The notes under the pieces: generated by a model | The model's database searches: none | Told to the model about the DNA's origin: nothing | What the model saw: only the letters and a program-made list of their open reading frames with translations | Shown: positions 1-52,545 of the stretch, in pieces | Layout of the letters: every line of letters begins with the position of its first letter | Numbering within the stretch: position 1 is the first letter of the stretch | Source of the DNA: an archaeon | GTDB taxonomy: Archaea; Nanobdellota; Nanobdellia; Pacearchaeales; GW2011-AR1 | Direction: 5' to 3' | Assembly: GCA_043810775.1 (NCBI GenBank) | Contig: JBDRNU010000002.1 | Span: 1-52,545, forward strand | Length of the DNA: 52,545 nucleotides | Program-made: the position numbers and the translations under genes

Positions 1-3000
1 CTATAAATCCAGTATCATAGTCATACGTACAAACAACATGAGACCACTCATTTTTAGCTGCAGGATTTAAATTAACAGGCCAAATATTTCTAACATCTCC
101 ACTTATATTATAAAACCCACAAGCAAGTTTTCCATTTCCACCAGCAATGCCATCCCCTCCCAAAAAATACCCACTTCTTGGTGTAGTACTATTAATTTTA
201 GAAACAATATGAAACCAGGAAGGTTGACTATCCAACTCAGTAAAAGGCTTTATCCAAACCTCAATGCTAAATGAACTTTTCAATCTTAATGAATTTGAGT
301 CGCTGAAATTAACAGAATCATCAACACCATCAAAACTTAATGCACTCGAATACTTTCCGCTTGCATTCCAGCTTGCCCCATTTATATTCCCATTATTTCC
401 ATATTTACTGCTATCAACAGCTTTAGTTGAATTATCCCCAATTTCAGTATTATTATCTAAATTCAAGTGCAAAACTAAACTGTCATCATAAAATGAATAA
501 TTAGTATAATTCCAAGTCCAGTTGTAAATTCCGAGCAAATCATATGAGTTTCTGTCAATATTTACCTTAAAGATTGCTTCAGTTAAATTAGTTTCAATGT
601 CAATTCCCGGAGTGGTGGCATTTACATCAGGAGGAATTATATCAAGCACTGTTATCCATAAAGTTTTTGAGTTTGAAGTGTAGTTTTCATTTCCAGAATA
701 AATTGTAGTTATATTTTTTAAGCCTGCAGATGAGTATGAAGTTAAATTCTCACTAGCTTTATTTCCAGAATAAATTAAACTCCCTCCAGAATAAACTTTA
801 AAATTCCCCACTCCTGAAGACAGATAAGCAGAGATATTTACTAATTCTCCTATTTTTTCTGTGAATCCTGACGCAGAACCATTTAGCAATAATATTATAT
901 TACCTGCAGCTTTAGTAATGTTTACAAGCAAAGCAGTTGAGTTGAGATTATTGGAAGTGTCATTAATAGTAATGTTAAGATAGTAATTGCCTACCCCTAT
1001 AGTAGTTGCGTTTTTAAGGTAGCCAGAACAGTTAATTGAAAACAATGAAGAATTAACCTTGAAGCAGCTTATATTTATATTATCTTTAGCAGTTATACTA
1101 TAAGCAAAAGGTGTTAGATACACTCTAGTTTGTGATGATGGAAGAGGTTCAAAATATGGTGGCTCTAAATCAGAATAAACTGTATTTAAAATTCTAGTTT
1201 CAGTGCAGTTTAAATTTCCAGAAACATCTGATGCACAAACCTGGTAGTAATGAGTTCCGTAGCTTAGATTGCTCTGATTGGAGTAAAATTCCCAGTAGCT
1301 TGAGTTGTATTTTTTCAAGTTGCTGGAGTAATGCTGCCAGACTTCTTGCGATGACAATCTTCTGTTGTAAATTCTTACTTCATCTATTCTTCCGTTGAAA
1401 AAATAAGCTGAAGCTCCAGTTGACGCTACTCCAGCACCAACAGATAAATTATTACTAGAAGAAGAATAACCTGAAATACCAGTTATAGTATTTTCTAAAT
1501 TACCATCAATATAAGATTTTATATTACTTCCATCAAAAGTAAAAATAAAATGATGCCACTTACTATCATTAATTATAGAATTACTATATACTCCATTTTT
1601 TGATGGAAGTACTAAACCTATTTTGGATTGATAAAATGGAGGTTCATTAATAGCAACATACCATCCAGCATTTAGTGTTGGGGAATATTTTCCAATTAGT
1701 ACATCATAACTATTAGATTCTGTATTAAACCATCCTTCTACACTAAATTTTGGCATTTTAAGAGAGCCAGAATCAAGAATTTTAACATAATCATTGACTC
1801 CATCAAAACTTAAAGCTGAACTATATTTTCCAGAAGAAGTCCATGAAGCTCCATTTAGAAAAGTGCCATTATTCCCATAATTAGAAACATCAACAGCTTT
1901 AGTTGAATTTTCTCCAATAGCAAGATTATTATCTAGATTTAAATGAAGCACTAAACTGTCATCATAAAATGAATAATTAGTATAATTCCAGCTCCAGTTT
2001 ATTTGGCTTATTGGAGGTGCTCCATGAATAATAGTTGCATTGATTTGAGCTGATTTGTTTGATGTTGTAAAATTATGCGGAGGAGTTGGATAGGTAAAAT
2101 TAACTTTAATTGGATTAATTGGAAAGCTTATATTTAACGAGTGAACTTCAGTGCATACTATATTCTCAATATTATTTGATATACAAGCTTGGTAAGTATA
2201 GTTTTGACCTAAAGCTAGGTTAGTCTGGTTTATGTAAAGATTCCAGTCTGTTGAGTTGTATTTTTTAAGCTGGCTGTTATAGAAATATTTAATATCTTCT
2301 GAGCTTAAAGCTCTTTTGAATATTACTACTTCATCAATTGTTCCATTCCAAGTGAAGGTAGGATTATACTGATTATATCCTATGGAGATATTTCTTTCAG
2401 ATGGATTATATGACCCACTAAATCCGGTAGAGGTTTGATACTCCCCATTTATCCATATTGCAACATCGGTCTTGTTAAAAACTCCTACAATGTGATTCCA
2501 GTTAGCTATATTTGGAACTACTACATTGCCACTTGAAATATAACCCGCCCCATTTCCGACAACAAAATAGCAGTTATTGCTCCAAAAACATCCTAACCAG
2601 TATCCTTCAGTATTACTTTCAGAAGCTCCGAAAATAGTGCTTAAAGCAAAATTAGGTTCTGAACTTGCTCCTTTTGATTTTGCCCAAGCCATTATAGTGA
2701 ATCCAGACATATCACTATATGCCTGCAAGTCTGGATTAGCTTGCAAGTCACCTAAATCAATTTTATCATTAATACCATCAAATTCAACCCCTAAGCCATA
2801 CTTGCCTTGTGTAAAAAAAGCACCGTCAAGTAAAGAGCCATTATTGCTGTAAAAGGAGTTATCAATTGCGCGATTGGAATTTTCACCTAAGTTAGGATTA
2901 TTATCTAGGTTCATATGTAAAACCAGATTATTTGCATTGTAAAACTGATGTACTGAATTATTAAAGTTGAAGTAAATAGAGTAAAGCTCTTTTGAAGAGC

Positions 3001-4072
3001 TTAAAGCTTGAGAAATGCTTACATTAACTATGATACTTTCTTTATTTGTAGAAAAATCTTTTATTGGTGTTGGAAAAGTGAAATTTGCTTTTGGAAGCAA
3101 TCCACAACCAATATTATTTACCTTAACATAGGTGCCGTCTGTTCCATTTCTCCAGCCAAGACCTTTATTTACCTGGACATTATAAGAAGAGCTATCTGAA
3201 CAAGAGTAGATGGCAATTCTTCCTCCACCTCCTCCACCTGCTTGTGATGCTCCAAGTGCTCCACCTCCATTGCCTGCGTTTGCCCTGATAATTCCGTTTC
3301 CTGAAAGACTTCCTGCAATAATATAAATGCTTCCACCACTTCCACCCCCACCCATACAGCTATTGCCTAAACCTCCAATATCTCCGTTTCTTCCATTTGA
3401 TGTTATTGTTCCAGAGTTAGAAAAAGTTCCTGAAGCATTAATTATTATTATTCCTCCTCCTGAACCTCCTAAAACAGGCGGCCAGCAAACCATTGCTGTT
3501 CCGTGACCTCCTCCGCCTGAACCAGATACAGAGGGTTTTGATATAAGCCCGTAAGTATTAGAAAGTGGGCAAAGTACACCTTCTGAAGATATGCCTCCAA
3601 CACCACCATAATAAGCACCTGTTCCGTATTCACCAGAACCGGTGCCTGAGCATCCTTCGCCCGGGCCATTGCCTGAAGTATAACCAAGATAATCTAAAAC
3701 AATACTGCTTCCTGAAGCAATTGTTAAATCAACTGTGTTTATTTTAACTGCTCTTCCTTGTGAGGCAGTTAGCTGACTGTTGCCATTAATTGTAAATATT
3801 GTGGAGTTTAGGATTACACCAGCTGTAACATTTACCCGTGCGCCATTTGTAATTAAGATAGAACCACAATAGGTATCTGTAGAAATTACTGTATTTGTAT
3901 TATAGATACATGAAGGAGTTACAACCTGGAAGCCAGTAATTTTAAGCGGAAGCAATTGAGCTAGTGAAATCAGCTTTGCTGAAAATTTACCCAAGTAGCT
4001 TGTGCTTGCAAATCCGATTAGGATAATTAGGAGTAGTAAAATTCCAAGACTAATTGCTAATTTTTTATTCAT
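1..4072 (-). CDS. Large secreted/surface protein: signal anchor, Gly-rich domain, >=3 LamG-like jellyroll domains (3' end runs off window)
   Basis: Not in ORF track. ATG at 4072 gives MNKKLAISLGILLLLIILIGF..., then GSGGGG/GGGGSGGSI/GGGGGGRI motifs and repeated LVLHxNLDNN...FDG.DDY...W.H.V...G.IDEV units. Frame spot-checked at ~2903, 1958, 482 and the window edge, not verified codon by codon. Confidence 0.85.
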   Translation of the reverse strand, partial: MNKKLAISLGILLLLIILIGFASTSYLGKFSAKLISLAQLLPLKITGFQVVTPSCIYNTNTVISTDTYCGSILITNGARVNVTAGVILNSTIFTINGNSQLTASQGRAVKINTVDLTIASGSSIVLDYLGYTSGNGPGEGCSGTGSGEYGTGAYYGGVGGISSEGVLCPLSNTYGLISKPSVSGSGGGGHGTAMVCWPPVLGGSGGGIIIINASGTFSNSGTITSNGRNGDIGGLGNSCMGGGGSGGSIYIIAGSLSGNGIIRANAGNGGGALGASQAGGGGGGRIAIYSCSDSSSYNVQVNKGLGWRNGTDGTYVKVNNIGCGLLPKANFTFPTPIKDFSTNKESIIVNVSISQALSSSKELYSIYFNFNNSVHQFYNANNLVLHMNLDNNPNLGENSNRAIDNSFYSNNGSLLDGAFFTQGKYGLGVEFDGINDKIDLGDLQANPDLQAYSDMSGFTIMAWAKSKGASSEPNFALSTIFGASESNTEGYWLGCFWSNNCYFVVGNGAGYISSGNVVVPNIANWNHIVGVFNKTDVAIWINGEYQTSTGFSGSYNPSERNISIGYNQYNPTFTWNGTIDEVVIFKRALSSEDIKYFYNSQLKKYNSTDWNLYINQTNLALGQNYTYQACISNNIENIVCTEVHSLNISFPINPIKVNFTYPTPPHNFTTSNKSAQINATIIHGAPPISQINWSWNYTNYSFYDDSLVLHLNLDNNLAIGENSTKAVDVSNYGNNGTFLNGASWTSSGKYSSALSFDGVNDYVKILDSGSLKMPKFSVEGWFNTESNSYDVLIGKYSPTLNAGWYVAINEPPFYQSKIGLVLPSKNGVYSNSIINDSKWHHFIFTFDGSNIKSYIDGNLENTITGISGYSSSSNNLSVGAGVASTGASAYFFNGRIDEVRIYNRRLSSQEVWQHYSSNLKKYNSSYWEFYSNQSNLSYGTHYYQVCASDVSGNLNCTETRILNTVYSDLEPPYFEPLPSSQTRVYLTPFAYSITAKDNINISCFKVNSSLFSINCSGYLKNATTIGVGNYYLNITINDTSNNLNSTALLVNITKAAGNIILLLNGSASGFTEKIGELVNISAYLSSGVGNFKVYSGGSLIYSGNKASENLTSYSSAGLKNITTIYSGNENYTSNSKTLWITVLDIIPPDVNATTPGIDIETNLTEAIFKVNIDRNSYDLLGIYNWTWNYTNYSFYDDSLVLHLNLDNNTEIGDNSTKAVDSSKYGNNGNINGASWNASGKYSSALSFDGVDDSVNFSDSNSLRLKSSFSIEVWIKPFTELDSQPSWFHIVSKINSTTPRSGYFLGGDGIAGGNGKLACGFYNISGDVRNIWPVNLNPAAKNEWSHVVCTYDYDTGFI

Positions 4073-4107
4073 TTCAAAGACACCAAGGGTTTCTTTGTAG
4101 CTTCCTT

Positions 4108-4305
4108 TCATTTTCTTTTTTTTCTAGCACGAGAGTAAACTGTCCAAATAGTCCTGTCATCTCTATTTAAGAGCAAGGCTATTTCGTGATAGCTTAAATT
4201 TAGTTTTTCTTTGAGATATTCTACAAGAACTTCAAGAACCTTGAGTTTTCTATCTTTGAAAATGCTAGAAGGTATGCTAATTTCTTTTTCCTCTTTTTTG
4301 CTCAT
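4108..4305 (-). CDS. Small HTH DNA-binding protein (sigma70 region-4-like)
   Basis: LSYHEIALLLNRDDRTIWTVYSRA helix-turn-helix; co-oriented upstream of the LamG gene. Confidence 0.75.
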   Translation of the reverse strand: MSKKEEKEISIPSSIFKDRKLKVLEVLVEYLKEKLNLSYHEIALLLNRDDRTIWTVYSRARKKRK

Positions 4306-4312
4306 TTTATGC

Positions 4313-4428
4313 TACTTACATTGTAAGTATTGCAGTTTATATATCTTTCCACTATTACTTACATTGTAAGTATTTAAGCTTTTCCAGATTATACTTACAT
4401 TGTAAGTATTGCAGTTTATATATCTTTC
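4313..4428. promoter_or_regulatory. Three copies of palindrome TACTTACA-T-TGTAAGTA beside minus-strand BRE/TATA boxes (putative operators)
   Basis: Copies at 4313-4329, 4356-4372, 4392-4408; copies 1 and 3 share 37 identical bp including GAAAGATATATAAA on the minus strand. Confidence 0.7.
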
Positions 4429-4471
4429 TAAAGCAATAATGCTTATATACATAAGAAAATTCTGAAAGAGC

Positions 4472-5002
4472 ATGGTCACTAAAGAGGAAGTTGAAGCTAA
4501 ACTTAATACAATGTCAGATTTTTTGAAAATGGAGTATTTAGAATACTGCTTAAAAGATTCTGATTTTAGTGTTAAGAGATTTTGCCACCAAAAATTAGCT
4601 GAATTATACGAGGACAGGAAAATGTTCAGTGAAGCTGCAAAAAATATGAGTTCTGTTGCAGAAGTTTCTCTTTCTTTTAAGGATAAAAGAGAGGCTTATA
4701 TGAAAGAGGTTGAGTTATGGCTAAAAGCAGGACACTTTGATATGTTTGACAATGCCCTTACCAGAGGATTATCCATAGGTAATGTTAGTGAGAAAGAAGA
4801 GATGAAAAGGGCTATAAAGGACCTTCTTAAAAGACAGGGACAGTCTTATGAAAAATCAATGAAGAGGGGAGCTGCAGTGAAGGTTTATGAGAAATTATTC
4901 CAGATGTCAGATACAAGCGAGAAAGAAGGAGTAAAGTTAAAGCTGATGGAACTTTATGACAAGTTAGGCAAAATTAGAGAGTATATGGCATTGAAGAAAT
5001 AA
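4472..5002 (+). CDS. Hypothetical alpha-helical (TPR-like) protein
   Basis: 176-aa ORF with KLAELYE..EAA and AVKVYEKL helical repeat patterns; TATA upstream. Confidence 0.6.
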   Translation: MVTKEEVEAKLNTMSDFLKMEYLEYCLKDSDFSVKRFCHQKLAELYEDRKMFSEAAKNMSSVAEVSLSFKDKREAYMKEVELWLKAGHFDMFDNALTRGLSIGNVSEKEEMKRAIKDLLKRQGQSYEKSMKRGAAVKVYEKLFQMSDTSEKEGVKLKLMELYDKLGKIREYMALKK

Positions 5003-5116
5003 ACTTATTCCTAAATTCAATGAGCAAATGGCGAGTCATTGGGAAGAGATATACTAAAATTATTTTTAATCAAAAAAAGGCATAAGATTTATAAAGTTGA
5101 TAAATTCGCTCTAATT

Positions 5117-5524
5117 ATGTCATTAAAAGAAAAGCTTGGAATTCAAGAAGCTGAATTATGCAGATTCCCTGAGGAAAATTCTATTGAAAAAGTTCCTGTG
5201 CTGTTTATAGAATTTAAAGGTGAACAGCCAGTCCAGCCTGTAATATCTGATTTTTTAGATTATCTTAACAAGAATTATACTAATTATAAATTCGAAGAAG
5301 AAGGAAGAAATACAAATATTGCTGCAGATCCTAGAGAAAGCAACTCTTTAATGGATTGCAGAATTACCTCTAACCCTCAAGCTGTAAAAATACTAATAAG
5401 ATGCTATGCAATAAGGGGTACAAGCATGAAGTTTTGGCTTCATAATCCTGGAGTTTATGGAACTGGGAATAAAGTAAATAGAGAAGAGATGATAAACAAT
5501 TATATTAAAAGATTAGAGGAATAA
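5117..5524 (+). CDS. Hypothetical protein
   Basis: ORF; start reassigned to ATG 5117, ~25 nt downstream of TATA (TTTATAAA). Confidence 0.55.
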   Translation: MSLKEKLGIQEAELCRFPEENSIEKVPVLFIEFKGEQPVQPVISDFLDYLNKNYTNYKFEEEGRNTNIAADPRESNSLMDCRITSNPQAVKILIRCYAIRGTSMKFWLHNPGVYGTGNKVNREEMINNYIKRLEE

Positions 5525-5567
5525 ACTTATTTCTAAGCAAGCTAATTAATAAAAAAAGAAAAAAAAT

Positions 5568-5666
5568 TTATTCAAATTCGCTTTCAAAACCCATATCTTG
5601 TTCTAGTAAATCGTCATCTAGCTCTTCTAAATCAAGGTCATCCATATCTTCCATTTCATCAGACAT
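5568..5666 (-). CDS. 32-aa ultra-acidic small protein
   Basis: MSDEMEDMDDLDLEELDDDLLEQDMGFESEFE; SD-like AAGAGGA before ATG, TATA upstream, T-tract after stop. Confidence 0.6.
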   Translation of the reverse strand: MSDEMEDMDDLDLEELDDDLLEQDMGFESEFE

Positions 5667-5799
5667 TTATATTCCTCTTTTTTTTAAATGTATTTCTTCC
5701 AATTGCTGGATTTTAACCTTTATAAATTTTTCGACAGTTAAGTTTATAAAGCTTAATTTAAGTATATTTAAAGTTAATATAAGAAAGATAACATATTAT

Positions 5800-5865
5800 C
5801 ATATCAAAAACTCTTTGAGTTTTTGAGTATGCTCAGAAATTCAAATTTAAAAGAATTACTGACAT
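5800..5865. repeat. Palindromic element family 2, copy 1
   Basis: TCAAAAACTC-TTT-GAGTTTTTGA GTATG CTCAGAAATTC...GAATTACTGAC; same layout as 46085-46182. Confidence 0.65.
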
Positions 5866-5993
5866 ATTATATATCACTTTCACAAATTCATGCTCATTTT
5901 ATTTTAGAGCTACAATTAATCAATAAGTATTTATCTTTCTAGTTAATGCAAATATAAATAAATTAAGAAATATATTGGAGGAAAATATAAATA

Positions 5994-7289
5994 ATGGCGA
6001 AAATTAGTCCAGTATCAATTAAGTATGTTATACATGCGAAATTCACTGCAAAAGGAACTGTAGAAAAGCCTGATGTAATTGGAGCTTTATTTGGACAGAC
6101 AGAAGGATTACTTGGCAGTGATTTAGAGATGAGAGAACTGCAAAAAGAAGGAAAAATCGGCAGAATCGAAGTTGAGCTTAAAAGTGATAAAGGCAAAACT
6201 GATGGAAAAATTGAGATACCTTCAGCTCTAGACAAAGCAGAAACAAGCATTATAGCTGCTGCCATTGAGACTATTGAAAGAGTTGGACCTACGGATGCTA
6301 AGATTGAAGTTGAGAAAATTGAAGATGTAAGGGGCAACAAGAGGGAATACATTTTAGACAGAGCAAAAAAACTGCTTGAAGGCATGAATGATACTATGCC
6401 TGAAACAAGAGAGATTACAGACAGTGTTAAGATTTCAAACAGACTTTTAAAATTACAAGAATATGGCAGGGAAAAATTGCCTGCTGGAGATATTAGCGGA
6501 GGAGAGATAATTGTAGTTGAAGGAAGGGCTGATGTAATTAATCTTATTAAAAACGGAATTAATAATGTCATATGTATGAATGGCACTTATTTGCCAGAGA
6601 CAATAAAAGAGTTAAGTTATGATAAAGAGATTACCTTGTTTATTGATGGAGACAGAGGTGGAATCTTAATTGCTAGAAATGCTTCTGAAAATGCAAGAAT
6701 AGATTTTATTGCAACAGCACCAGATGGCAAGGAAGTTGAAGAGCTTAATGGAAAAGAAATTCTTGTCGCACTGCGAAAGAAAGTTCCGGTTCAAGAATTT
6801 TTTTCACCTAGGAATAATGGAAGAAGTTATAGCAGAGAGAGCAGAGAGAATAGAGATAACAGAGAGAGTAGAGACCGTTATAGCAGAGATGGGCGGCCTT
6901 TTTATCGTTCTGGGAGAGACTTTGAAAGAAGAGACCAGAGGGATACAAGAAAAAGGTATGAATCAGCAGATTACAGCGAAAAACCAGTAAAAAAAATAGA
7001 AAAGGAATTAGGGGATGCAGAAAAAGAAAAACTTCGTAGTTTTGTGAATGAGGTTGAAGGAAAGAAAGAATCTTATTTGCTTGATGAAAACTTAGAGTTA
7101 ATAAGAAAAGTTTCTTCAAACTCACTGCCTGGTACACTGCAAAGAACTAGAAAAGGTATATGGATAATAGTGATTGACGGCAATGTTACAGCTTCAGTTA
7201 TACATGCTGCAGAGAAAAAAGGAGTGGCATATATAGTTGCTAAGAACTTCTCATACACTAATACTACCATAAATCTTATAAGCATGTAA
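5994..7289 (+). CDS. dnaG: Archaeal DnaG (TOPRIM, exosome-associated)
   Basis: VEKPDVIGALFGQTEGLLG, IVVEGRADV, DGDRGG motifs. Confidence 0.95.
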   Translation: MAKISPVSIKYVIHAKFTAKGTVEKPDVIGALFGQTEGLLGSDLEMRELQKEGKIGRIEVELKSDKGKTDGKIEIPSALDKAETSIIAAAIETIERVGPTDAKIEVEKIEDVRGNKREYILDRAKKLLEGMNDTMPETREITDSVKISNRLLKLQEYGREKLPAGDISGGEIIVVEGRADVINLIKNGINNVICMNGTYLPETIKELSYDKEITLFIDGDRGGILIARNASENARIDFIATAPDGKEVEELNGKEILVALRKKVPVQEFFSPRNNGRSYSRESRENRDNRESRDRYSRDGRPFYRSGRDFERRDQRDTRKRYESADYSEKPVKKIEKELGDAEKEKLRSFVNEVEGKKESYLLDENLELIRKVSSNSLPGTLQRTRKGIWIIVIDGNVTASVIHAAEKKGVAYIVAKNFSYTNTTINLISM

Positions 7290-7306
7290 TCCTTGGTTAA
7301 GATAAG

Positions 7307-7765
7307 ATGTTTGAAAAAGAGGATAAAAGGAAATTAATTATTTTAGCTAGTGTTATTCTAGTTTTACTAGTTGTTGCTGTTTATTTTACTTTTTTATATT
7401 ATAAAAAATGTAATGATATTGAGTGCTTTAATTCTTACCTTAGAAAGTGCAGTAAAGCCGGATTTCAGCATGATTCAGAAAGTGCAGTATGGTATTATAA
7501 GATAAAGGGAGTAGATAGCGGTGAGTGTGTTGTTAGTGTTGAACTTATTCAGGCTAAGGAAGGGAATATTGACCTTTTGCCAGCTGAGGGAAAGTCTATG
7601 GACTGTTATCTTCCTAAGGGAGTGGTTGTTGAGCCACATAAGAGTATTAGCAGATGCCACGGACTGCTTAAAGAAGAGACGCAACAGATAATTATTGACA
7701 GAATGATTACTTATATTCTAGATAATGTTGGAGAAATCTCTGAAGAGCTTCAGAAAACTTTATAG
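7307..7765 (+). CDS. Membrane-anchored Cys-containing hypothetical protein
   Basis: N-terminal TM helix, six Cys. Confidence 0.6.
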   Translation: MFEKEDKRKLIILASVILVLLVVAVYFTFLYYKKCNDIECFNSYLRKCSKAGFQHDSESAVWYYKIKGVDSGECVVSVELIQAKEGNIDLLPAEGKSMDCYLPKGVVVEPHKSISRCHGLLKEETQQIIIDRMITYILDNVGEISEELQKTL

Positions 7766-7802
7766 CAATAAAGTTTATAAATAGAATTCTTACAGGGTTA
7801 TT

Positions 7803-8213
7803 ATGGCAGGATATACGAGAGAAGATTTTGAAAAAGGAAAATGCCCAGAATGTGGAAGTGCGGATATTGATGAAGAGCGTAATATTGCTAATATAGCAGA
7901 CCCTGCTGGTTACTTATTAGATTTTCCTTTTGGACCAAATTATAAGTGTAATAAATGTAATGCTACAAATGAGGGAGATGAGTGTTTTATAGCTAGCACT
8001 GTATATGGAGATAGAAATGCCCCTCAAGTTCAGGCTTTAAGAAAGTTTAGAGATGAAGTTCTTATGAATAGCAGTGCTGGAAGGTCATTTGTAAGTTTCT
8101 ATTATAGTGGCGCTGGAGAAAAAACAGCTGAATTTATTGAAAATCATCTTCCTTCTACTATTCCAACAATACGGAAGAGCCTGGATTTTTTAGTTAGCCG
8201 GATTTCTGATTAA
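7803..8213 (+). CDS. Zn-ribbon + CFI-box-CTERM domain protein
   Basis: CPECG...CNKC followed by CFIASTVYG...V..LRKFRD. Confidence 0.7.
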   Translation: MAGYTREDFEKGKCPECGSADIDEERNIANIADPAGYLLDFPFGPNYKCNKCNATNEGDECFIASTVYGDRNAPQVQALRKFRDEVLMNSSAGRSFVSFYYSGAGEKTAEFIENHLPSTIPTIRKSLDFLVSRISD

Positions 8214-8220
8214 ATAAAAT

Positions 8221-8841
8221 TTATAAAAACTCTAAAATCTGGGTGAGTCTAGTACAGGGGTTGATATAGTAAGTTGCTTCCTCTCTTAGTAATTCTGGAC
8301 AATTAATTGCTATACTTGTTCCAACTGAACGAAACATTGGGATATCAGAAGGAGAATCTCCTACAGCAAAACATGCTTTAGGCTCAATTTGCTCTTGATT
8401 ACAAAATTGATAAACAAAATCAGGTTTTTCATTTCTGCCTATATACGGGGCAGAAAATCCCTGGATTAGTGAGCCTTGCATTAAAGTAGTATTGGCATAA
8501 TACCTATCAAAACCATAGTCTTCACAAAGAAATTGGGAAAAAAGGCCTACACCTGAAGTTATTATAGCTGATTTAAATTTTTTTTCTTTAATTGCCTTCA
8601 TTGTATCTGCAATTCCTGGAATTAGGGGCATTTTTTCATAAAATTCCCTAAGCTGCTGAACTGAATATCCTCTAGCTAGCTGTCCTAAATCAACAATAAA
8701 TTTCTCATCTGAGATTTTCTTGCTACCCACTAGCTCTTCAAGTTCAAGAACTTCTGCTTCTTTACCTAGCTGAGTTCCAAGAAATACCGCTGAAATTTCA
8801 GGAGTCAGAGTTTTATCCATATCAAAAAATATAATTGGCAT
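8221..8841 (-). CDS. HAD-IB phosphatase, phosphoserine phosphatase-like
   Basis: FFDMDKTL motif I, ITSG, K, VGDSPSDIPM motif IV. Confidence 0.8.
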   Translation of the reverse strand: MPIIFFDMDKTLTPEISAVFLGTQLGKEAEVLELEELVGSKKISDEKFIVDLGQLARGYSVQQLREFYEKMPLIPGIADTMKAIKEKKFKSAIITSGVGLFSQFLCEDYGFDRYYANTTLMQGSLIQGFSAPYIGRNEKPDFVYQFCNQEQIEPKACFAVGDSPSDIPMFRSVGTSIAINCPELLREEATYYINPCTRLTQILEFL

Positions 8842-8856
8842 TTTAGTTTATTTTTT

Positions 8857-8912
8857 TATTTTTTGAGACCTCGAAAATTGAACTTGGAAATTTGCATACT
8901 AATTTTCTTAGT
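8857..8912. repeat. Palindromic element family 2, divergent copy, between 21-bp direct repeats
   Basis: TATTTTTTGA-GACC-TCGAAAATT...AATTTTC flanked by ATCAAAAAATAyAATTGGCAT at 8821-8841 and 8913-8933. Confidence 0.5.
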
Positions 8913-9012
8913 ATCAAAAAATACAATTGGCATGCTGAAGATAATTAATATGTATTTTTAATAATTATTGTTATAGAAAGATTTTTAAACTAGTTTTTTT
9001 TATGAATAAATT

Positions 9013-9285
9013 ATGATATGGTTTCAAGAACATGTAGGAAGAAGAATAAGTTACTTGCAGAAGCCTGCTCCTGAACAAAAACAAGTTAAGGTGTATGCAA
9101 AAATTACTAGAATCAGCTTCCCATACTTAAGAGAGCAAGATTCTCCTGATAAAATACAAGTAAGACCTTATTCTCCTGATGAACCAGATAAATTAGAAAA
9201 TACAGTCAGCTTGAAGTTAAGAAAAGATAGTGAAAAAGAAGATAAAGATTTAAGACAGCCAGGTGACTGGTGCTTTGTAGATTAA
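9013..9285 (+). CDS. Hypothetical protein
   Basis: 90-aa ORF with own TATA box. Confidence 0.5.
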   Translation: MIWFQEHVGRRISYLQKPAPEQKQVKVYAKITRISFPYLREQDSPDKIQVRPYSPDEPDKLENTVSLKLRKDSEKEDKDLRQPGDWCFVD

Positions 9286-9322
9286 TAATAAGTTTTATAA
9301 CTATTATTTCTTTAATAATAAC

Positions 9323-10102
9323 ATGACAATTAGATTTGGTCCTGCTGGACTTGGAGGAGTAAAAGAGGCGCTTGACACTCTTGAGGATTATAATAAGATG
9401 GGATTAAGAGCCTGTGAGATAGCTTTTACTTATGGAGTTTATATAAAAAATAAAGAGGACGCTGAAAAAATAGGCAAGAAAGCCAGGGAGCTAGATATAA
9501 GGCTGAGCATTCATGCCCCTTACTGGATAAACTTGAATTCAGCAGAGAAAAAAAAGATTCAGGAAAGCAAGATAAGAATTCTAAATTGCTGCAAGGTCGG
9601 CGAGTGGCTTCAGGCTAAGAAAGTGGTGTTTCATCCAGGATATTACGGCAAGATGGATGAAAAAATAACTTATGAAAATATTAAAAGAGAGATAATTGAA
9701 CTGGAAAAAGAAATAAAGAAAAACAAGTGGAAAATTAAGCTTGCTCCTGAAACTACAGGAAAGGTGAATGTTTTTGGAAAAGAAGAAGAAATCCTGAAAC
9801 TTGTTAAGGATACTGGATGCTCATTTACAATTGATTTCGCACATTTACATGCAAGAAGCCAGGGCAAGATGAGCTACAAAGAAATGTATGACAAAGTTAA
9901 AAGCTTTGAAAGTCTGCACTGCCATTTTTCCGGAATTGAATATTCAAGCAAGGGAGAGAGAAGGCATGCAGATACTCCTGATGCTGAAATAAAGAAGCTT
10001 CTTTCTGTACTTCCAAAAAATAAAGATATAACTATTATTAATGAGGCCCCTAATCCCCCAAGAGATGCTACTAGAATGCTTAAGCTCTGGAAAAGTTTAT
10101 AA
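9323..10102 (+). CDS. nfo: Endonuclease IV (AP endonuclease family 2)
   Basis: SIHAPYWINL, VFHPG, PETTGK, DFAHLHA, HCHFSGIEY, ERRH motifs. Confidence 0.9.
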   Translation: MTIRFGPAGLGGVKEALDTLEDYNKMGLRACEIAFTYGVYIKNKEDAEKIGKKARELDIRLSIHAPYWINLNSAEKKKIQESKIRILNCCKVGEWLQAKKVVFHPGYYGKMDEKITYENIKREIIELEKEIKKNKWKIKLAPETTGKVNVFGKEEEILKLVKDTGCSFTIDFAHLHARSQGKMSYKEMYDKVKSFESLHCHFSGIEYSSKGERRHADTPDAEIKKLLSVLPKNKDITIINEAPNPPRDATRMLKLWKSL

Positions 10103-10126
10103 ATAAGTTATTTCTAGGCTAGTGAA

Positions 10127-10450
10127 ATGGATATTCCAGATAAATACAAAGGAAATTACTGCGCTGTAGTTTCAATGGTTTCTTCTAGTGATAAAGAAAG
10201 ATATAAAAGATATGAGGTAGCTAAGATTGACCCAGCTGTTAAAGAAGGAAAAGAAACAGTTGACAATGAAAGACTAGATAAAAATACAGATTTATCAGCT
10301 AAAGTAGGCGATAGAGTTGTATTAGTTATTAAAGGGATTAACATTGAGGGGTGGGGGAGGGTTGCTGGATATGTTGAAAATAAAGACCCTAATGAATTAG
10401 TTATTATTGAGGAACTGGAAGAAGGCATTGCAAAAGAATTAAAGCTATAA
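10127..10450 (+). CDS. Hypothetical protein
   Basis: 107-aa ORF. Confidence 0.5.
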   Translation: MDIPDKYKGNYCAVVSMVSSSDKERYKRYEVAKIDPAVKEGKETVDNERLDKNTDLSAKVGDRVVLVIKGINIEGWGRVAGYVENKDPNELVIIEELEEGIAKELKL

Positions 10451-10452
10451 AT

Positions 10453-10833
10453 TTAAAATCCTTTAAGCTCGCCCAGCAGTAAGCTATTAAAAATTACTTT
10501 TGACTTCTTAATTTTCTGCTTTACAAACTGCTTATTTTGCTTTAGCAAGGATTTTATTCTGTTTAGGGGAACTATATCTATTTTATAATCTTCAGTTGCA
10601 ATCTGCTTATTAATTTCAGAAGAAATAACTAGTATCTCAACTTTTTTTTCCTGACTAACTATATAAATTCCAATTATATTTTCAAGATAATTTTCAAGAA
10701 TTTTTAAAACATCTTTTTTTATGTTCAGGGGCCTCCTGATGACGGAAATTTTAACTTCACTGCCAAGCAAAGACCTTGGAAGAATAACTCCTGCTGAATT
10801 TCCTACCTTAACAGCTTTCTTTATGAATTCCAT
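10453..10833 (-). CDS. AbrB/MazE-like (DUF2080-type) DNA-binding domain fused to a degenerate nucleotidyltransferase-like domain
   Basis: KAVKVGNSAGVILPRSLLG N-terminus; IIGIYIV in C-terminal part lacks the GS..DxD motif. Confidence 0.6.
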   Translation of the reverse strand: MEFIKKAVKVGNSAGVILPRSLLGSEVKISVIRRPLNIKKDVLKILENYLENIIGIYIVSQEKKVEILVISSEINKQIATEDYKIDIVPLNRIKSLLKQNKQFVKQKIKKSKVIFNSLLLGELKGF

Positions 10834-10849
10834 TTTTCTCTGTTATTAC

Positions 10850-10863
10850 AGTGTTATAACACT
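10850..10863. promoter_or_regulatory. 14-bp perfect palindrome AGTGTTATAACACT (putative operator)
   Basis: Between the minus-strand TATA and the start of the AbrB-like gene. Confidence 0.45.
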
Positions 10864-10976
10864 ATATAAATTTAACCTGTATTTTGTCACTACAGGAAGG
10901 TAGCATAAATGTAACTACCATAAAGTTTATAAACAAAAATAACTGTGCTTGTATAATTAAAATTAAACTTTATAAA

Positions 10977-12200
10977 ATGAACCAAAAAGCAATTTTGGTT
11001 TCCTTGATTTCAGTGATGGCACTAGTTTATTTAACTAGTTTAGTAAGTGCTGGGTTGGTTTCAGGTGGCCTTGATGTTTCAGTTAATGGCATCGAAGTTA
11101 CTGAAGACGGTGTTACTACAATTGGCGCATTTGCTGGTGAGAATATACCTATCAGAGTAGTTTTTACTGCAGATGAAAACGCTGATGATGTCAGATTAAA
11201 AGCCTGGATCGGAGGCTATAGATCTGATGTTGAAGATGAAACATCTAGATTCAATACCATCTCAGGAAGTACTTACAGTAAGCTACTTTCTTTAGACTTA
11301 CCTGATGACTTAGATCCTGCAGAAGAATTTACTCTTTATTTAAGAGTAGAGTCAAAGACTCAAAGCCATGAAGAAAACTTTGACTTATTGATTCAAAGAG
11401 AATCATATGTCTTAGAAATTCTTTCAGCAGATTTATCTAGTTCTGTAACTGCCGGCGAAAGCGCCTATTTAGATATAGTGGTTAAGAACAGAGGATATGA
11501 AAGGCTTGACGATGTCTATGTAAAAGTTTCTTCAGAGGACTTAGGTATATCAAAGACAGCTTACTACGGAGATTTAACTGCAACAGATGATTGTGATGAC
11601 TGTGACAATGATGATGCACAGGAAAGGAGAATTTATTTCGATGTTCCTGCTAGTGCAGCTTCAGGTGCATACACTCTTAAAGTAGAAGCTTATACAGATG
11701 ATGTATCAACTTCTATGAACAAGAACTTGGTTGTTAGCGGGTCTGAGCAAAGGTCAGAAGTCTTAGTTCCTATATCATCTAAGGAAGTAGCAGTTAACGA
11801 TGAAGTTACATATGACTTGCTAATTATTAACAGAGGCAATGGACTTGCTGTTTACGAAGTAATTCCAGAATCTGTAAGTAATTTAATTGTCAGTGTAGAT
11901 TCTCCAATAGTGACTGTGCAAGGTGGAACAAGTCAGGTAGTTAAGGTAACTGTAAGGTCTGCAAATGTCCAAGGAAGCTACAGCTGGAACTTGAATGTTG
12001 AAAGTGACGGTGAATTAGTTGATGTAGTTACTCTACAAACTAAGGTAGTTTCAAGTACTGGATCAAGTGCAGGTGTTGACAGTATTGTAATCTTAACTAT
12101 AGTGCTGGTAATAGTATTCGTAGTACTATTAATAGTGCTGATAGTTTTACTTTCAAGGAAACCTAGAAAGGAAGAAGAATTCGGAGAAAGCTACTATTAA
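10977..12200 (+). CDS. Cell-surface/S-layer-like protein with Ig-like (CARDB-type) domains and C-terminal TM anchor
   Basis: Signal peptide from ATG 10977, VKNRG and IINRGN Ig motifs, acidic composition, C-terminal TM plus EEFGESYY tail. Confidence 0.7.
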   Translation: MNQKAILVSLISVMALVYLTSLVSAGLVSGGLDVSVNGIEVTEDGVTTIGAFAGENIPIRVVFTADENADDVRLKAWIGGYRSDVEDETSRFNTISGSTYSKLLSLDLPDDLDPAEEFTLYLRVESKTQSHEENFDLLIQRESYVLEILSADLSSSVTAGESAYLDIVVKNRGYERLDDVYVKVSSEDLGISKTAYYGDLTATDDCDDCDNDDAQERRIYFDVPASAASGAYTLKVEAYTDDVSTSMNKNLVVSGSEQRSEVLVPISSKEVAVNDEVTYDLLIINRGNGLAVYEVIPESVSNLIVSVDSPIVTVQGGTSQVVKVTVRSANVQGSYSWNLNVESDGELVDVVTLQTKVVSSTGSSAGVDSIVILTIVLVIVFVVLLIVLIVLLSRKPRKEEEFGESYY

Positions 12201-12201
12201 A

Positions 12202-12260
12202 ATTTTTTTATTTTTTTAGCTTTTTTCCATTTTTTTATTTTTATTTTTTTTATTTTTTTA
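12202..12260 (+). terminator. Oligo-T terminator tract
   Basis: Multiple T6-T8 runs immediately after the stop. Confidence 0.55.
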
Positions 12261-12282
12261 GCTTAAGATTTTCAGAAAGAAT

Positions 12283-12762
12283 ATGGTAAAAACAATAAAA
12301 AAATACCAGTGTGAGATATGCTCAGGAATATATAAAGAAGAAGATAGAGCTATAAACTGTGAGGGTGTAGGACAGCCAAAGATTCTTACTAAAGGGCAAG
12401 TTGTCTTTCTTGAAAATTCCAGTCCAACTGGCAAGAATAGATATTTAGATATTAGTGTTTTAGAGGGCCCTCAAGAAATTTTGCAAGAAACCCATGATGT
12501 TGTTTATCATACAAAAAGAGTTAGAGTATTTACACCAACAAATATATTAAAAGCAATACTCCTGGAAAGTTTCACATATGTTGGAGGGCTTGGAGGGATT
12601 ATTATAACAGATAAAGAAGGCACAGTAATTCCATCAGACAGAGAGAATATAGTGGAAAGAGCTGATATTCAACGAAAACTTGAAAAGCTTTGCCAAGATA
12701 GCTTATTTATAGGAGCTTGTGGAGAATCTGGTATTAGTGTTAGTGAAATTTTGAAAAGTTAA
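12283..12762 (+). CDS. Hypothetical protein, N-terminal CxxC
   Basis: YQCEICS...C. Confidence 0.55.
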   Translation: MVKTIKKYQCEICSGIYKEEDRAINCEGVGQPKILTKGQVVFLENSSPTGKNRYLDISVLEGPQEILQETHDVVYHTKRVRVFTPTNILKAILLESFTYVGGLGGIIITDKEGTVIPSDRENIVERADIQRKLEKLCQDSLFIGACGESGISVSEILKS

Positions 12763-12786
12763 TTTAAACTTAAGAGGATAATTAAA

Positions 12787-13245
12787 ATGGGATTTAAACC
12801 AGCAAAAGATGTATATGAATGTGATGCTTGTGGAAATATAGGTAGAAGAGAAGAAATAGCAAAGCACTTGGAATTGCCAGAGCCTGTAGTATTATCTCCA
12901 GGAAGTGTTTTTAGAACTAAAAATTATACTGATGCTGGTTCTGGTGAAAGAGAATATTATATTATTCAAAAAGGAAAGCCATTTATTAATATGGAACATA
13001 ATATAGAGTATCCTTCTCTTGTGCTAGGTGATAATCATCGTGGAATAGTTTTTTATTCTAAAGATGAGGAAAGAATTTTAGTTTCTGCAAATGGGGGTGA
13101 TATGATTATCCCAGGACTGGTAGTTGAGGTATTAAAAGAAGAAGGGATAAACCGTTTATGCAGAGCTAATGAAGAGTTTGCAGAGTTTTACGAATGGGCA
13201 ATAAACAGTGAAGGAATACGAACTAGTGATTTTGAAGAAGATTAA
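12787..13245 (+). CDS. Hypothetical protein, N-terminal CxxC (distant paralog of previous)
   Basis: YECDACG...H; similar layout (L..G.VF, H...Y). Confidence 0.55.
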   Translation: MGFKPAKDVYECDACGNIGRREEIAKHLELPEPVVLSPGSVFRTKNYTDAGSGEREYYIIQKGKPFINMEHNIEYPSLVLGDNHRGIVFYSKDEERILVSANGGDMIIPGLVVEVLKEEGINRLCRANEEFAEFYEWAINSEGIRTSDFEED

Positions 13246-13289
13246 ACTTCAAGACTTAAATTTATAAATTAGTATTTATCTTGATTCTT

Positions 13290-13721
13290 ATGGCAAAAGA
13301 AGATAATAATGGAATTTACTGGAGACTTGACAGGTATATTGAAATAATTAAAGCTGAAAATAAAAATTACTTGCAAAGAGCTAAAAAAACTCAAAAAAGC
13401 ATTAAAGCAATTCAGCCCAAGCATATTACGGAAGAGTTTACTTTACAAAGCGCGAAAAAACTTACGCTTGAGGATATTGCAATTGTTATATTTTCTGAAG
13501 AAGCTGCTGAGTTATTAATAAATGTTGCTACTAAATATATTCGAGAAATTGCCAGAAGAATTGAGGATAAATACGGGGAAAATATTCTTGGCGGTGACTA
13601 TTTAACAGCTAAAAGAGAAATTGCAAAAGATTACTTGCACGCACACAAAGGAATAGACTTATCCCCTTTTTATAAAGAGGCAATTGAGGTAGTTAAAAAA
13701 GGATGGGCAGAAAGCCCTTAA
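13290..13721 (+). CDS. Hypothetical protein flanked by exact 19-bp direct repeats
   Basis: ORF with own TATA; start reassigned to ATG 13290. Confidence 0.55.
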   Translation: MAKEDNNGIYWRLDRYIEIIKAENKNYLQRAKKTQKSIKAIQPKHITEEFTLQSAKKLTLEDIAIVIFSEEAAELLINVATKYIREIARRIEDKYGENILGGDYLTAKREIAKDYLHAHKGIDLSPFYKEAIEVVKKGWAESP

Positions 13722-16579
13722 ACTTCAAGACTTAAAATCTTGGAAATTCCGTCCTGCATGCTTATACCATAAAGAATATTTGATTCTGTTATTAGTATAT
13801 CATTATGGGTGACTATAATATACTGGCCTGTTTTCATGAACTTTTTTATCAGAGAAGCCAGCCTTTCTGAATTTCTCTTATCCAGGGCTGCATCAACTTC
13901 ATCAAAAATATAGAAAGAGTAGGGCTTGAACTCCTGAATTGCAAAAATAAGTGATAAAGCCACTAAAGTTTTCTCGCCTCCAGAAAGAGAGGTCACATCA
14001 AAATACTTGCCTTTTCCTAATTTAATGAGAATATCTAAACCTGCAGAAAAAGGCTCATCTTTGTTCTCGAGATTGAGAAAAGCTTCGCCTTTTGTGGAAA
14101 GCTGGAGGAAATTTCTAGTAAATAATTCATTTACAGAGTTTAGTGTTTTTAAGAAGGATTTCTTCTTTTTAGTGTCAATTTCCTGAATTATTTTGAGAAT
14201 TTCCTCTTTTTCAGTGTTAAGCCTGGCAACTTTTTCTGCTACTGAATCATACTCTTTTTTAATTTCATCATAAACTTCGAGAGCTCGAAGATTAACTGAA
14301 CCAATAACCTGGACAGAGTGCTCGGCTTTTTCCAGTTTTTCCTGGAGCTGTGATAAAGCCAGGGGGAGAATTTTCACCTGCCTAAAAGGCTCTAAATCAA
14401 CTTCAAGAGTTTCAATTTCTGCTGAAACTTTAGCCCGGCCAATTTTATCATTATTTATTGATTCATCTGAAACACTTAGCTTATGCTGAACTTCAAGAAG
14501 CTTTGAGTTTTCTTCATGTATATTTTTCTGAAGGTCGGTTCTCTCCTGAAATAGTTTTTTGAATCTTTCCTGCAACTGCTTTTCCTGTGCATCTTTTTTT
14601 ACAAGAGCTTTTTCATTTTGCTCAATTTCTGAAGAAAGAGATTTTACTTCAGACTCCAACTCAGACTCATCACGGAAAGTCTGCTTAACTATGAGCTTGA
14701 TTTTCTCCAAATCACGAATTTTAAATTCAAGCTCTGCATCTATATTTTTCTCGCTTCTAGAAGATATTTCCTCAACTTCAATTAATAATCTGTCATATCT
14801 TTCTTCAATATTCTTGTTCTTATGGTAATCCTTTTCAAGGAAATCCTTTTCCTTACTAAGTTCGGATATATCTTTATGAAGTATTTTTTCTTCATTTAGA
14901 AGCTTGGCAAGATGTTGTTTTCTGCTATTGATATTTCCAAGCTTGACCAGCTCAATATTTTTATCTGCAATTTCCTGCTTAATTAAATCAATTTTTCCAG
15001 ATAGCTCCTCAATGCTACTAGTGAGAGATTTGAGATTGTCTAAAGACTCACTAAGCTGTTTTTTGTTTTCTTTTATTTTAGCTTCAGAATCATCAAAAAC
15101 ATGCTTGATATGCTCTTGTGTTATTTTTGATTTGCAAAGAGGACAAATATCAATTTTTCCCACTTGTTTTTTAATTTTTTCCAAATTTAAAATTTCTGAT
15201 TCACAGACAGAGATTAATTTTTCCAATTCAGTTTTGGTTTGATGATTGCTGGAAAGATTAGCTGAAAGAGAGATTAGTTCTGCATTAAGCTTCTTTAGTT
15301 TTTCCCTGCAGGAATCTGGTGTTTTTTCCTTGGTTTGCAACTCTAGTGACTCAATTTCCTGCAAGGTAAAATCTGACTCATTTTTTGATTTTTGAATCTG
15401 TTTTTCCCTGTCTAGAATTCTTATTTTTATGGAGTCTAGTTTAGCTGAAAGGGAATAGAATTTTTTCCTGTCCAGCTCTGCCTGGTCTAGCTCGCGCCTC
15501 TTGCTTTCTAAGTCTTCTTGCTTTTTGGCTTGCAATCCTTTCTTTTTTAGTTCAGATATCTCTTTTTCAAAGTGCTTTATATCTTCAGAAAGAGCTTCTC
15601 TTCTTTCAAGTATCTCGGAAATTCTTGACTCCATATTCTCTTTCCTGACTGTCAAGCCGGCAAGTTCCTCGCGGAGCTCTGTTACCTGGTTATGAAGAGT
15701 TTCTTGCTCTAGGCCGGTTGACTTCTGGATAGAAGAATTAATCTGCTCAACTTTTTCTTCGTATGTTTGGATTAGCTTTTGTGTTTCCTGAATATGCGCT
15801 TTTATTTTGTCCTTTTGGGTTTGCTTTTTATCAATTTCTGATTCTATCCTAGAAAGGTCTTTTTTCTTGTCACCTATTTTTCTTGCAAGAATAGAAGCTT
15901 TATAACTTTGAATATTTTCCTCCAGCTGCTTAAACTTGAGGGCTTGCTTTCTTTCTTCTTCAAGGTTTCTGAGATAAGCTGTTCTTTCCCTGAGAATTGC
16001 CGATATTTCCTTTAGCTTTTCTTCTGTCTTACCAAGCTCTCTTAGAGACTTTTCTTTTCTTGACTCATATACTGATATTCCTGCAACTTCTTCCAGAATT
16101 TTTCTTCTTTCTTCAGAATTCATCTTCACTAGGTCCATGATTTCCCCCTGAAGAACTATATTAAAACCATAAGGGTCAATTCCAGCCTGCCCAAGCAGCT
16201 CGAGAACTTCCTGACGAGTTTTTATTACATTATTAATCTTATAGACACTCTGCCCATTAGTCTTGACTCTTCTTTCGACACTCACTTCCTGTTCAGCTAG
16301 AGAGAACTTTTTATCAGAATTATCAAAAATAATTTTTACAGAAGCTTCTTGAGAAGGCTTATGAGTTTTTGTGCCATTAAATATTAAATTAGCAGCTTTT
16401 GCTGCTCTCATTGACTTTATTGAAAGCCTGCCCAGAACAAAACATATGGCATCTGCTATGTTACTTTTGCCAGAGCCATTAGGCCCAACTATTACATTCA
16501 TGGAATTTGTAAAGGGGAGCTCTGTCTCTGAAGCAAATGACTTAAATCCTTTCATCACCAGTTTTTTCACATAAGGCAT
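13718..16579 (-). CDS. smc: SMC-family ATPase with central CxxC in place of a hinge
   Basis: GFKSF, GPNGSGKSN, LSGGEK, FDEVDAALD, VNLRA motifs; coiled coils; CPLC at aa ~479 of 953. Confidence 0.85.
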   Translation of the reverse strand: MPYVKKLVMKGFKSFASETELPFTNSMNVIVGPNGSGKSNIADAICFVLGRLSIKSMRAAKAANLIFNGTKTHKPSQEASVKIIFDNSDKKFSLAEQEVSVERRVKTNGQSVYKINNVIKTRQEVLELLGQAGIDPYGFNIVLQGEIMDLVKMNSEERRKILEEVAGISVYESRKEKSLRELGKTEEKLKEISAILRERTAYLRNLEEERKQALKFKQLEENIQSYKASILARKIGDKKKDLSRIESEIDKKQTQKDKIKAHIQETQKLIQTYEEKVEQINSSIQKSTGLEQETLHNQVTELREELAGLTVRKENMESRISEILERREALSEDIKHFEKEISELKKKGLQAKKQEDLESKRRELDQAELDRKKFYSLSAKLDSIKIRILDREKQIQKSKNESDFTLQEIESLELQTKEKTPDSCREKLKKLNAELISLSANLSSNHQTKTELEKLISVCESEILNLEKIKKQVGKIDICPLCKSKITQEHIKHVFDDSEAKIKENKKQLSESLDNLKSLTSSIEELSGKIDLIKQEIADKNIELVKLGNINSRKQHLAKLLNEEKILHKDISELSKEKDFLEKDYHKNKNIEERYDRLLIEVEEISSRSEKNIDAELEFKIRDLEKIKLIVKQTFRDESELESEVKSLSSEIEQNEKALVKKDAQEKQLQERFKKLFQERTDLQKNIHEENSKLLEVQHKLSVSDESINNDKIGRAKVSAEIETLEVDLEPFRQVKILPLALSQLQEKLEKAEHSVQVIGSVNLRALEVYDEIKKEYDSVAEKVARLNTEKEEILKIIQEIDTKKKKSFLKTLNSVNELFTRNFLQLSTKGEAFLNLENKDEPFSAGLDILIKLGKGKYFDVTSLSGGEKTLVALSLIFAIQEFKPYSFYIFDEVDAALDKRNSERLASLIKKFMKTGQYIIVTHNDILITESNILYGISMQDGISKILSLEV

Positions 16580-16680
16580 GAAAAATTGAAACTAGAGATG
16601 TATTTAAAGTTTATTTAATTAAAATAAGGGATATACTCTATTAAAATAATGTTTATAATCTTAAGAATTAAAGTTATTGT

Positions 16681-17874
16681 ATGAAAGTTTTGATAAATGA
16701 TGGTATGCATAAAGCAGGTATTGACTTATTCCATAAAAATGAAATTGTGACTGATATTAATAAAAGAAATCCAAGTGAATTAGTCCAAATTATTCATGAT
16801 TTTGATGCTTTAGTAGTAAGAAGTAGAACCCAAGTTTCAGAAAATATAATAGAGGCTGGTGCTAATGGGAAGTTAAAAATTATTGGAAGAGCTGGTGTCG
16901 GTTATGATAATGTTGATATTAAGAACGCTTCTAAATATGGAATTGTAGTTAAATTTGCGCCTTATGGTAATACTAACTCTACTGCTGAGTTATCTTTAGG
17001 ATTAATGTTTAATGTTGCAAGGAATATTGTTCAATCTCATTATTCATTAAAGCAAGGTATTTGGAGGAAAAAAGATTTTGAAGGAACTGAATTGGCCGGT
17101 AAGACCTTAGGAATTATTGGTTGCGGAAGAATTGGACAGAAACTTGGAGAAAAAGCTAACGCACTTGGTATGACAGTTATAGGTAATGATCCTTTTCTTG
17201 AAGCTGTTTGCAAAAATTTCCCTGAGTCTAAAATAAAGTATGTTACAAAAGAAGAGCTATTAGAAACAGCTGATTATGTAAGTTTACATATCTCTGGAAA
17301 AGATGAAGTCATTGGAGAAAATGAGATTGAATTAATGAAACCTTCTGCTATTTTGATCAACGCTTCAAGAGGGAGTAATATCAATGAAGATGCTTTATAT
17401 AAAGCTCTTTTTAATAAAAAGATTAGAGGGGCGGGAATAGATGTCTATAGAAATGAGCCTGATAAAGAAGGAGGAGTATTCACTAGTAAAATAATTAATT
17501 TAGAGAATGTAGTTTTAACTAGTCATCTTGGAGCAAGTACTAAAGAGGCTCAAAAAGAAACTTCAAAAGAAATGGCTCAAGTTACAATTGATTATCTTTT
17601 AAAAGGGGATTTTTCAAATGCTGTTAATGTTGGCGAGACAATTTATTCTGAAGAAGAAGAGCTTTATAATGTATGGGTGTTTCATGAGGATAAACCAGGA
17701 GTTTTTGCTAAAATTGATAGTATTTTTGCTGAATATAATATTAATATCAGAAGACCTGACTCAAGGAAAATGGATGGTGTAGCAATTACTGTTTATTCTG
17801 TTCAACAGAATGTTTCAGAAGAAATTTTAGACAAAATAAGAGAAATTAAGGATATAAGAAGAGTTATAAACTAG
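16681..17874 (+). CDS. serA: D-3-phosphoglycerate dehydrogenase (with ACT domain)
   Basis: GRAGVGYDNVD, GCGRIG, INASRG, HLGASTKEAQ, HEDKPGV. Confidence 0.88.
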   Translation: MKVLINDGMHKAGIDLFHKNEIVTDINKRNPSELVQIIHDFDALVVRSRTQVSENIIEAGANGKLKIIGRAGVGYDNVDIKNASKYGIVVKFAPYGNTNSTAELSLGLMFNVARNIVQSHYSLKQGIWRKKDFEGTELAGKTLGIIGCGRIGQKLGEKANALGMTVIGNDPFLEAVCKNFPESKIKYVTKEELLETADYVSLHISGKDEVIGENEIELMKPSAILINASRGSNINEDALYKALFNKKIRGAGIDVYRNEPDKEGGVFTSKIINLENVVLTSHLGASTKEAQKETSKEMAQVTIDYLLKGDFSNAVNVGETIYSEEEELYNVWVFHEDKPGVFAKIDSIFAEYNINIRRPDSRKMDGVAITVYSVQQNVSEEILDKIREIKDIRRVIN

Positions 17875-18551
17875 AAACTATCCAACTTTTTCTGTTCCTT
17901 GACCTTAGAAGCATTTTTCCAGGTAGCCCAAGTTTCGCGGAATATACCCTCTTTTTTGTAATTTTTAGCATTTCCAGCTAGAAATTTGCAAGTTATAGGA
18001 TCGCTAGGATAGCCAGAACCAAAGTCAATCCCTATTTTTTTCTTTATTTTCTCTATTTCTGCGTCTCTTGTAGTTTTAGCTAATATAGAAGCAGCTGAAA
18101 CAGATATATGATTTTGATCTGCTTTGTGCTCACCAACTATTTTCAAATTTGAACTAGATTGGACATGCTGTTTAAGATAGTCTATCCATTTAGGTATGTT
18201 TGGGGAAGGGCAGTCAAGAATAACTTTAATTTTTGTTTGAGACTCACTTGCAAGATTAATTTTATTGATTATATCAGCTGCTTTTATTGCCTCAATTTTA
18301 TTTAAATTAACGCCTGAATTTGTTCTTGAATCTATCTCATTTGCAGAAGTAATTGAAATTTCAAATTTAATTGCTTTTTCGCGGATAATTGAAGCAAGAA
18401 TCTTGCGCCTATTTGGAGTAAGCTGTTTTGAATCTTTTATTCCCAGCTTGCGAAATTCTTTGTCAAGGCTATCGTCTAGAAGGCAGCCAGCTAAAACCAT
18501 TGGACCTATAACTGGACCTCTTCCAGAATCATCAATACCAAGAGTTAGCAT
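17871..18551 (-). CDS. rnhB: Ribonuclease HII
   Basis: GIDDSGRGPVIGPMV, KDSK, SAASILAK, GSGYPSDP. Confidence 0.95.
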   Translation of the reverse strand: MLTLGIDDSGRGPVIGPMVLAGCLLDDSLDKEFRKLGIKDSKQLTPNRRKILASIIREKAIKFEISITSANEIDSRTNSGVNLNKIEAIKAADIINKINLASESQTKIKVILDCPSPNIPKWIDYLKQHVQSSSNLKIVGEHKADQNHISVSAASILAKTTRDAEIEKIKKKIGIDFGSGYPSDPITCKFLAGNAKNYKKEGIFRETWATWKNASKVKEQKKLDSF

Positions 18552-18626
18552 TTTAAAACTAATTAAAGAGTGTTTTTAAATATTACATAGATAAATTTAA
18601 AAGTGCCTTTGTATCCTATTTCTTAT

Positions 18627-18733
18627 AGCGGGGTGGAGCAGCCTGGAGTGCTCGCAGGGCCCATAACCCTGAGGTCGCGTGGTTCAAAATAGGTTATAGA
18701 AAATCTAGGCCTATGAAATTCCCGCCCCCGCTA
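18627..18733 (+). tRNA. tRNA-iMet(CAT) with 31-nt intron at 59/60 (18689-18719)
   Basis: A1-T72, GGG/CCC anticodon stem, CAT at 18662-18664; BHB with TTCA/TGAA helix and AAA and ATT bulges. Confidence 0.85.
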
Positions 18734-18847
18734 TTTTCTAATTGGTTCTTTTACAAAATTATTAAATTCCTTAATAGAATCAAACTTTGGAATAGTGAGA
18801 TAATAACTTTCATCACAATTAAATTCACAATTAGTCTCATTAATTAC

Positions 18848-19011
18848 GCTCAATCCCATTTACGCCCACCCCCACTCGCTTCCTCACTCGCTATCAAATT
18901 GGGAAAAATGTCTCGTGAGAAAGCTCGGGATTCACCCCATTCACTTTCAAAGTACTCTCTCCAAACTCCTGAGAGATGGGATTTCGTAAGCTCAATCCCA
19001 TTTACGCCCAC
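18848..19011. repeat. 22-bp exact direct repeat of tRNA-Ser 3' end and trailer flanking a 120-bp insert
   Basis: GCTCAATCCCATTTACGCCCAC at 18848-18869 and 18990-19011. Confidence 0.85.
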
Positions 19012-19086
19012 ACCAGGATTCGAACCTGGGAATCCGTGAGGAAACAAGATTAGCAATCTTGCGCCGTACCGCTGGGCCATGTGGGC
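19005..19086 (-). tRNA. tRNA-Ser(GCT)
   Basis: Cloverleaf, CAAGA-TTGCTAA-TCTTG, long variable arm, GGTTCGAATCC, G73. Confidence 0.93.
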
Positions 19087-19142
19087 TATAAAATTAGTAA
19101 GATTATAAGGTATTTTAAGCTTTTCTAAAGCCAAGATTTATA

Positions 19143-19237
19143 GTCAAGCTTTAGAAAAGCTTGGCAAAAGGCGAGACTAAAATCTCTGATGAGATTATTA
19201 CCTCACCACATTAACTTCCTGCATAGAGTTAGTTAAT
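19143..19237 (-). repeat. Three-hairpin element family 1, copy A
   Basis: Shares GCGAGACTAA...ATTACCTCACCACATTAACTTCCT..ATAGAGTTAGTTAAT with copy D and related sequence with copy C. Confidence 0.85.
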
Positions 19238-19283
19238 AGTTCATAATAGCTAAATTTATAAATAACTTTTCATATTTTCATTT

Positions 19284-19793
19284 ATGAAAAAAGAGGGAGT
19301 ATTAAAAGTCAAAAGATTATCAAGTACAGCTGAATTGCCCTGCTATGCATTAGATAGTGATTTAGGATTTGACTTAAGAGCTGATGAATCTATAACTTTA
19401 GCCCCTTATGAACAGAAAGAAGTTAAAACTGGTGTAGCAATTCAGATTCCTGATAATCATATTGGATTAATTAGAGACAGGGCAGGAATTGTGACCAAGA
19501 TGGGTGTGCATACGGCTGCTGGAACTTTTGACCCTGGATTTAGAGGAGAAGTTTCTATAGTTTTAATTAATTTTGGCGAGCAGACTATACAAGTTGAAAA
19601 GGGAATGAGAATAGCCCAGATGATTATCATGCCAGTAAGCAAGGTAAAAATTCAGGAAGTTAAAAGCTTGCCTTTAACTGAGAGATATGACAGAGGATTT
19701 TTAAGCACTGGCTTAAACAATGGAGAAAAAGAAAAGAATAAAAACACAAGAATATTTAGGTTTAAGAGAAAAAAGGAGGTGAAAAATGCCTAA
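19284..19793 (+). CDS. dut: dUTP diphosphatase
   Basis: GFDL, RDRAG, AGTFDPGFRGEV, RIAQ, RxDRGFLSTG. Confidence 0.9.
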   Translation: MKKEGVLKVKRLSSTAELPCYALDSDLGFDLRADESITLAPYEQKEVKTGVAIQIPDNHIGLIRDRAGIVTKMGVHTAAGTFDPGFRGEVSIVLINFGEQTIQVEKGMRIAQMIIMPVSKVKIQEVKSLPLTERYDRGFLSTGLNNGEKEKNKNTRIFRFKRKKEVKNA

Positions 19794-20073
19794 AGCAAAA
19801 CCAAAAGCTGCTATAAAAGTCGTTCAGGGAAAAGCAAAGTTAAGCCCAAAAGCATTAGGACTTGCAATTGGAATAATTTGTGCTGCAGTAATGCTACTAG
19901 CTTCTATCTGGAATCAATTTTTTGATTTAACTGGATGGAAATATTTGCTAGCTAGCTTTTACAGAGGATATAGCTTTAGTGTGGGAGGAACCATCTTAGG
20001 AATGATATATGGATTTATTGATGGTTTTATCTTTGGAGCTCTAACTGCGTGGCTTTATAACAAGTTTAACTGA
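19786..20073 (+). CDS. Small 2-TM membrane protein (holin-like annotation family)
   Basis: LGLAIG...Y.GY...G.ILG.IYGFIDGFIFG...AWLYN. Confidence 0.6.
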   Translation: MPKAKPKAAIKVVQGKAKLSPKALGLAIGIICAAVMLLASIWNQFFDLTGWKYLLASFYRGYSFSVGGTILGMIYGFIDGFIFGALTAWLYNKFN

Positions 20074-20097
20074 TATTAAAATAGGAATTTTATTAAA

Positions 20098-20475
20098 ATG
20101 AAAGTAGAAGAAATTATGAATAAGGCTCTAGTTATAGATGAGAATGTAAGTGTAAATGGCGCTGCTAAAATAATGTCTGACCATAGTATTGGGTGCTTGG
20201 TTATAATGAAGGGAGAGAAAGTTATAGGAATTGTTACTGAAAAAGATATTATTAAAAATCTTGGCAAACTAGGACAGAAGATTTCTAAAATTATGAGCAG
20301 GAGTGTTATAAGCATAGACAGAAATGACAGCATAGACAACGCTGCGCTAATCATGTCTAAGAATAAAGTCAAGAAACTGCCAGTTATTCATAAGGGAAGG
20401 CTTGAAGGCATTATCACTGCAACTGATATTATAGCTCACTCTGACCAGCTAAATGACAATTATTTGCTTGACTGA
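20098..20475 (+). CDS. CBS-domain pair protein
   Basis: KVEEIM, IGIVTEKDI, KKLPV, GIITATDI. Confidence 0.9.
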   Translation: MKVEEIMNKALVIDENVSVNGAAKIMSDHSIGCLVIMKGEKVIGIVTEKDIIKNLGKLGQKISKIMSRSVISIDRNDSIDNAALIMSKNKVKKLPVIHKGRLEGIITATDIIAHSDQLNDNYLLD

Positions 20476-20954
20476 GCCTTATTATCAAGATAATCTGCTA
20501 AAACTAATAAAGCACTTATAGGAAATATTCCTGCTTCTCTGCTTGTTATAAATTTGTTAGCTAATTTTTTAGTACCAGTTGAATTACTAATAAGAGTATC
20601 AAGCGTTTTTTTAAGCAAGGGCTTAGAAAAATATCTTTTAATTAAAGTTATATGGCTACATGTAGCTACACAATCCCATCCAAAATCTGGACTGCTTTGG
20701 AGAGATTTATAACTTTCTTCAGATTCAAATCTTTGCATTCTTTCCTGATAATCATCACAGTCACATACTAAAAATGCGCATCCCTCATATGTGTTTGATA
20801 GTGACTCATCCAAAAGTATTATTTTATTATCAACCATAAAAACCGGATAATTGCCATCTTCATTTTTAGAATTAAAGCCTTCTGGCTCAAATGCATACTT
20901 GTGCTTTCCTTTTTCAAACTCAAATTTCTCTTGGAGTATCTGATAGTCATACAT
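20460..20954 (-). CDS. Hypothetical protein with SWIM-like CxC...CxH
   Basis: VCDCDDY...TCSHI. Confidence 0.5.
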   Translation of the reverse strand: MYDYQILQEKFEFEKGKHKYAFEPEGFNSKNEDGNYPVFMVDNKIILLDESLSNTYEGCAFLVCDCDDYQERMQRFESEESYKSLQSSPDFGWDCVATCSHITLIKRYFSKPLLKKTLDTLISNSTGTKKLANKFITSREAGIFPISALLVLADYLDNKAQSSK

Positions 20955-20994
20955 AATAAAAAATATTGCTAAGATATATTTAAAGATTTATATA

Positions 20995-21576
20995 CTAAGA
21001 AGCTTCAATAAAATTTCTTCCGCCTTCTTTTGCCTTGTATAAGGCTTTATCAGCGCGCTGTTTTATCTTAGAGATAGTATCATCTTTTTTATAACATGTT
21101 ACTCCTCCAGAAATTGTTAGTTTATATTTTTTTATTAGCTTATCTCCCTCAACTGCTTTCCTGATTCTTTCTGAAACTTTGTAAGCTTTTTCCAAAGAAG
21201 TATTTGGAAAAATTATTATAAATTCTTCACCTCCAAATCTTGCAGCTATGTCTGCTTTTCTAGTTTGTTTTCTTAGCAGCTTACCCAGATGCTCTAAAAT
21301 TCTGTCTCCAGTAATGTGGCCATAGGTATCATTAAGCTTTTTGAACTTGTCTAGGTCAAGAATTAGCAGTGATAAAGACTGCCCTCTTTTAGCTTTTTCA
21401 AATTCTTGGGAAAAATGAGCTTTAAAATACTGGTAGTTATAGAGCCCTGTTTTTTCGTCTGTTGTGGCTATCTCATAAAGTACATCAATGCTTTTGTCAA
21501 TGTCTTGCAGTAAATCTGATATTTTCTTTCTAACTTCTGGACGAAGTGCTGAGAGTCTATCTCCTTTTTTTTTCAT
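20995..21576 (-). CDS. GGDEF-domain diguanylate cyclase
   Basis: DEKTGLYN, DLDKFKKLNDTYGHITGD, RKAD I-site, RFGGEEF, ADKALYKAKEGGRN. Confidence 0.92.
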   Translation of the reverse strand: MKKKGDRLSALRPEVRKKISDLLQDIDKSIDVLYEIATTDEKTGLYNYQYFKAHFSQEFEKAKRGQSLSLLILDLDKFKKLNDTYGHITGDRILEHLGKLLRKQTRKADIAARFGGEEFIIIFPNTSLEKAYKVSERIRKAVEGDKLIKKYKLTISGGVTCYKKDDTISKIKQRADKALYKAKEGGRNFIEAS

Positions 21577-22343
21577 TTTTCTACATTTGAAGTCCTTATA
21601 TATTCAATATTCAACTGATTTAATAAACTTATTATTTCCTGCCTCTCTTTAGAGTTCATGCCTTTCCAGTCTAAAATTGCTAGCTTTGGCTTTTCAAGAG
21701 TCTTGGAAACTGCCTGAGAAATTATTTCCTTGCTAACAGGAAGTGAATATTCAGGGATTATATGCCCTAGAGCATAGAAAGAGTTTAGCTGAATTTTATT
21801 AAAGCTAGGGGCATAGTGCTTGCCTCCAATTGCAATTGCAGGAATTATTTTTTTATCTGGCTTAAAATTTTTTATGCATTCAGTAATTGTTTCTGCAATA
21901 ACTTTTCCTGCAAGAACATCGCGCCATTGTTCATCAGAACTGCCTATCTCTATGTATACTGTTGGTTTTTCTAAATAGGGACCGTGATGAGTTACTTCTA
22001 AAGAAACCTGGAAGTCCAGTTTTTCTTGAGATGCTTTTTTTTCAAGTGTCTTGAATAAATATTTATTAAATAAAGCTGAGCAAGGCACAAGAACCTCTGG
22101 CTTGCCCCCATAGTCAACTTTATGAAAATTGCCAATTGAGTGAACAGTAAGAGCTTTTCTTTTATCAGCTGACTGGTGCTTGCTAGCAAAAATGAAAAAA
22201 TCTGCATCAATCTGCTTGTCAAGATTTTCTGCGAAAATCTGAACCTTATCAATTAGCTCAACTTTTAATCCTTTTTTCTCAAGCTCTTGAGCAATATTCA
22301 TTCCAGCTGGGTCTGACTTAGATACTATGATTGCGTATTTCAC
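21573..22343 (-). CDS. dtdA: D-aminoacyl-tRNA deacylase (archaeal DTD2)
   Basis: SKHQS, LTVH, EVTHHGP, IEIGS, GGKHYAP, DWKG. Confidence 0.9.
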   Translation of the reverse strand: MKYAIIVSKSDPAGMNIAQELEKKGLKVELIDKVQIFAENLDKQIDADFFIFASKHQSADKRKALTVHSIGNFHKVDYGGKPEVLVPCSALFNKYLFKTLEKKASQEKLDFQVSLEVTHHGPYLEKPTVYIEIGSSDEQWRDVLAGKVIAETITECIKNFKPDKKIIPAIAIGGKHYAPSFNKIQLNSFYALGHIIPEYSLPVSKEIISQAVSKTLEKPKLAILDWKGMNSKERQEIISLLNQLNIEYIRTSNVEK

Positions 22344-22376
22344 AAAGCTTAAAAACAGACTTTGTTTAAATATATT

Positions 22377-22652
22377 ATGATAGAGATGATCAATATAATT
22401 TTGACAATTCTAGTGCTAGTAAGCTCGGTTCCAGCTGGATACTTAATAGCCTGGCTGGCTAGAGATGAGCTTGTAGCAGGAAGAAAGTGGTTTTATTTAA
22501 TAATTATAGCAAGTGTATTAGTTGCTGTATTATATTCTTCAGTAGTAAAGTTTGATGGTGTAATTATTCTTGCTTTAGTTTACCTTAGCATTCTTGCCTT
22601 TATTTCTTTAGTAAAAAGCAGAGATAAGAAGTGGACAAGGAAGAGGATTTAA
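22377..22652 (+). CDS. Small 3-TM membrane protein
   Basis: Hydrophobic helices, ARDELVAGRKWF. Confidence 0.6.
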   Translation: MIEMINIILTILVLVSSVPAGYLIAWLARDELVAGRKWFYLIIIASVLVAVLYSSVVKFDGVIILALVYLSILAFISLVKSRDKKWTRKRI

Positions 22653-22724
22653 AATAACTTAGTAAACGAAAATATATACAAAAAATTTATAAAGAATTCT
22701 GATATAATAATTAATTTCAAAATC

Positions 22725-22916
22725 ACCGAAAGCTTTAAATGATAAACCTTTAGGAGGTTTCCAACTGTCGTGCTTATCAGCACAACTTATTAACTTCCTG
22801 CATTGAGTTAGTTAATGGTTAAGCTTTCTACCGAAAGCTTTAAAATTCAAGCTTGTAAGCTTGGCAACAGCGAGCTTAACAGCTCACTAAAAAAGCTTTC
22901 TACCGAAAGCTTTAAA
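22725..22916. repeat. Three ACCGAAAGCTTTAAA repeats interleaved with family-1 copies B1 (22741-22816) and B2 (22847-22888)
   Basis: Repeats at 22725, 22830, 22902; B1 has ATTAACTTCCTGCATTGAGTTAGTTAAT; B2 has two of the three hairpins. Confidence 0.8.
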
Positions 22917-22960
22917 TAGCATTATTGTCACCAAATAGTAGTAATAAATATGGGGTTAAA

Positions 22961-23419
22961 ATGGAAGATACAATATCTAGAAAGACATTTATAGGACAAG
23001 TAGCAGTTGGAGCTGCAGGCTTATGGGGGATATTCAATGCAATTGGATGTTCAGATAAAGAAGAAATAGCTTTAGAAAAAAAATTAGATAATATAGAATT
23101 CAATGGTTTTGCTGAATTAAATAGTGGAGAGTATGAAGCAATTGATTTTAGTATTCCTACTAAGGGAAAAGTTATGAGAATTGATAAATTAGGAGATGAA
23201 ATCTATACTAAAAGGCATGGAGATAATGGAATTATAATTATTGAGGGGTCTTTTTACTATAAAATTGAACCTGATAGGAGTTTTTCACCTAATTTATACC
23301 ATACTGACAAGTACGGAAAGACTCCTGAAAATCCAGACAATGATTACTGGGGAGATACTAGAACAGGAAAAGTTACTCTTCGCATAAAGCCAAAAAAAGG
23401 AGATAAAAATGATAAATAG
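22961..23419 (+). CDS. Putative Tat-type exported lipoprotein
   Basis: SRKTF twin-Arg-like motif, hydrophobic stretch, AIGC lipobox. Confidence 0.55.
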   Translation: MEDTISRKTFIGQVAVGAAGLWGIFNAIGCSDKEEIALEKKLDNIEFNGFAELNSGEYEAIDFSIPTKGKVMRIDKLGDEIYTKRHGDNGIIIIEGSFYYKIEPDRSFSPNLYHTDKYGKTPENPDNDYWGDTRTGKVTLRIKPKKGDKNDK

Positions 23420-24299
23420 AGATTGCGCAACTAAAAAAGACAGGAAACAACTTGGAAAGAAACTTAGTTTTAAAGAGAATTTAGTGCTTACTGCTTTAGG
23501 GGTTTTAGGGGTGGCTTTGGGTTCTGCTTATTTTTTAAAATGCAGCGAACCTGCAGAAGGATCTATTAATTCCAGAAAACACAATCCAGCTCCAATAGCA
23601 GCTCAAGGAGAAATGAAAAGCCAGGATTATGATGACAGAGAAAAAGCAATGCTAAGATATGTTGAGCTTTCAAAAGCAGCTGATAAAGAAAGAGAAGGGA
23701 AGAATAGCCAGTTAGAAGGAATGGCAAATTCAGAAACCAGCTCCACTAAGGCAATTCAGATTGAACAGCAAAAATTAGAAGCTAAAACTGATGAAAGAAT
23801 AGCAAAAATTCCAAAAGAGCAAAACCCTAAAAAATATTATACAAAAGCAGAATTAAAAGCTATTGCCAGAGAGGTTTATGAAGATATTGGACTTCCGAGA
23901 CACTGGAAGAAAGAGTATTATGATATTCTAGTAAGTATTGAATCAAACTGGAGTGGCAATCCTTTTTTGAAAAGCTCAGCAGGGGCTCTTGGACCGGCCC
24001 AAGTAATGAAAGATACTCATTTGGCAATGATGGGAAAACCTTATGATGGTGACCCAAAAGATAATTTCACTGCTTCAATGCTATATATTTGGGACGCTTA
24101 TAAGTTCAATAGCAAGCGCCCATGGTATAGGCAGCTTGACGATCAGGGAAAATTAGATAATGATCTTGCTTTTTACAATCTTGGACAAACAAAATTCGAG
24201 AAAATAAGATTTGACTATAAAAAAATTAATGAAACAAGGAATTATGTTAAAAAGCATAGGCAATTAAGGAATAAAACCTTTGCAAGGAGTGAAAAATAA
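23409..24299 (+). CDS. Membrane-anchored lytic transglycosylase (SLT domain)
   Basis: IES catalytic motif, SSAGALGPAQVM, LAFYNLG, ETRNYVKK; N-terminal TM. Confidence 0.85.
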   Translation: MINRDCATKKDRKQLGKKLSFKENLVLTALGVLGVALGSAYFLKCSEPAEGSINSRKHNPAPIAAQGEMKSQDYDDREKAMLRYVELSKAADKEREGKNSQLEGMANSETSSTKAIQIEQQKLEAKTDERIAKIPKEQNPKKYYTKAELKAIAREVYEDIGLPRHWKKEYYDILVSIESNWSGNPFLKSSAGALGPAQVMKDTHLAMMGKPYDGDPKDNFTASMLYIWDAYKFNSKRPWYRQLDDQGKLDNDLAFYNLGQTKFEKIRFDYKKINETRNYVKKHRQLRNKTFARSEK

Positions 24300-24300
24300 A

Positions 24301-24489
24301 ATGGCAGAAGAATTAGAAGGAAAATGCATGTGGAAAAATATGGCTGAAAATGACAGGAAGAAAGCTGAAACTGGAGAAGGTTCTGTAACTTTAAGAAACA
24401 AGGATGAAGAATGCTATAAATGCGACGGAACTATAGAGTATGCAAAACGTATAAATTGTAAAGACTATGTTGACTTGAATGATATTTAG
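24301..24489 (+). CDS. Small Cys-rich hypothetical protein
   Basis: C...CYKCDG...C. Confidence 0.5.
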   Translation: MAEELEGKCMWKNMAENDRKKAETGEGSVTLRNKDEECYKCDGTIEYAKRINCKDYVDLNDI

Positions 24490-24529
24490 CTGAAGTAAAA
24501 GTTAAAAAAGCTAGATTCTGTATATTTTT

Positions 24530-25753
24530 ATGCCAAAGACAGTAAAAGATGATTTTCTGAAAAAAACTATTGCAGAAGAGCCAATTAAACTTCCACAAAG
24601 CCCTTTTTGGGAAGTATTTAAGAGATTTGGAAGAGACGAAGCTATTGCCCTAGTAATTAATGTTGCTGGAACTGCAATTATGGCTTTTATATTATTTAGA
24701 TATAATCTAATTAGTAAAAATTTAAGAAATTTAATTCTAGCACTTACTGGACCCATAGTTGAGAAGGTGGGATTTTTCCCCGGACATTTTAAAGAAGCTA
24801 GAGATGTATATAATGAGACTCCTGAAGATGAAAGAGAGAATTTAAATTATTACTTTAAAAAAGCGGTAAAGGGGGGAAGCAAGAGTCTAGCACAAGATAT
24901 AGCTTTCCATGACCCACTTTATATTATTGGCATGTGGGCCGGGCTGAATTTATATCCTGCAACTCCGGCATGGATGATTGCAGCTTTGAGCTTTATTATT
25001 GCAGTGGGAATAGTGGCTTTTATTGAGGTGGCTTGGAAAGAGATAATTTATCTTAACTATAAAAGAGGATTAAAGAAAAAAGGATTTGGAGAGGAAATTT
25101 ACTTTGAGTCCAGGTTTTTTGTCAGCTCAAGAGTTGAACCTAAGAGAGTCATAAATAAAATTGCAAAAGAGTTTGGGCTTGGCACTATTAAGAAAGCCAA
25201 GTATAATGATAATTATATTGACTGCTGTATCCCAGAATATAATGGCAGAAAAGTAAGAATGAGGTTAAGAAAAAGAAATAGAGAAAAAGGGAAGGGATTT
25301 ATTTTGAGAAAAGAAGATGAGATAAAAGGAAGATTTATGCAGACTATTCAGATAGTGTTTACTAAAGCAAGAGAGATGAGTATAAAGGAGCTTGAACAAA
25401 ACAGATACTTTCCTGTTAAGAAAGAAAAATTATATTTCATACTAAAGGAAGGCATGCCTAAAAACTGCGAAGAAATAAGTGACTTGAATATAAGGAAGTG
25501 CGCACTGAAAGCCAAGGGAAAAGATAAAGAGCATAAAATTTACTTTGAAAGAATGGTGGCTTATGATAGAAAGAAAATGCTTGCTTCAATTGATTTAGTG
25601 GCTAGAGGAAAGGAAAAGCCTTTTTATGTTGTTGAGCTAAAAACATATAAGGAAAATATCCCCCTGCTTAAAGAGGCAATGCGATTTGTAATGAGAGAGT
25701 TTCCAGTTGTGCAGATTACGCACGGAAAGTATGACCTTACTAAAAAGAATTAA
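24530..25753 (+). CDS. Membrane protein with C-terminal CYTH/VTC-like domain
   Basis: 3-4 TM helices then YFESRF, DNY, RMRLRKR, FER, VVELK. Confidence 0.55.
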   Translation: MPKTVKDDFLKKTIAEEPIKLPQSPFWEVFKRFGRDEAIALVINVAGTAIMAFILFRYNLISKNLRNLILALTGPIVEKVGFFPGHFKEARDVYNETPEDERENLNYYFKKAVKGGSKSLAQDIAFHDPLYIIGMWAGLNLYPATPAWMIAALSFIIAVGIVAFIEVAWKEIIYLNYKRGLKKKGFGEEIYFESRFFVSSRVEPKRVINKIAKEFGLGTIKKAKYNDNYIDCCIPEYNGRKVRMRLRKRNREKGKGFILRKEDEIKGRFMQTIQIVFTKAREMSIKELEQNRYFPVKKEKLYFILKEGMPKNCEEISDLNIRKCALKAKGKDKEHKIYFERMVAYDRKKMLASIDLVARGKEKPFYVVELKTYKENIPLLKEAMRFVMREFPVVQITHGKYDLTKKN

Positions 25754-25789
25754 GGCAAGATTTATAAATTGATAATTTTGTAGTGTTTT

Positions 25790-26440
25790 ATGATCCAGCT
25801 ATTTAATGAAGACACTTTAGGGCTTGTTGGAAGATTGAGAAGATATAAGGTAGTTAGCTTATTTCTTGAAGCATTAGATTGTCATAATCATGAAACTTTT
25901 GAGCATAGCCTTGCTGTAGGATATCTAGGAGTTGATTTAGGAATAAGCTTGGGATTTAGAGAAGAGAGTTTAAGATTGCTAGGAACTGGGCTTCTTTTGC
26001 ATGATATTGGAAAGCTAAGAATTAATAGAAATATCTTAGATAAGCCTGGAAAACTTAATGAAAGTGAATTGGGAATGATGCACAAACATCCTCTTTATGG
26101 TTATAAAGCATTAGAAGGAGTAGTGCTGAATGGCATAGACATGCTTGATGTGAGAAAATTAGTTATTTCCCACCATGAATACCACAAAGCTCACCCATAT
26201 ATCAGGGATGGAGATGAAAGAAGAAGAAATCATAGAATTGAAAGACCTAGAAGAAATATGAATGGAAGAATTCAGACACTAAAACAAATAGTCTCTGTAT
26301 GTGATTTAGTTGAAGCGTTAGATAGTGAAAGAGTTTACAAGCCAGATTTAGTAAAGCGAGAAGTTGAAGCCATAACAAGAAGAGATTTTACTGGAAATCC
26401 AAAGTATATTGATGCTGTATTAGAAAGAATTTATGACTAG
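25790..26440 (+). CDS. HD-GYP-like phosphohydrolase
   Basis: ETFEHS, LLHDIGK, ILDKPGKL, HPLYG, HHE, VCD..EAL.SERVYK. Confidence 0.85.
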   Translation: MIQLFNEDTLGLVGRLRRYKVVSLFLEALDCHNHETFEHSLAVGYLGVDLGISLGFREESLRLLGTGLLLHDIGKLRINRNILDKPGKLNESELGMMHKHPLYGYKALEGVVLNGIDMLDVRKLVISHHEYHKAHPYIRDGDERRRNHRIERPRRNMNGRIQTLKQIVSVCDLVEALDSERVYKPDLVKREVEAITRRDFTGNPKYIDAVLERIYD

Positions 26441-27234
26441 ACTATCTGCCTGGCTGACAATAAGATTTTTTCAGCTTTTTTTCTTGGAATAGAAGCCTTG
26501 GACATAAGCTCGCCGACTTTTAAACTTGTAATATCTTTCACTAGAAGTATCCCTGTTCTTGATAGTTTTTCCCGTTCAAATCTAGACAAAGCTCGCAAGA
26601 TAGTAATGGGATAGAGATTTTTCTTCATTATTAGAGTCTGAAGATTTTCCTCATGAGGATAGTTCCAAGATGTTATTTTTATTTCCATACAATTACAATA
26701 CTGCTTTGCATGATGGGACATTTTAGTATTAGTTGCTAGCCATGCTCTGTCGAAATGTTTTTTTAAATCAAGAAATCGGGCATAAGTATACATTGCTTCT
26801 TTTATATCTGTATAAATTCCAGGAGAGTTATGATACTTACATTCAATCATATATCTCAACTTATTTACTGCAGAAATATCAACTTCCTGCGTGACGCATT
26901 TTCCCTGCATGACTTTTCCGACTCTTGTTTTATAGCCATGATTTTCCAGGAGTCTGGCAAAGAATCTCTCAAAAAAATAACCATGAGGGCCTAGATTCAT
27001 AATTGCCTGCTTTAAGGTATATCTTTCAGCTACTACTGGATTTTCTTTAAGATAAAATAAGGTTAACTTGAGAATTGCCCGAGTTGACATTCCATTTCTT
27101 ACTTTTTTTCTTACCTTAGATACTACTTCATCTGCAAAACCTGGAGAGGCGCCTGCCCTGATAGCTGTATGGTAAATCTTGTCTGGACTAAATGCTGCTT
27201 TTTCCCCATTAGCTTTTATAATGTAAATTGACAT
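26437..27234 (-). CDS. ATP-cone + Mrr-like PD-(D/E)xK nuclease
   Basis: IIKANGEK..F..DKI (ATP cone); FERF, EVDI, IECKYH. Confidence 0.8.
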   Translation of the reverse strand: MSIYIIKANGEKAAFSPDKIYHTAIRAGASPGFADEVVSKVRKKVRNGMSTRAILKLTLFYLKENPVVAERYTLKQAIMNLGPHGYFFERFFARLLENHGYKTRVGKVMQGKCVTQEVDISAVNKLRYMIECKYHNSPGIYTDIKEAMYTYARFLDLKKHFDRAWLATNTKMSHHAKQYCNCMEIKITSWNYPHEENLQTLIMKKNLYPITILRALSRFEREKLSRTGILLVKDITSLKVGELMSKASIPRKKAEKILLSARQIV

Positions 27235-27243
27235 TTTCTCTTT

Positions 27244-27879
27244 TTATATCCATTTTTTCTTAATTAAAAAATCTTTCACTATATTAAAGACTTGCTCATG
27301 ACCTTGGGAATTCGGATGAACTCCATCAATTAGCAAATTCTTGTAACTAGATTTAAACTTACTAAATAGATTGATAAATTCTATATTTTTTTCCCTGGCA
27401 GCCTGTTCAGCTAGACTGAATATTTTCCCAGAATTTTCATTTTTATATGAACATTCTAATAGCCAGGGAACTGGGTCAACTTTAGATTCATCGCAAGGCA
27501 TGTGAGCTATGTAAGCCACTTTATCTGAATATTTTTTAGCTATTTCAAAAATTTGAAGCATATTTTCCTTGAATTTTTCTAAAGGAACCCGGAGCTTCTT
27601 AGTTTTATTATTATATAGAGAATCATTTGCTCCCACGACAATTAGAATTATCTGGTCTGAGTCAGGCCAGAGCCTTGGCTTAATCTCAGATTCTATTCTT
27701 TTGAGCATACCAGAAGAGTCATCCCCATCAACTGCAAGATTATTGACAATCCAGCCATTATCTAGGCTAGTTTTAATTGCCTTTTTATACAAGAATCTGC
27801 GAAGGCGCTCCACCCACCCTCCTTCTTCATCCCAGGCGCCACACTCTGTGCTTGCGCCGAATACAAATAGCTCTCCCAT
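27244..27879 (-). CDS. SGNH/GDSL hydrolase
   Basis: FGAST, NLAVDG, GAND, DGVHPN. Confidence 0.85.
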   Translation of the reverse strand: MGELFVFGASTECGAWDEEGGWVERLRRFLYKKAIKTSLDNGWIVNNLAVDGDDSSGMLKRIESEIKPRLWPDSDQIILIVVGANDSLYNNKTKKLRVPLEKFKENMLQIFEIAKKYSDKVAYIAHMPCDESKVDPVPWLLECSYKNENSGKIFSLAEQAAREKNIEFINLFSKFKSSYKNLLIDGVHPNSQGHEQVFNIVKDFLIKKKWI

Positions 27880-27901
27880 GATTATTTCTAAGCTTGAAAG
27901 G

Positions 27902-28612
27902 TTATAAATCTTGCTTTTTAAGTGAAAAATCTACTGCTGATTGAACTATAATTTCAATTGTATCAAAAAGCTTTATATCAGTATGAGTTTGATTAATTGC
28001 AAGAGGAATTTCAGTACAGCCCATTACAATTGCTTCTGCTCCTTGTTTAAGATAATCTCTTGCTATATCTTTTAAGACAATAATATCTTCATCTCCTTGA
28101 TGCCCACCCATTACATGTTCTATTACTTTTGTGAGGATTTTTTTCTGCTCTTCATTTGGAGAGATGACTTCAATGCCTGAATTTTCAAATCTTTTTTGGT
28201 AAAGATTCATATTAACAGTGCTTTCAGAAGCAAATAGTCCTACTTTTTTATATCCGGCTGAAAGAACTCTTTTCTTAGTTTCATCAATAATATTGAATAT
28301 AGGAATTTTAACTGCTTTCTGCATTTCTTCATAAAAGTAGTGAACTGTATTGCAAGCTATAATAACTAATTCACAACCAGCTGACTCTAATCTTTTTACC
28401 CCTTCAATTAGTTGTTTTTTTACTAGTTCTTCATCTGCAATTCCTGTTTCGTCGAATCCTTGCATTGGAAGACTGTAAATTATAATTGGAGGATAATCAG
28501 AGTCTTGAATTGCATTATACTTGTTCTGAGAGTATTTGATTATCTTTTGATACAAATTTGCCGAGGCTTCTGGCCCCATACCACCTAATACTCCAATAGT
28601 TTTGTTTGTCAT
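27902..28612 (-). CDS. Aspartate/amino-acid racemase
   Basis: IGVLGGMGPEAS, ACNTVH, MGCTEIP. Confidence 0.9.
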   Translation of the reverse strand: MTNKTIGVLGGMGPEASANLYQKIIKYSQNKYNAIQDSDYPPIIIYSLPMQGFDETGIADEELVKKQLIEGVKRLESAGCELVIIACNTVHYFYEEMQKAVKIPIFNIIDETKKRVLSAGYKKVGLFASESTVNMNLYQKRFENSGIEVISPNEEQKKILTKVIEHVMGGHQGDEDIIVLKDIARDYLKQGAEAIVMGCTEIPLAINQTHTDIKLFDTIEIIVQSAVDFSLKKQDL

Positions 28613-28688
28613 AACTTTGCATTATAAATATAAGTTAAAAGTCTTTCGGTATAGCAAGATTTAAAATATAAAATTTCTATATCTTATT

Positions 28689-29402
28689 ATGACTTTTTAT
28701 TTAATAGGGCTGGGATTAAGCCTAAAAGGGGTAAGTTTAGAATCTTTGGAAATTTTAAGAAGCTGCAGAAAAATTTATATGGAAACTTATACTGTAGAAA
28801 TTCCTTACCAGATTTTTAGGCTAGAGGAAAGAATTGGCAAGCAAATAACTTCCTTAACCAGGCTAATGGTTGAAGAAGAAGAGTTTGTAAAAGAGGGCAA
28901 GAAACAGGACATAGCTCTGCTAGTTTATGGAAGCCCGCTGATGGCTACTACCCATATTTCACTGGTAATGAAGGCTATTAAAGAAAAGGTTCCTTACAGA
29001 GTAATTCATAATGCAAGTATTTTAGATGCGATTTCTGAAACTGGACTGCAAGTTTATAAGTTTGGAAAAACAGCTAGCATGCCTTCTTGGCAGGCAAATT
29101 ACCAGCCAGACTCGTTTGCAAAAATTATAGCAGATAATCAGAAAATTAAAGCACATACCTTAATACTTGTTGATATAGGCTTGCTATTCAGAGACTCTTT
29201 AAACCAGCTGAAAATAGCAGTAAATAATCATAAAGTAAAGCTAGACAAGATAATAGTCTGCTCAAGGCTAGGGATGGAAGACAGCAAAATTTATCATGGA
29301 AGAATAAACCAGCTGTCAGGCAGTGATATTTTTCCTCCGTTTTGCTTTATTATTCCTGGCGAGCTTCATTTTGCTGAGCAGGAATTTCTGGATAAAATCT
29401 AA
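28689..29402 (+). CDS. dph5: Diphthine synthase
   Basis: YLIGLGL, ETYT, GSPLMATTH, HNASI, GLQVYKFGKT, HTLILVDI. Confidence 0.92.
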   Translation: MTFYLIGLGLSLKGVSLESLEILRSCRKIYMETYTVEIPYQIFRLEERIGKQITSLTRLMVEEEEFVKEGKKQDIALLVYGSPLMATTHISLVMKAIKEKVPYRVIHNASILDAISETGLQVYKFGKTASMPSWQANYQPDSFAKIIADNQKIKAHTLILVDIGLLFRDSLNQLKIAVNNHKVKLDKIIVCSRLGMEDSKIYHGRINQLSGSDIFPPFCFIIPGELHFAEQEFLDKI

Positions 29403-29462
29403 ATCTCCAATATATAATTTAGCTTACAATAATGCTTATAAGCTGAAGATATAACTAATTTT

Positions 29463-30191
29463 ATGGCTAAAAATAAAACTATTGCTGATGTAATAGGAAC
29501 ATTAGGACGAGCAGCTCGAGATTTTAAAGAAATTACTAAAGATAGGGCTTTTAGTGTAATTGCGTCTTTTGAACATGGAGACCCCAGACACAACTTAACA
29601 AAAATGATTGATGGAGCAAATGCAATTGGAGAAGGAATTTCAAAACTTGGAGAAGGAATTTCAGATTATGTGAACAGTGGTGAGCTTAGACAAGACCTGG
29701 AGCAAATAGGCGACAAGATCGATGAGATGCAAGATAAACTTGGAGATTATGCAGGAGAATTTTTTAGAGCTGATGGAACTGTTAATATGGAAAGACTGCA
29801 AGATGAACTAAAGAACACAAGACAAGCAGTGAAAAGATATGGTGAAGAGGGTGTTGATGCAATGAATGCACTTTTTAATGGAGCTTCTGATGTAGCAGTA
29901 AAAATAAGGGACAGCTATAGAAAACAAATACCTTCAAGAGCTGAAATGCAAAAAGGACCTTATGCCGGAATTGGAGAAGGAATTGATGGACATGTAACAA
30001 GGGAAAACTGTGACAAATGCCTAGGATTCTATGACAGAGTTAGGAGCAATTTGCCTTCAAGACTGACTGGAAGAGCAGATATACTTGACCACATTAAAGC
30101 ATATGCAGTTACAGGAAAAAGAGAGCTATTAGCTAGCTTAAGAGAAGATGGAAATGATGGGGCAGCTGAAAGAGTCAGGCAATATATTTAA
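29463..30191 (+). CDS. Hypothetical amphipathic-helical protein
   Basis: IGEGISKLGEGISD repeat, apolipoprotein-like pattern. Confidence 0.55.
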   Translation: MAKNKTIADVIGTLGRAARDFKEITKDRAFSVIASFEHGDPRHNLTKMIDGANAIGEGISKLGEGISDYVNSGELRQDLEQIGDKIDEMQDKLGDYAGEFFRADGTVNMERLQDELKNTRQAVKRYGEEGVDAMNALFNGASDVAVKIRDSYRKQIPSRAEMQKGPYAGIGEGIDGHVTRENCDKCLGFYDRVRSNLPSRLTGRADILDHIKAYAVTGKRELLASLREDGNDGAAERVRQYI

Positions 30192-30215
30192 AAACCTCAA
30201 ATCCTAAAATCTTAC

Positions 30216-30290
30216 ATGGCAAAAGATAAACCTAATTATAAAAACAGGATTATCTTAGCTGAATCTATATCTCAGATTATTATAAACTGA
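30216..30290 (+). promoter_or_regulatory. Putative Ile-rich leader peptide (MAKDKPNYKNRIILAESISQIIIN)
   Basis: ATG ~23 nt after TTTAAAA; 6 Ile in last 13 codons; GCAAGCT/AGCTTGC hairpin at 30291-30312 follows the stop. Confidence 0.45.
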
Positions 30291-30320
30291 GCAAGCTGAT
30301 TTTCTAGCTTGCAAGACAAG

Positions 30321-31916
30321 ATGAGTGAGCTTGAAATATATGACACAACATTAAGGGAAGGGGAACAGGCAGCAGGGGCAAGCTTCTCTATGCAAGATAG
30401 ATTGAAAATTTGCGAAATTCTAGATGATTTTGGAGTAGACTATATTGAGCTAGGATGGCCTCTTTCTTCTGCAGAGATACTAGAGTCATTTAAAGAGTGC
30501 ATTGAAAAAGTTGAAAAAGCTAAGATTGTAGCATTTGGCTCAACTTCCATAAGTGAGAATATTCAAGAAGACAAGAATTTAAACTCAATAGTTCAATCTG
30601 GAGTGAGATATGCTTGCATAGTTGGCAAGACAGATTTAGAGCACGTAGAAAAGCAGCTTAAAATTTCGCCTGATGAAAATTTAAGAAGGATAAGAGAGAG
30701 CATTAAATTTTTAAAAGAAAAAGAAATTGAGGTTTTCTATGATGCTGAGCATTATTTTGATGCATTTAAATCAGATGAAGATTATGCAATTAAAACACTA
30801 ATTGCAGCTATAGAGGGGGGTGCAGAAAGGATAGTTTTATGCGACACTAAAGGGGGAAGCCTTCCTGATGAAGCTAAAGAGATACTTAAGAAAACACAGG
30901 GAGCACTAATTGACAAGGAGCTCGCGGCTAAACTTGGAGTTCATTTTCATGATGACTGCGGCCTAGCTCTTGCAAGTACACTAGCAAGCCTGCCATATAT
31001 TAAACAAGTTCAAGGAACTATTAATGGAATTGGTGAAAGAGTAGGCAATCTGAATTTTTCTGAGTTTCTTCCAGTATATATCAAAAAAATGGGGAGGATG
31101 AGCAGGGTTAATTTAGTCAAGTTAAAGGAAATTAGTGAGGAAGTTTTTAGGCTAGCTGGAATTGATGTTCCTGAAATGAGGGCATTTGTAGGAGACAATG
31201 CATTTACCCATAAGGGAGGAGTGCATACTGATGCAGAATCAAAAGGAGTAAGCTATGAACACGAAAATCCAGAAGATTTTGGAAATAAAAGCAAGATTTT
31301 ATTAAATACTCTTGGAGGAAGAAGCTGTGTAACTCAGGTAGCGCGAGAATTAGGATATAATCTTGACAAAAATAATCCAGATGTTAAAGAAAAAATTACT
31401 AGATTATTTTATGAACTTAGAGAGCTAGAAAAAAGAGGATATAGGTTAGGGTCATTAAAAGCTGAACAATTTTTATTGATAGAGAAATACTTTGGAAAAT
31501 TAAATGAAATTTTTAACATTAGAAGATGGGAAATAAGAAGCAGAGTTGAGGGTGAAAGTGAAAAAAGCATATTTCACATGTCTGGCAGCATAAATGGAGA
31601 AGAGTTTGAAGATATACATACTGTTGAAGGAGGACCTGTAGATGCTGCTTATAAGACAATTATTAAATTATTAGGAAAAAGATATCCTCAAGTAAATAGG
31701 TTAAAACTGGTTGATTTTCATGTAAGCATTGCAAGGAGCAGAAGAGAGGAAAGCACAGTAAGGACTTTTATAACTTTCCGTGATGGAGAGGAATTTCAAA
31801 CTGTTGGAGTTGATGAAAATATCCTGAATTCGGCAGTGGAAGCCCTAGTCAAGGGATTCAGGTATTACTTGAATAATAATAAAAGTAAATTTATAAACCA
31901 AAATACCGATATATAA
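30321..31916 (+). CDS. cimA: Citramalate synthase (bacterial-type LeuA/CimA family)
   Basis: YDTTLREGEQ, FYDAEHYFD, LCDTKGG, HFHDDCG, HKGGVH, YEH, GGPVDA regulatory domain. Confidence 0.85.
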   Translation: MSELEIYDTTLREGEQAAGASFSMQDRLKICEILDDFGVDYIELGWPLSSAEILESFKECIEKVEKAKIVAFGSTSISENIQEDKNLNSIVQSGVRYACIVGKTDLEHVEKQLKISPDENLRRIRESIKFLKEKEIEVFYDAEHYFDAFKSDEDYAIKTLIAAIEGGAERIVLCDTKGGSLPDEAKEILKKTQGALIDKELAAKLGVHFHDDCGLALASTLASLPYIKQVQGTINGIGERVGNLNFSEFLPVYIKKMGRMSRVNLVKLKEISEEVFRLAGIDVPEMRAFVGDNAFTHKGGVHTDAESKGVSYEHENPEDFGNKSKILLNTLGGRSCVTQVARELGYNLDKNNPDVKEKITRLFYELRELEKRGYRLGSLKAEQFLLIEKYFGKLNEIFNIRRWEIRSRVEGESEKSIFHMSGSINGEEFEDIHTVEGGPVDAAYKTIIKLLGKRYPQVNRLKLVDFHVSIARSRREESTVRTFITFRDGEEFQTVGVDENILNSAVEALVKGFRYYLNNNKSKFINQNTDI

Positions 31917-31918
31917 AG

Positions 31919-34726
31919 ATGTATGATTTCAAAAAAGTAGAGGGTGAAGCGAGAAGTGTCTGGAAAAAACATAAAAAAGAAATTGATAAAGCTATTCATG
32001 ATATAAAAGGTAGGAAGATTTTCTCATTCTTAGAAGGCCCGCCTACTGCAAATGCTCCTCCAGGATTACATCATTTAGAAGTAAGGACTTTTAAAGATAT
32101 AATATGTAAATTTAGATTTATGCAAGGATACTCTGTTCCTAGAAAAGGTGGATGGGATTGCCATGGGTTGCCTGTAGAAGTTCAAATTGAGAAAAAACTG
32201 AATCTTGGAAATAAAAAAGATGTAATCAAATTTGGAACTGATAAATTTATAAAAAAATGCAGAGAAAGTGTATTTTCAAATATTAAAGATTGGGAAGTTT
32301 CCAGTGAAGAGTTAGCTTACTGGGTTGACTTAAAAAATCCTTATGTAACCTTGCATAATGAATATATTGAAAGTGTTTGGTGGAGTTTAAAAGAATTACA
32401 TAAAAAAAGATTATTATATGAAGGGTATAAGGTTGTTCCTTTTTGCACTAGATGCGGAACTCCTCTTTCAAGCCATGAAGTTGCTCAAGGATATCAAGAT
32501 ATTAAAGAAGAATCTGTTTATATTGCTTTTAAAATTAAAGGTAAGAAAGGAGAGTATATTCTTGCATGGACAACTACTCCCTGGACTTTGCCAGGAAATG
32601 TAGCTCTAGCAGTTGGAAAAAATATAGATTATGTAAATGTTCAACTAGAAGATGGTGATAAGATTATACTTGGAAAAGAAAAAGTAGATATTTTAAGGGG
32701 AAAATATAAAATTATTGAAAAATTAAAAGGGAAGGACTTGGAAGGACTGGAATATGAACCCTTGTTTGATATAAAAGAAACTCAAAATGAAAAATCTCAT
32801 AGAATTATTTTGGCTGATTTTGTGACAACTGAAGAAGGCACGGGAGTCGTGCATACTGCTGTAATGTATGGGGAAGATGATTATAATATTGGAACTAAAA
32901 TAGGATTGCCTGCAGTCCATACAGTGGGGGAAGATGGAAAGTTTTTAGATTTTGTTCCAAAATTTAAGGGGATTTATGTTAAAGACGCTGAAGAAGCCAT
33001 AAAACAAGATTTAAGGGACAGGCACTTACTTTACAAAATAGAAAAAATAGTGCATTCTTATCCGTTTTGCTGGAGATGTGAGACTCCCTTGTTGTATTAT
33101 GCTATTAATTCATGGTTTGTAAATGTAACTGCAATAAAAGATAAATTAATTGAAAATAATCAAAAGATAAATTGGGAGCCTGGACATATTAAAGATGGAA
33201 GATTTGGCAACTGGCTTGAAAGTGCCAAAGACTGGGCTTTATCTAGATTTAAGTATTGGGGAACTCCGCTGCCTATTTGGAGATGCAAATGCGGGCAGGA
33301 AAAAATTATAGGCAGTATTGAAGAACTGAAAAAAGAATCTACGAAAAAGATTACAGAAAAAATTGACTTGCATAAGCCATGGATTGATGAAATTAAGCTT
33401 AAATGCAGGTGTGGTAAAGAAATGCTTAGAATTCCTGATGTGATTGACTGCTGGTATGATTCAGGAGCAGCTACTTTTGCCCAGTTTCATTATCCTTTTG
33501 AGAATAAAAAAGAATTTGAAAAAAGATTCCCTTATGACTTCATTTCTGAAGCCATTGATCAAACTAGAGGATGGTTCTATACATTACATATTCTAGCTGT
33601 AGCTTTATTTGATGAACCAGCTTATAAAAATGTAATCTGCGCTGGGCATGTTGTAGATGAAAATGGAGAGAAGATGAGCAAGAGCAAGGGGAATATAATA
33701 ATTCCTAGGGAGATTATTGATAAAGCCGGAGTAGATGCAATTAGATTGCAATTCTGCACAACAGATTCAGGAAATTTCAAGAGATTTTCATATAACTTAA
33801 TGAGAGAATCAGTAATTCCTTTTTTAACTGTGCTTTATAATCTGAATAGTTATTACAATCAACTTGAGAATAAAAAATCAAAATTAAGAGTGGAAGATAA
33901 GTGGATTTTAAGCAAGCTTCATTCTCTTATTGAAAGAGTTACTAGTGGCTTAGAAAAATATAAACTAGATGAACCATTTAAAGCAATTTCAGAATTTGTT
34001 GTAAATGATTTTTCAAGAGGATATATACAAATGACTCGTGAAAGAGAAGATACTAAAGAGGTAGTGGGGGAAGTTTTAGAAAGTGTTTCATTATTATTAT
34101 CGCCGTTTGCACCTTATATAACTGAATATATTTATTCTAATTTTAATAAGAATTCTGTTCATTTAAGCAAGTGGCCTAAAACTGACAAGAAAAAAATTGA
34201 CATGAGAATTGAAGGAGCAATGCAAGAAGCTTTTAAGATTATTGAAGCTGGCTTGTCTCGAAGAGATGAAGCGAAGATTGGATTAAAGTGGCCTTTAGCT
34301 AAGATGATAGTTTATATTAAGGGAAGGGAAAGATTTAGTGAATTTGAAGAAATAATAAAAACTCAGTTAAATATAAAGCAAGTTGATTGGAAGTCTCCTT
34401 CATCAAAAGGTATAGAATTTGATCTTGAGCTAGACACTAATATAACCCTAGAACTTGAAGCTGAAGGATTTGCCAGAGAAATTTCTAGAAGCATACAGGC
34501 TGCAAGAAAAAAAGCTGGGTTGATTAAAAAAGATAAGATAAAATTAGAGGTAACTGTCAGTAGTAGCTTGCAAAACAAGATTAAAGGACAGGAAAAATTT
34601 ATAAAGGAAAGGACTAATGCTAAAGAGGCCGTTATTAGTGAAAAAATAACAAAAAAATATAAAAACAGCTCAGACTTCGTCGTAAAAGAGGAAAAAATTA
34701 GCATAAATTTTGAGAAAATAAACTAA
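31919..34726 (+). CDS. ileS: Isoleucine--tRNA ligase (type 2)
   Basis: EGPPTAN, GLHH, GWDCHGLP, WTTTPWTLP, DQTRGWF, KMSKS. Confidence 0.96.
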   Translation: MYDFKKVEGEARSVWKKHKKEIDKAIHDIKGRKIFSFLEGPPTANAPPGLHHLEVRTFKDIICKFRFMQGYSVPRKGGWDCHGLPVEVQIEKKLNLGNKKDVIKFGTDKFIKKCRESVFSNIKDWEVSSEELAYWVDLKNPYVTLHNEYIESVWWSLKELHKKRLLYEGYKVVPFCTRCGTPLSSHEVAQGYQDIKEESVYIAFKIKGKKGEYILAWTTTPWTLPGNVALAVGKNIDYVNVQLEDGDKIILGKEKVDILRGKYKIIEKLKGKDLEGLEYEPLFDIKETQNEKSHRIILADFVTTEEGTGVVHTAVMYGEDDYNIGTKIGLPAVHTVGEDGKFLDFVPKFKGIYVKDAEEAIKQDLRDRHLLYKIEKIVHSYPFCWRCETPLLYYAINSWFVNVTAIKDKLIENNQKINWEPGHIKDGRFGNWLESAKDWALSRFKYWGTPLPIWRCKCGQEKIIGSIEELKKESTKKITEKIDLHKPWIDEIKLKCRCGKEMLRIPDVIDCWYDSGAATFAQFHYPFENKKEFEKRFPYDFISEAIDQTRGWFYTLHILAVALFDEPAYKNVICAGHVVDENGEKMSKSKGNIIIPREIIDKAGVDAIRLQFCTTDSGNFKRFSYNLMRESVIPFLTVLYNLNSYYNQLENKKSKLRVEDKWILSKLHSLIERVTSGLEKYKLDEPFKAISEFVVNDFSRGYIQMTREREDTKEVVGEVLESVSLLLSPFAPYITEYIYSNFNKNSVHLSKWPKTDKKKIDMRIEGAMQEAFKIIEAGLSRRDEAKIGLKWPLAKMIVYIKGRERFSEFEEIIKTQLNIKQVDWKSPSSKGIEFDLELDTNITLELEAEGFAREISRSIQAARKKAGLIKKDKIKLEVTVSSSLQNKIKGQEKFIKERTNAKEAVISEKITKKYKNSSDFVVKEEKISINFEKIN

Positions 34727-34755
34727 TTCACTTTAAGCTAATAGTGAATTTTTAC
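34725..34755 (+). terminator. Hairpin + T tract after ileS
   Basis: AATTCACT-N10-AGTGAATT then T run. Confidence 0.35.
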
Positions 34756-34823
34756 CCTTTTATCATAGCAATATGAAAGAAAACCTTTAAATACTTAGCT
34801 AAATTAAATTTCATAACTTTAAA

Positions 34824-35630
34824 ATGATAGTAAAAGAAGAGTTTTTGAGTAGACTTCGAAAAATCTTTGACTTGAACTTATATGAAGTGCGTGTATGGAC
34901 TGCTTTACTTTCGAGAGGTGTTTCCACAGCTGGTGAGTTGAGTAATATAAGTGATGTTCCGAGAAGCAGAACTTATGACATTCTTGAAAGTTTAGATAAG
35001 AAGGGATTTATAGTGATGAAATTAGGCAAGCCAATCAAGTTTGTAGCCTTGAAGCCTGAAGAAGTTATTGAGCGAGTCAAGAAGAATTTAGTTGTTGAAG
35101 CAAGTGAAAAATCAAAGAGACTTGAGGTGTTAAAGGGTGATGAAGTTCTTAAAGAATTGTCTTCCTTATTTACTCAAGGAGTTAAGTTTGTAGAGCCTTC
35201 TGACCTTTCAGGAAGCTTGAGAGGAAGACAGAACATGTATAACCATCTTGATATGATGGTCAGGGAAGCTGAGAAGACTGTTACTGTTGTGACTACTGCA
35301 GAAGGCATTAACAGGAAGCTTGAAGCTTTAATGCCTTCATTTGGCAAAGCTAAAAAGAGGGGAGTTAAGATAAGAATTGCTGCTCCTATAAACAAGAACA
35401 ACTTTAAGATTGCAAAAGAGCTTGGAAAGGTTGCTGAAGTTAAGGATATGGGTGAAATGAAAGCTAGATTTTCTATTGTTGACTCTGAACAGATAATGTT
35501 CATGCTACTTGATGACGAGAAAGTGCACCCGAATTATGACGTTGGAGTATGGATTAATACTGACTTCTTTGCAAAGGCTTTGGAACAGATGTTTGAGCTT
35601 GCATGGCAGAAATTTAAGACAGTAAAATAA
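34824..35630 (+). CDS. TrmB-family regulator/chromatin protein
   Basis: LNLYEVRVWTALL, VPRSRTYDILESL..KGF. Confidence 0.9.
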   Translation: MIVKEEFLSRLRKIFDLNLYEVRVWTALLSRGVSTAGELSNISDVPRSRTYDILESLDKKGFIVMKLGKPIKFVALKPEEVIERVKKNLVVEASEKSKRLEVLKGDEVLKELSSLFTQGVKFVEPSDLSGSLRGRQNMYNHLDMMVREAEKTVTVVTTAEGINRKLEALMPSFGKAKKRGVKIRIAAPINKNNFKIAKELGKVAEVKDMGEMKARFSIVDSEQIMFMLLDDEKVHPNYDVGVWINTDFFAKALEQMFELAWQKFKTVK

Positions 35631-35669
35631 AGCTACTCAAGAAAAAGAGGTAAGGAATGAAGAGGGATG

Positions 35670-36956
35670 TTAGATTAGATCAGAAATCAAATAATGAGAA
35701 AAGGCTTTCTTAATTTTTACTTTTACTATTTTACCTAATAAATTTTTACTGCTTCTTATGATTATAAGTTTATAATCATTAGTTCTGGCAAGACAATTAG
35801 TTCCTGTTTGTTCATTTACCAAGCAAGTTTGTTCTGTATTTATTAAAGCTTTATTATTTTCAAGAGCTATTTTTAAATGAAGCTTTTGAATTTCGAGAGC
35901 TCTTGATTTAGCTAGCTTTGCTGGAATTTGCTTAAGTAAAGCAGCCCTAGTTCCCTGCATTGCCCAATATTTGCTTATATTAACTACATCTGGGCGAACT
36001 TCTTGAAGCAGTTTTTTTGTATCTTGAAAATCTTGTTCAGATTCAAAAGGGTAAGCCACTATAATATCAGTCCCAATAGTTATTCCAGGAAATTCTGATT
36101 TAAATTTAGAAATTATTTTCAGGAAATCCTTAGCTTTATATTTCCTATCCATTGCAAGAAGAATTTTATCAGAGCCAGACTGAACTGGAAGATGAAGGAA
36201 CTTGTACATTTTTTCATGCTTGTAAATTTCTATTAGCTCAGATAAAATTGGCAAAACATGATTTGGATTCATCATTCCCAAACGAACTTGAAAATTTCCC
36301 TTAATAGCAAGAATCTTGGAAAGTAACTCTGGAAGTTTATACTTACCTGAATCTAATCCATAAGATGCATTATCTTGGCTAGTTATCCATATTTCCTTGC
36401 ATCCAGACTTTAAGTCCTGATTGATATTTTCCAGAATCTTTTCTTCTGAATAAGAAAATAAATTGCCTTTTACCAACTTAGTAATGCAGTAATTACATCT
36501 TCCAAGACAGCCTTCTGATATCTGAGTTATGCCTATTTTCTTACGATAGGATAATTTAGGAATACATAATTTAACTTCATTTTTCTTAGATAGAAACTCG
36601 ATTTTATTATATTTGCCTTCACTAATCTTCCTTATTAGCTTTAGAATATCCCGAATATGGGAGATTCCAAGAAGATAGATATTCTTGCCATGAAACTTAC
36701 GAACAGAAGGCATGCAGCCAGCTATTATTAGAGGTTTATTTAAGTTTAATAGGTCAGAAATTCTCCTTTTTATTTTATTTTCAGTTGGACCTTTTACTAT
36801 ACAAGTATTAATAATCAGCAAGTCGGCAATTTTTGGATTATTTGTAATTTCTAAGCCGGCTGATTTTATCAAGCCAAGCATAATTTCAGTATTATTTTGG
36901 TTAGCTGAACAGCCATAAGTTTCAATGTATAGTGAAAGATATTGATTACTTATCAT
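35670..36956 (-). CDS. tRNA methylthiotransferase (MiaB-like, archaeal e-MtaB/CDKAL1 type)
   Basis: ETYGCSAN, NTC, AGC, CLGRCNYC radical SAM, HLPVQSGSD, TRAM. Confidence 0.9.
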   Translation of the reverse strand: MISNQYLSLYIETYGCSANQNNTEIMLGLIKSAGLEITNNPKIADLLIINTCIVKGPTENKIKRRISDLLNLNKPLIIAGCMPSVRKFHGKNIYLLGISHIRDILKLIRKISEGKYNKIEFLSKKNEVKLCIPKLSYRKKIGITQISEGCLGRCNYCITKLVKGNLFSYSEEKILENINQDLKSGCKEIWITSQDNASYGLDSGKYKLPELLSKILAIKGNFQVRLGMMNPNHVLPILSELIEIYKHEKMYKFLHLPVQSGSDKILLAMDRKYKAKDFLKIISKFKSEFPGITIGTDIIVAYPFESEQDFQDTKKLLQEVRPDVVNISKYWAMQGTRAALLKQIPAKLAKSRALEIQKLHLKIALENNKALINTEQTCLVNEQTGTNCLARTNDYKLIIIRSSKNLLGKIVKVKIKKAFSHYLISDLI

Positions 36957-37098
36957 TTATCTTTCCCTTGATATCAAATGCGCAATTAAGAAATAACCGC
37001 GTCCTTTGATATAAATAAATTTTAGCACCATAAATATATTATAGGGAGAGGCTTTTTAAAGTTAAATTGCTTTGTTTATTTGAAAAAGGGATTAAAAT

Positions 37099-37947
37099 AT
37101 GGTTGATATTTACCAGACTCTTAGAGATTATGCAAATGTAATAGTGGTAACAAGAACAATTATATTAATAGTTATATTGGCAATTGTTTTTGGATTTATA
37201 ATAAGCAGGATTAAAAGAGCCTTGTTAAAAAGGACAAAATCTAAAAAATATATTTCAAATATAAAGATTTTCTCAAGATTATTGTATTATTTATTAGTAT
37301 TAGTATTAATCTTAGTGGCTGTTTTTTCTTTATCAGGAGATTATACAGGTTTAGGAATTACTGTTGGGTTACTTAGTGCTGCTTTGGGATGGGCATTGCA
37401 AAAACCAATTACAGGTATAGCTGCTTGGATAATGATTATAGTTAAGAGGCCTTTTAGAATTGGGGATAGAGTTATAATTGGAAATATTAAAGGAGATGTT
37501 TATGATATTACAATTACACATATTTACTTGAGTGAGGTTGGAGGTTTAATGCCAGGTGAGGAAACTTCAGGAAGAGTTGTTATGGTTCCTAATTCACTTT
37601 TATTTGATATGAATATTATAAATTATACTTTGCAGGATGATTTTGTTTTAGACCAGGTTAATGTCAGCATTACTTATGAAAGTGACTTAGATAAGGCAAT
37701 AAAAATAGCGCTAGATTCTGCTAAGAAAATTTTAAAAGAGATTATTGAGAAGACAAAAAAAGAGCCTTATGTCAGGACTTTTTTTGAGCCAAGTAACATG
37801 GGTGTTCGAGTAAGGTATTTTGTCCCAGCTGACAGGCTTCAGGAGTTTTCAAGTGCAATTACTAAAGAGATTTTTGATAGAATAAGAAAAGAGAAAGATG
37901 TTGAGATAGCTTACCCCCATTCTGAAGTTGTTTTTAGAAAGAAATAG
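37099..37947 (+). CDS. mscS: Small-conductance mechanosensitive channel
   Basis: 3 TM, ALGWALQ, RPFRIGDRV, VPNS, IAYP. Confidence 0.88.
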   Translation: MVDIYQTLRDYANVIVVTRTIILIVILAIVFGFIISRIKRALLKRTKSKKYISNIKIFSRLLYYLLVLVLILVAVFSLSGDYTGLGITVGLLSAALGWALQKPITGIAAWIMIIVKRPFRIGDRVIIGNIKGDVYDITITHIYLSEVGGLMPGEETSGRVVMVPNSLLFDMNIINYTLQDDFVLDQVNVSITYESDLDKAIKIALDSAKKILKEIIEKTKKEPYVRTFFEPSNMGVRVRYFVPADRLQEFSSAITKEIFDRIRKEKDVEIAYPHSEVVFRKK

Positions 37948-37977
37948 GTTTTTAAAGTCAAATTTCTAGTTTATACT

Positions 37978-38664
37978 ATGAAAAAAGAAGTGATTTTAAT
38001 TTTAGGAATTTTGCTAATAAGCTTAGCAGTGACTTCTGTATATGCTCAGGGACAGGGCAATGATGACAGTAATGCCAATGACGGGCAAGGCAATCAGACT
38101 CAACAGCAAGACCAGAACCAGACTATGGCTCAAAATAAGACACAGGAAGGAAAAACTTCAAGTTTTTCACCTTGGCAGAAAAGAAGCGAGGATGAATGTC
38201 CTGAAGGATGCTCATGCCATGGAGCAGTTGTTTCTTGCAAAACTGAAAGTGGAAAGACAATGAGTATTGAAGCAGGAAGAAGTGGAAATTTGATTACTAT
38301 AACTATTGACAAAACTGAAGTAGATACTGAACTTGAGATTGAGACAGAATTGGGAGAAGGCAATCAAACAAAGCTAAAAGCCAAGATGAAGAACGGTGAG
38401 ACTAAAGAAGTTAAAGTGATGGGTGATGAAGCTCAAGTAAGGGTAAGAGAAAGAGCAAGAATTTGCGAAGGTGAAGGAAACTGCACAGTGAAGCTTCAGG
38501 AAATTAATGGCGAATTAATGTATGAGTTTGAAGGAAACAAAGAAGGCAGATTATTTGCTTTATTTAAGAAGCAGATGAAAATACAAGCCAGAATTGATGC
38601 AGAAACCGGAGAAGTCAGCAAGATTAAGAAGCCATGGTGGGCTTTATTAGCTAGTGAGTTGTAA
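37978..38664 (+). CDS. Secreted protein with Cys module and PepSY-like KKPWW C-terminus (paralog of 51559)
   Basis: Signal peptide, CPEGCSCHG, IDAETGEV..KKPWW. Confidence 0.7.
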   Translation: MKKEVILILGILLISLAVTSVYAQGQGNDDSNANDGQGNQTQQQDQNQTMAQNKTQEGKTSSFSPWQKRSEDECPEGCSCHGAVVSCKTESGKTMSIEAGRSGNLITITIDKTEVDTELEIETELGEGNQTKLKAKMKNGETKEVKVMGDEAQVRVRERARICEGEGNCTVKLQEINGELMYEFEGNKEGRLFALFKKQMKIQARIDAETGEVSKIKKPWWALLASEL

Positions 38665-38757
38665 ACCTTTTCCAAAGGTTTCCAAAGAGCAAGACTAAAT
38701 CTTACTAGTGTAAGATATTAGCTTACTGCATTAACTTCCTACCTAGAGTTAGTTAAT
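38661..38757 (-). repeat. Three-hairpin element family 1, copy C
   Basis: Aligns with copies A and D with compensatory changes. Confidence 0.85.
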
Positions 38758-38833
38758 AAGAAGTAGGTTTTTTATTTTTCTTTTTTTATTATTTTTTGAT
38801 AATATTTATAAACTTGGTAAACTTACTAATAAT

Positions 38834-39013
38834 ATGGGTGACAGAAATCAAGCATTAGCTATTGCATTTTATGATATTGATGAAAACCCACATTTTAAAT
38901 TAAGAATAAGTTACACTGGTCGTGGAAGCGACACAAATGAATACCAAGAACCCAATAATCAACCTGCTTCTTCAGAATTGCCCCAGTCTGATTTGGAAAG
39001 TAAAACTGAGTAA
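38834..39013 (+). CDS. 59-aa hypothetical protein
   Basis: Below ORF-track cutoff; TATA (TTTATAAA) ~22 nt upstream, T-tract after stop. Confidence 0.5.
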   Translation: MGDRNQALAIAFYDIDENPHFKLRISYTGRGSDTNEYQEPNNQPASSELPQSDLESKTE

Positions 39014-39029
39014 TTTTTTCTTTTTTTAA

Positions 39030-39377
39030 TTAGGTTAACTGAGCTGCCAGTCCGCCTTCTTCAGAGGATTCTTTTTTTTCAGCTAAGTTAGAAATTATTT
39101 GCCTAGTTATAAACTGACATCTTGTAAGATGAGCATGATTTCCAGTACCTTCAGGCTTGCCTCCAGTTACTATATTGCATTGCTTATCAGAAAGAGGATA
39201 GGGTGTTTCTGAGACAATTTCGTTTGTAATTTTACGATAAACTATATGGCTTAAATTACCAGAATCATCAAGAACATAAACTTCCATGCATCCTTCGAGC
39301 ATATCTCCTTGAATCACCCAGCTATAATCCATAGGATTGAATATTCTTTTTCTTGAATTTGAAGCTGAATCTGACAT
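39030..39377 (-). CDS. Hypothetical protein
   Basis: 115-aa ORF with SD (GGGGTA) and TATA. Confidence 0.5.
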   Translation of the reverse strand: MSDSASNSRKRIFNPMDYSWVIQGDMLEGCMEVYVLDDSGNLSHIVYRKITNEIVSETPYPLSDKQCNIVTGGKPEGTGNHAHLTRCQFITRQIISNLAEKKESSEEGGLAAQLT

Positions 39378-39461
39378 TTTAGTATATCTCTGAATTTACC
39401 CCCAGAATTCTACTAAAAATAAATATGACAAAAACTATTTATACTTTTCGGAAATTTCACA

Positions 39462-39875
39462 TTACTTTCCATCAGAATGATTATGACTTATTTGGTGATA
39501 TTGAGCTATAAGATTTTTAAGCTCTTCAGTATCTCTTGCTAGCAGAACAGCAGGACTTGTGAGTACATAATAGTCTTGAAAATAACCTGTATGGTGGTCC
39601 CCCCCACTGTTCCCTTGATAAATATTAGTCTTATTGAAAATAGATCCTATTAAGACATTTGCTTCTTCCTTGTCTTTTACGACTTGAAGAACTGCTTCTT
39701 TTACTAATTTTAAAAAGTCCTCTAAAGGAATATCCCACCTTCCACCACGAAGGAGATAACAAGGCTCGCTTCGAGAGTCAAGCTCTGCTCTTTTCTTCTC
39801 CACACTATCAGCCATCTCCTTTATACTATCTATCACATGCTTTTCAAGATCAGATATAACTTGATTACTAGACAT
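39462..39875 (-). CDS. Hypothetical protein
   Basis: Start reassigned to ATG 39875 after TATA. Confidence 0.5.
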   Translation of the reverse strand: MSSNQVISDLEKHVIDSIKEMADSVEKKRAELDSRSEPCYLLRGGRWDIPLEDFLKLVKEAVLQVVKDKEEANVLIGSIFNKTNIYQGNSGGDHHTGYFQDYYVLTSPAVLLARDTEELKNLIAQYHQISHNHSDGK

Positions 39876-39921
39876 TATTTGTATTAAGAAAAGTTGTTTA
39901 AATAAATTATTGTACTCACAT

Positions 39922-41598
39922 TCACATTTCTTCCAGGACTTCAATTCCAAGCAAGTAAAGAGACTTTTTAATTATCTCACGGAATTTTTCAACTAGAAAT
40001 AATCTAAATTCTTCTTTATCTGAATTAATAACTTGAGAAGAATGGTAGAATTCATTAAATAGCTGAGCTAACTCAAAAGAATAGTTAGCTAGCAAAGCTG
40101 GGTTTAGATTTTTATAAGAAGATTCCAGAACTTCTGAAAACTGCCCAAGTTTCTTGATAAGGGAAATTTCCTGCTTGTCAAATTCTAAAATCCCTCCAAC
40201 ATTAAACTTTCCTTTTTTCTTTGTTTTCCTTAGGATTGAGGAGGCACGGGCATAACTATACTGCAAGTAGGGGCCGGAATTGCCTTCAAAGGCAATTGCC
40301 TCTTGAGGATTAAAAACCATATCCTTACTTATTTCTATTTTTAAAAGAAAGTACTTTATTGATGCGAGAGCAATCTTCAAGGACCTATCTTGAATTTCCT
40401 TTTTAGAAAGCTTCGCTCTTTTATTCAGTTCTTTCAAGGCCAGAGTCTGCATTTCATCAATAAGGTTATCTGCATCTACTACCTTTCCTTCTCTTGATTT
40501 CATTCTCCCTTCAGGAAGATTTACCATCCCATATGACAAGTGCAAGGCATTTTTTGCAAAAGGAAGTTTTAATAGCTCTAAGATTTTAAATAAAACTTTA
40601 AAATGATAGTCTTGCTCGCAAGCAACTACATAAATTGATTTATCGAATTTATATTGGGTGTATTTTAACTTTGCAAGGTAAAGGTCCTGAGTTACATATA
40701 CGGAGGTTCCGTCAGCTCTTAAGACTACTTTTTCCCCTAAGCCGTATTTACTTAAGTCAATGAATACTGCTCCATCCTGCTTTTTATGAAATATTCCTTT
40801 TTTTAAGCCTTCACTGACTATCTCCTTAGCTTTTTTATAAGTCTGACTTTCATAGTACTCTTTATCAAACTTCATCCCAAACTTTTTATAAGTTTCAGCA
40901 AATCCCTTATAAGCCCAATCATTCATTTTTTTCCAAAGAGCAAGGGTTTCTTTATCTCCAGCTTCCCATTTTCTTAATAGCTCTTGGTTTTCCTGCTCAA
41001 GCTCTGGATGGTTTTTTAGCTCTTTAGAATAAAGTATATAAAAATCTCCTACAAATTTATCTGTTTTTTCTTTGGGAGATTTTCCCTTACCCCACTTACT
41101 GTAAGCTAGCATTGACTTGGTGATATGAACTCCTCTGTCATTATTCAGATTAAGACGCTTTACATTAAAGTTTTGAGATTCAAGAATTCTTGAAATACTT
41201 TCACCAATAGCCATGTTTCTTAGGTGGCCAAGGTGGAGGGGCTTGTTAGTATTTGGAGAGGGGGATTCCACTAAAGCAATTTTTTTCTTTGATTTTTTTT
41301 CTTTTTTTTCGAGACTAAGAATAGTGTCCTTTACTAAAAATCTTAAATTAATAAGAAAATTAAGGTAGCCATTAAAGGCTTCAACTTTCTCAATCTCGCG
41401 AGGCAAGCTGAGTGATATTTTTTCGGCAAGCTCTTCTGCTATTTCTTTTGGATTGCGCTTTAGTATTGGGGCAAGCCTGAAGCAGGGAAAAGCATAGTCT
41501 CCAAGCCGAGTATCAGGGGGGATTTCAATTAAATTGAGAATTTCGTTTTTATTTAATTTTATATATTTTGAAAGCAAATCAGCAATAAGTTCTTTCAT
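39922..41598 (-). CDS. argS: Arginine--tRNA ligase
   Basis: SPNTNKPLHLGHLRN, MKSREG, GNSGPYLQYSYAR, C-terminal EEM. Confidence 0.96.
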   Translation of the reverse strand: MKELIADLLSKYIKLNKNEILNLIEIPPDTRLGDYAFPCFRLAPILKRNPKEIAEELAEKISLSLPREIEKVEAFNGYLNFLINLRFLVKDTILSLEKKEKKSKKKIALVESPSPNTNKPLHLGHLRNMAIGESISRILESQNFNVKRLNLNNDRGVHITKSMLAYSKWGKGKSPKEKTDKFVGDFYILYSKELKNHPELEQENQELLRKWEAGDKETLALWKKMNDWAYKGFAETYKKFGMKFDKEYYESQTYKKAKEIVSEGLKKGIFHKKQDGAVFIDLSKYGLGEKVVLRADGTSVYVTQDLYLAKLKYTQYKFDKSIYVVACEQDYHFKVLFKILELLKLPFAKNALHLSYGMVNLPEGRMKSREGKVVDADNLIDEMQTLALKELNKRAKLSKKEIQDRSLKIALASIKYFLLKIEISKDMVFNPQEAIAFEGNSGPYLQYSYARASSILRKTKKKGKFNVGGILEFDKQEISLIKKLGQFSEVLESSYKNLNPALLANYSFELAQLFNEFYHSSQVINSDKEEFRLFLVEKFREIIKKSLYLLGIEVLEEM

Positions 41599-41674
41599 AA
41601 TTAAAACTAATAAAACACAATTAAAAAAGCTATCTATTGCATGAATTTAAAAGGGAAACTAAACTAAATTAATT

Positions 41675-43015
41675 ATGAAAAAAATTAAAATCAAATCAGC
41701 GTATATTATAACAGTATTTTTAATTTTAATTCTAGGCATTTTAATTATATTGAACAGCTCTAAGCTTAATAGCCTATATAATAAAGATAAATTTGAATGT
41801 GGAGATAAATGTAATCCACAAGATTTATATGATATGAACAAAATGCTTGATACTTCTACATTGCAGACAGAAATATTAAGCGACACTCAAAATGACAATG
41901 TAAGGATAATAAAAACAAGATATTACGGCACTAACTGGATTAATGAAGAAATTTACCTTCTTGCTGATATTTATATTCCAAAAAATATGCCTGAAGAAAA
42001 TTTTGGAAAGGCCGCAATATCTCAAAAAAGCTCATCTGCAATAGAGCAAGGAATTAATTTTCAGAAAGATTTTGGAGAAAATACTGCAGTATTATTAAAA
42101 ATCCCTGTTATTTTGTTCGGACCAGAAAATCAGGTTGATGAAACTGAATTAGCAAGAAAATTAAGAATTAAAATGATGGAAAATAATGATTTAACTTTGG
42201 AAATTGTTTACCCTTTGACTCAATCATATATGAGGACAATGACTATGGCAGGAACTTTAGAGGAAGCAGGAAATCCTGAAGAATTTGTTACAACTGGATT
42301 TTCAAAAAGAGGATATACCCAGTTTCAGCTTTCAGCTGTTGATAATAGGGTAAAAGGATTTATGCCTAATGCTTATACTGCTGGAAATTTAATTAATTAT
42401 TGGAACTTGGTAAATGAAGATTTAGGAGGAGAAACTAATTTAGGAAATGCGGATGAGTCATTAGCTTGGCTGAATACAGAAGCAGGACAAAAATATCAAG
42501 ATTTATATGACCCTTATCAATTTGCAGAATTAATCGATAAGCCATTTATCCTGACTACGGGAACTAATGACAGATTATACCCCATAAATTCAGCAAATGG
42601 ATTTTTTCCAGAATTTAGCAGTCAGAAAGCATTTAGCATAGTGGAGAATTATTATCATGGAATGGGAAGCAGAAAGCATCTTGAAAATTGGAGAGCAATA
42701 ATACAGAGAAGCTTTTTTGGAAGAAAAACTCCAAGTGTAATTGTTAATGATGACATTAATGGCAATAATTTAAATGTAAATGCCCAGATATCAAATTCTG
42801 AGTTTATAAAAAGTGTAAAATTATATTATTCAAACCACAATGACATGGACTTTTCAGATTCTCAATGGTTAAGCATTGAGATGCAGGATGATGATAATAA
42901 GTATACAGCAAGCTTGGAAAAAACAGGAAATATTCTTGCTTATTATGTTGAAGTTGAAGATGAGAAAGATAGTGTAAAGGCATATAGTTCAAGCTTGGTT
43001 CAAATTATCAATTAA
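41675..43015 (+). CDS. Secreted PqaA-like alpha/beta hydrolase with C-terminal Ig-like domain
   Basis: FVTTGFSKRG nucleophile elbow, DPY, GTND, H. Confidence 0.7.
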   Translation: MKKIKIKSAYIITVFLILILGILIILNSSKLNSLYNKDKFECGDKCNPQDLYDMNKMLDTSTLQTEILSDTQNDNVRIIKTRYYGTNWINEEIYLLADIYIPKNMPEENFGKAAISQKSSSAIEQGINFQKDFGENTAVLLKIPVILFGPENQVDETELARKLRIKMMENNDLTLEIVYPLTQSYMRTMTMAGTLEEAGNPEEFVTTGFSKRGYTQFQLSAVDNRVKGFMPNAYTAGNLINYWNLVNEDLGGETNLGNADESLAWLNTEAGQKYQDLYDPYQFAELIDKPFILTTGTNDRLYPINSANGFFPEFSSQKAFSIVENYYHGMGSRKHLENWRAIIQRSFFGRKTPSVIVNDDINGNNLNVNAQISNSEFIKSVKLYYSNHNDMDFSDSQWLSIEMQDDDNKYTASLEKTGNILAYYVEVEDEKDSVKAYSSSLVQIIN

Positions 43016-43019
43016 AAAA

Positions 43020-43487
43020 CTATCTATCAGTTAAGCTAACACTACGAAGCATATCACCTGGGTCAGAACATAAAAAGCTATCGCAGACTCTACAGTACAA
43101 ATTCCAACCACTATTCCCTGCAAGCTCTGCAAATTCTTCTGTGGTAGATGCATCATACCTCTTATCTGGAACTCCAATAACTAGCCCTTCGCAAGTTGAA
43201 CATTCATAGAAATAGATCCTGTTTCTAAATCTTTTAAAACCAGGCATATTAAGTTTTTGATAATCTTCATAAAGGTTCCCATCTTCTTCAATTATTTGAT
43301 AACCTATAACATTTTTTGTTGAACTTTGTTTATGAAAGTGTGCTTTCAATGATTCAATATCAGGAAAAATCTTACCACTATCCCTTGCTTGCTTAATTGT
43401 TACTCTTAAAATTGCATTCTTGATTTCAGATGCTAATTTTTCTAATTTTGCTTTTTCAGCAGTTAAATTTTCCAAACTCTCTGCCAT
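43020..43487 (-). CDS. Hypothetical protein, two CxxC
   Basis: CSTC...CRVC. Confidence 0.55.
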   Translation of the reverse strand: MAESLENLTAEKAKLEKLASEIKNAILRVTIKQARDSGKIFPDIESLKAHFHKQSSTKNVIGYQIIEEDGNLYEDYQKLNMPGFKRFRNRIYFYECSTCEGLVIGVPDKRYDASTTEEFAELAGNSGWNLYCRVCDSFLCSDPGDMLRSVSLTDR

Positions 43488-43564
43488 CTTTATTGAAGAG
43501 CTAGGCTGTTTTTAAATATTTATATAATCAAGAAATAATATCTTGAAGTATGAGTAAAAGCTAT

Positions 43565-43813
43565 CTATCCAATTGCAAATGGAACCTGGGGAAGCTTAGA
43601 AACTGCAGAATAATACAAGTTTGTTAGGTAGTTAGCTAACTTGCTTTTAGGTTTCTCGCTGCAATGGTCTAATTCAGTCATTATTATATCATATTCCTGA
43701 AGTGTAATTACGCTTGAATCACGTAATTCCTCAAGCTGGCAGTGAAGACAATAATCAGAACTAATTAGCTTTGAAATTCCATGACTTTCTAAAACTTCTT
43801 CTAGTTTACTCAT
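43565..43813 (-). CDS. Hypothetical protein
   Basis: 82-aa ORF, CLHC. Confidence 0.5.
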   Translation of the reverse strand: MSKLEEVLESHGISKLISSDYCLHCQLEELRDSSVITLQEYDIIMTELDHCSEKPKSKLANYLTNLYYSAVSKLPQVPFAIG

Positions 43814-43850
43814 AGAAAAATAATAATTTAAGCATTAAAAAACCTTTTTA

Positions 43851-44129
43851 TTAGTCTTCATAATCAACAGATTGAGAAGTTATTGATAAAACTCTAAGGC
43901 GTTTAAGTTGCTTTAGCAATTTCTTTGTGCCAATATTTCCATTATGAGTGAAAAAAATCTTGGTAATATCATCTCCTCTTCTCACAACTACAGCATCTTC
44001 AAATCTTTCAAGAATCTTATGATAGTTTACACCATTAGAAGCAGAGTTATTTCCACTTAAAAAAGATATAGTATAATCAAATTTTGGAGCCTGCGCTTCT
44101 TCTAATTTGCCATTAGATTGATAATTCAT
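43851..44129 (-). CDS. Hypothetical protein
   Basis: ATGA overlap with upstream gene. Confidence 0.5.
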   Translation of the reverse strand: MNYQSNGKLEEAQAPKFDYTISFLSGNNSASNGVNYHKILERFEDAVVVRRGDDITKIFFTHNGNIGTKKLLKQLKRLRVLSITSQSVDYED

Positions 44130-44332
44130 TTTTTAAACTCGATTTTAGTTCCGCATTCTGGGCAGAATTTTTCCTCGCCTTCAAGGAGCTTGCTACAGCC
44201 ATTACAATACAGCTTTGGCTTGTCTTTTTCAATAATTGCCTTATATCCTGACCTTCCAGAAACTATTCTGGAAAATGCGTCCTGAACAGCATCTGAATCC
44301 TGATATTTTCTTAAGTCTCTATTGCTAGTCAT
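44126..44332 (-). CDS. Zinc-ribbon protein
   Basis: CNGC...KFCPECG. Confidence 0.7.
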   Translation of the reverse strand: MTSNRDLRKYQDSDAVQDAFSRIVSGRSGYKAIIEKDKPKLYCNGCSKLLEGEEKFCPECGTKIEFKK

Positions 44333-44925
44333 CTTTTAATCCTCTCAACTAGTGATTTAATTGCATAGTAGCTCCCCCCAAAGACCAGAACTCCCGGAAT
44401 TAAAGCTACTCCTAAGGTTGGAGCAAGAGTCACTACTCCAATAGTGCCTACTAGACCTGCACCCAGACTTTCTAGTAATTTGGAGATGCTTGAAACACTT
44501 TTTTCAACTCCTTTTTGAAGAGCATCAACCTGCATAATATACTTGCCATTTTTAAAAATCTTGACTTTTTGCTCTTCTTCTGAACATAAAATTACAGTAT
44601 TTTTATTTTGAGAAGCTGCAATTGCTGCAGCATGCCTTGTTCCGTAGCCAATAAATGCCTTTGATTTTTTAATCATGACTCCATACTTGCGGACAGTTCC
44701 TTTATCATCAATTATTACTGCACCGTCAATTATTGCCAGGCTTTTAAGCAGTTTTTCTGAACCTTTTTCAAAAATGCTAAATGGCTTAAATTTCTGCTTT
44801 AAAAGCCGCTCATGCCTGACTTTATTTCCAATTACAAATAAAGCACCATCACCTTTTTTTGCCAGCTCTATTGCAATTTTAAGAATCTTTTCTTCAATAT
44901 CCTTTGGCTTTATTTTTTTAGGCAT
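44329..44925 (-). CDS. DisA_N/DAC diadenylate cyclase with C-terminal TM
   Basis: GALFV, IDGAVII, GTRHAAA, SEE motifs. Confidence 0.85.
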   Translation of the reverse strand: MPKKIKPKDIEEKILKIAIELAKKGDGALFVIGNKVRHERLLKQKFKPFSIFEKGSEKLLKSLAIIDGAVIIDDKGTVRKYGVMIKKSKAFIGYGTRHAAAIAASQNKNTVILCSEEEQKVKIFKNGKYIMQVDALQKGVEKSVSSISKLLESLGAGLVGTIGVVTLAPTLGVALIPGVLVFGGSYYAIKSLVERIKR

Positions 44926-45084
44926 TTTTAGTTCCCTTTTTTAATTAATGAGAAATCAGACTTTTAAATTTAACTATTAGGAGTTTGCAGTAAGTGTCAA
45001 AGACATGAAAAAATGGGACAGCTAAAATAAAATATATTTTTTAAGTATATAAAAACTTATAAAGTTTAAAGTTTGAACTTTCAA

Positions 45085-46107
45085 ATGGCTAAAGAAAAAA
45101 TTCCAGTAATGGTTAATGGATTGAGTGATACTGGAAAAATGGCAAATGCTGTTTGTGAAGAAATTAGAAAGCAAGATGATATGTATGCTGTAGGATACTC
45201 ACTTACTGGACCTGAAACACCTAGCCATATATCTCAGGTGGGGTTTACTTTTTTAATTAGACCTAGTGCAAGGGGAGATGATTTAAAATTATTGAAAAGA
45301 TTTGAAAATTTAGTTATGGTTGATTTTACTGCCCCTAATGCAGTTAATGAAAATGCTGATTTTTATTGTGAAAATGGATTTAATTTTGTTATGGGGACTA
45401 CCGGGGGAGATAGGAAGGCTTTAGAGCAGAGAGTTTTAAGCTCAGAAGTCTGCGCTGTAATTGCGCCGAATATGGCTAAGCAAATTGTAGCTTTACAGGA
45501 ATTTCTTGAAAATTATGCTAGTGCTAATAAAGACTCTATGAAAGGGTATGAATTAAAAGTAAGAGAAAGCCACCAAAAAGGCAAGAAAGACACTAGCGGG
45601 ACAGCTAGGGCAATTATTGATTATTTTAATATGATGGGAATAGATTTCAGTATTGAAGAAGAGCTAAAAAAAGAGCTTAAATTAAGAAATTTTACTATGA
45701 TAAGAGAACATGAAGAACAAATTTTATTAGGAGTTCCAGTTGCACATCTAGGAGGACATGGGTGGCATTCATATAATATTACTGCTCCTGAGGGCAAAAG
45801 CAAGGAATCTTTAGATAAGCTAAAACGAGCTTTTTATGATGAATTTTTTCATGATAATCCTGTTTTTGAAGATTATAAAGTGATTAGAACACCTGAATAT
45901 CAAAATGCAGTATCTGCTGATAAAAGCGTGCGATTTGAGTTTAAGGCTGAATCTCCAAGGGAATGCAGAATAACTCATAATGTAAATGGAAGGTCAATAT
46001 ATGCACTTGGAGTTATTGATGCAATCAGGTTTTTAGACAGAAGAATAAATGAAGGGAAAAAAGGAAAGGTATATTCTATGATTGATGTCAAGAACCCTGC
46101 AATATAA
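45085..46107 (+). CDS. dapB: 4-hydroxy-tetrahydrodipicolinate reductase
   Basis: VMVNG..GKMA, VDFT, VMGTTGG, APNM, ESHQ..K.DTSGTA, HNVNGRSIYA. Confidence 0.85.
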   Translation: MAKEKIPVMVNGLSDTGKMANAVCEEIRKQDDMYAVGYSLTGPETPSHISQVGFTFLIRPSARGDDLKLLKRFENLVMVDFTAPNAVNENADFYCENGFNFVMGTTGGDRKALEQRVLSSEVCAVIAPNMAKQIVALQEFLENYASANKDSMKGYELKVRESHQKGKKDTSGTARAIIDYFNMMGIDFSIEEELKKELKLRNFTMIREHEEQILLGVPVAHLGGHGWHSYNITAPEGKSKESLDKLKRAFYDEFFHDNPVFEDYKVIRTPEYQNAVSADKSVRFEFKAESPRECRITHNVNGRSIYALGVIDAIRFLDRRINEGKKGKVYSMIDVKNPAI

Positions 46108-46182
46108 AATAAATACTATATTTGGGTTCTTGAGCATGCTCAGAAATGCAAACATCAAAGAGCATTTCTGACATGTCAAGAA
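46085..46182. repeat. Palindromic element family 2, copy overlapping dapB 3' end
   Basis: ATGTCAAGAACCC...GGGTTCTTGA GCATG CTCAGAAATGC...GCATTTCTGA CATGTCAAGAA. Confidence 0.75.
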
Positions 46183-46236
46183 TGATTTTAGCCATATTTA
46201 AGATAATTTTATAAATTATTATTTCTATTATTATGC

Positions 46237-46974
46237 ATGAAAAAGAGGGTAAATAAATCTAAGATTAGTTTTTCAAACAAGCTAAAATATTTTCTATTAA
46301 TAGCCATATTTTTCAGTATAATCTTAATTGTATACTCTCAAACCATGCCTATTGTAAGCCATGATGCAGATAAAATCCTAGTAAGAATTAATGGATATAG
46401 TATGACCTTGCAAGAAGCTTTGAATAATGGATACTTAAATGGAAGTTCTACTCCTTCAAGCAATTTAACAACTTCTTTAACCGGAAGTTTTCATAATTCT
46501 GAAAATATTTTTGTTTCTGTTAATGGCATAGAACAGACTTTGCAACAGGCAATAAATAATTCCTTATGTGGAAATGTAACTTCAAATTACTCTTCAAACA
46601 CTAATTTTGGACATAATGGTGGGAAGATTATTGTAGGAGAAAAGACATTGCAACAGGCAATTAATGAGGGTGATTTTTGCCAGGCATTGCCACCTCCACC
46701 TCCTCCACCACCTATTGAGTGCAGATTTAATAATAATAATGAATTAACAACCTATAGCTGGCCTGGACCTACTGAATACTGGAAATGGAATGCTAATAGT
46801 TATTATTGTACTTCTCAGTTTGAAACGGAAAATTCACTCTGCAAAATAATTGGATGTCCTGATATATATAACTGCCCTAAAGAATATATTGGCACTTACC
46901 ATAGATATTGGACTACAGCAGGAAGTATATGGTTTAACCTAGATTATGAAATATGCAGGCAGGCTCTTTATTAG
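46237..46974 (+). CDS. Secreted fibre-like protein 1
   Basis: SNK signal motif, three H.....I.V..NG..TLQ.AI repeats, Pro8 linker, Cys-rich tip. Confidence 0.65.
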   Translation: MKKRVNKSKISFSNKLKYFLLIAIFFSIILIVYSQTMPIVSHDADKILVRINGYSMTLQEALNNGYLNGSSTPSSNLTTSLTGSFHNSENIFVSVNGIEQTLQQAINNSLCGNVTSNYSSNTNFGHNGGKIIVGEKTLQQAINEGDFCQALPPPPPPPPIECRFNNNNELTTYSWPGPTEYWKWNANSYYCTSQFETENSLCKIIGCPDIYNCPKEYIGTYHRYWTTAGSIWFNLDYEICRQALY

Positions 46975-47024
46975 AATTATTTAATTCTCGGAAGTTTTAT
47001 AAATCTGTAAAACTATTAATTAAC

Positions 47025-47693
47025 ATGAAAAGAGGAGTGCATATTCATATCTCAAACAAGTTATTGTATACTCTATTAGCTGGACTTTTTTTAGTTTCTA
47101 TAACTATGGTAGTCTGGGCACAAAGTAATACTGTAAGCCATAATAGCAACGAAGTTTATGTAGATATAACTGGAGAAGGCTCTATGAAATTACAAGATGC
47201 AATTGACCAAGGTAAAATTGGCGGAGGAAGCACTCAATGTGATTGGAGTGGATGGACTAGTAAAAACCCGTGGGAAGGAGGTGTTCTTTGTGAAAGTAAT
47301 ATTCTAAAAAAAGATTATGTTAATGGAGTTTCTAAAGATTTATGGTTAGAAAGTGGAAGTTGTGAGACAAGCCATGCTAAAGGATATCACTGCAGGATCA
47401 CTATCTCGACTAAAGGGAGTTATAATCTACAATGCTGGACTACAGGCGAAGATCATGGTGAGTGGATGGGCACTGTAAATGGAATAAGACAAGAAGCTAC
47501 TGGAGAGATTTATACAGATAACACTCTGCTGTATGGTCCTTATACTGGTTCCATAACTAATTCTAATCCTTCAGTAAGAGTTGATTATAGTTCAAGTACT
47601 GGCAAATGGACTTTAACTAGCAAGGGAAAGGAAAATAATCATAATTCTCCTCTTTGGACTACAAAAACTTGCAGTGCTGGCGGATATAAATGA
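47025..47693 (+). CDS. Secreted fibre-like protein 2
   Basis: ISNKLLYTLL signal, SHNSNEV, LQDAID. Confidence 0.65.
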   Translation: MKRGVHIHISNKLLYTLLAGLFLVSITMVVWAQSNTVSHNSNEVYVDITGEGSMKLQDAIDQGKIGGGSTQCDWSGWTSKNPWEGGVLCESNILKKDYVNGVSKDLWLESGSCETSHAKGYHCRITISTKGSYNLQCWTTGEDHGEWMGTVNGIRQEATGEIYTDNTLLYGPYTGSITNSNPSVRVDYSSSTGKWTLTSKGKENNHNSPLWTTKTCSAGGYK

Positions 47694-48415
47694 TTCAAAT
47701 AAATATTTCAAACAAGTTCTTGTATACTTTGCTAGCTGGACTTTTTTTAGTTTCTATTTCTTTAGCTGTATATGCTATAGATACTAGTCAACCTTACCAT
47801 TCTGCTGAACAAATTGATACCTCAAATGGATTTACTGTTGAAGGTGATTTAAATGTTGAAGGTGGTGCAAGTGTTGGTGGGAGCTCAATATGCACAATGC
47901 AAAGTGGATGTGGCAGTGCACCAGGGGCAATTATTGGAGGTGGATCTACAAGGTTTGGCTGCCCAGGAACCATTCCTCTTTGGGGAGATGGAAAATGTTC
48001 TGGAAGTACCTTCTACTGTGAGACTGGAATTAAAATAAAAACTGGAGCTATCGATTTTATAGCGGGAAATCCAGTAGAATTTGTTTATTTATGTTTCTCT
48101 GCTGATCCTAATGAGAATACTGTTTACATAGGAGTAGATAATAATGGAGTAGATGATCCTGATTGCTGGTTTGAATCAGGTCCAGGAATTACTTCTTGTG
48201 GAGCTACTCAATGGGGAACTCCTGGCCACGAGAGGATTGATGAACTTCCACAAGAGTGTGTAAATGGGGCGCTTACAAGATACAATACACTTAATATTGA
48301 TGGAAAAACAGGAGGGTGGAGTGTAAAATCCTGGTCTGATACTGGTGCGGCAAGCTCTTGTGTTGATGGGACTTCAGATAAATTAGAAATTCACTTTTTA
48401 AGAATAAGCTCTTAA
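47690..48415 (+). CDS. Secreted fibre-like protein 3
   Basis: ISNKFLYTLL signal, HSAEQID, VEGDLNVEG. Confidence 0.65.
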   Translation: MIQINISNKFLYTLLAGLFLVSISLAVYAIDTSQPYHSAEQIDTSNGFTVEGDLNVEGGASVGGSSICTMQSGCGSAPGAIIGGGSTRFGCPGTIPLWGDGKCSGSTFYCETGIKIKTGAIDFIAGNPVEFVYLCFSADPNENTVYIGVDNNGVDDPDCWFESGPGITSCGATQWGTPGHERIDELPQECVNGALTRYNTLNIDGKTGGWSVKSWSDTGAASSCVDGTSDKLEIHFLRISS

Positions 48416-48416
48416 A

Positions 48417-48803
48417 ATGAAAATAAACATTAATATTTCAAACAAGGCAATATATACCTTATTAGCAATTGCTTTTATTATTGCACTTGGAGGAATTGTG
48501 TTTGCTGTTGCTGGTGTAAGTCATGATGCTAGTGAATTAACTGGTGTTTGTAGAACAGATGGGACAGGATGTCCAGTTGGGGGAACTGGGAATAAAGTTG
48601 CAGTATATAAAATCCCTTCATATTGTGTCTTTCCTGGAGTTCTTTCAACTAATTCAACATGTATGTCAGCCCAATGTGCATCAGGTGAATTTGATTCACC
48701 ATATTATTATTTTTGTACTGGAGTTTGCATCCCAAATCCCTCAGGAAAAACTTCCCCCCAAATATGTCCGAATACCTTGGTAGGAAATTTTTACATAGAA
48801 TAA
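48417..48803 (+). CDS. Secreted fibre-like protein 4
   Basis: ISNKAIYTLL signal, SHDASEL, Cys-rich tip. Confidence 0.65.
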   Translation: MKININISNKAIYTLLAIAFIIALGGIVFAVAGVSHDASELTGVCRTDGTGCPVGGTGNKVAVYKIPSYCVFPGVLSTNSTCMSAQCASGEFDSPYYYFCTGVCIPNPSGKTSPQICPNTLVGNFYIE

Positions 48804-48856
48804 AATTAAAATACAGGAAAATATTTAATCTCTAATTTCTTTTTCTTTTTTAATAT

Positions 48857-48929
48857 GCCTCAATAGCTCAGCTGGTAGAGCAACGCTCCCGTAAAGCGTG
48901 GGTCGCAGGTTCAAATCCTGCTTGAGGCT
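48857..48929 (+). tRNA. tRNA-Thr(CGT)
   Basis: GCCTCAA/TTGAGGC acceptor, ACGCT-CCCGTAA-AGCGT, GGTTCAAATCC. Confidence 0.9.
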
Positions 48930-48930
48930 T

Positions 48931-49027
48931 GCTAACCTTTAAAAAAGGTTACCAAACAGCGAGACTAAATCTTACTGATGTAAGATATTACCTCACCACA
49001 TTAACTTCCTTCATAGAGTTAGTTAAT
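48931..49027 (-). repeat. Three-hairpin element family 1, copy D, within a 15-bp duplication of the tRNA-Thr 3' end
   Basis: TTGAGGCTTGCTAAC at 48922-48936 and 49045-49059. Confidence 0.85.
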
Positions 49028-49061
49028 GATCAGTCAAGTAGGATTTGAGGCTTGCTAACTC

Positions 49062-49412
49062 TTATTCTGAATCATAATTAAAAGGAGTTTGAAAGTGCTG
49101 GGGCAAGACATCTTGGTATTTTTTCTGGATTCTTTCAAAAATTTCACCATACTTTGCTAAGTCTTCTTCATTGAAAAAAGAGGCAGTTCCAATTCTAAAT
49201 AAGAATATTGCAAGAGCATGATGTGAAGGCCGAAACTCTTTTTTCTCAAGCTTAAATAGATAATCACTTAGCTGCCTCCTCAATAGCTCGTGATATCTTT
49301 CAGGAATAGGGATATCAAGCTGTTTAAGGAGAAGAATCTGGTGAGCTATGCTTGGATTGCTACCATCATTACAAATCTGGTCGTATAAATCACAAGCTTC
49401 TTCTAAATCCAT
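49062..49412 (-). CDS. Hypothetical protein
   Basis: 116-aa ORF with TATA. Confidence 0.5.
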   Translation of the reverse strand: MDLEEACDLYDQICNDGSNPSIAHQILLLKQLDIPIPERYHELLRRQLSDYLFKLEKKEFRPSHHALAIFLFRIGTASFFNEEDLAKYGEIFERIQKKYQDVLPQHFQTPFNYDSE

Positions 49413-49491
49413 TAGATAATCTTTATAATTAGTATTTATAAATTTAGCGCATTGATAAGCTTTATAAATAATTACTTCTTGCTAAATTCAT

Positions 49492-49641
49492 GCGGGGGTG
49501 CCGGAGTGGCCAAACGGGCAGGACTCAGATAAACTAAATATTTAGGAAATCTGAATGCCAAACTTAAGGTCCTCCGAAAACATGGAGGAGGAGAAATCCT
49601 GTGGGTTAGTCCCTACGAAGGTTCGAATCCTTCCTCCCGCA
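49492..49641 (+). tRNA. tRNA-Leu(TAA) with two introns (49523-49561 at 30/31; 49569-49595 at 37/38)
   Basis: BHB-like motifs (GGCA/TGCC helix; TCCTCC/GGAGGA helix); spliced arm CAGGA-CTTAAGA-TCCTG; long variable arm, A73. Confidence 0.8.
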
Positions 49642-49648
49642 TTTTCTG

Positions 49649-49996
49649 ATGAAAATGCTAGATAAAATTAGGGAAATAGTAAATCAGTATTATTCTAATC
49701 ATAAAAAATTTGCTTTAGTCTGCCTGACAACTTTTTGCTTAGGAATGGCTGCCAATGCTGAATATGGTTCTAGATTAGCAATTAGAGAAGACGAAGTTAG
49801 AAGAAAGGCATACTCTTATTTTCTTCAAGAGCAAATTGGAAGAGAAGAAACAAGAGTGGAAGAATTTGAAAAAATGAGAAATTTTATGATTGGATATAAT
49901 GCACACTTAAATGAACAGGAAGGAAGAGAGAAGACTGAGCTTGAAGAAGTCAGCAATATGGATGAGATTTTAAAAATCAAAAGAGAGATTAGCTAG
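49649..49996 (+). CDS. Hypothetical protein with one hydrophobic segment
   Basis: 115-aa ORF. Confidence 0.5.
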   Translation: MKMLDKIREIVNQYYSNHKKFALVCLTTFCLGMAANAEYGSRLAIREDEVRRKAYSYFLQEQIGREETRVEEFEKMRNFMIGYNAHLNEQEGREKTELEEVSNMDEILKIKREIS

Positions 49997-50074
49997 ATTT
50001 TCCTTTTGATAATTTAAGAAGATTTTTAAATGTCCTATCATACTATATAATATATCAAAACAGAGGTTTTCAAG

Positions 50075-50725
50075 ATGGATATAAAAGGAGTGCTAGACAG
50101 CTTGCAGGGTATTCAGGGAGTGGATCTTAGAATTCTTCCTGATGACTATCATTTAATTATCACTATAGCAATTTACACAATACTAATAGCAATTTATGCC
50201 ATATTTGTATATAAATTCTACAGATTTTTAGGAAGAAGAGATATACTAAAACTAGATTTAAACCAGTATAATAAGACTGATCATCCTGGATGGAATAAAT
50301 TTTTTGCTTCAGTATTTTTTATTTTAGAGTATATAATTGTCCTTCCAATCATAGTTATATTTTGGTTTTTATTTTTAGCTATATTTTTATTACTTCTTTC
50401 TGAAGACCAGACTATAGCACAGGTATTGCTAGTTGCCGGAGGGATAGTAGCTTCAATAAGACTGACTTCTTATTTTAGCGAGGACTTGAGCAAGGACCTT
50501 GCAAAGATATTTCCCTTTACAGTGCTAGCTATATTTTTGCTTAATCCTGATTTCTTTTTGCTGTCTAATCTTGTCAGCAAGGCTGCAGAAATTCCAATGC
50601 TTTTAAGGAATATTTACATTTATGTTATTTTTATTGTATCTCTTGAAGCTGCATTGAGGATAGTTTTTATCTTTGTAGATGCAATGGTAGACAGCGAGCT
50701 TTCCAGCGGGAAAGATGGTAAGTAG
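50075..50725 (+). CDS. Multi-pass membrane protein
   Basis: ~5 TM, SIRLTSYFSEDLSKDLAK motif, SD GAGGT. Confidence 0.7.
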   Translation: MDIKGVLDSLQGIQGVDLRILPDDYHLIITIAIYTILIAIYAIFVYKFYRFLGRRDILKLDLNQYNKTDHPGWNKFFASVFFILEYIIVLPIIVIFWFLFLAIFLLLLSEDQTIAQVLLVAGGIVASIRLTSYFSEDLSKDLAKIFPFTVLAIFLLNPDFFLLSNLVSKAAEIPMLLRNIYIYVIFIVSLEAALRIVFIFVDAMVDSELSSGKDGK

Positions 50726-50778
50726 TCAGCGTTAACTTTATATAGGTTAATTCTTAATAAAAATCAATAATTGGGAAC

Positions 50779-51495
50779 ATGACATTTGACAGAAGTGCTT
50801 ATATGAAAGCTAAGATGCAGGCAAAAAGAAATGAAGCGAGAGCTAACATTGGAGAGTTTGCAAGAAGGTCTTATGAAAGCAGTTTTGAGGAAATTCTCAA
50901 TGGAAGTAAAAAAGAGTTCTGGTTTTGGGAAAACAGGCTAGAGGCAATTGAATTCAAGATTAAATCAGGAAATTATAATATTGGGGAAATGGATAGTGTT
51001 TGGAGAAAGCTAAAGGAAATGGCTATGAAAAAGCCAGAAATGAGAAAAAAGGCAAGTGAGATTATGTATAAGCTTGAGCTTGCTAAGGAAAGAAAAAGTG
51101 TAGATTATAGTTTAAGGGACTTGGCTAGAGATAATAGAATAAAATTATATTTTAATCAGGGGAAATTAAACAATAAAGATATTGATGGGCTTATATCAAA
51201 TAGAAATGTTGATTTAGAGTGCAAGCTGGGAATATTGGGCAGAAATATTGAAACTAGTGAAAAAGGCGAGCTTCAAATCATAATGAATTATGTTAGGAAA
51301 AACTATAAGAATTGCAATAGCTGTTATGAAGGATTAATGGCTAGGAGAGTTAATAGCAAGGCTAAAGCAAGATATTCAAATTTGATTAATCAGGAAAGTG
51401 AAGAAAGCATTGAAGTTAAAGAAAGTTTATTTAGCAGAATGAAAAGTTATTTTGGAAGATTATTAAAGCCAGTTGAAGAGTGGCAGGCTGCTTAA
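50779..51495 (+). CDS. Hypothetical protein
   Basis: 238-aa ORF. Confidence 0.55.
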   Translation: MTFDRSAYMKAKMQAKRNEARANIGEFARRSYESSFEEILNGSKKEFWFWENRLEAIEFKIKSGNYNIGEMDSVWRKLKEMAMKKPEMRKKASEIMYKLELAKERKSVDYSLRDLARDNRIKLYFNQGKLNNKDIDGLISNRNVDLECKLGILGRNIETSEKGELQIIMNYVRKNYKNCNSCYEGLMARRVNSKAKARYSNLINQESEESIEVKESLFSRMKSYFGRLLKPVEEWQAA

Positions 51496-51558
51496 TTTTT
51501 AATAAAGTTTTTAAACTCTACTTCTTTTAGTAAAGAAGCAAAACACGATTAACATAAA

Positions 51559-52500
51559 ATGAAAAAGGTGCTCTTATTTTTTATTGGAATATTATTAGTT
51601 TGTTCTTTAAGCTTAGTGATTGCTGATGGAAATTGCACTGACAGTGATAATGGCAAGGATTATTATGTCAGGGGAGAGATAAATGGAAATGATATTAATA
51701 ATTATAGTTATAATAATGCAAGTGACTCTTGCATGAATGTCCCTTCTCTGCAAGGTGATGAAGTTAATGAAAGTGATTATCTTGGTGAGTTTTATTGTGA
51801 TAATAATATAGTGGCCTTAGATATAAAAAATTGCTCGTGTGAAAATGGGGTTTGTATTAATCAAACTAGCGATGATGACGATGATGATTTGAATGAGACA
51901 GATGATGACGATGATAATGACGCGAATGATGATAATGATGATTCTGGTAATTCAGGAGCAATTGTAACTAAGAACAAGACTAAAGGTGAGAAAAAATCAA
52001 GCTTCTTGCCATGGCAGAAGAGAAGCGAAGATGAATGTCCTGAAGGATGCTCATGCCATGGAGCTGTAACTAGCTGCAAGACTTCAACTGGAAAGACAAT
52101 GACTATTGAAGCAGGCAGGTCAGGAAATATAATAATAATTACAATTGAAAAAATTGGAGTAGAAACTGAGCTTGAGGTTGAAAGTGAGCTAGATGATAGC
52201 AACAATACTAAGCTAAGTGCCAAGCTTTCAAATGGACAGATTAAGAGGCTTAACTTGATGCCAGATGAAGCTCAAGTAAGAGTAAGAGAAAGAGCAAGAA
52301 TTTGCGAAGGTGAAGGAAACTGCACAGTGAAGCTTCAGGAAATTAAAGGAGAGTTAATGTATGAGTTTGAAGGCAACAAAGAAAGCAGATTATTTGCTTT
52401 ATTTAAGAAGCAGATGAAAATACAAGCTAGAATTGATGCAGAAACCGGAGAAGTCAGCAAGATTAAGAAGCCATGGTGGGCTTTATTAGCTAGTGAATAG
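51559..52500 (+). CDS. Secreted protein: CxDSDxG Cys domain, poly-Asp linker, PepSY-like KKPWW C-terminus (paralog of 37978)
   Basis: Signal peptide, CTDSDNGKDYYVRG...C.NG.C; C-terminal 233 bp near-identical to 38425-38657. Confidence 0.75.
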   Translation: MKKVLLFFIGILLVCSLSLVIADGNCTDSDNGKDYYVRGEINGNDINNYSYNNASDSCMNVPSLQGDEVNESDYLGEFYCDNNIVALDIKNCSCENGVCINQTSDDDDDDLNETDDDDDNDANDDNDDSGNSGAIVTKNKTKGEKKSSFLPWQKRSEDECPEGCSCHGAVTSCKTSTGKTMTIEAGRSGNIIIITIEKIGVETELEVESELDDSNNTKLSAKLSNGQIKRLNLMPDEAQVRVRERARICEGEGNCTVKLQEIKGELMYEFEGNKESRLFALFKKQMKIQARIDAETGEVSKIKKPWWALLASE

Positions 52501-52514
52501 TCAAGCTTTAGAAA
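52498..52514 (-). repeat. Truncated family-1 remnant
   Basis: TAGTCAAGCTTTAGAAA identical to 19141-19157. Confidence 0.5.
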
Positions 52515-52545
52515 TCAGTAGGTTTTTTATTCTGAAATATGAAAA

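What the first reader, a model, noticed from the sequence alone, without database searches (positions are those of the whole stretch)
12283..13736. Accessory genes stacked at the smc 3' end, delimited by duplications of the smc terminus
Seen: TTAAACTTCAAGACTTAAA (last 19 bp of smc) is exact at 13242-13260 and 13718-13736, and decayed (TTAAACTT-AAGA) at 12764-12775. Each interval holds one ORFan, and two ORFs take their stop from the repeat. Inference: serial, polar capture of single genes with ~19-bp target duplications, newest nearest smc, like an integron without attC or an integrase. Similar brackets recur elsewhere in the window, suggesting an undescribed gene-acquisition mechanism.
Basis: partly seen in the sequence, partly recalled or inferred. 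Interest (0 to 1): 0.75.

Follow-up and report, generated by a model that had tools for sequence, protein, structure and literature searches.

The report
One-gene insertion scar beside SMC
A small gene next to the chromosome-organising SMC gene of a tiny groundwater archaeon is bracketed by a perfect 19-letter copy of the SMC gene's end, which looks like the scar of a gene insertion, and similar long scars occur at other places in this genome and its sister species.

Summary
The 19-mer TTAAACTTCAAGACTTAAA is exact at 13242-13260 and 13718-13736. These are its only two copies in the 995-kb genome. It covers the last six codons and stop of a minus-strand SMC gene, and it supplies the TAA of both ORF2 and ORF3. 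The claimed third, decayed copy (12764-12775) is no better than chance.

The serial-capture reading is only partly supported. ORF1 and ORF2 look like tandem paralogues. ORF3 and its bracket also exist in the one same-genus genome, so ORF3 is not a recent arrival. There the outer repeat has decayed.

In this genome the outer copy carries both derived synonymous changes of the SMC terminus. It must therefore have been re-synchronised later.

Across the family, the slot between an S-layer-like gene and SMC holds different genes in every genus examined.

Genome-wide, 15-45-nt direct repeats bracket other gene-sized segments and a roughly 90-nt three-hairpin mobile element. Several have empty sites in the sister genome. 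No reverse transcriptase, Cas1, Y1 or DDE_Tnp_1 gene was found.

Best reading: an insertion with a long target duplication, by an unknown enzyme. It is not integron-like.

The parts
10884..12200 (+). S-layer/Ig-like membrane protein gene. It is the conserved left anchor of the variable slot. The likely true start is the ATG about 30 codons in (MNQKAIL..).
   Evidence: Pfam HYDIN_VesB_CFA65-like_Ig, E 2e-6. Weak NCBIfam PACE-CTERM putative S-layer protein hit, below its cut-off. A match to this gene lay in 9 of the 11 relatives' SMC loci searched. Its convergent position facing SMC was then worked out for the eight relatives whose gaps I extracted. It lies upstream of SMC on the same strand in G010, and neither the search nor the contig reached it in G006 and G012.
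12283..12762 (+). ORF1, 159 aa. N-terminal CxxC followed by a beta-rich body. A likely member of the genus-restricted ORF1/ORF2 family.
   Evidence: Aligns with ORF2 and three tandem genes of the sister genome: 8 invariant columns, shared C..C and G.VF motifs, only 19-26% identity. AlphaFold2 mean pLDDT 58.9. No Pfam, PHROG or NCBIfam family.
12764..12775 (+). The claimed decayed third copy of the repeat (TTAAACTT-AAGA).
   Evidence: Present in the sequence. Matches of equal or better local score occur at 461 places in 1.99 Mb, so it cannot be told from chance.
12787..13245 (+). ORF2, 152 aa, likely paralogue of ORF1. Its stop TAA (13243-13245) lies inside repeat copy A.
   Evidence: Only itself found among 5.8e9 proteins. 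The profile of the family finds only its own members.
13242..13260 (+). Repeat copy A, the outer, non-coding copy of the SMC terminus.
   Evidence: Exact 19/19 match to copy B. The orthologous copy in the sister genome has decayed to 12 exact bases, 16 of 19 with one gap.
13261..13268 (+). TTTATAAA, a TATA-box-like promoter element for ORF3, 22 nt upstream of its ATG. This implies a leaderless mRNA.
   Evidence: Read directly from the sequence. Conserved as AAATTTATAAAT in the sister genome. Promoter function is inferred from the general archaeal TATA/BRE spacing, which I recall; it was not tested here.
13290..13721 (+). ORF3, 143 aa, predicted all-helical. This is the bracketed single-gene insert. 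Its stop is the TAA inside copy B, overlapping the SMC stop by 3 bases (13719-13720 plus 13718).
   Evidence: Ortholog in the sister genome at the same place, 49% identity. Only these two members among 1.84e9 cluster representatives. AlphaFold2 pLDDT 40. No family in Pfam, PHROGs or NCBIfam.
13695..13717 (-). Hairpin GGGC-TTTCT-GCCC followed by T6 on the minus strand, directly after the SMC stop. It looks like a terminator for SMC and lies inside the ORF3 coding end.
   Evidence: Read directly from the sequence. The sister genome has a T5 run at the same place. Function is inferred.
13718..13736 (+). Repeat copy B, the native SMC terminus (last six codons and stop).
   Evidence: The C-terminus ..KILSLEV is the same in G001 and L074. 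The DNA terminus is closely similar in G001, G018, G014 and L074.
13718..16579 (-). SMC-like ATPase gene, 953 aa. It has SMC head domains, no hinge, and a central CPLC motif. It is the conserved right anchor.
   Evidence: SMC_N E 2.7e-56. Best solved relative is Smc chain 5xei, E 3.4e-107. TIGR02169 scores 536 bits, below its cut-off of 729. CP[LV]C sits at mid-length in 10 of 10 orthologs.

Best explanation
The 19-bp pair is the footprint of one insertion event.

Before the event, an ORF2-like gene and SMC converged and shared the four bases TTAA as overlapping stops. A 457-bp unit (13261-13717) was then placed exactly at that point. The unit consists of a TATA box and the leaderless ORF3. 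At least 19 bp of target were duplicated. As a result SMC kept its last six codons, the neighbour kept its stop, and ORF3 reads into the inner copy for its own stop.

The event predates the split of the two known species of this genus.

In this genome the outer copy was later made identical again to the SMC copy. That could have happened by gene conversion between the two repeats, or by loss and re-insertion of the cassette.

ORF1 and ORF2 most likely arose by tandem duplication, not by separate captures.

The event is one instance of a lineage-wide process that leaves long, variable (15-45 nt), site-specific target duplications. These flank both a roughly 90-nt three-hairpin mobile element and gene-sized inserts, mostly at gene ends.

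Shown: the repeats, their non-randomness, the shared ancestry of the bracket, the re-synchronisation, and the empty sites at other loci.

Inferred: that the duplication was made by the insertion itself (staggered cuts with fill-in, or replicative template switching), that the gene-sized and element-sized events share one mechanism, and what the enzyme is.
For: (1) The repeat is exact, has only two copies in the genome, and has non-similar flanks (27-30% identity over 60 nt). Local exact repeats of exactly 19 nt: 11 observed against 0.2 expected. Repeats of 19 nt or more: 95 against 0.4.

(2) Copy B is native. The same SMC terminus stands unduplicated in G018, G014 and metagenome contig L074. 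A duplicate is present only in G000 and G001, the two of nine genomes that have ORF3.

(3) G001 has the same order: S-layer-like gene, 3 paralogues, copy A, TATA, ORF3 ortholog, copy B, SMC.

(4) State of the Leu codon inside the repeat: TTA in G018, G014 and L074, CTA in G001, CTT in G000. G001's outer copy keeps the outgroup A at position 12. G000's outer copy carries both derived G000 states. Four-fold sites of the SMC 3' region differ at 36 of 64 between the species. An unconstrained 19-mer would therefore not have stayed identical.

(5) The same architecture occurs elsewhere. G001 C39 has a 31-nt repeat, equal to the last 8 codons of a minus-strand gene, on both sides of one convergent gene. 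In G000 that gene is orthologous but the repeats have decayed.

(6) Gene-sized bracket with an empty site: G001 C19 272/1282, a 20-nt repeat around a 300-aa gene. G000 has the two flanking genes adjacent with one copy.

(7) The hairpin element: 7 of 17 copies have flanking exact repeats of 15-43 nt, against 0 of 400 control positions with 13 nt or more. Reciprocal empty sites exist in G000 and G001.

(8) Enrichment at gene boundaries in both genomes.
Against: - No empty-site allele of the SMC locus itself was found within the genus.
- No ORF3 homolog exists at any other place, so ORF3's mobility is not shown.
- The insert has no terminal inverted repeats. No transposase, reverse transcriptase or Cas1 was found in G000, which is 80% complete, and only four enzyme families were tested.
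- Empty sites at other loci cannot be polarised. Precise deletion between the repeats would leave the same picture, and the two outgroups examined did not resolve it.
- Some short boundary repeats are probably regulatory motifs, not scars. One example is the palindromic AATCATCTGATT present three times in G001 C6.
- At G001 C39 the bracketed gene is ancestral at its site in both species. A perfect bracket therefore does not date an insertion.
- G001's outer copy differs from the inferred ancestral 19-mer at only 2-3 positions, fewer than the neutral rate suggests. This leaves room for some constraint on that sequence.
Confidence: 0.5

Rival explanations
1. Cassette cycling through the repeat. 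ORF3 plus one repeat is excised as a 476-bp circle by recombination between the two copies. It re-enters at the SMC terminus of the same or a related cell. The recombination could be homologous, acting on 19-31 nt of identity, or be carried out by one of the two conserved tyrosine recombinases acting in trans. Repeated cycles keep the two copies identical and let them track changes in the SMC terminus.
For: - It explains the concerted change of both copies in G000, and the perfect 31-nt pair in G001 C39 around a gene that is old at its site.
- Two Phage_integrase-family genes are present and conserved in both genomes.
- The insert is tidily one gene with its own promoter.
Against: - It does not explain how the first duplication arose.
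- The repeats differ completely between sites and share no core or palindrome, unlike attC/attI or att cores.
- There is no inverted copy of the 19-mer.
- The recombinases are not near the locus.
- No joint of this strain linking 13241 to 13737 was seen. Coverage was only 2-4x and in contigs, so this has no weight.
- ORF3 was found nowhere else.
Confidence: 0.17
2. The two copies are kept alike by selection because the 19-mer has a function. It could be a protein-binding site used at two places, or a stretch through which the 3' end of the SMC mRNA pairs with the 3' untranslated end of the ORF2 mRNA. On this reading the pair is not primarily an insertion scar.
For: - Both copies changed together in G000.
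- G001's outer copy changed less than four-fold sites did.
- Copy A abuts the ORF3 TATA box and could serve as its upstream promoter element.
- Some other boundary repeats look like operator motifs.
Against: - There are only two copies in the genome.
- The outer copy is allowed to decay in the sister species: 12 exact bases, with 3 changes in the rest.
- The 19-mer is not palindromic and has no inverted partner.
- Relatives with the same SMC terminus have no second copy.
- The inner copy is fully explained by SMC coding.
Confidence: 0.1
3. Remnant of a larger integrative element (plasmid or virus) that used the SMC 3' end as its attachment site and carried a replacement terminus. Everything but ORF3 was later deleted.
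For: - Integration into gene 3' ends with duplication of the terminus is the usual signature of integrase-borne elements. This rests on my general knowledge.
- A 37-nt pair flanks a 3-kb five-gene block on G000 C11.
- The ESM Atlas gives ORF3 a 0.93 feature score to small 'transposase family' clusters, but with only 131-134 shared features, so it is a lead only.
Against: - The insert is exactly promoter plus ORF, with no spare sequence, in both species.
- There is no integrase fragment.
- The Atlas lead was not reproduced by Pfam, PHROGs or NCBIfam.
Confidence: 0.08
4. Chance similarity in AT-rich DNA, or an assembly artefact.
For: The genome is 33% G+C, and short AT-rich matches are common.
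Against: - 0 of 100 shuffles gave two matches. 0.2 repeats of 19 nt are expected genome-wide.
- An independently assembled genome has the same architecture.
- Exact public-run contigs bridge copy A: 13210-13407 and 13079-13310.
Confidence: 0.02

Closest known systems
Target-site duplications of IS1634 / IS1549-type insertion sequences
   Same: Long direct repeats of variable length made from the target on insertion. Lengths of 8-514 bp are reported, with no mechanistic model (passage in PMC2266710).
   Different: Those elements are 1.5-2 kb, have terminal inverted repeats and encode a DDE transposase. Here the inserts are a 457-bp promoter-plus-ORF unit and a roughly 90-nt hairpin element. They have no inverted ends by my reading of the sequences. 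No DDE_Tnp_1 gene was found in the 80%-complete genome.
Casposons (Cas1-solo transposons)
   Same: An archaeal element that inserts next to the 3' end of a gene with a long target duplication. In the case read, this is 15 bp beside the tRNA-Pro 3' end (abstract and passages of PMC5137440).
   Different: Casposons are large, have terminal inverted repeats, encode Cas1 and a polymerase, and give a nearly fixed 14-15-bp duplication. No Cas1 was found here, and the duplications range from 15 to 45 nt.
Integrase-borne genomic islands at gene 3' ends (att core repeats)
   Same: Direct repeats that include the end of the target gene, so that the gene stays intact. A hotspot between conserved genes.
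   Different: There the repeat is the element's own att core and the element carries its integrase. Here the repeats are different at every site, and the insert is a single gene without a recombinase.
Integron gene cassettes
   Same: Single-gene units stacked at one place.
   Different: There is no attC, no attI and no adjacent IntI. The cassette appears to have its own promoter. The neighbouring 'cassettes' ORF1 and ORF2 look like paralogues. The repeats are duplicated target, not a recombination site.
MITE/SINE-like small non-autonomous elements
   Same: The roughly 90-nt hairpin element has 17 detected copies in the two genomes, target duplications, empty sites, and 5-7 nt of microhomology at its 5' junction.
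   Different: MITEs have inverted ends and short fixed duplications. SINE-type variable duplications need a reverse transcriptase, which was not found in G000 or G001. No Rfam family matches the element.

Membership tests
Integron | Cassettes end in attC sites (imperfect palindromes) | tested here: not met
   The 19-mer has no inverted copy within 3 mismatches in the window. Repeats at other brackets share no common sequence.
Integron | IntI tyrosine recombinase with attI and promoter next to the array | tested here: not met
   The only two Phage_integrase-family genes lie on other contigs, C6 and C26. Nothing of the kind lies between 8000 and 18000.
Integron | Promoterless cassettes in one orientation | tested here: inconclusive
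   ORF1-3 share one orientation. ORF3 has a TATA-like box 22 nt upstream of its ATG. Transcription was not measured.
DDE insertion sequence or MITE with target duplication | Terminal inverted repeats | tested here: not met
   The ends of the 457-bp insert and of the hairpin element were read directly. I saw no inverted termini. No formal inverted-repeat search of the ends was run.
DDE insertion sequence or MITE with target duplication | Transposase gene in the genome | tested here: not met
   DDE_Tnp_1 and Y1_Tnp: 0 matches in G000, which is 80% complete. Other transposase families were not tested.
DDE insertion sequence or MITE with target duplication | Direct repeats made from target sequence, with empty sites in relatives | tested here: met
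   empty sites; 7 of 17 element copies against 0 of 400 controls. For the SMC locus itself, only outgroup genera lack the duplicate.
Casposon | Cas1-solo integrase, family B polymerase, inverted ends, 14-15-bp duplication | tested here: not met
   Cas_Cas1: 0 matches. The insert is 457 bp. The duplication is 19 nt here and 15-45 nt elsewhere.
Diversity-generating retroelement (variable repeat and template repeat at a gene's 3' end) | Reverse transcriptase, and a repeat pair of tens to over 100 nt differing at adenines | tested here: not met
   RVT_1: 0 matches in G000 and G001, although 28 of 81 family genomes have one. The pair is 19 nt and identical.
SMC (chromosome segregation ATPase) for gene 13718-16579 | N- and C-terminal ABC-type head halves joined by long coiled coils | tested here: met
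   SMC_N spans residues 3-946, E 2.7e-56. Smc head structures match at E down to 3.4e-107.
SMC (chromosome segregation ATPase) for gene 13718-16579 | Central hinge dimerisation domain | tested here: not met
   No SMC_hinge hit in Pfam. The score is below the TIGR02169 cut-off, 536 against 729. A conserved CP[LV]C sits at mid-length instead.

The most novel reading that the evidence does not exclude
This archaeal lineage has an undescribed DNA-insertion pathway. It uses none of the transposase, reverse-transcriptase or Cas1 families tested. It places both a roughly 90-nt three-hairpin element and promoter-bearing single genes at gene ends, and it duplicates 15-45 nt of target each time. Neighbouring genes therefore stay intact. 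In effect it is a gene-cassette acquisition mechanism that does not need an attachment site. The repeats it leaves can later recombine, which keeps them identical and may let cassettes leave and re-enter.
Probability: 0.22. Interest if true: 0.8.

Novelty: new variant of a known kind. Interest (0 to 1): 0.55.

Why it matters
Small-genome archaea of this kind have many lineage-specific genes whose mode of arrival is unknown. Here the arrival sites can be read at base resolution. Single genes and a small hairpin element sit between long duplications of the neighbouring genes' ends, with matching empty sites in a sister species, and none of the mobile-element enzyme families tested is present.

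If one process makes all of these, it would be a way of adding genes to a very compact genome without breaking the tightly packed or overlapping genes around them. It would also give a concrete sequence signature to search for in other genomes.

If the cases are unrelated, the SMC bracket is just an old insertion scar kept tidy by gene conversion, which is ordinary.

Tried and rejected
- **Tandem duplication of the SMC 3' region as the origin of ORF3.** The 457-bp insert has no similarity to the sequence after copy B or to anything else in the window by blastn or tblastx. Rejected.
- **ORF3 as a paralogue of ORF1/ORF2.** BLASTP E 1.1. Rejected.
- **Third repeat copy.** Not beyond chance. A narrower pattern, TTAAACTT.?AAGA, gave 7 genome-wide hits of which 3 lie here. 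That pattern was built after the fact, so I do not rely on it.
- **Relatives of ORF3 and ORF2.** Word-index searches found only the queries themselves. The profile of the ORF1/2 family found only its own members. The ORF3 profile against 1.84e9 representatives found 2 proteins, the two genus members. ORF3 against 301 genomes of the order gave only 4 hits with E between 0.003 and 0.008, which I take as noise. Scans of metagenome and genome contigs with the ORF3 alignment gave none.
- **DNA pattern scan of metagenome contigs for the SMC terminus.** 1 of the 115 is an SMC terminus (L074).
- **Public reads.** No RNA holder was listed. The four runs laid hold this organism only as short contigs at depth 2-4. 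No joint of this strain skipping ORF3 was seen. The joint 12207 to 13745 has 30 letters on its shorter side, comes from records laid at 80% likeness, and may have other letters between, so it is uninformative. The listed pieces do not bridge copy B with 31 letters on both sides. None of this counts for or against.
- **Structure.** ORF3 model has pLDDT 40 and the ORF1 model has pLDDT 58.9. Both are too poor for a fold search, so none was run.
- **ESM Atlas leads** were not reproduced by any profile library.
- **Polarity of the G001 C19 insertion.** The two outgroup loci lacked the recombinase neighbour. Unresolved.
- **Other limits.** Supplementary files of papers were not consulted and do not bear on any claim here. 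A literature search for long variable target duplications in these archaea listed nothing relevant among its 10 titles. This one search is the only basis for saying that I found no description in print.

Full report
**Observation.**

The window is contig C2 of a 995,483-base, 26-contig assembly with 33% G+C that is 80% complete. Public runs that hold parts of the stretch are labelled groundwater metagenomes.

The 19-mer TTAAACTTCAAGACTTAAA stands at 13242-13260 and 13718-13736 on the + strand. There is no further match with up to 3 mismatches in the window, and 0 of 100 shuffles reached two matches. There is none with up to 2 mismatches in the whole assembly.

The second copy is the end of the minus-strand gene 13718-16579. 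On the minus strand it reads ..L S L E V stop. ORF2 (12787-13245) and ORF3 (ATG at 13290, end 13721) both stop at the TAA in repeat positions 2-4.

The 60 nt on either side of the two copies are 27-30% alike, so this is an isolated repeat and not part of a longer duplication. The 457 bp between the copies resemble nothing else in the window.

The claimed third copy at 12764-12775 exists. However, matches of that quality to the 19-mer occur at 461 places in the 1.99 Mb of both strands, so I do not count it.

**The genes.**

The minus-strand gene has SMC heads: SMC_N at E 2.7e-56, and Smc chain 5xei at E 3.4e-107. It is only 953 aa and gives no hinge hit. It scores below the curated SMC cut-off, 536 against 729 bits. 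It has CP[LV]C at exact mid-length in 10 of 10 orthologs from 10 genera.

The gene to the left (10884-12200) is an Ig-like, S-layer-like membrane protein.

ORF1 and ORF2 share an N-terminal CxxC and several motifs with each other and with three tandem genes of the sister genome. The five-row alignment has 8 invariant columns and only 19-26% identity. Pairwise BLASTP gives E 0.016. I read them as a genus-restricted paralogue family; the similarity is weak.

ORF3 is predicted all-helical at low confidence. None of these ORFs matches Pfam, PHROGs or NCBIfam. The ORF3 profile finds only the two genus members among 1.84e9 representatives.

**Relatives.**

The SMC protein was found in 30 of 31 related genomes.

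A match to the S-layer-like gene lay in 9 of the 11 relatives' SMC loci searched. I then extracted the gap between that gene and SMC from eight relatives and from G000 itself. In those eight relatives the two genes converge. The gap between them ranges from about 0.55 to 1.8 kb and holds different genes in each genus:
- a methyltransferase-like gene on the other strand in two genera;
- small unrelated ORFs in the others.

A metagenome contig (L074) has a single unrelated 100-aa gene abutting the SMC stop.

Only the same-genus genome G001 shares the content. Its order is the S-layer-like gene, three ORF1/2-family genes, an ORF3 ortholog (49% identity), and the SMC end, again with overlapping stops.

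G001 also has the repeat. Its inner copy is TTAAACTTCTAGACTTAAA. Its outer copy is TTAAACTTCTAAAATAAA, followed by the same AAATTTATAAAT promoter-like box.

Of the nine genomes whose gap I examined, only G000 and G001 have any second copy of their SMC terminus. So the bracket goes with ORF3, and it predates the split of the two species.

**Re-synchronisation.**

The Leu codon inside the repeat is:
- TTA in G018, G014 and L074;
- CTA in G001;
- CTT in G000.

G001's outer copy keeps the outgroup A at position 12. G000's outer copy carries both derived states of G000's SMC terminus and no other change.

Four-fold degenerate sites in the last 227 SMC codons differ at 36 of 64 between the species. 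A free 19-mer would therefore not have stayed identical, let alone followed two substitutions.

The outer copy in G000 was thus remade or converted from the inner one after the split. This could have been gene conversion between the two copies, or loss and re-insertion of the cassette.

The mirror image occurs at another locus. In G001 C39 a perfect 31-nt pair, equal to the last 8 codons of a minus-strand gene, brackets one convergent gene with a TATA-like box after the outer copy. G000 has the orthologous gene (86% identity) at the same place next to the 23S rRNA gene end, but with decayed repeats. Perfect identity therefore does not date the insertion.

**Genome-wide test.**

Exact local direct repeats at spacing 100-3000:
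- 11 of exactly 19 nt, against 0.2 in order-3 Markov genomes;
- 95 of 19 nt or more, against 0.4.

Most of these lie inside paralogous genes.

I then restricted the count in three ways: isolated repeats (flanks under 45% alike), not low-complexity, with both copies at gene ends or between genes. This left 21 of 16 nt or more in G000 and 19 in G001. The mean was 4.9 repeats of that length at any position in 10 simulated G000 genomes.

Rows I set aside as probably not scars:
- junctions of a tandem paralogue array on C11;
- promoter or operator-like motifs, for example a palindromic motif present three times in G001 C6;
- short tandem motifs.

Gene-sized brackets that remain:
- G000 C3 70074/71277. 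19 nt; both genes end MKKEV-stop, and the repeat holds the ribosome-binding site of the next gene. G001 has a different gene at that junction and no repeat.
- G000 C6 9253/10155. 24 nt; both genes end EF-stop.
- G000 C22 14885/15578. 25 nt around a gene that is 89% identical in DNA between the species, while its neighbours are about 70% identical in protein.
- G000 C25 83839/84947. 26 nt around a two-gene module, inside an island that G001 lacks.
- G000 C3 18055/18621. 18 nt.
- G000 C11 34928/37899. 37 nt around five genes.
- G001 C19 272/1282. 20 nt, equal to the first 20 nt of the downstream gene, around a 300-aa gene. G000 has the two flanking genes 4 nt apart with one copy. Outgroups did not settle whether this is an insertion in G001 or a precise loss in G000.

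**A small mobile element.**

A family of 80-100-nt elements with three hairpins was found (fold z-score -3.55). It has no Rfam family. nhmmer detects 17 copies in the two genomes, four of them in the window.

Seven of the 17 copies are flanked by exact direct repeats of 15-43 nt that differ from site to site. None of 400 control positions had 13 nt or more.

Empty sites are reciprocal. Two G000 insertions on C26 are absent from G001 C19, where one copy of the target stands. One G001 insertion, with a 21-nt duplication across a gene junction, is absent from G000.

The 5' junction shows 5-7 nt shared between element and target. Several copies sit beside tRNA genes. The 3' end of tRNA-Thr at 48929 is part of one duplication.

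**Enzymes.**

G000 has no match to RVT_1, Cas_Cas1, Y1_Tnp or DDE_Tnp_1. G001 has no RVT_1 either, although 28 of 81 genomes of the family do.

Two tyrosine recombinase genes are present and conserved in both species, on other contigs.

Only these families were tested, and the genome is incomplete.

**Reading.**

The SMC bracket is best explained as one insertion of a promoter-plus-ORF unit at the shared TTAA stop of two convergent genes, with duplication of at least 19 nt of target. It is old enough to be shared by the genus, and its copies were later homogenised in this genome.

The wider pattern suggests a lineage-wide process that makes long, variable target duplications.

The closest precedent I could document is the IS1634/IS1549 group. 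It gives 8-514-bp duplications with no known mechanism (passage in PMC2266710). Those elements have inverted ends and a transposase.

Casposons give 15 bp at a tRNA 3' end and need Cas1 (abstract and passages of PMC5137440).

Staggered nicks with fill-in, or replicative template switching with microhomology, would both fit. Neither is shown.

The integron comparison fails on every feature that could be tested.

**Verdict.**

It is wrong in its specifics: serial, polar, newest nearest SMC, integron-like.

The most interesting outcome is outside the given coordinates. It is the set of long-duplication brackets and the hairpin element with empty sites in a sister species.

Noticed in passing
window 38661-38757(-), 19137-19243(-), 48934-49033(-), 22741-22825(-); also G000 C26 7150-7237, 9972-10071, 46394-46491; C16 1183-1282; G001 C19 9170-9300: A family of 80-100-nt three-hairpin elements. 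They have a conserved 5' part and a variable 3' hairpin that keeps its pairing. They are flanked by site-specific direct repeats of 15-43 nt, with reciprocal empty sites between G000 and G001. No Rfam family matches.
   Followed up: partly
window 13718-16579(-), residue about 479: The SMC ortholog of this family is about 953 aa and gives no hinge-domain hit. It has a CP[LV]C motif at exact mid-length in 10 of 10 genera, like a Rad50 zinc hook in place of the hinge. The 8 titles listed by one literature search include an engineered hook-for-hinge swap but no natural case in these archaea.
   Followed up: partly
window 18845-18872 and 18987-19014; tRNA-Ser 19005-19086(-): A 28-nt repeat (93% alike) whose second copy overlaps the 3' end of tRNA-Ser. 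It is another end-of-gene duplication, 142 nt apart.
   Followed up: no
window 48922-48941 and 49045-49064; tRNA-Thr 48857-48929(+): A roughly 20-nt repeat that includes the last bases of tRNA-Thr and brackets one copy of the hairpin element.
   Followed up: partly
G000 C22 14937-15583 against G001 C20 18053-18699: A NYN/LabA-like gene with about 100 nt of upstream sequence is 89% identical in DNA between the two species, while neighbouring genes are only about 70% identical in protein. This suggests recent transfer or unusual constraint. In G000 it is bracketed by a 25-nt repeat.
   Followed up: partly
G000 C25 82130-85482: An island of about 3.4 kb that is absent from G001. By my reading of the N-terminal sequences only, it holds a RelE/AbrB-like pair and a second two-gene module, possibly HEPN and nucleotidyltransferase-like. 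The second module is bracketed by a 26-nt repeat.
   Followed up: no
G000 C11 9959-16321: A tandem array of nine genes of about 200-270 aa on the minus strand. The junctions share up to 72 nt, which encode conserved N-terminal signal-peptide-like sequence.
   Followed up: no
window 4313-4428; G001 C30 647-757: Three tandem copies of a 37-nt unit containing the palindrome TACTTACATTGTAAGTA. A similar motif stands in the syntenic contig of G001. It looks like a protein-binding site.
   Followed up: no
family f1 genomes: Reverse transcriptase (RVT_1) genes occur in 28 of 81 genomes sampled from the family, often in 2-3 copies, but not in G000 or G001.
   Followed up: no

Follow-up and report, generated by a model that had tools for sequence, protein, structure and literature searches.

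The window, the whole analysed stretch of 52,545 nucleotides from an archaeon of the Pacearchaeales, holds four full copies, one partial copy and one remnant of a three-hairpin repeat, all on the minus strand and all where an earlier sequence-only reading had placed them. The copy at 48931..49027 (minus strand, 93.9 bits) is of the long hairpin-2 type with hairpin 1 at 49000-49027, hairpin 2 at 48958-48997 and hairpin 3 at 48931-48953, and its single-stranded DNA fold has a z of -5.75. It is convergent with a plus-strand tRNA-Thr(CGT) gene (48857..48929), the 3' end of which lies within the duplicated target. The 15-nt target duplication is present on the minus strand upstream at 49045..49059 and downstream at 48922..48936, where it overlaps the tRNA-Thr 3' end and the final 6 nt of hairpin 3, and the upstream duplicate is followed by the hairpin segment of the tRNA end in inverted form (49034-49044, minus strand). 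The copy at 38661..38757 (minus strand, 87.5 bits) directly adjoins the stop codon of ORF 37978-38664, which is convergent with it. The remnant at 52497..52514 (minus strand), described earlier as lying near 52498, is the final 18 nt of a 19237-type copy and occupies, at a paralogous gene end, the position equivalent to that of the 38757 copy.

The region 22725-22916 looks like a miniature array in which two element copies separate three target repeats. A full copy with the short form of hairpin 2 (22741..22816, minus strand, 59 bits), the locus of which is also filled in the congener (C6:11822-11877), stands in tandem with a 5'-truncated copy recognized by eye at 22845..22888 (minus strand), which has hairpins 2 and 3 and lacks hairpin 1; it is below the reach of BLAST at E 1e-3, and the earlier reading had found it with a slightly different boundary (22847-22888). 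Copies of one palindromic target flank it, with unit 1 at 22893..22916, unit 2 between the truncated and full copies at 22821..22844, and unit 3, a left arm only, directly after the hairpin 3 of the full copy at 22725..22739 (all minus strand). Unit 2 forms a single-stranded DNA hairpin of -7.3 kcal/mol, in the 0.3% tail of the intergenic background, and the plus strand of unit 1 reads as a probable BRE/TATA-like promoter some 30 nt ahead of ORF 22925-23419. The fourth full copy (19143..19237, minus strand, 96.9 bits) lies 57 nt upstream of a same-strand tRNA-Ser at a site unfilled in the congener. An inverted copy of its hairpin 3 is found at 19117..19132 (minus strand; inverted score 15, background 5.6), where the homologous bases in the congener form a gene's 3' end. 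The inverted target sequence said to precede the duplications is seen in three forms across three window copies: a 15-nt segment of the tRNA-end hairpin, inverted in the upstream duplicate (49027 copy), a target that is already a palindrome (22816 copy) and the inverted hairpin 3 located downstream at 19117-19132 (19237 copy).

A covariance model identifies 14 full copies in this genome (G000), 8 in the congener (G001) and 2 in a member of one other genus (G169), giving a total of 24 full copies across three genomes that are 80-85% complete, with no matches in the other 148 of 150 sampled genomes of the family or in 150 genomes of the order. The repeat is 75-147 nt long with three hairpins. 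Its 5' end is exact in 24/24 full copies and reads ATTAAC/ATCAAC, whereas the 3' ends, compared by eye, differ by hairpin 3 type with only a subset ending in the weakly related GTTNAC, and no terminal inverted repeats consistent among copies are visible. The site is always intergenic and the neighboring genes vary between copies; from the neighbor listing the 3'-side gene is convergent at 11-12 of 13 copies in this genome. The copies are dispersed amid housekeeping genes. The element belongs to no Rfam family: two tRNAs are the sole matches at gathering scores, and nothing credible covers the 48931-49027 copy at E up to 10. No phage or plasmid match to the element was obtained.

Hairpins 1 and 2 covary in an alignment of 20 copies, with 97.3% of cells pairing compared with 87.5% in shuffles, changes on both sides at 11 pairs, none of 500 shuffles matching the observed pairing and slid controls reaching 48% or less. 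The compensatory changes first described in hairpin 2 of the window copies are confirmed in this larger alignment, and the T-G wobble reported with them is kept in 20/20 copies. Among 405 paired cells there are 32 G-T and 2 A-C pairs, and this excess together with the constant wobble fixes the folding strand. Hairpin 1, described earlier as nearly invariant, is invariant in the window and covaries in the congener from ATTAAC/GTTAAT to ATCAAC/GTTGAT, and at G000:C7:36885 it is GTTAAC/GTTAAC. Hairpin 3 is retained as a hairpin of variable sequence. The minus strands of the window copies fold as single-stranded DNA with z of -3.8 to -5.75 (equaled by 0/200 shuffles), and in 4/4 of these copies the minus strand is favored over the plus strand by 1.2-2.5 kcal/mol. 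The covariation and the invariant wobble support the proposal that the fold is under selection on the minus strand of the window.

Superposing filled and empty orthologous sites of the two congeners shows true insertion with target duplication. The copy at G001:C19:9198 corresponds to an empty site in G000 (C26 ~8740) with a single ~28-nt target copy, the copy at C26:9972 in G000 corresponds to an empty site in G001, and that at G001:C9:3783 corresponds to an empty site at C15:105071-105077 in G000; the comparison defines duplications of ~28 nt and 13-16 nt. The repeat is genuine and mobile with target-derived flanks, as had been proposed. Direct repeats of 10-76 nt flank 13/24 copies, with the downstream repeat beginning 6 nt or less from the element end and a score of 12.8 for own flanks compared with 5.8 for mismatched flanks, and target duplication is absent at 11/24 copies. 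The 15-bp duplications described for three window copies are exact for the 49027 and 22816 copies only, the 19237 copy having 7 nt and the 38757 copy no detectable duplication. The length of the duplications is not fixed at 15 bp but ranges from 10 to 76 nt. The repeats extend into hairpin 1 by 3-23 nt at five junctions. No close source exists for copies whose 30-43 nt duplications are perfect, and for the copy at C26:7150 the nearest core is 75% identical. Two copies are truncated at the 5' end and keep the 3' end, and one of these lies between intact copies of the target. Neither an intermediate nor an excision product was seen, nor any polymorphism within a population. The suggestion of a target-complementary tail and guided insertion is not supported in general, since hairpin 3 is no closer to its own than to other flanks (diagonal means 5.8 and 6.0; off-diagonal 5.6, sd 1.4; outliers in 2/20 copies).

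The duplicated targets show a bias toward structure. Six of the 13 duplications (five independent) fall in the ≤2.5% tail of single-stranded DNA folding energy for length-matched intergenic DNA, while a hairpin is absent in 6-7 of the 13; the duplication spans a hairpin-bearing stretch of 34 nt at G000:C7:36885 and of 60 nt at G169:C10:24856. With 26 tRNAs detected, 4/15 copies or remnants lie ≤60 nt from a tRNA, and a fifth copy adjoins an intron-containing tRNA that was identified by eye. In 8/24 copies a TATA-like hexamer begins between -34 and -24, compared with 13.6% for intergenic positions drawn at random (P = 0.011). The placement beside tRNAs, stop codons and promoters noted in the window is supported. 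The 5' junctions show no evident conservation of a target tetranucleotide.

Within every contig the copies have one orientation only, which upholds the single orientation observed in the window. The GC-skew comparison named in the earlier reading is strongly positive: with the coding-strand effect subtracted, the folding strand is the C-rich strand in 24/24 copies on 15 contigs, the value for G169 C10 being barely negative at -0.017. The strand with positive skew also holds more coding bases on 19/26 contigs, and by the usual rule a strand with both properties is the leading strand; leading and lagging strands are assigned here by this general rule. We read the orientation as replication-linked insertion of a single strand. 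The link to the replication strand makes the acting molecule more likely DNA than RNA, and single-stranded DNA is favored.

The elements, small at 75-147 nt, most likely form a family of non-autonomous mobile DNAs confined to one lineage, and the account we prefer, with somewhat better than even confidence, is that folded single-stranded DNA is joined at replication forks beside structured targets. The conserved 5' module of hairpins 1 and 2, folding on one strand only, would be a putative recognition site for a trans-acting factor, and the 3' hairpin of free sequence may mark the other end. The folded strand would move as single-stranded DNA and be joined into the nascent lagging strand, the joining favoring structured targets such as intergenic palindromes and tRNA ends. 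The 3' end would join first, and the structured target stretch might then be copied twice, through gap fill-in or an unremoved flap, such that the length of the long duplications would be set by the target hairpin and not by an enzyme ruler. The data themselves establish the repeat family, its covariation and folding strand, insertion with target duplication, the bias in targets and the rule of orientation, and we infer from there the single-stranded intermediate, the joining at forks, its order and a dedicated enzyme. This model does not explain the repeats that reach into hairpin 1. Also weighing against it are the failure to find an enzyme in the 80-85% complete genomes, the 11/24 copies without a duplication, the 6-7 of 13 duplications without a hairpin, the lack of close source copies for perfect duplications, and the contrast with known IS200/IS605 transposons in duplication and strand polarity.

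Among the transposon families tested, none fits the combination of features of the element. The defining features of MITEs are terminal inverted repeats together with a short duplication of constant length (PMC3184786). Classical DDE-derived MITEs are, like the element, non-autonomous, ~100 nt, intergenic and multi-copy with target duplications and stable stem-loops, whereas the element has no consistent inverted termini, long and variable duplications and one orientation; a DDE-derived MITE was rejected on the termini and the duplication length. Rolling-circle transposons (IS91/ISCR, Helitrons) likewise have a conserved 5' end without inverted termini, and their freely varying 3' hairpin could serve as a stop signal, the 3' end being replaceable and hairpin 3 hence variable (for the Helitron 3' hairpin, PMC4778049); unlike the element they make no target duplication and insert at a fixed short target, and they need a Rep/Y2 enzyme. 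Integron attC sites share the conservation of structure over sequence, one active folding strand and a uniform orientation, and in integrons it is the leading-strand template that carries the folded strand. In attC sites, however, the two ends pair across the whole site, which flanks cassettes in integrase-adjacent arrays without target duplication, whereas copies of the element are dispersed between housekeeping genes. An IS110 element with bridge RNA, which would have a DEDD transposase and loops complementary to target and donor, is not supported, as PF01548 is found in G001 and not in G000 (the two genomes searched) and the tail does not resemble its own flanks. The enzyme-gene search suggested earlier (IS200/IS605, IS110, TnpB and reverse transcriptase) finds none common to all carriers, with TnpB in 0/3 of the 80-85% complete genomes.

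An RNA-mediated SINE-like retroelement, with a TATA in the duplicated target, a transcript from the first base and target-primed reverse transcription from hairpin 3, is unlikely. It would account for the precise 5' end of all copies, the excess of TATA-like hexamers, the variable duplication length and the 3' end retained in truncated copies; G-U wobbles are ordinary in RNA, and the divergence from all others of copies with perfect duplications is what error-prone copying would give. However, RVT_1 (PF00078) is found in 0/3 carriers at 80-85% completeness, a well-placed TATA is missing at 16/24 copies, a common 3' tail, A-rich or other, is absent, and the skew orientation of 24/24 copies is not predicted by reverse transcription at nicks.

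A miniature of the IS200/IS605 or REP/RAYT type, for which a Y1 HUH transposase would bind imperfect subterminal hairpins and mobilize the element as single-stranded DNA, is distinctly unlikely. PATEs (IS200/IS605-derived) and REP/REPIN sequences are also small, non-coding and without terminal inverted repeats, and their imperfect hairpins act on one strand in an orientation tied to replication, features matched here by hairpins at both ends, a conserved imperfection in the hairpin 2 stem and a strict replication-relative orientation. Their own end hairpins are alike, whereas hairpins 1 and 3 of the element are unlike each other. These systems need a Y1 transposase, and Y1_Tnp (PF01797) is found in only 1/3 carriers, at C33:113-457 in G001 (97.8 bits) with none in G000 or G169; the hairpins around that gene are G+C-rich and unlike the element, and its contig has no covariance-model match. 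To our knowledge IS200/IS605 single-strand transposons insert without target duplication, in contrast to the 10-76 nt in 13/24 copies here, and the conserved target tetranucleotide is not evident. The active strand of IS608 is on the lagging-strand template, opposite to the polarity inferred for the folding strand. The duplications, and the two carriers (80-85% complete) in which no Y1 was found, tell against an IS200/IS605 miniature or REP, the replication orientation being shared.

Replication template switching or break repair at palindromes, in which a stalled nascent strand copies the element elsewhere and returns with no dedicated enzyme involved, has little chance of being the explanation. 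The hairpin-enriched targets, the variable duplication lengths, the five junctions with repeats extending 3-23 nt into hairpin 1, the hairpin segment inverted in one duplicate, the orientation tied to replication and the lack of a transposase common to carriers all agree with it. Against this, the compensatory changes and invariant wobble indicate selection on the fold, unexpected for a passive by-product, and the 5' end is exact in every full copy and the family has endured in two genera. A family of host small RNAs or cis-regulatory elements (for example, antisense or terminator-like) spread by local duplication and kept for function is very improbable: the covarying structure, the intergenic placement with a mostly convergent 3'-side gene and the TATA-like boxes at the right distance in some copies would suit it, but presence and absence at orthologous congener sites with target duplication, the truncated copies, the occurrence in 2/150 sampled family genomes and 0/150 order genomes, the lack of an Rfam match and the changing flanking genes do not. 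Cas1-type integration, casposase-like or resembling off-target spacer integration, attacks a palindromic ~30 nt target at both borders and duplicates it on both sides, as for CRISPR repeats; it targets tRNA 3' ends, and repeated hits at one site give a small array. Several duplications of the element are palindromes of ~24-34 nt spanned base to base, tRNA 3' ends are among the targets and the locus at 22725-22916 is array-like, yet such integration is extremely improbable given Cas1 (PF01867) in 0/3 carriers (80-85% complete), a structured 75-147 nt insert without terminal inverted repeats, duplications that are not of fixed length (10-76 nt) and an unexpected replication-relative orientation rule.

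A further reading, to which we give a limited but real chance, is that the element rides lagging-strand synthesis, its self-folded strand being ligated between nascent fragments with host replication enzymes acting. The self-folded strand would be similar in size to an archaeal Okazaki fragment, ligation would occur at structured flaps or template hairpins left unprocessed, the target duplication would be a retained flap, and at most one small binding factor would be needed beyond the host enzymes. Whatever its route, the element has dispersed among the intergenic spacers of a single archaeal lineage with small genomes, with one replication-relative orientation throughout and with long, often hairpin-forming target stretches duplicated. 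If the lagging-strand reading is true it would account for the single polarity, the folding strand having the polarity of the nascent lagging strand, and for the hairpin-sized duplications, the 5' truncation and the absent transposase, and the element would be a new kind of mobile DNA.

A full copy of the element is composed of a 28-nt hairpin 1, a hairpin 2, a T-rich linker and a hairpin 3 of free sequence, and its 5′ end is exact. The four full copies in the window (19143-19237, 22741-22816, 38661-38757 and 48931-49027), the 5′-truncated partial copy at 22845-22888 and the remnant at 52497-52514 are all located on the minus strand, as the sequence-only reading had described them. Hairpin 2 is either long, in which case it contains an inner hairpin, or short, and three copies on other contigs of the host genome G000 (C4:12705, C7:7053 and C9:28070) have about 70 extra nt, forming two further hairpins, within hairpin 3. 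At its start this insert is similar to the downstream flank of the C4:12705 copy, with 14 of the first 15 nt matching. Terminal inverted repeats were rejected, the weak RTNAAC likeness of the ends being limited to some hairpin 3 types, as was the view that hairpin 1 is a recombinase site of dif-like 11-6-11 layout, since hairpin 1 is 20 nt long with the stem retained in the copies of the congener G001. A hairpin-1-like sequence with an identical outer stem and another loop is present on the minus strand of G000 contig C25 at ~2652, placed after a TTTAAA box and directly 5′ of an ATG, and could represent either a relict hairpin 1 or a naturally occurring relative of it.

The fold was assessed on an alignment of the 20 best copies to the covariance model, a fitting that favors the structure, with 97.3% paired cells compared with 87.5% for shuffled partners and two-sided changes in 11 of 25 pairs. 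None of 500 shuffles matches the observed pairing values, and sliding the partners by 1-3 columns lowers pairing to 28-48%. In the raw sequences, hairpin 2 clearly shows compensatory changes of the A-T/G-C type at pair 1 and of the G-C/T-A type at pair 2, and hairpin 1 shows T-A/C-G. All 20 copies have T-G at the third pair of hairpin 2, all pairs together contain 32 G-T against 2 A-C, and the minus strand folds more stably than the plus strand as ssDNA in all four full window copies; the earlier argument that a retained wobble fixes the folding strand therefore holds.

The window is the entire contig C2 of G000, a draft genome of 995 kb in 26 contigs with 33% G+C and 80% completeness. The host is marked as archaeal by an archaeal-type D-aminoacyl-tRNA deacylase (PF04414), by a tRNA gene on contig C9 (~27800-27930) read by eye as containing a long intron, and by the 0.4-1.4 Mb size of the relatives' genomes; a DPANN affiliation, as in the sequence-only reading, is compatible with these features. 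A regular expression places the element at 14 sites in G000, and a covariance model of hairpins 1 and 2 (R1) gives 13 strong and two weak matches, of which C7:36885 is a genuine but divergent copy in which G-C replaces the outer A-T pair and C23:7106 is hairpin 1 only, lying 32 nt upstream of a tRNA. Among 60 genomes of relatives R1 identifies one carrier, G001 of the same genus, with seven matches; a second model (R2), built on 20 copies, identifies G001 and G169, a genome of another genus, in a sample of 150 genomes from the family and no carrier in 150 genomes from the order. Laxer filters applied to G001 and G169 alone add one further copy in each, giving 24 full copies in three genomes. 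No match to the element is present in the phage and plasmid collections, and two patterns searched against viral contigs return 0 and 5 stretches, the best of the five scoring 13 bits with the model. A loose IUPAC pattern for the junction of hairpins 1 and 2 gives, among the matches listed for genome_contigs and metagenome_contigs, 0 of 229 stretches with both hairpins, a count that makes no statement on absence. Sequence of G000 is present in six DNA runs from groundwater, biofilm and aquatic sources, with shares of at most 0.28 and no RNA run; contigs from four runs compared with window 18900-38880 are short pieces of low depth with no joint spanning any copy.

G001 and G000 are syntenic with ~70-76% identity in coding DNA, and filled and empty sites occur in both directions. 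The G001:C19:9198 copy is placed between a pair of genes with a stop-to-start overlap, with a target of ~28 nt present twice around the element and once in G000. The G000 site C26:9972 is filled, and the matching G001 spacer is empty with one diverged 13-16 nt target copy. G001:C9:3783 is filled and the corresponding G000 site (C15:105071-105077) is empty, with no clear duplication visible, the site of the window copy 19143-19237 is unfilled in G001, and the locus of copy 22741-22816 is filled in both genomes. As judged from this comparison of sequences, the element is mobile. Next to tRNA-Ser in G001 (C6, ~7650-7810) three tandem 57-nt units occupy the position where G000 carries the element, and they are followed by a radical-SAM-like ORF and a small ORF, both absent from G000.

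Target duplications, defined as direct repeats of at least 10 nt with the downstream copy starting no more than 6 nt from the element end, flank 13 of the 24 copies and measure 10, 13, 15, 15, 16, 21, 24, 25, 25 (34 with a gap), 30, 36, 54 and 76 nt; the duplication length is therefore not fixed. The mean flank score is 12.8 for own flanks compared with 5.8 for mismatched flanks. Six of the 13 duplications (five independent) have ssDNA folding in the ≤2.5% tail of length-matched intergenic DNA. A long hairpin fills the C7:36885 duplication from one stem base to the other, and the G169:C10:24856 duplication consists of a long hairpin plus short flanks. A TATA-like hexamer opens seven or eight duplications, and five repeats extend into hairpin 1 by 3, 5, 7, 16 and 23 nt. 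At copy 48931-49027 the duplicated target is the 3′ end of tRNA-Thr, with a 15-nt hairpin segment inverted in the upstream duplicate. Of 15 copies or remnants, four are no more than 60 nt from a detected tRNA, of which there are only 26, and another adjoins the intron-bearing C9 tRNA, a gene overlooked by ARAGORN under its bacterial default setting. In 22725-22916 a palindromic target is present three times, alternating with two elements of different subtypes, one 5′-truncated and one full, so this site has been hit more than once. None of the assembled copies is closely related to those that carry perfect 30-43 nt duplications; the highest core identity is 95% overall and 75% for C26:7150. 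The proposal that hairpin 3 guides the element to its target was rejected by comparison of own with other flanks.

Two repeated features of the window were also observed. The ORFs at 37978-38664 and 51559-52500 are paralogues without a Pfam match, with ~65-80% identity across most of their shared length and ~96% over the final 230 nt together with the 15-17 nt just past the stop, which looks like a gene-conversion tract ending at the element insertion site. A 37-nt unit with a 16-nt palindrome is present three times at 4313-4428 (spacings of 43 and 36 nt, two units identical) in the spacer following a 1370-aa ORF.

The orientation of the copies was compared with GC skew, as the sequence-only reading had proposed. 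For 13 of 13 G000 copies, the surrounding 20 kb has negative raw skew on the strand of the element. Because the coding strand is G-rich (component ~0.19), the skew was split into coding and strand parts, and on the folding strand the latter is below zero at 14 of 14 copies in G000, 8 of 8 in G001 and 2 of 2 in G169, placing all 24 copies, on 15 contigs, on one strand class; one value is only -0.017 (G169 C10), and one pair among the 24 is orthologous. The strand with positive strand-skew has more coding bases on 19 of 26 G000 contigs, and the strand richer in coding bases is usually the leading strand, so by the usual rule the folding strand would have nascent lagging-strand polarity. Antisense placement to neighboring genes is common and not universal, and was rejected as the orientation rule since G000:C7:36885 and G169:C10:24856 lie between ORFs of their own strand. 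On all 26 contigs of G000 the strand component is unusually strong (0.03-0.17, absolute) atop the coding component, and composition alone could orient draft contigs of this lineage relative to replication.

Three features indicate a specific factor that works on one single strand: the selected fold, the precise 5′ end and an orientation linked to replication. The long duplications that track target structure, together with the truncated 5′ ends, suggest that the 3′ end of the element would be joined first and the structured target copied afterward. On both grounds we favor insertion of ssDNA into the lagging strand at replication forks, with the details loosely held. Of the alternatives, an RNA route is to be set beside Pfam searches of the carrier genomes, 80-85% complete, that find no reverse transcriptase (RVT_1) in any of the three. 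A Y1-type route has in its favor that the element is most like IS200/IS605 miniatures and REPs in its working through single-strand hairpins, but the element differs from these in duplicating its target and in that Y1_Tnp is found in G001 (C33) and in neither G000 nor G169. The G001 IS200-type Y1 transposase (135 aa, G001:C33:1-1957) is flanked by G+C-rich hairpins unrelated to the element. TnpB was not found in G000 and G001, and an IS110-type transposase of 333 aa is encoded in G001 (C6:252-680), with none found in G000. Passive template switching is a further alternative, to be weighed against the features that point to a specific factor. For a functional RNA family, no Rfam match was found, in agreement with the earlier failure to recognize one, and H/ACA, C/D, bulge-helix-bulge intron and tRNA-like assignments were dropped on inspection by eye. 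A Cas1-type integrase finds no Cas1 in any carrier. Xer-like recombinases number two per carrier, and the second was rejected as the element's enzyme as non-carriers have 0-5 such genes.

Unlike MITEs, the element is without inverted termini and without a fixed short duplication. Nothing similar was found in the accessible portions of the literature on archaeal MITEs and long target duplications, on palindromic targets with orientation bias and on Enterococcus repeats (including PMC3184786). Taken together, the strand-specific covarying fold, the lack of inverted termini, the long duplications tracking target structure and the 24 of 24 orientation rule fit no family tested, and the element could not be placed.

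Small-genome DPANN-like archaea are thought to be poor in transposons, and to our knowledge their non-coding DNA is almost unstudied. Both IS200/IS605 and Tn7-TnsE exploit lagging-strand synthesis; if the mechanism is fork ssDNA, the element would be a third mode of such exploitation, and one that duplicates its target. The copies mark the direction of replication on draft contigs. Because promoters, start codons and tRNA ends are among the sequences that they duplicate, they can rewire expression where genomes are very compact.

Follow-up and report, generated by a model that had tools for sequence, protein, structure and literature searches.

Why should the DNA immediately downstream of a tRNA gene carry an antisense copy of that gene's own T-arm? 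The question arises at the tRNA-Thr(CGT) locus of the window—the whole stretch of 52,545 nucleotides analysed here, which is contig C2 of a 995-kb assembly (33% G+C; completeness estimate 80%) from a genome with DPANN-type traits, including tRNAs with introns and pilin genes with a class-III signal. The original prediction had singled out this locus as the clearest case of a scaffold joined to a target-complementary tail, which might be either a guide-like segment or a template-switch scar. Our best reading is that the striking RNA-guided interpretation should be dropped, and that the antisense stretch is a one-off scar.

The tRNA-Thr(CGT) gene itself is intact (48857-48929, plus strand; ARAGORN; Rfam RF00005, 67 bits; cloverleaf fold of -28.2 kcal/mol), with a T-arm of the sequence GCAGG TTCAAAT CCTGC and an acceptor 3' strand of TTGAGGC followed by the discriminator base T. 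A repeat search recovered the inverted pair: arm 1, TCAAATCCTGCTTGA (48911-48925, plus strand), spans the T-loop and the 3' strand of the T-stem and extends 4 nt into the acceptor 3' strand, and arm 2, TCAAGTAGGATTTGA (49034-49048, plus strand; also found in the RNA fold), is the antisense copy. Across a spacer of 108 nt, the two 15-nt arms are complementary at 14/15 positions (93%), exactly the relationship first reported for them. As RNA, the sole mismatch becomes a G48920.U49039 pair, so that all 15 positions are pairable, with a duplex energy of -21.1 kcal/mol. The element is moreover bracketed by a direct repeat whose first 15 nt, TTGAGGCTTGCTAAC, are identical in copy 1 (48922-48936, plus strand; repeat search and left-end comparison) and copy 2 (49045-49059, plus strand; repeat search). 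Copy 1 consists of the last 8 nt of tRNA-Thr and 7 further nt (TGCTAAC), which also resemble the left-end motif of the element family and form the 5' half of its hairpin 1. This 15-nt duplication keeps tRNA-Thr whole. The predicted overlap between arm 2 and the second direct repeat was likewise borne out—the two share 4 nt (TTGA)—with the earlier repeat coordinates being off by at most 1 base. An archaeal tRNA intron of the bulge-helix-bulge type, in which a 4-bp helix between 3-nt bulges marks each boundary, was considered and rejected, as the arm helix is continuous over 15 bp with 1- and 2-nt bulges lying only outside it, and as tRNA-Thr is complete without splicing.

The comparison with relatives indicates that the element-bearing tRNA-Thr locus is the derived state. 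In a sister genome of the same genus (G001), a tRNA-Thr with 93% identity is followed after ~48 nt by an intron-containing tRNA-Leu, and the element is absent; in the window, tRNA-Leu lies 553 nt further on, the extra DNA being the element together with a 116-aa ORF on the minus strand (49062-49412; without a Pfam family). A metagenome contig from a G001-like relative joins position 48930 to 49457 with 12 other letters in between. Homologues of the ORF (115-119 aa) occur in 3 of 100 other genomes of the family, representing three other genera, and none of them adjoins a tRNA gene; the ORF can thus be regarded as independent of the element, and its homologues were discarded as a source of empty sites. 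The tRNA-Leu(CAA) gene beyond it (49491-49642, plus strand) contains a 66-nt intron and was found by ARAGORN with the intron option. The default tRNA scan misses it, and many tRNAs of this genome have introns of 12-68 nt. Before insertion, the tRNA-Thr allele would be expected to have carried ...TTGAGGCTTGCTAACTCTTATT... once; a same-strain empty allele was not found in two groundwater DNA runs, in which only the G001-like relative was seen. The same two runs gave zero read cover over 49035-49279, so the tail junction is known from the assembly alone, and the 15-nt repeat together with the conserved tRNA-Thr/tRNA-Leu synteny argues against a chimeric assembly. Finally, the tail plus the second repeat bears a weak likeness to TTGGAGATTTAAG of G001 and was considered as a native tRNA-Thr trailer, a possibility that we rejected since it leaves the perfect 15-nt repeat unexplained.

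The focal insert is a copy of a non-coding element of ~100 nt that forms three hairpins. Hairpin 1, TAACCTTT..AAAGGTTA (48933-48951, plus strand; 11-copy alignment), keeps its stem and varies in sequence among copies. The middle stem, GCGAG/CTCAC, encloses an inner hairpin, ATCTTAC-TGAT-GTAAGAT (48959-48996, plus strand), and RNAalifold identified compensatory changes in 4 of its 5 pairs. The conserved 3' hairpin, ATTAACT..AGTTAAT (49000-49027, plus strand; alignment and covariance model), is invariant within the genome, its stem covarying in relatives as ATCAAC/GTTGAT. Overall, the consensus of the 11-copy alignment comprises 14 pairs, 4 of them with compensatory changes. A search with nhmmer returned 15 copies in the genome at E <= 0.0035, and BLAST against the genome returned 8 long copies and further partial ones. 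The covariance model, to which the focal copy scores 93.3 bits, gave 14 matches in this genome, 7 in G001 and one in each of 3 of the 149 other family genomes searched. No Rfam family matched the element, tRNAs being the only matches at the focal locus and at the locus of a second element type (family B, below). The pattern of the conserved 3' hairpin had 0 matches in public genome contigs, and its 3 matches in public metagenome contigs were dismissed as unrelated coding or AT-rich sequence. The literature searched contained nothing on the family and nothing on long-duplication hairpin elements of DPANN archaea. The three-hairpin element family is real and unusual.

T(A/G)GTCAAS at the left end and GAGTTAGTTAAT at the right end do not form an inverted repeat, and the sole inverted repeat flanking the element is half tRNA. 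Of 14 copies, 5 carry the canonical left end, the heptamer AGTCAAG. tRNA genes adjoin 5 of the 15 copies, and all three copies located downstream of tRNAs (Thr, Ile and Lys) begin directly after the discriminator base. Three more family copies lie within the window, at 19141-19244, 22744-22822 (with a mini-copy just downstream) and 38661-38765; the copy at 22744 belongs to a tandem array with ACCGAAAGCTTTAAA(T) repeats in between, an orthologous array being present on contig C6 of G001.

Target duplication turned out to be a recurrent property of the family. In a comparison covering 14 copies in this genome and 10 in relatives, the 40-nt stretch that follows the conserved 3' end was aligned with the 40 nt preceding the element, in both reverse-complement and direct orientation, and scored against 2000 shuffles. 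Direct repeats of 13-30 nt were detected at p <= 0.0005 in 11 of the 24 copies (8/14 in this genome and 3/10 in relatives), and the repeat sequence differs at every copy. The duplicated segment is single-copy at the other species' empty site in the case of C26_9961, C26_7142 and C3_25638 and, reciprocally, of G001_C19b. Empty sites after tRNA-Lys and tRNA-Ile also delimit the inserted DNA, and the duplication is absent at both; no G001 counterpart exists for the C16 copy, and that of the tRNA-Ser region of the window is rearranged. At the junctions, the three non-tandem cases free of filler all displayed identity—of 3, 5 and 7 nt—between the element end (...AGTTAAT) and the native DNA that precedes the duplicated segment; by chance, such lengths would be expected with P(>=3) = 0.023, P(>=5) = 0.0019 and P(>=7) = 0.00015. 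For C26_7142, the empty site of G001 has AATTAATG at the microhomology position. Such microhomology supports a copy-choice process, because it is where the returning nascent 3' end would anneal, and a staggered-cut transposase would not predict it.

The inserted DNA reaches to different points at its 3' end, extending to varying degrees into GAT followed by YAGTYAAG: GATTAAA at C3_25638, GATCAGTCAAG (11 nt) at the focal locus and more than 40 nt at tRNA-Lys. Tails of C7_7046, C2_22744 and the tRNA-Lys copy on C9 likewise start with a module resembling the left end or hairpin 1. As judged from these sequences, the inserted DNA often continues into the next head-to-tail copy. We also observed that duplicated segments often end in TATA-box-like strings (..GCTTTATA, ..GGTTTAAA, ..ATATTTATA) or include the start codon of the next gene, which suggests that promoter or gene-start DNA may be preferred as a target.

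Against this background, the reverse-complement arm of the same comparison speaks directly to the idea of a target-complementary tail. Matches at p < 0.001 were confined to 2 of the 24 copies, namely the focal one and the copy after tRNA-Ile on C26 (GGATTTGAAC vs GTTCAAATCC). In G001, tRNA-Ile lacks the element and is followed by CTCATGCTCGCCTTTTCGGATTTG, the same trailer that stands after the element in this genome. Because this trailer is present without the element, the tail of the tRNA-Ile copy is native flank, and the copy was rejected as a second antisense tail. One further signal, at C4_12703 (p = 0.003), comes from a hairpin that this copy forms locally with its own direct repeat, and the tRNA-Lys copy gave a tail score of 4 (p = 0.93). 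Seen from the side of the targets, only Thr and Ile among 30 tRNAs show a downstream match of this kind within 250 nt at p <= 0.003. The original prediction had described the locus as the clearest case of scaffold plus complementary tail, and had named tails of other copies devoid of target complementarity as the finding that would speak against it; this is essentially what emerged, in 22 of the 24 copies. The notion of a guide-like segment fared no better, with complementarity in 1 of 24 element-borne tails. As a separate observation, the native 3' trailer of tRNA-Ile complements its own T-loop over 8-10 nt in both species (C26:46373-46382 in this genome; also at ~1603-1612 of the corresponding G001 locus). 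At the 5' end of the same tRNA-Ile gene, a 14-nt direct repeat, TTATGAGCCTGTAG, flanks a 29-nt hairpin-forming insertion (C26:46633-46690, minus strand), and G001 has a larger insertion at the same position.

What, then, is the focal tail made of? Positions 49028-49044 read GATCAGTCAAGTAGGAT. The first part, GATCAGTCAAG (49028-49038, plus strand), is where the insert continues into the left-end motif (AGTCAAG) with which a next tandem copy starts: the sequence is found again in other copies, and at 9/11 positions it agrees with GATTAGTTAAG, which follows TTAAT in the tRNA-Lys copy on C9 and which the G001 empty site places within the inserted DNA. The second part, TAGGAT (49039-49044, plus strand), comprises the only 6 nt left unaccounted for by the element and the duplication; these are complementary to ATCCTG (48915-48920) at 5 of 6 positions, or at all 6 with G.U pairing. 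Half of arm 2 is therefore pre-explained, as ATCAGTCAAG is element-borne (AGTCAAG) and TTGA comes from the duplication. Part of the match is also built into the target, because the T-loop of tRNA-Thr contains TCAA, complementary to the TTGA of its acceptor 3' strand, and any copy of TTGA pairs with TCAA.

The complementarity is genuine and more than chance would readily supply, by a margin that depends on how much of the arrangement is taken as given. Inverted repeats of at least 14/15 with a spacer of 60-150 nt number only 13 in the 995-kb assembly. When the whole 16-nt tail was shuffled or swapped for random genomic 16-mers with the second repeat held fixed, an equal score was reached at p = 0.00015; with ATCAGTCAAG also fixed and only the last 6 nt randomized, the value rose to p = 0.0054, which corresponds to a family-wise p of ~0.02-0.13 (counting ~4 filler junctions, or 24 copies). 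A BLAST search additionally found that the focal tail and repeat together share 15 identical nt (TAGGATTTGAGGCTT) with a coding region for a P-type ATPase (C15:153056-153076; E = 0.019). This match is due to chance, and it calls for caution with similar ones.

We favour reading the antisense T-arm stretch as the scar of a junction formed when the element inserted at the 3' end of tRNA-Thr, with a probability of roughly 0.45. On this account, the element would have been inserted by copy-choice, i.e., template switching during DNA synthesis. A nascent 3' end terminating in ...TCAAG would have paired with the wrong strand of the quasi-palindromic T-arm/acceptor region, at CTTGA (48921-48925); copying of that strand would have yielded CAGGATTTGA, followed by re-annealing through TTGA to the correct strand, along which synthesis would have gone on as GGCTTGCTAAC.... 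An inverted 15-mer and a direct duplication starting from TTGA would have resulted, and one later C-to-T change would give the observed sequence. The model covers all 15 bases—one of them with the later change—and re-annealing at TTGA would explain the termination of the inverted repeat precisely 4 nt inside the duplication. Template switching at quasi-palindromes is an established mutational route (PMC7202029, PMC7954356). Of the two possibilities originally offered for the tail, the template-switch scar is hence the one that we retain; it is seen at one junction only, however, and chance is a live rival. Several features sit less comfortably with the scar: inverted templated filler occurs in no other copy among the 24 tested, the single mismatch must be explained by an extra event, and TGCTAAC may be the left end of the element, in which case the direct repeat would straddle the boundary between tRNA and element. 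Such a junction-spanning repeat is not expected from a simple one-step model, and family B at tRNA-Ser offers a further example.

The chief competitor, which we consider unlikely while taking it seriously, is that the 15-mer is a coincidence—a mosaic of the element's TCAAG, the duplicated TTGA and 6 junction bases of no particular origin, whose antisense appearance would arise from the self-complementarity of TCAA and TTGA within the tRNA. That AGTCAAG is a canonical left end, and that GATYAGTYAAG follows TTAAT in the tRNA-Lys copy, both favour it, since only 5 of 6 more matches would then be needed (p = 0.0054 per copy, or ~0.1 over 24 copies); the unrelated identity on C15 shows, besides, that matches at the 2% level do occur. 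The coincidence has to contend, however, with the p of 0.00015 for the match as a whole and with the scarcity of comparable inverted repeats in the assembly. Moreover, the TCAAG of the donor had no reason to complement tRNA-Thr unless annealing chose the site, and the repeat ends exactly at the switch point expected from a template-switch model. A different origin, which we judge improbable, is a decayed direct duplication that once comprised at least 27 nt and included the T-arm, and in which a loop flip, or the loss of 10-11 nt between TTGA repeats, left GTAGGATTTGA. Duplications of the family do reach 27-30 nt, family B carries direct copies of the T-loop and of the tRNA 3' end, and the palindromic nature of the T-stem makes the direct and inverted readings differ at few bases. 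Yet at least 3 events (inversion or indels, plus a substitution) would be required where the inverted reading is ungapped at 14/15, and the upstream TCAA would be left unaccounted for.

A functional role for the tail appears just as improbable. It would take the form of a guide or antisense segment that targets the T-arm of tRNA genes, or that sequesters the T-arm in a read-through RNA and so modulates the maturation of tRNA-Thr. Folding of the read-through RNA (48857-49075) with ViennaRNA does predict a preference for the long-range helix, with a joint minimum free energy of -70.1 vs -63.8 kcal/mol for tRNA and trailer apart and arm pair probabilities of 0.84-0.999. Such a transcript is conceivable, as no run of at least 5 T follows tRNA-Thr before ~49117. 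The earlier suggestion that the tail could pair with the tRNA in a read-through transcript is thus upheld as a predicted, energetically favourable structure, and misfolding of the pre-tRNA by the tail is physically possible according to these models. The association of copies with tRNA genes and the T-loop complement kept in the tRNA-Ile trailer of two species would also fit a guide. On the other hand, 22 of 24 copies lack tail complementarity, the one other strong case is native flank, the tRNA-Lys copy shows none, and the arm consists in part of the duplication and in part of a generic element end. During transcription, in addition, the tRNA would already fold ~100 nt ahead of the synthesis of the tail. 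We would regard any influence on pre-tRNA folding as incidental. A more specific variant of the guide idea seems scarcely credible to us, namely that a C/D-box-like RNA directs 2'-O-methylation of the T-stem through a 12-nt antisense segment between C-like and D'-like boxes. Archaeal C/D sRNAs can target tRNAs, and their consensus comprises box C (RUGAUGA) and box D (CUGA), plus C'/D' boxes, flanking guides of 10-12 nt. The focal tail offers AUGAUCA (49026-49032) and UUGA (49045-49048) at a spacing of 12 nt, with CUGA at 49066-49069. The essential GA is nevertheless missing from box C (UGAUCA rather than UGAUGA), the D' box reads UUGA, and there is no C' box; no Rfam C/D family matches the element or the tail at E <= 10, and GATYAG after TTAAT is a generic element feature.

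If the favoured reading of the antisense stretch as a junction scar is correct, the scar would be a clue to the movement of an apparently enzyme-less hairpin family in very small archaeal genomes. Two features bearing on copy-choice were observed across the junctions: microhomology of 3-7 nt at all three filler-free, non-tandem ones, and a single inverted filler, at the focal locus only. Taken together, the inverted filler, the microhomology, the variable 3' extent and the long, variable duplications point to replication-based template switching. We tentatively propose, as a possibility rather than an expectation, that the elements spread without a transposase, by a nascent strand that departs from the chromosome in the course of replication or repair, copies the hairpin element (often continuing into the next tandem copy) and returns wherever a few bases anneal. 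On this proposal, the focal 15-mer would be the fossil of such a strand's search, preserved at the T-arm hairpin, and its complementarity would reflect how the strand found its site. DPANN archaea would then harbour a class of mobile DNA that moves by copy-choice. The duplications rebuild tRNA ends and start codons, which would explain why insertions are tolerated at essential genes. Searches of the assembly at E <= 0.001 revealed no Cas1 (PF01867), RVT_1, TnpB zinc-ribbon (PF07282), Y1_Tnp, IS110 DEDD or DDE_Tnp_1 domain in the 80% of the genome that it is estimated to represent, and control genomes did give PF01867 matches. Two tyrosine recombinases are encoded in the assembly, both on other contigs, and no integrase adjoins the element. 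Given an assembly that is 80% complete, an unseen transposase is possible.

Several known systems resemble the family in part. Like MITEs, the elements are small (~70-150 nt), non-coding and rich in hairpins, occur in multiple intergenic copies and have target duplications at their flanks; unlike MITEs, they have no terminal inverted repeats (TIRs), their duplications are long and variable (13-30 nt, as opposed to a fixed 2-10 nt), and no matching transposase was found among the six families searched in the 80%-complete assembly. A prokaryote-wide MITE census relied on a TIR-based finder and gives the usual duplication as 2-10 nt (PMC11602168), and a census built in this way would probably miss the family. 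The inverted copy at the focal junction, the microhomologies of 4-5 nt and the hairpin-forming T-arm are reminiscent of quasi-palindrome mutagenesis and FoSTeS/MMBIR. FoSTeS/MMBIR and templated insertions are forms of replication-based template switching, and work on polymerase theta belongs to the same background. Known template-switch cases consist of point-like mutations or large rearrangements, whereas the case presented here would be—on sequence grounds—the spread of a defined element family.

Casposons generate duplications of ~14-15 bp and insert at tRNA gene 3' ends. The element shares with them the ~15-nt duplication and the tRNA 3'-end site, but it is ~100 nt rather than several kb in length, its duplications span 13-30 nt, it lacks terminal inverted repeats, and no Cas1 was found in the assembly. 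In tRNA-targeting integrative elements, a direct repeat of the tRNA 3' end similarly keeps the gene intact; in contrast to these, the family has no common att core and no adjacent integrase, and most of its copies lie off tRNAs. Finally, the notion of a scaffold with a short target-complementary segment is shared with the omega RNA of TnpB/IscB, the bridge RNA of IS110, the EBS-IBS pairing of group II introns and C/D guides. Unlike these guide-RNA systems, the family comes with no TnpB, IS110 or reverse transcriptase gene in the assembly, complementarity is limited to a single element-borne tail, and the box motifs do not fit.

Two further observations concern insertions at other tRNA genes. 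A second element type, family B, is unrelated to the three-hairpin family, measures ~130-150 nt and begins right after five tRNA genes (Ser, Arg, Gly, Glu and Ser), its copies being located at 18859-19004 of the window (minus strand), C5:1151-1296, C7:54397-54544, C25:79501-79651 and C8:4732-4938. It has no Rfam match, and a BLAST search of 100 other genomes of the family detected it in only 2. Every copy includes a hairpin and a long helix showing compensatory changes, along with a T-loop-like direct motif whose sequence tends to agree with that of the local tRNA. Each copy ends in a direct copy of 7-15 nt of the 3' end of its tRNA, and at tRNA-Ser the repeat extends from the tRNA end through the initial 15 nt of the element. 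In another relative (G093), two tandem copies resembling the three-hairpin family precede tRNA-Leu(TAA) (C5:16437-16620), and upstream of them stands a copy of the first ~12 nt of that tRNA (GCGGGGTGCCG), an arrangement that looks like an insertion into the tRNA 5' end, with the end rebuilt by duplication.
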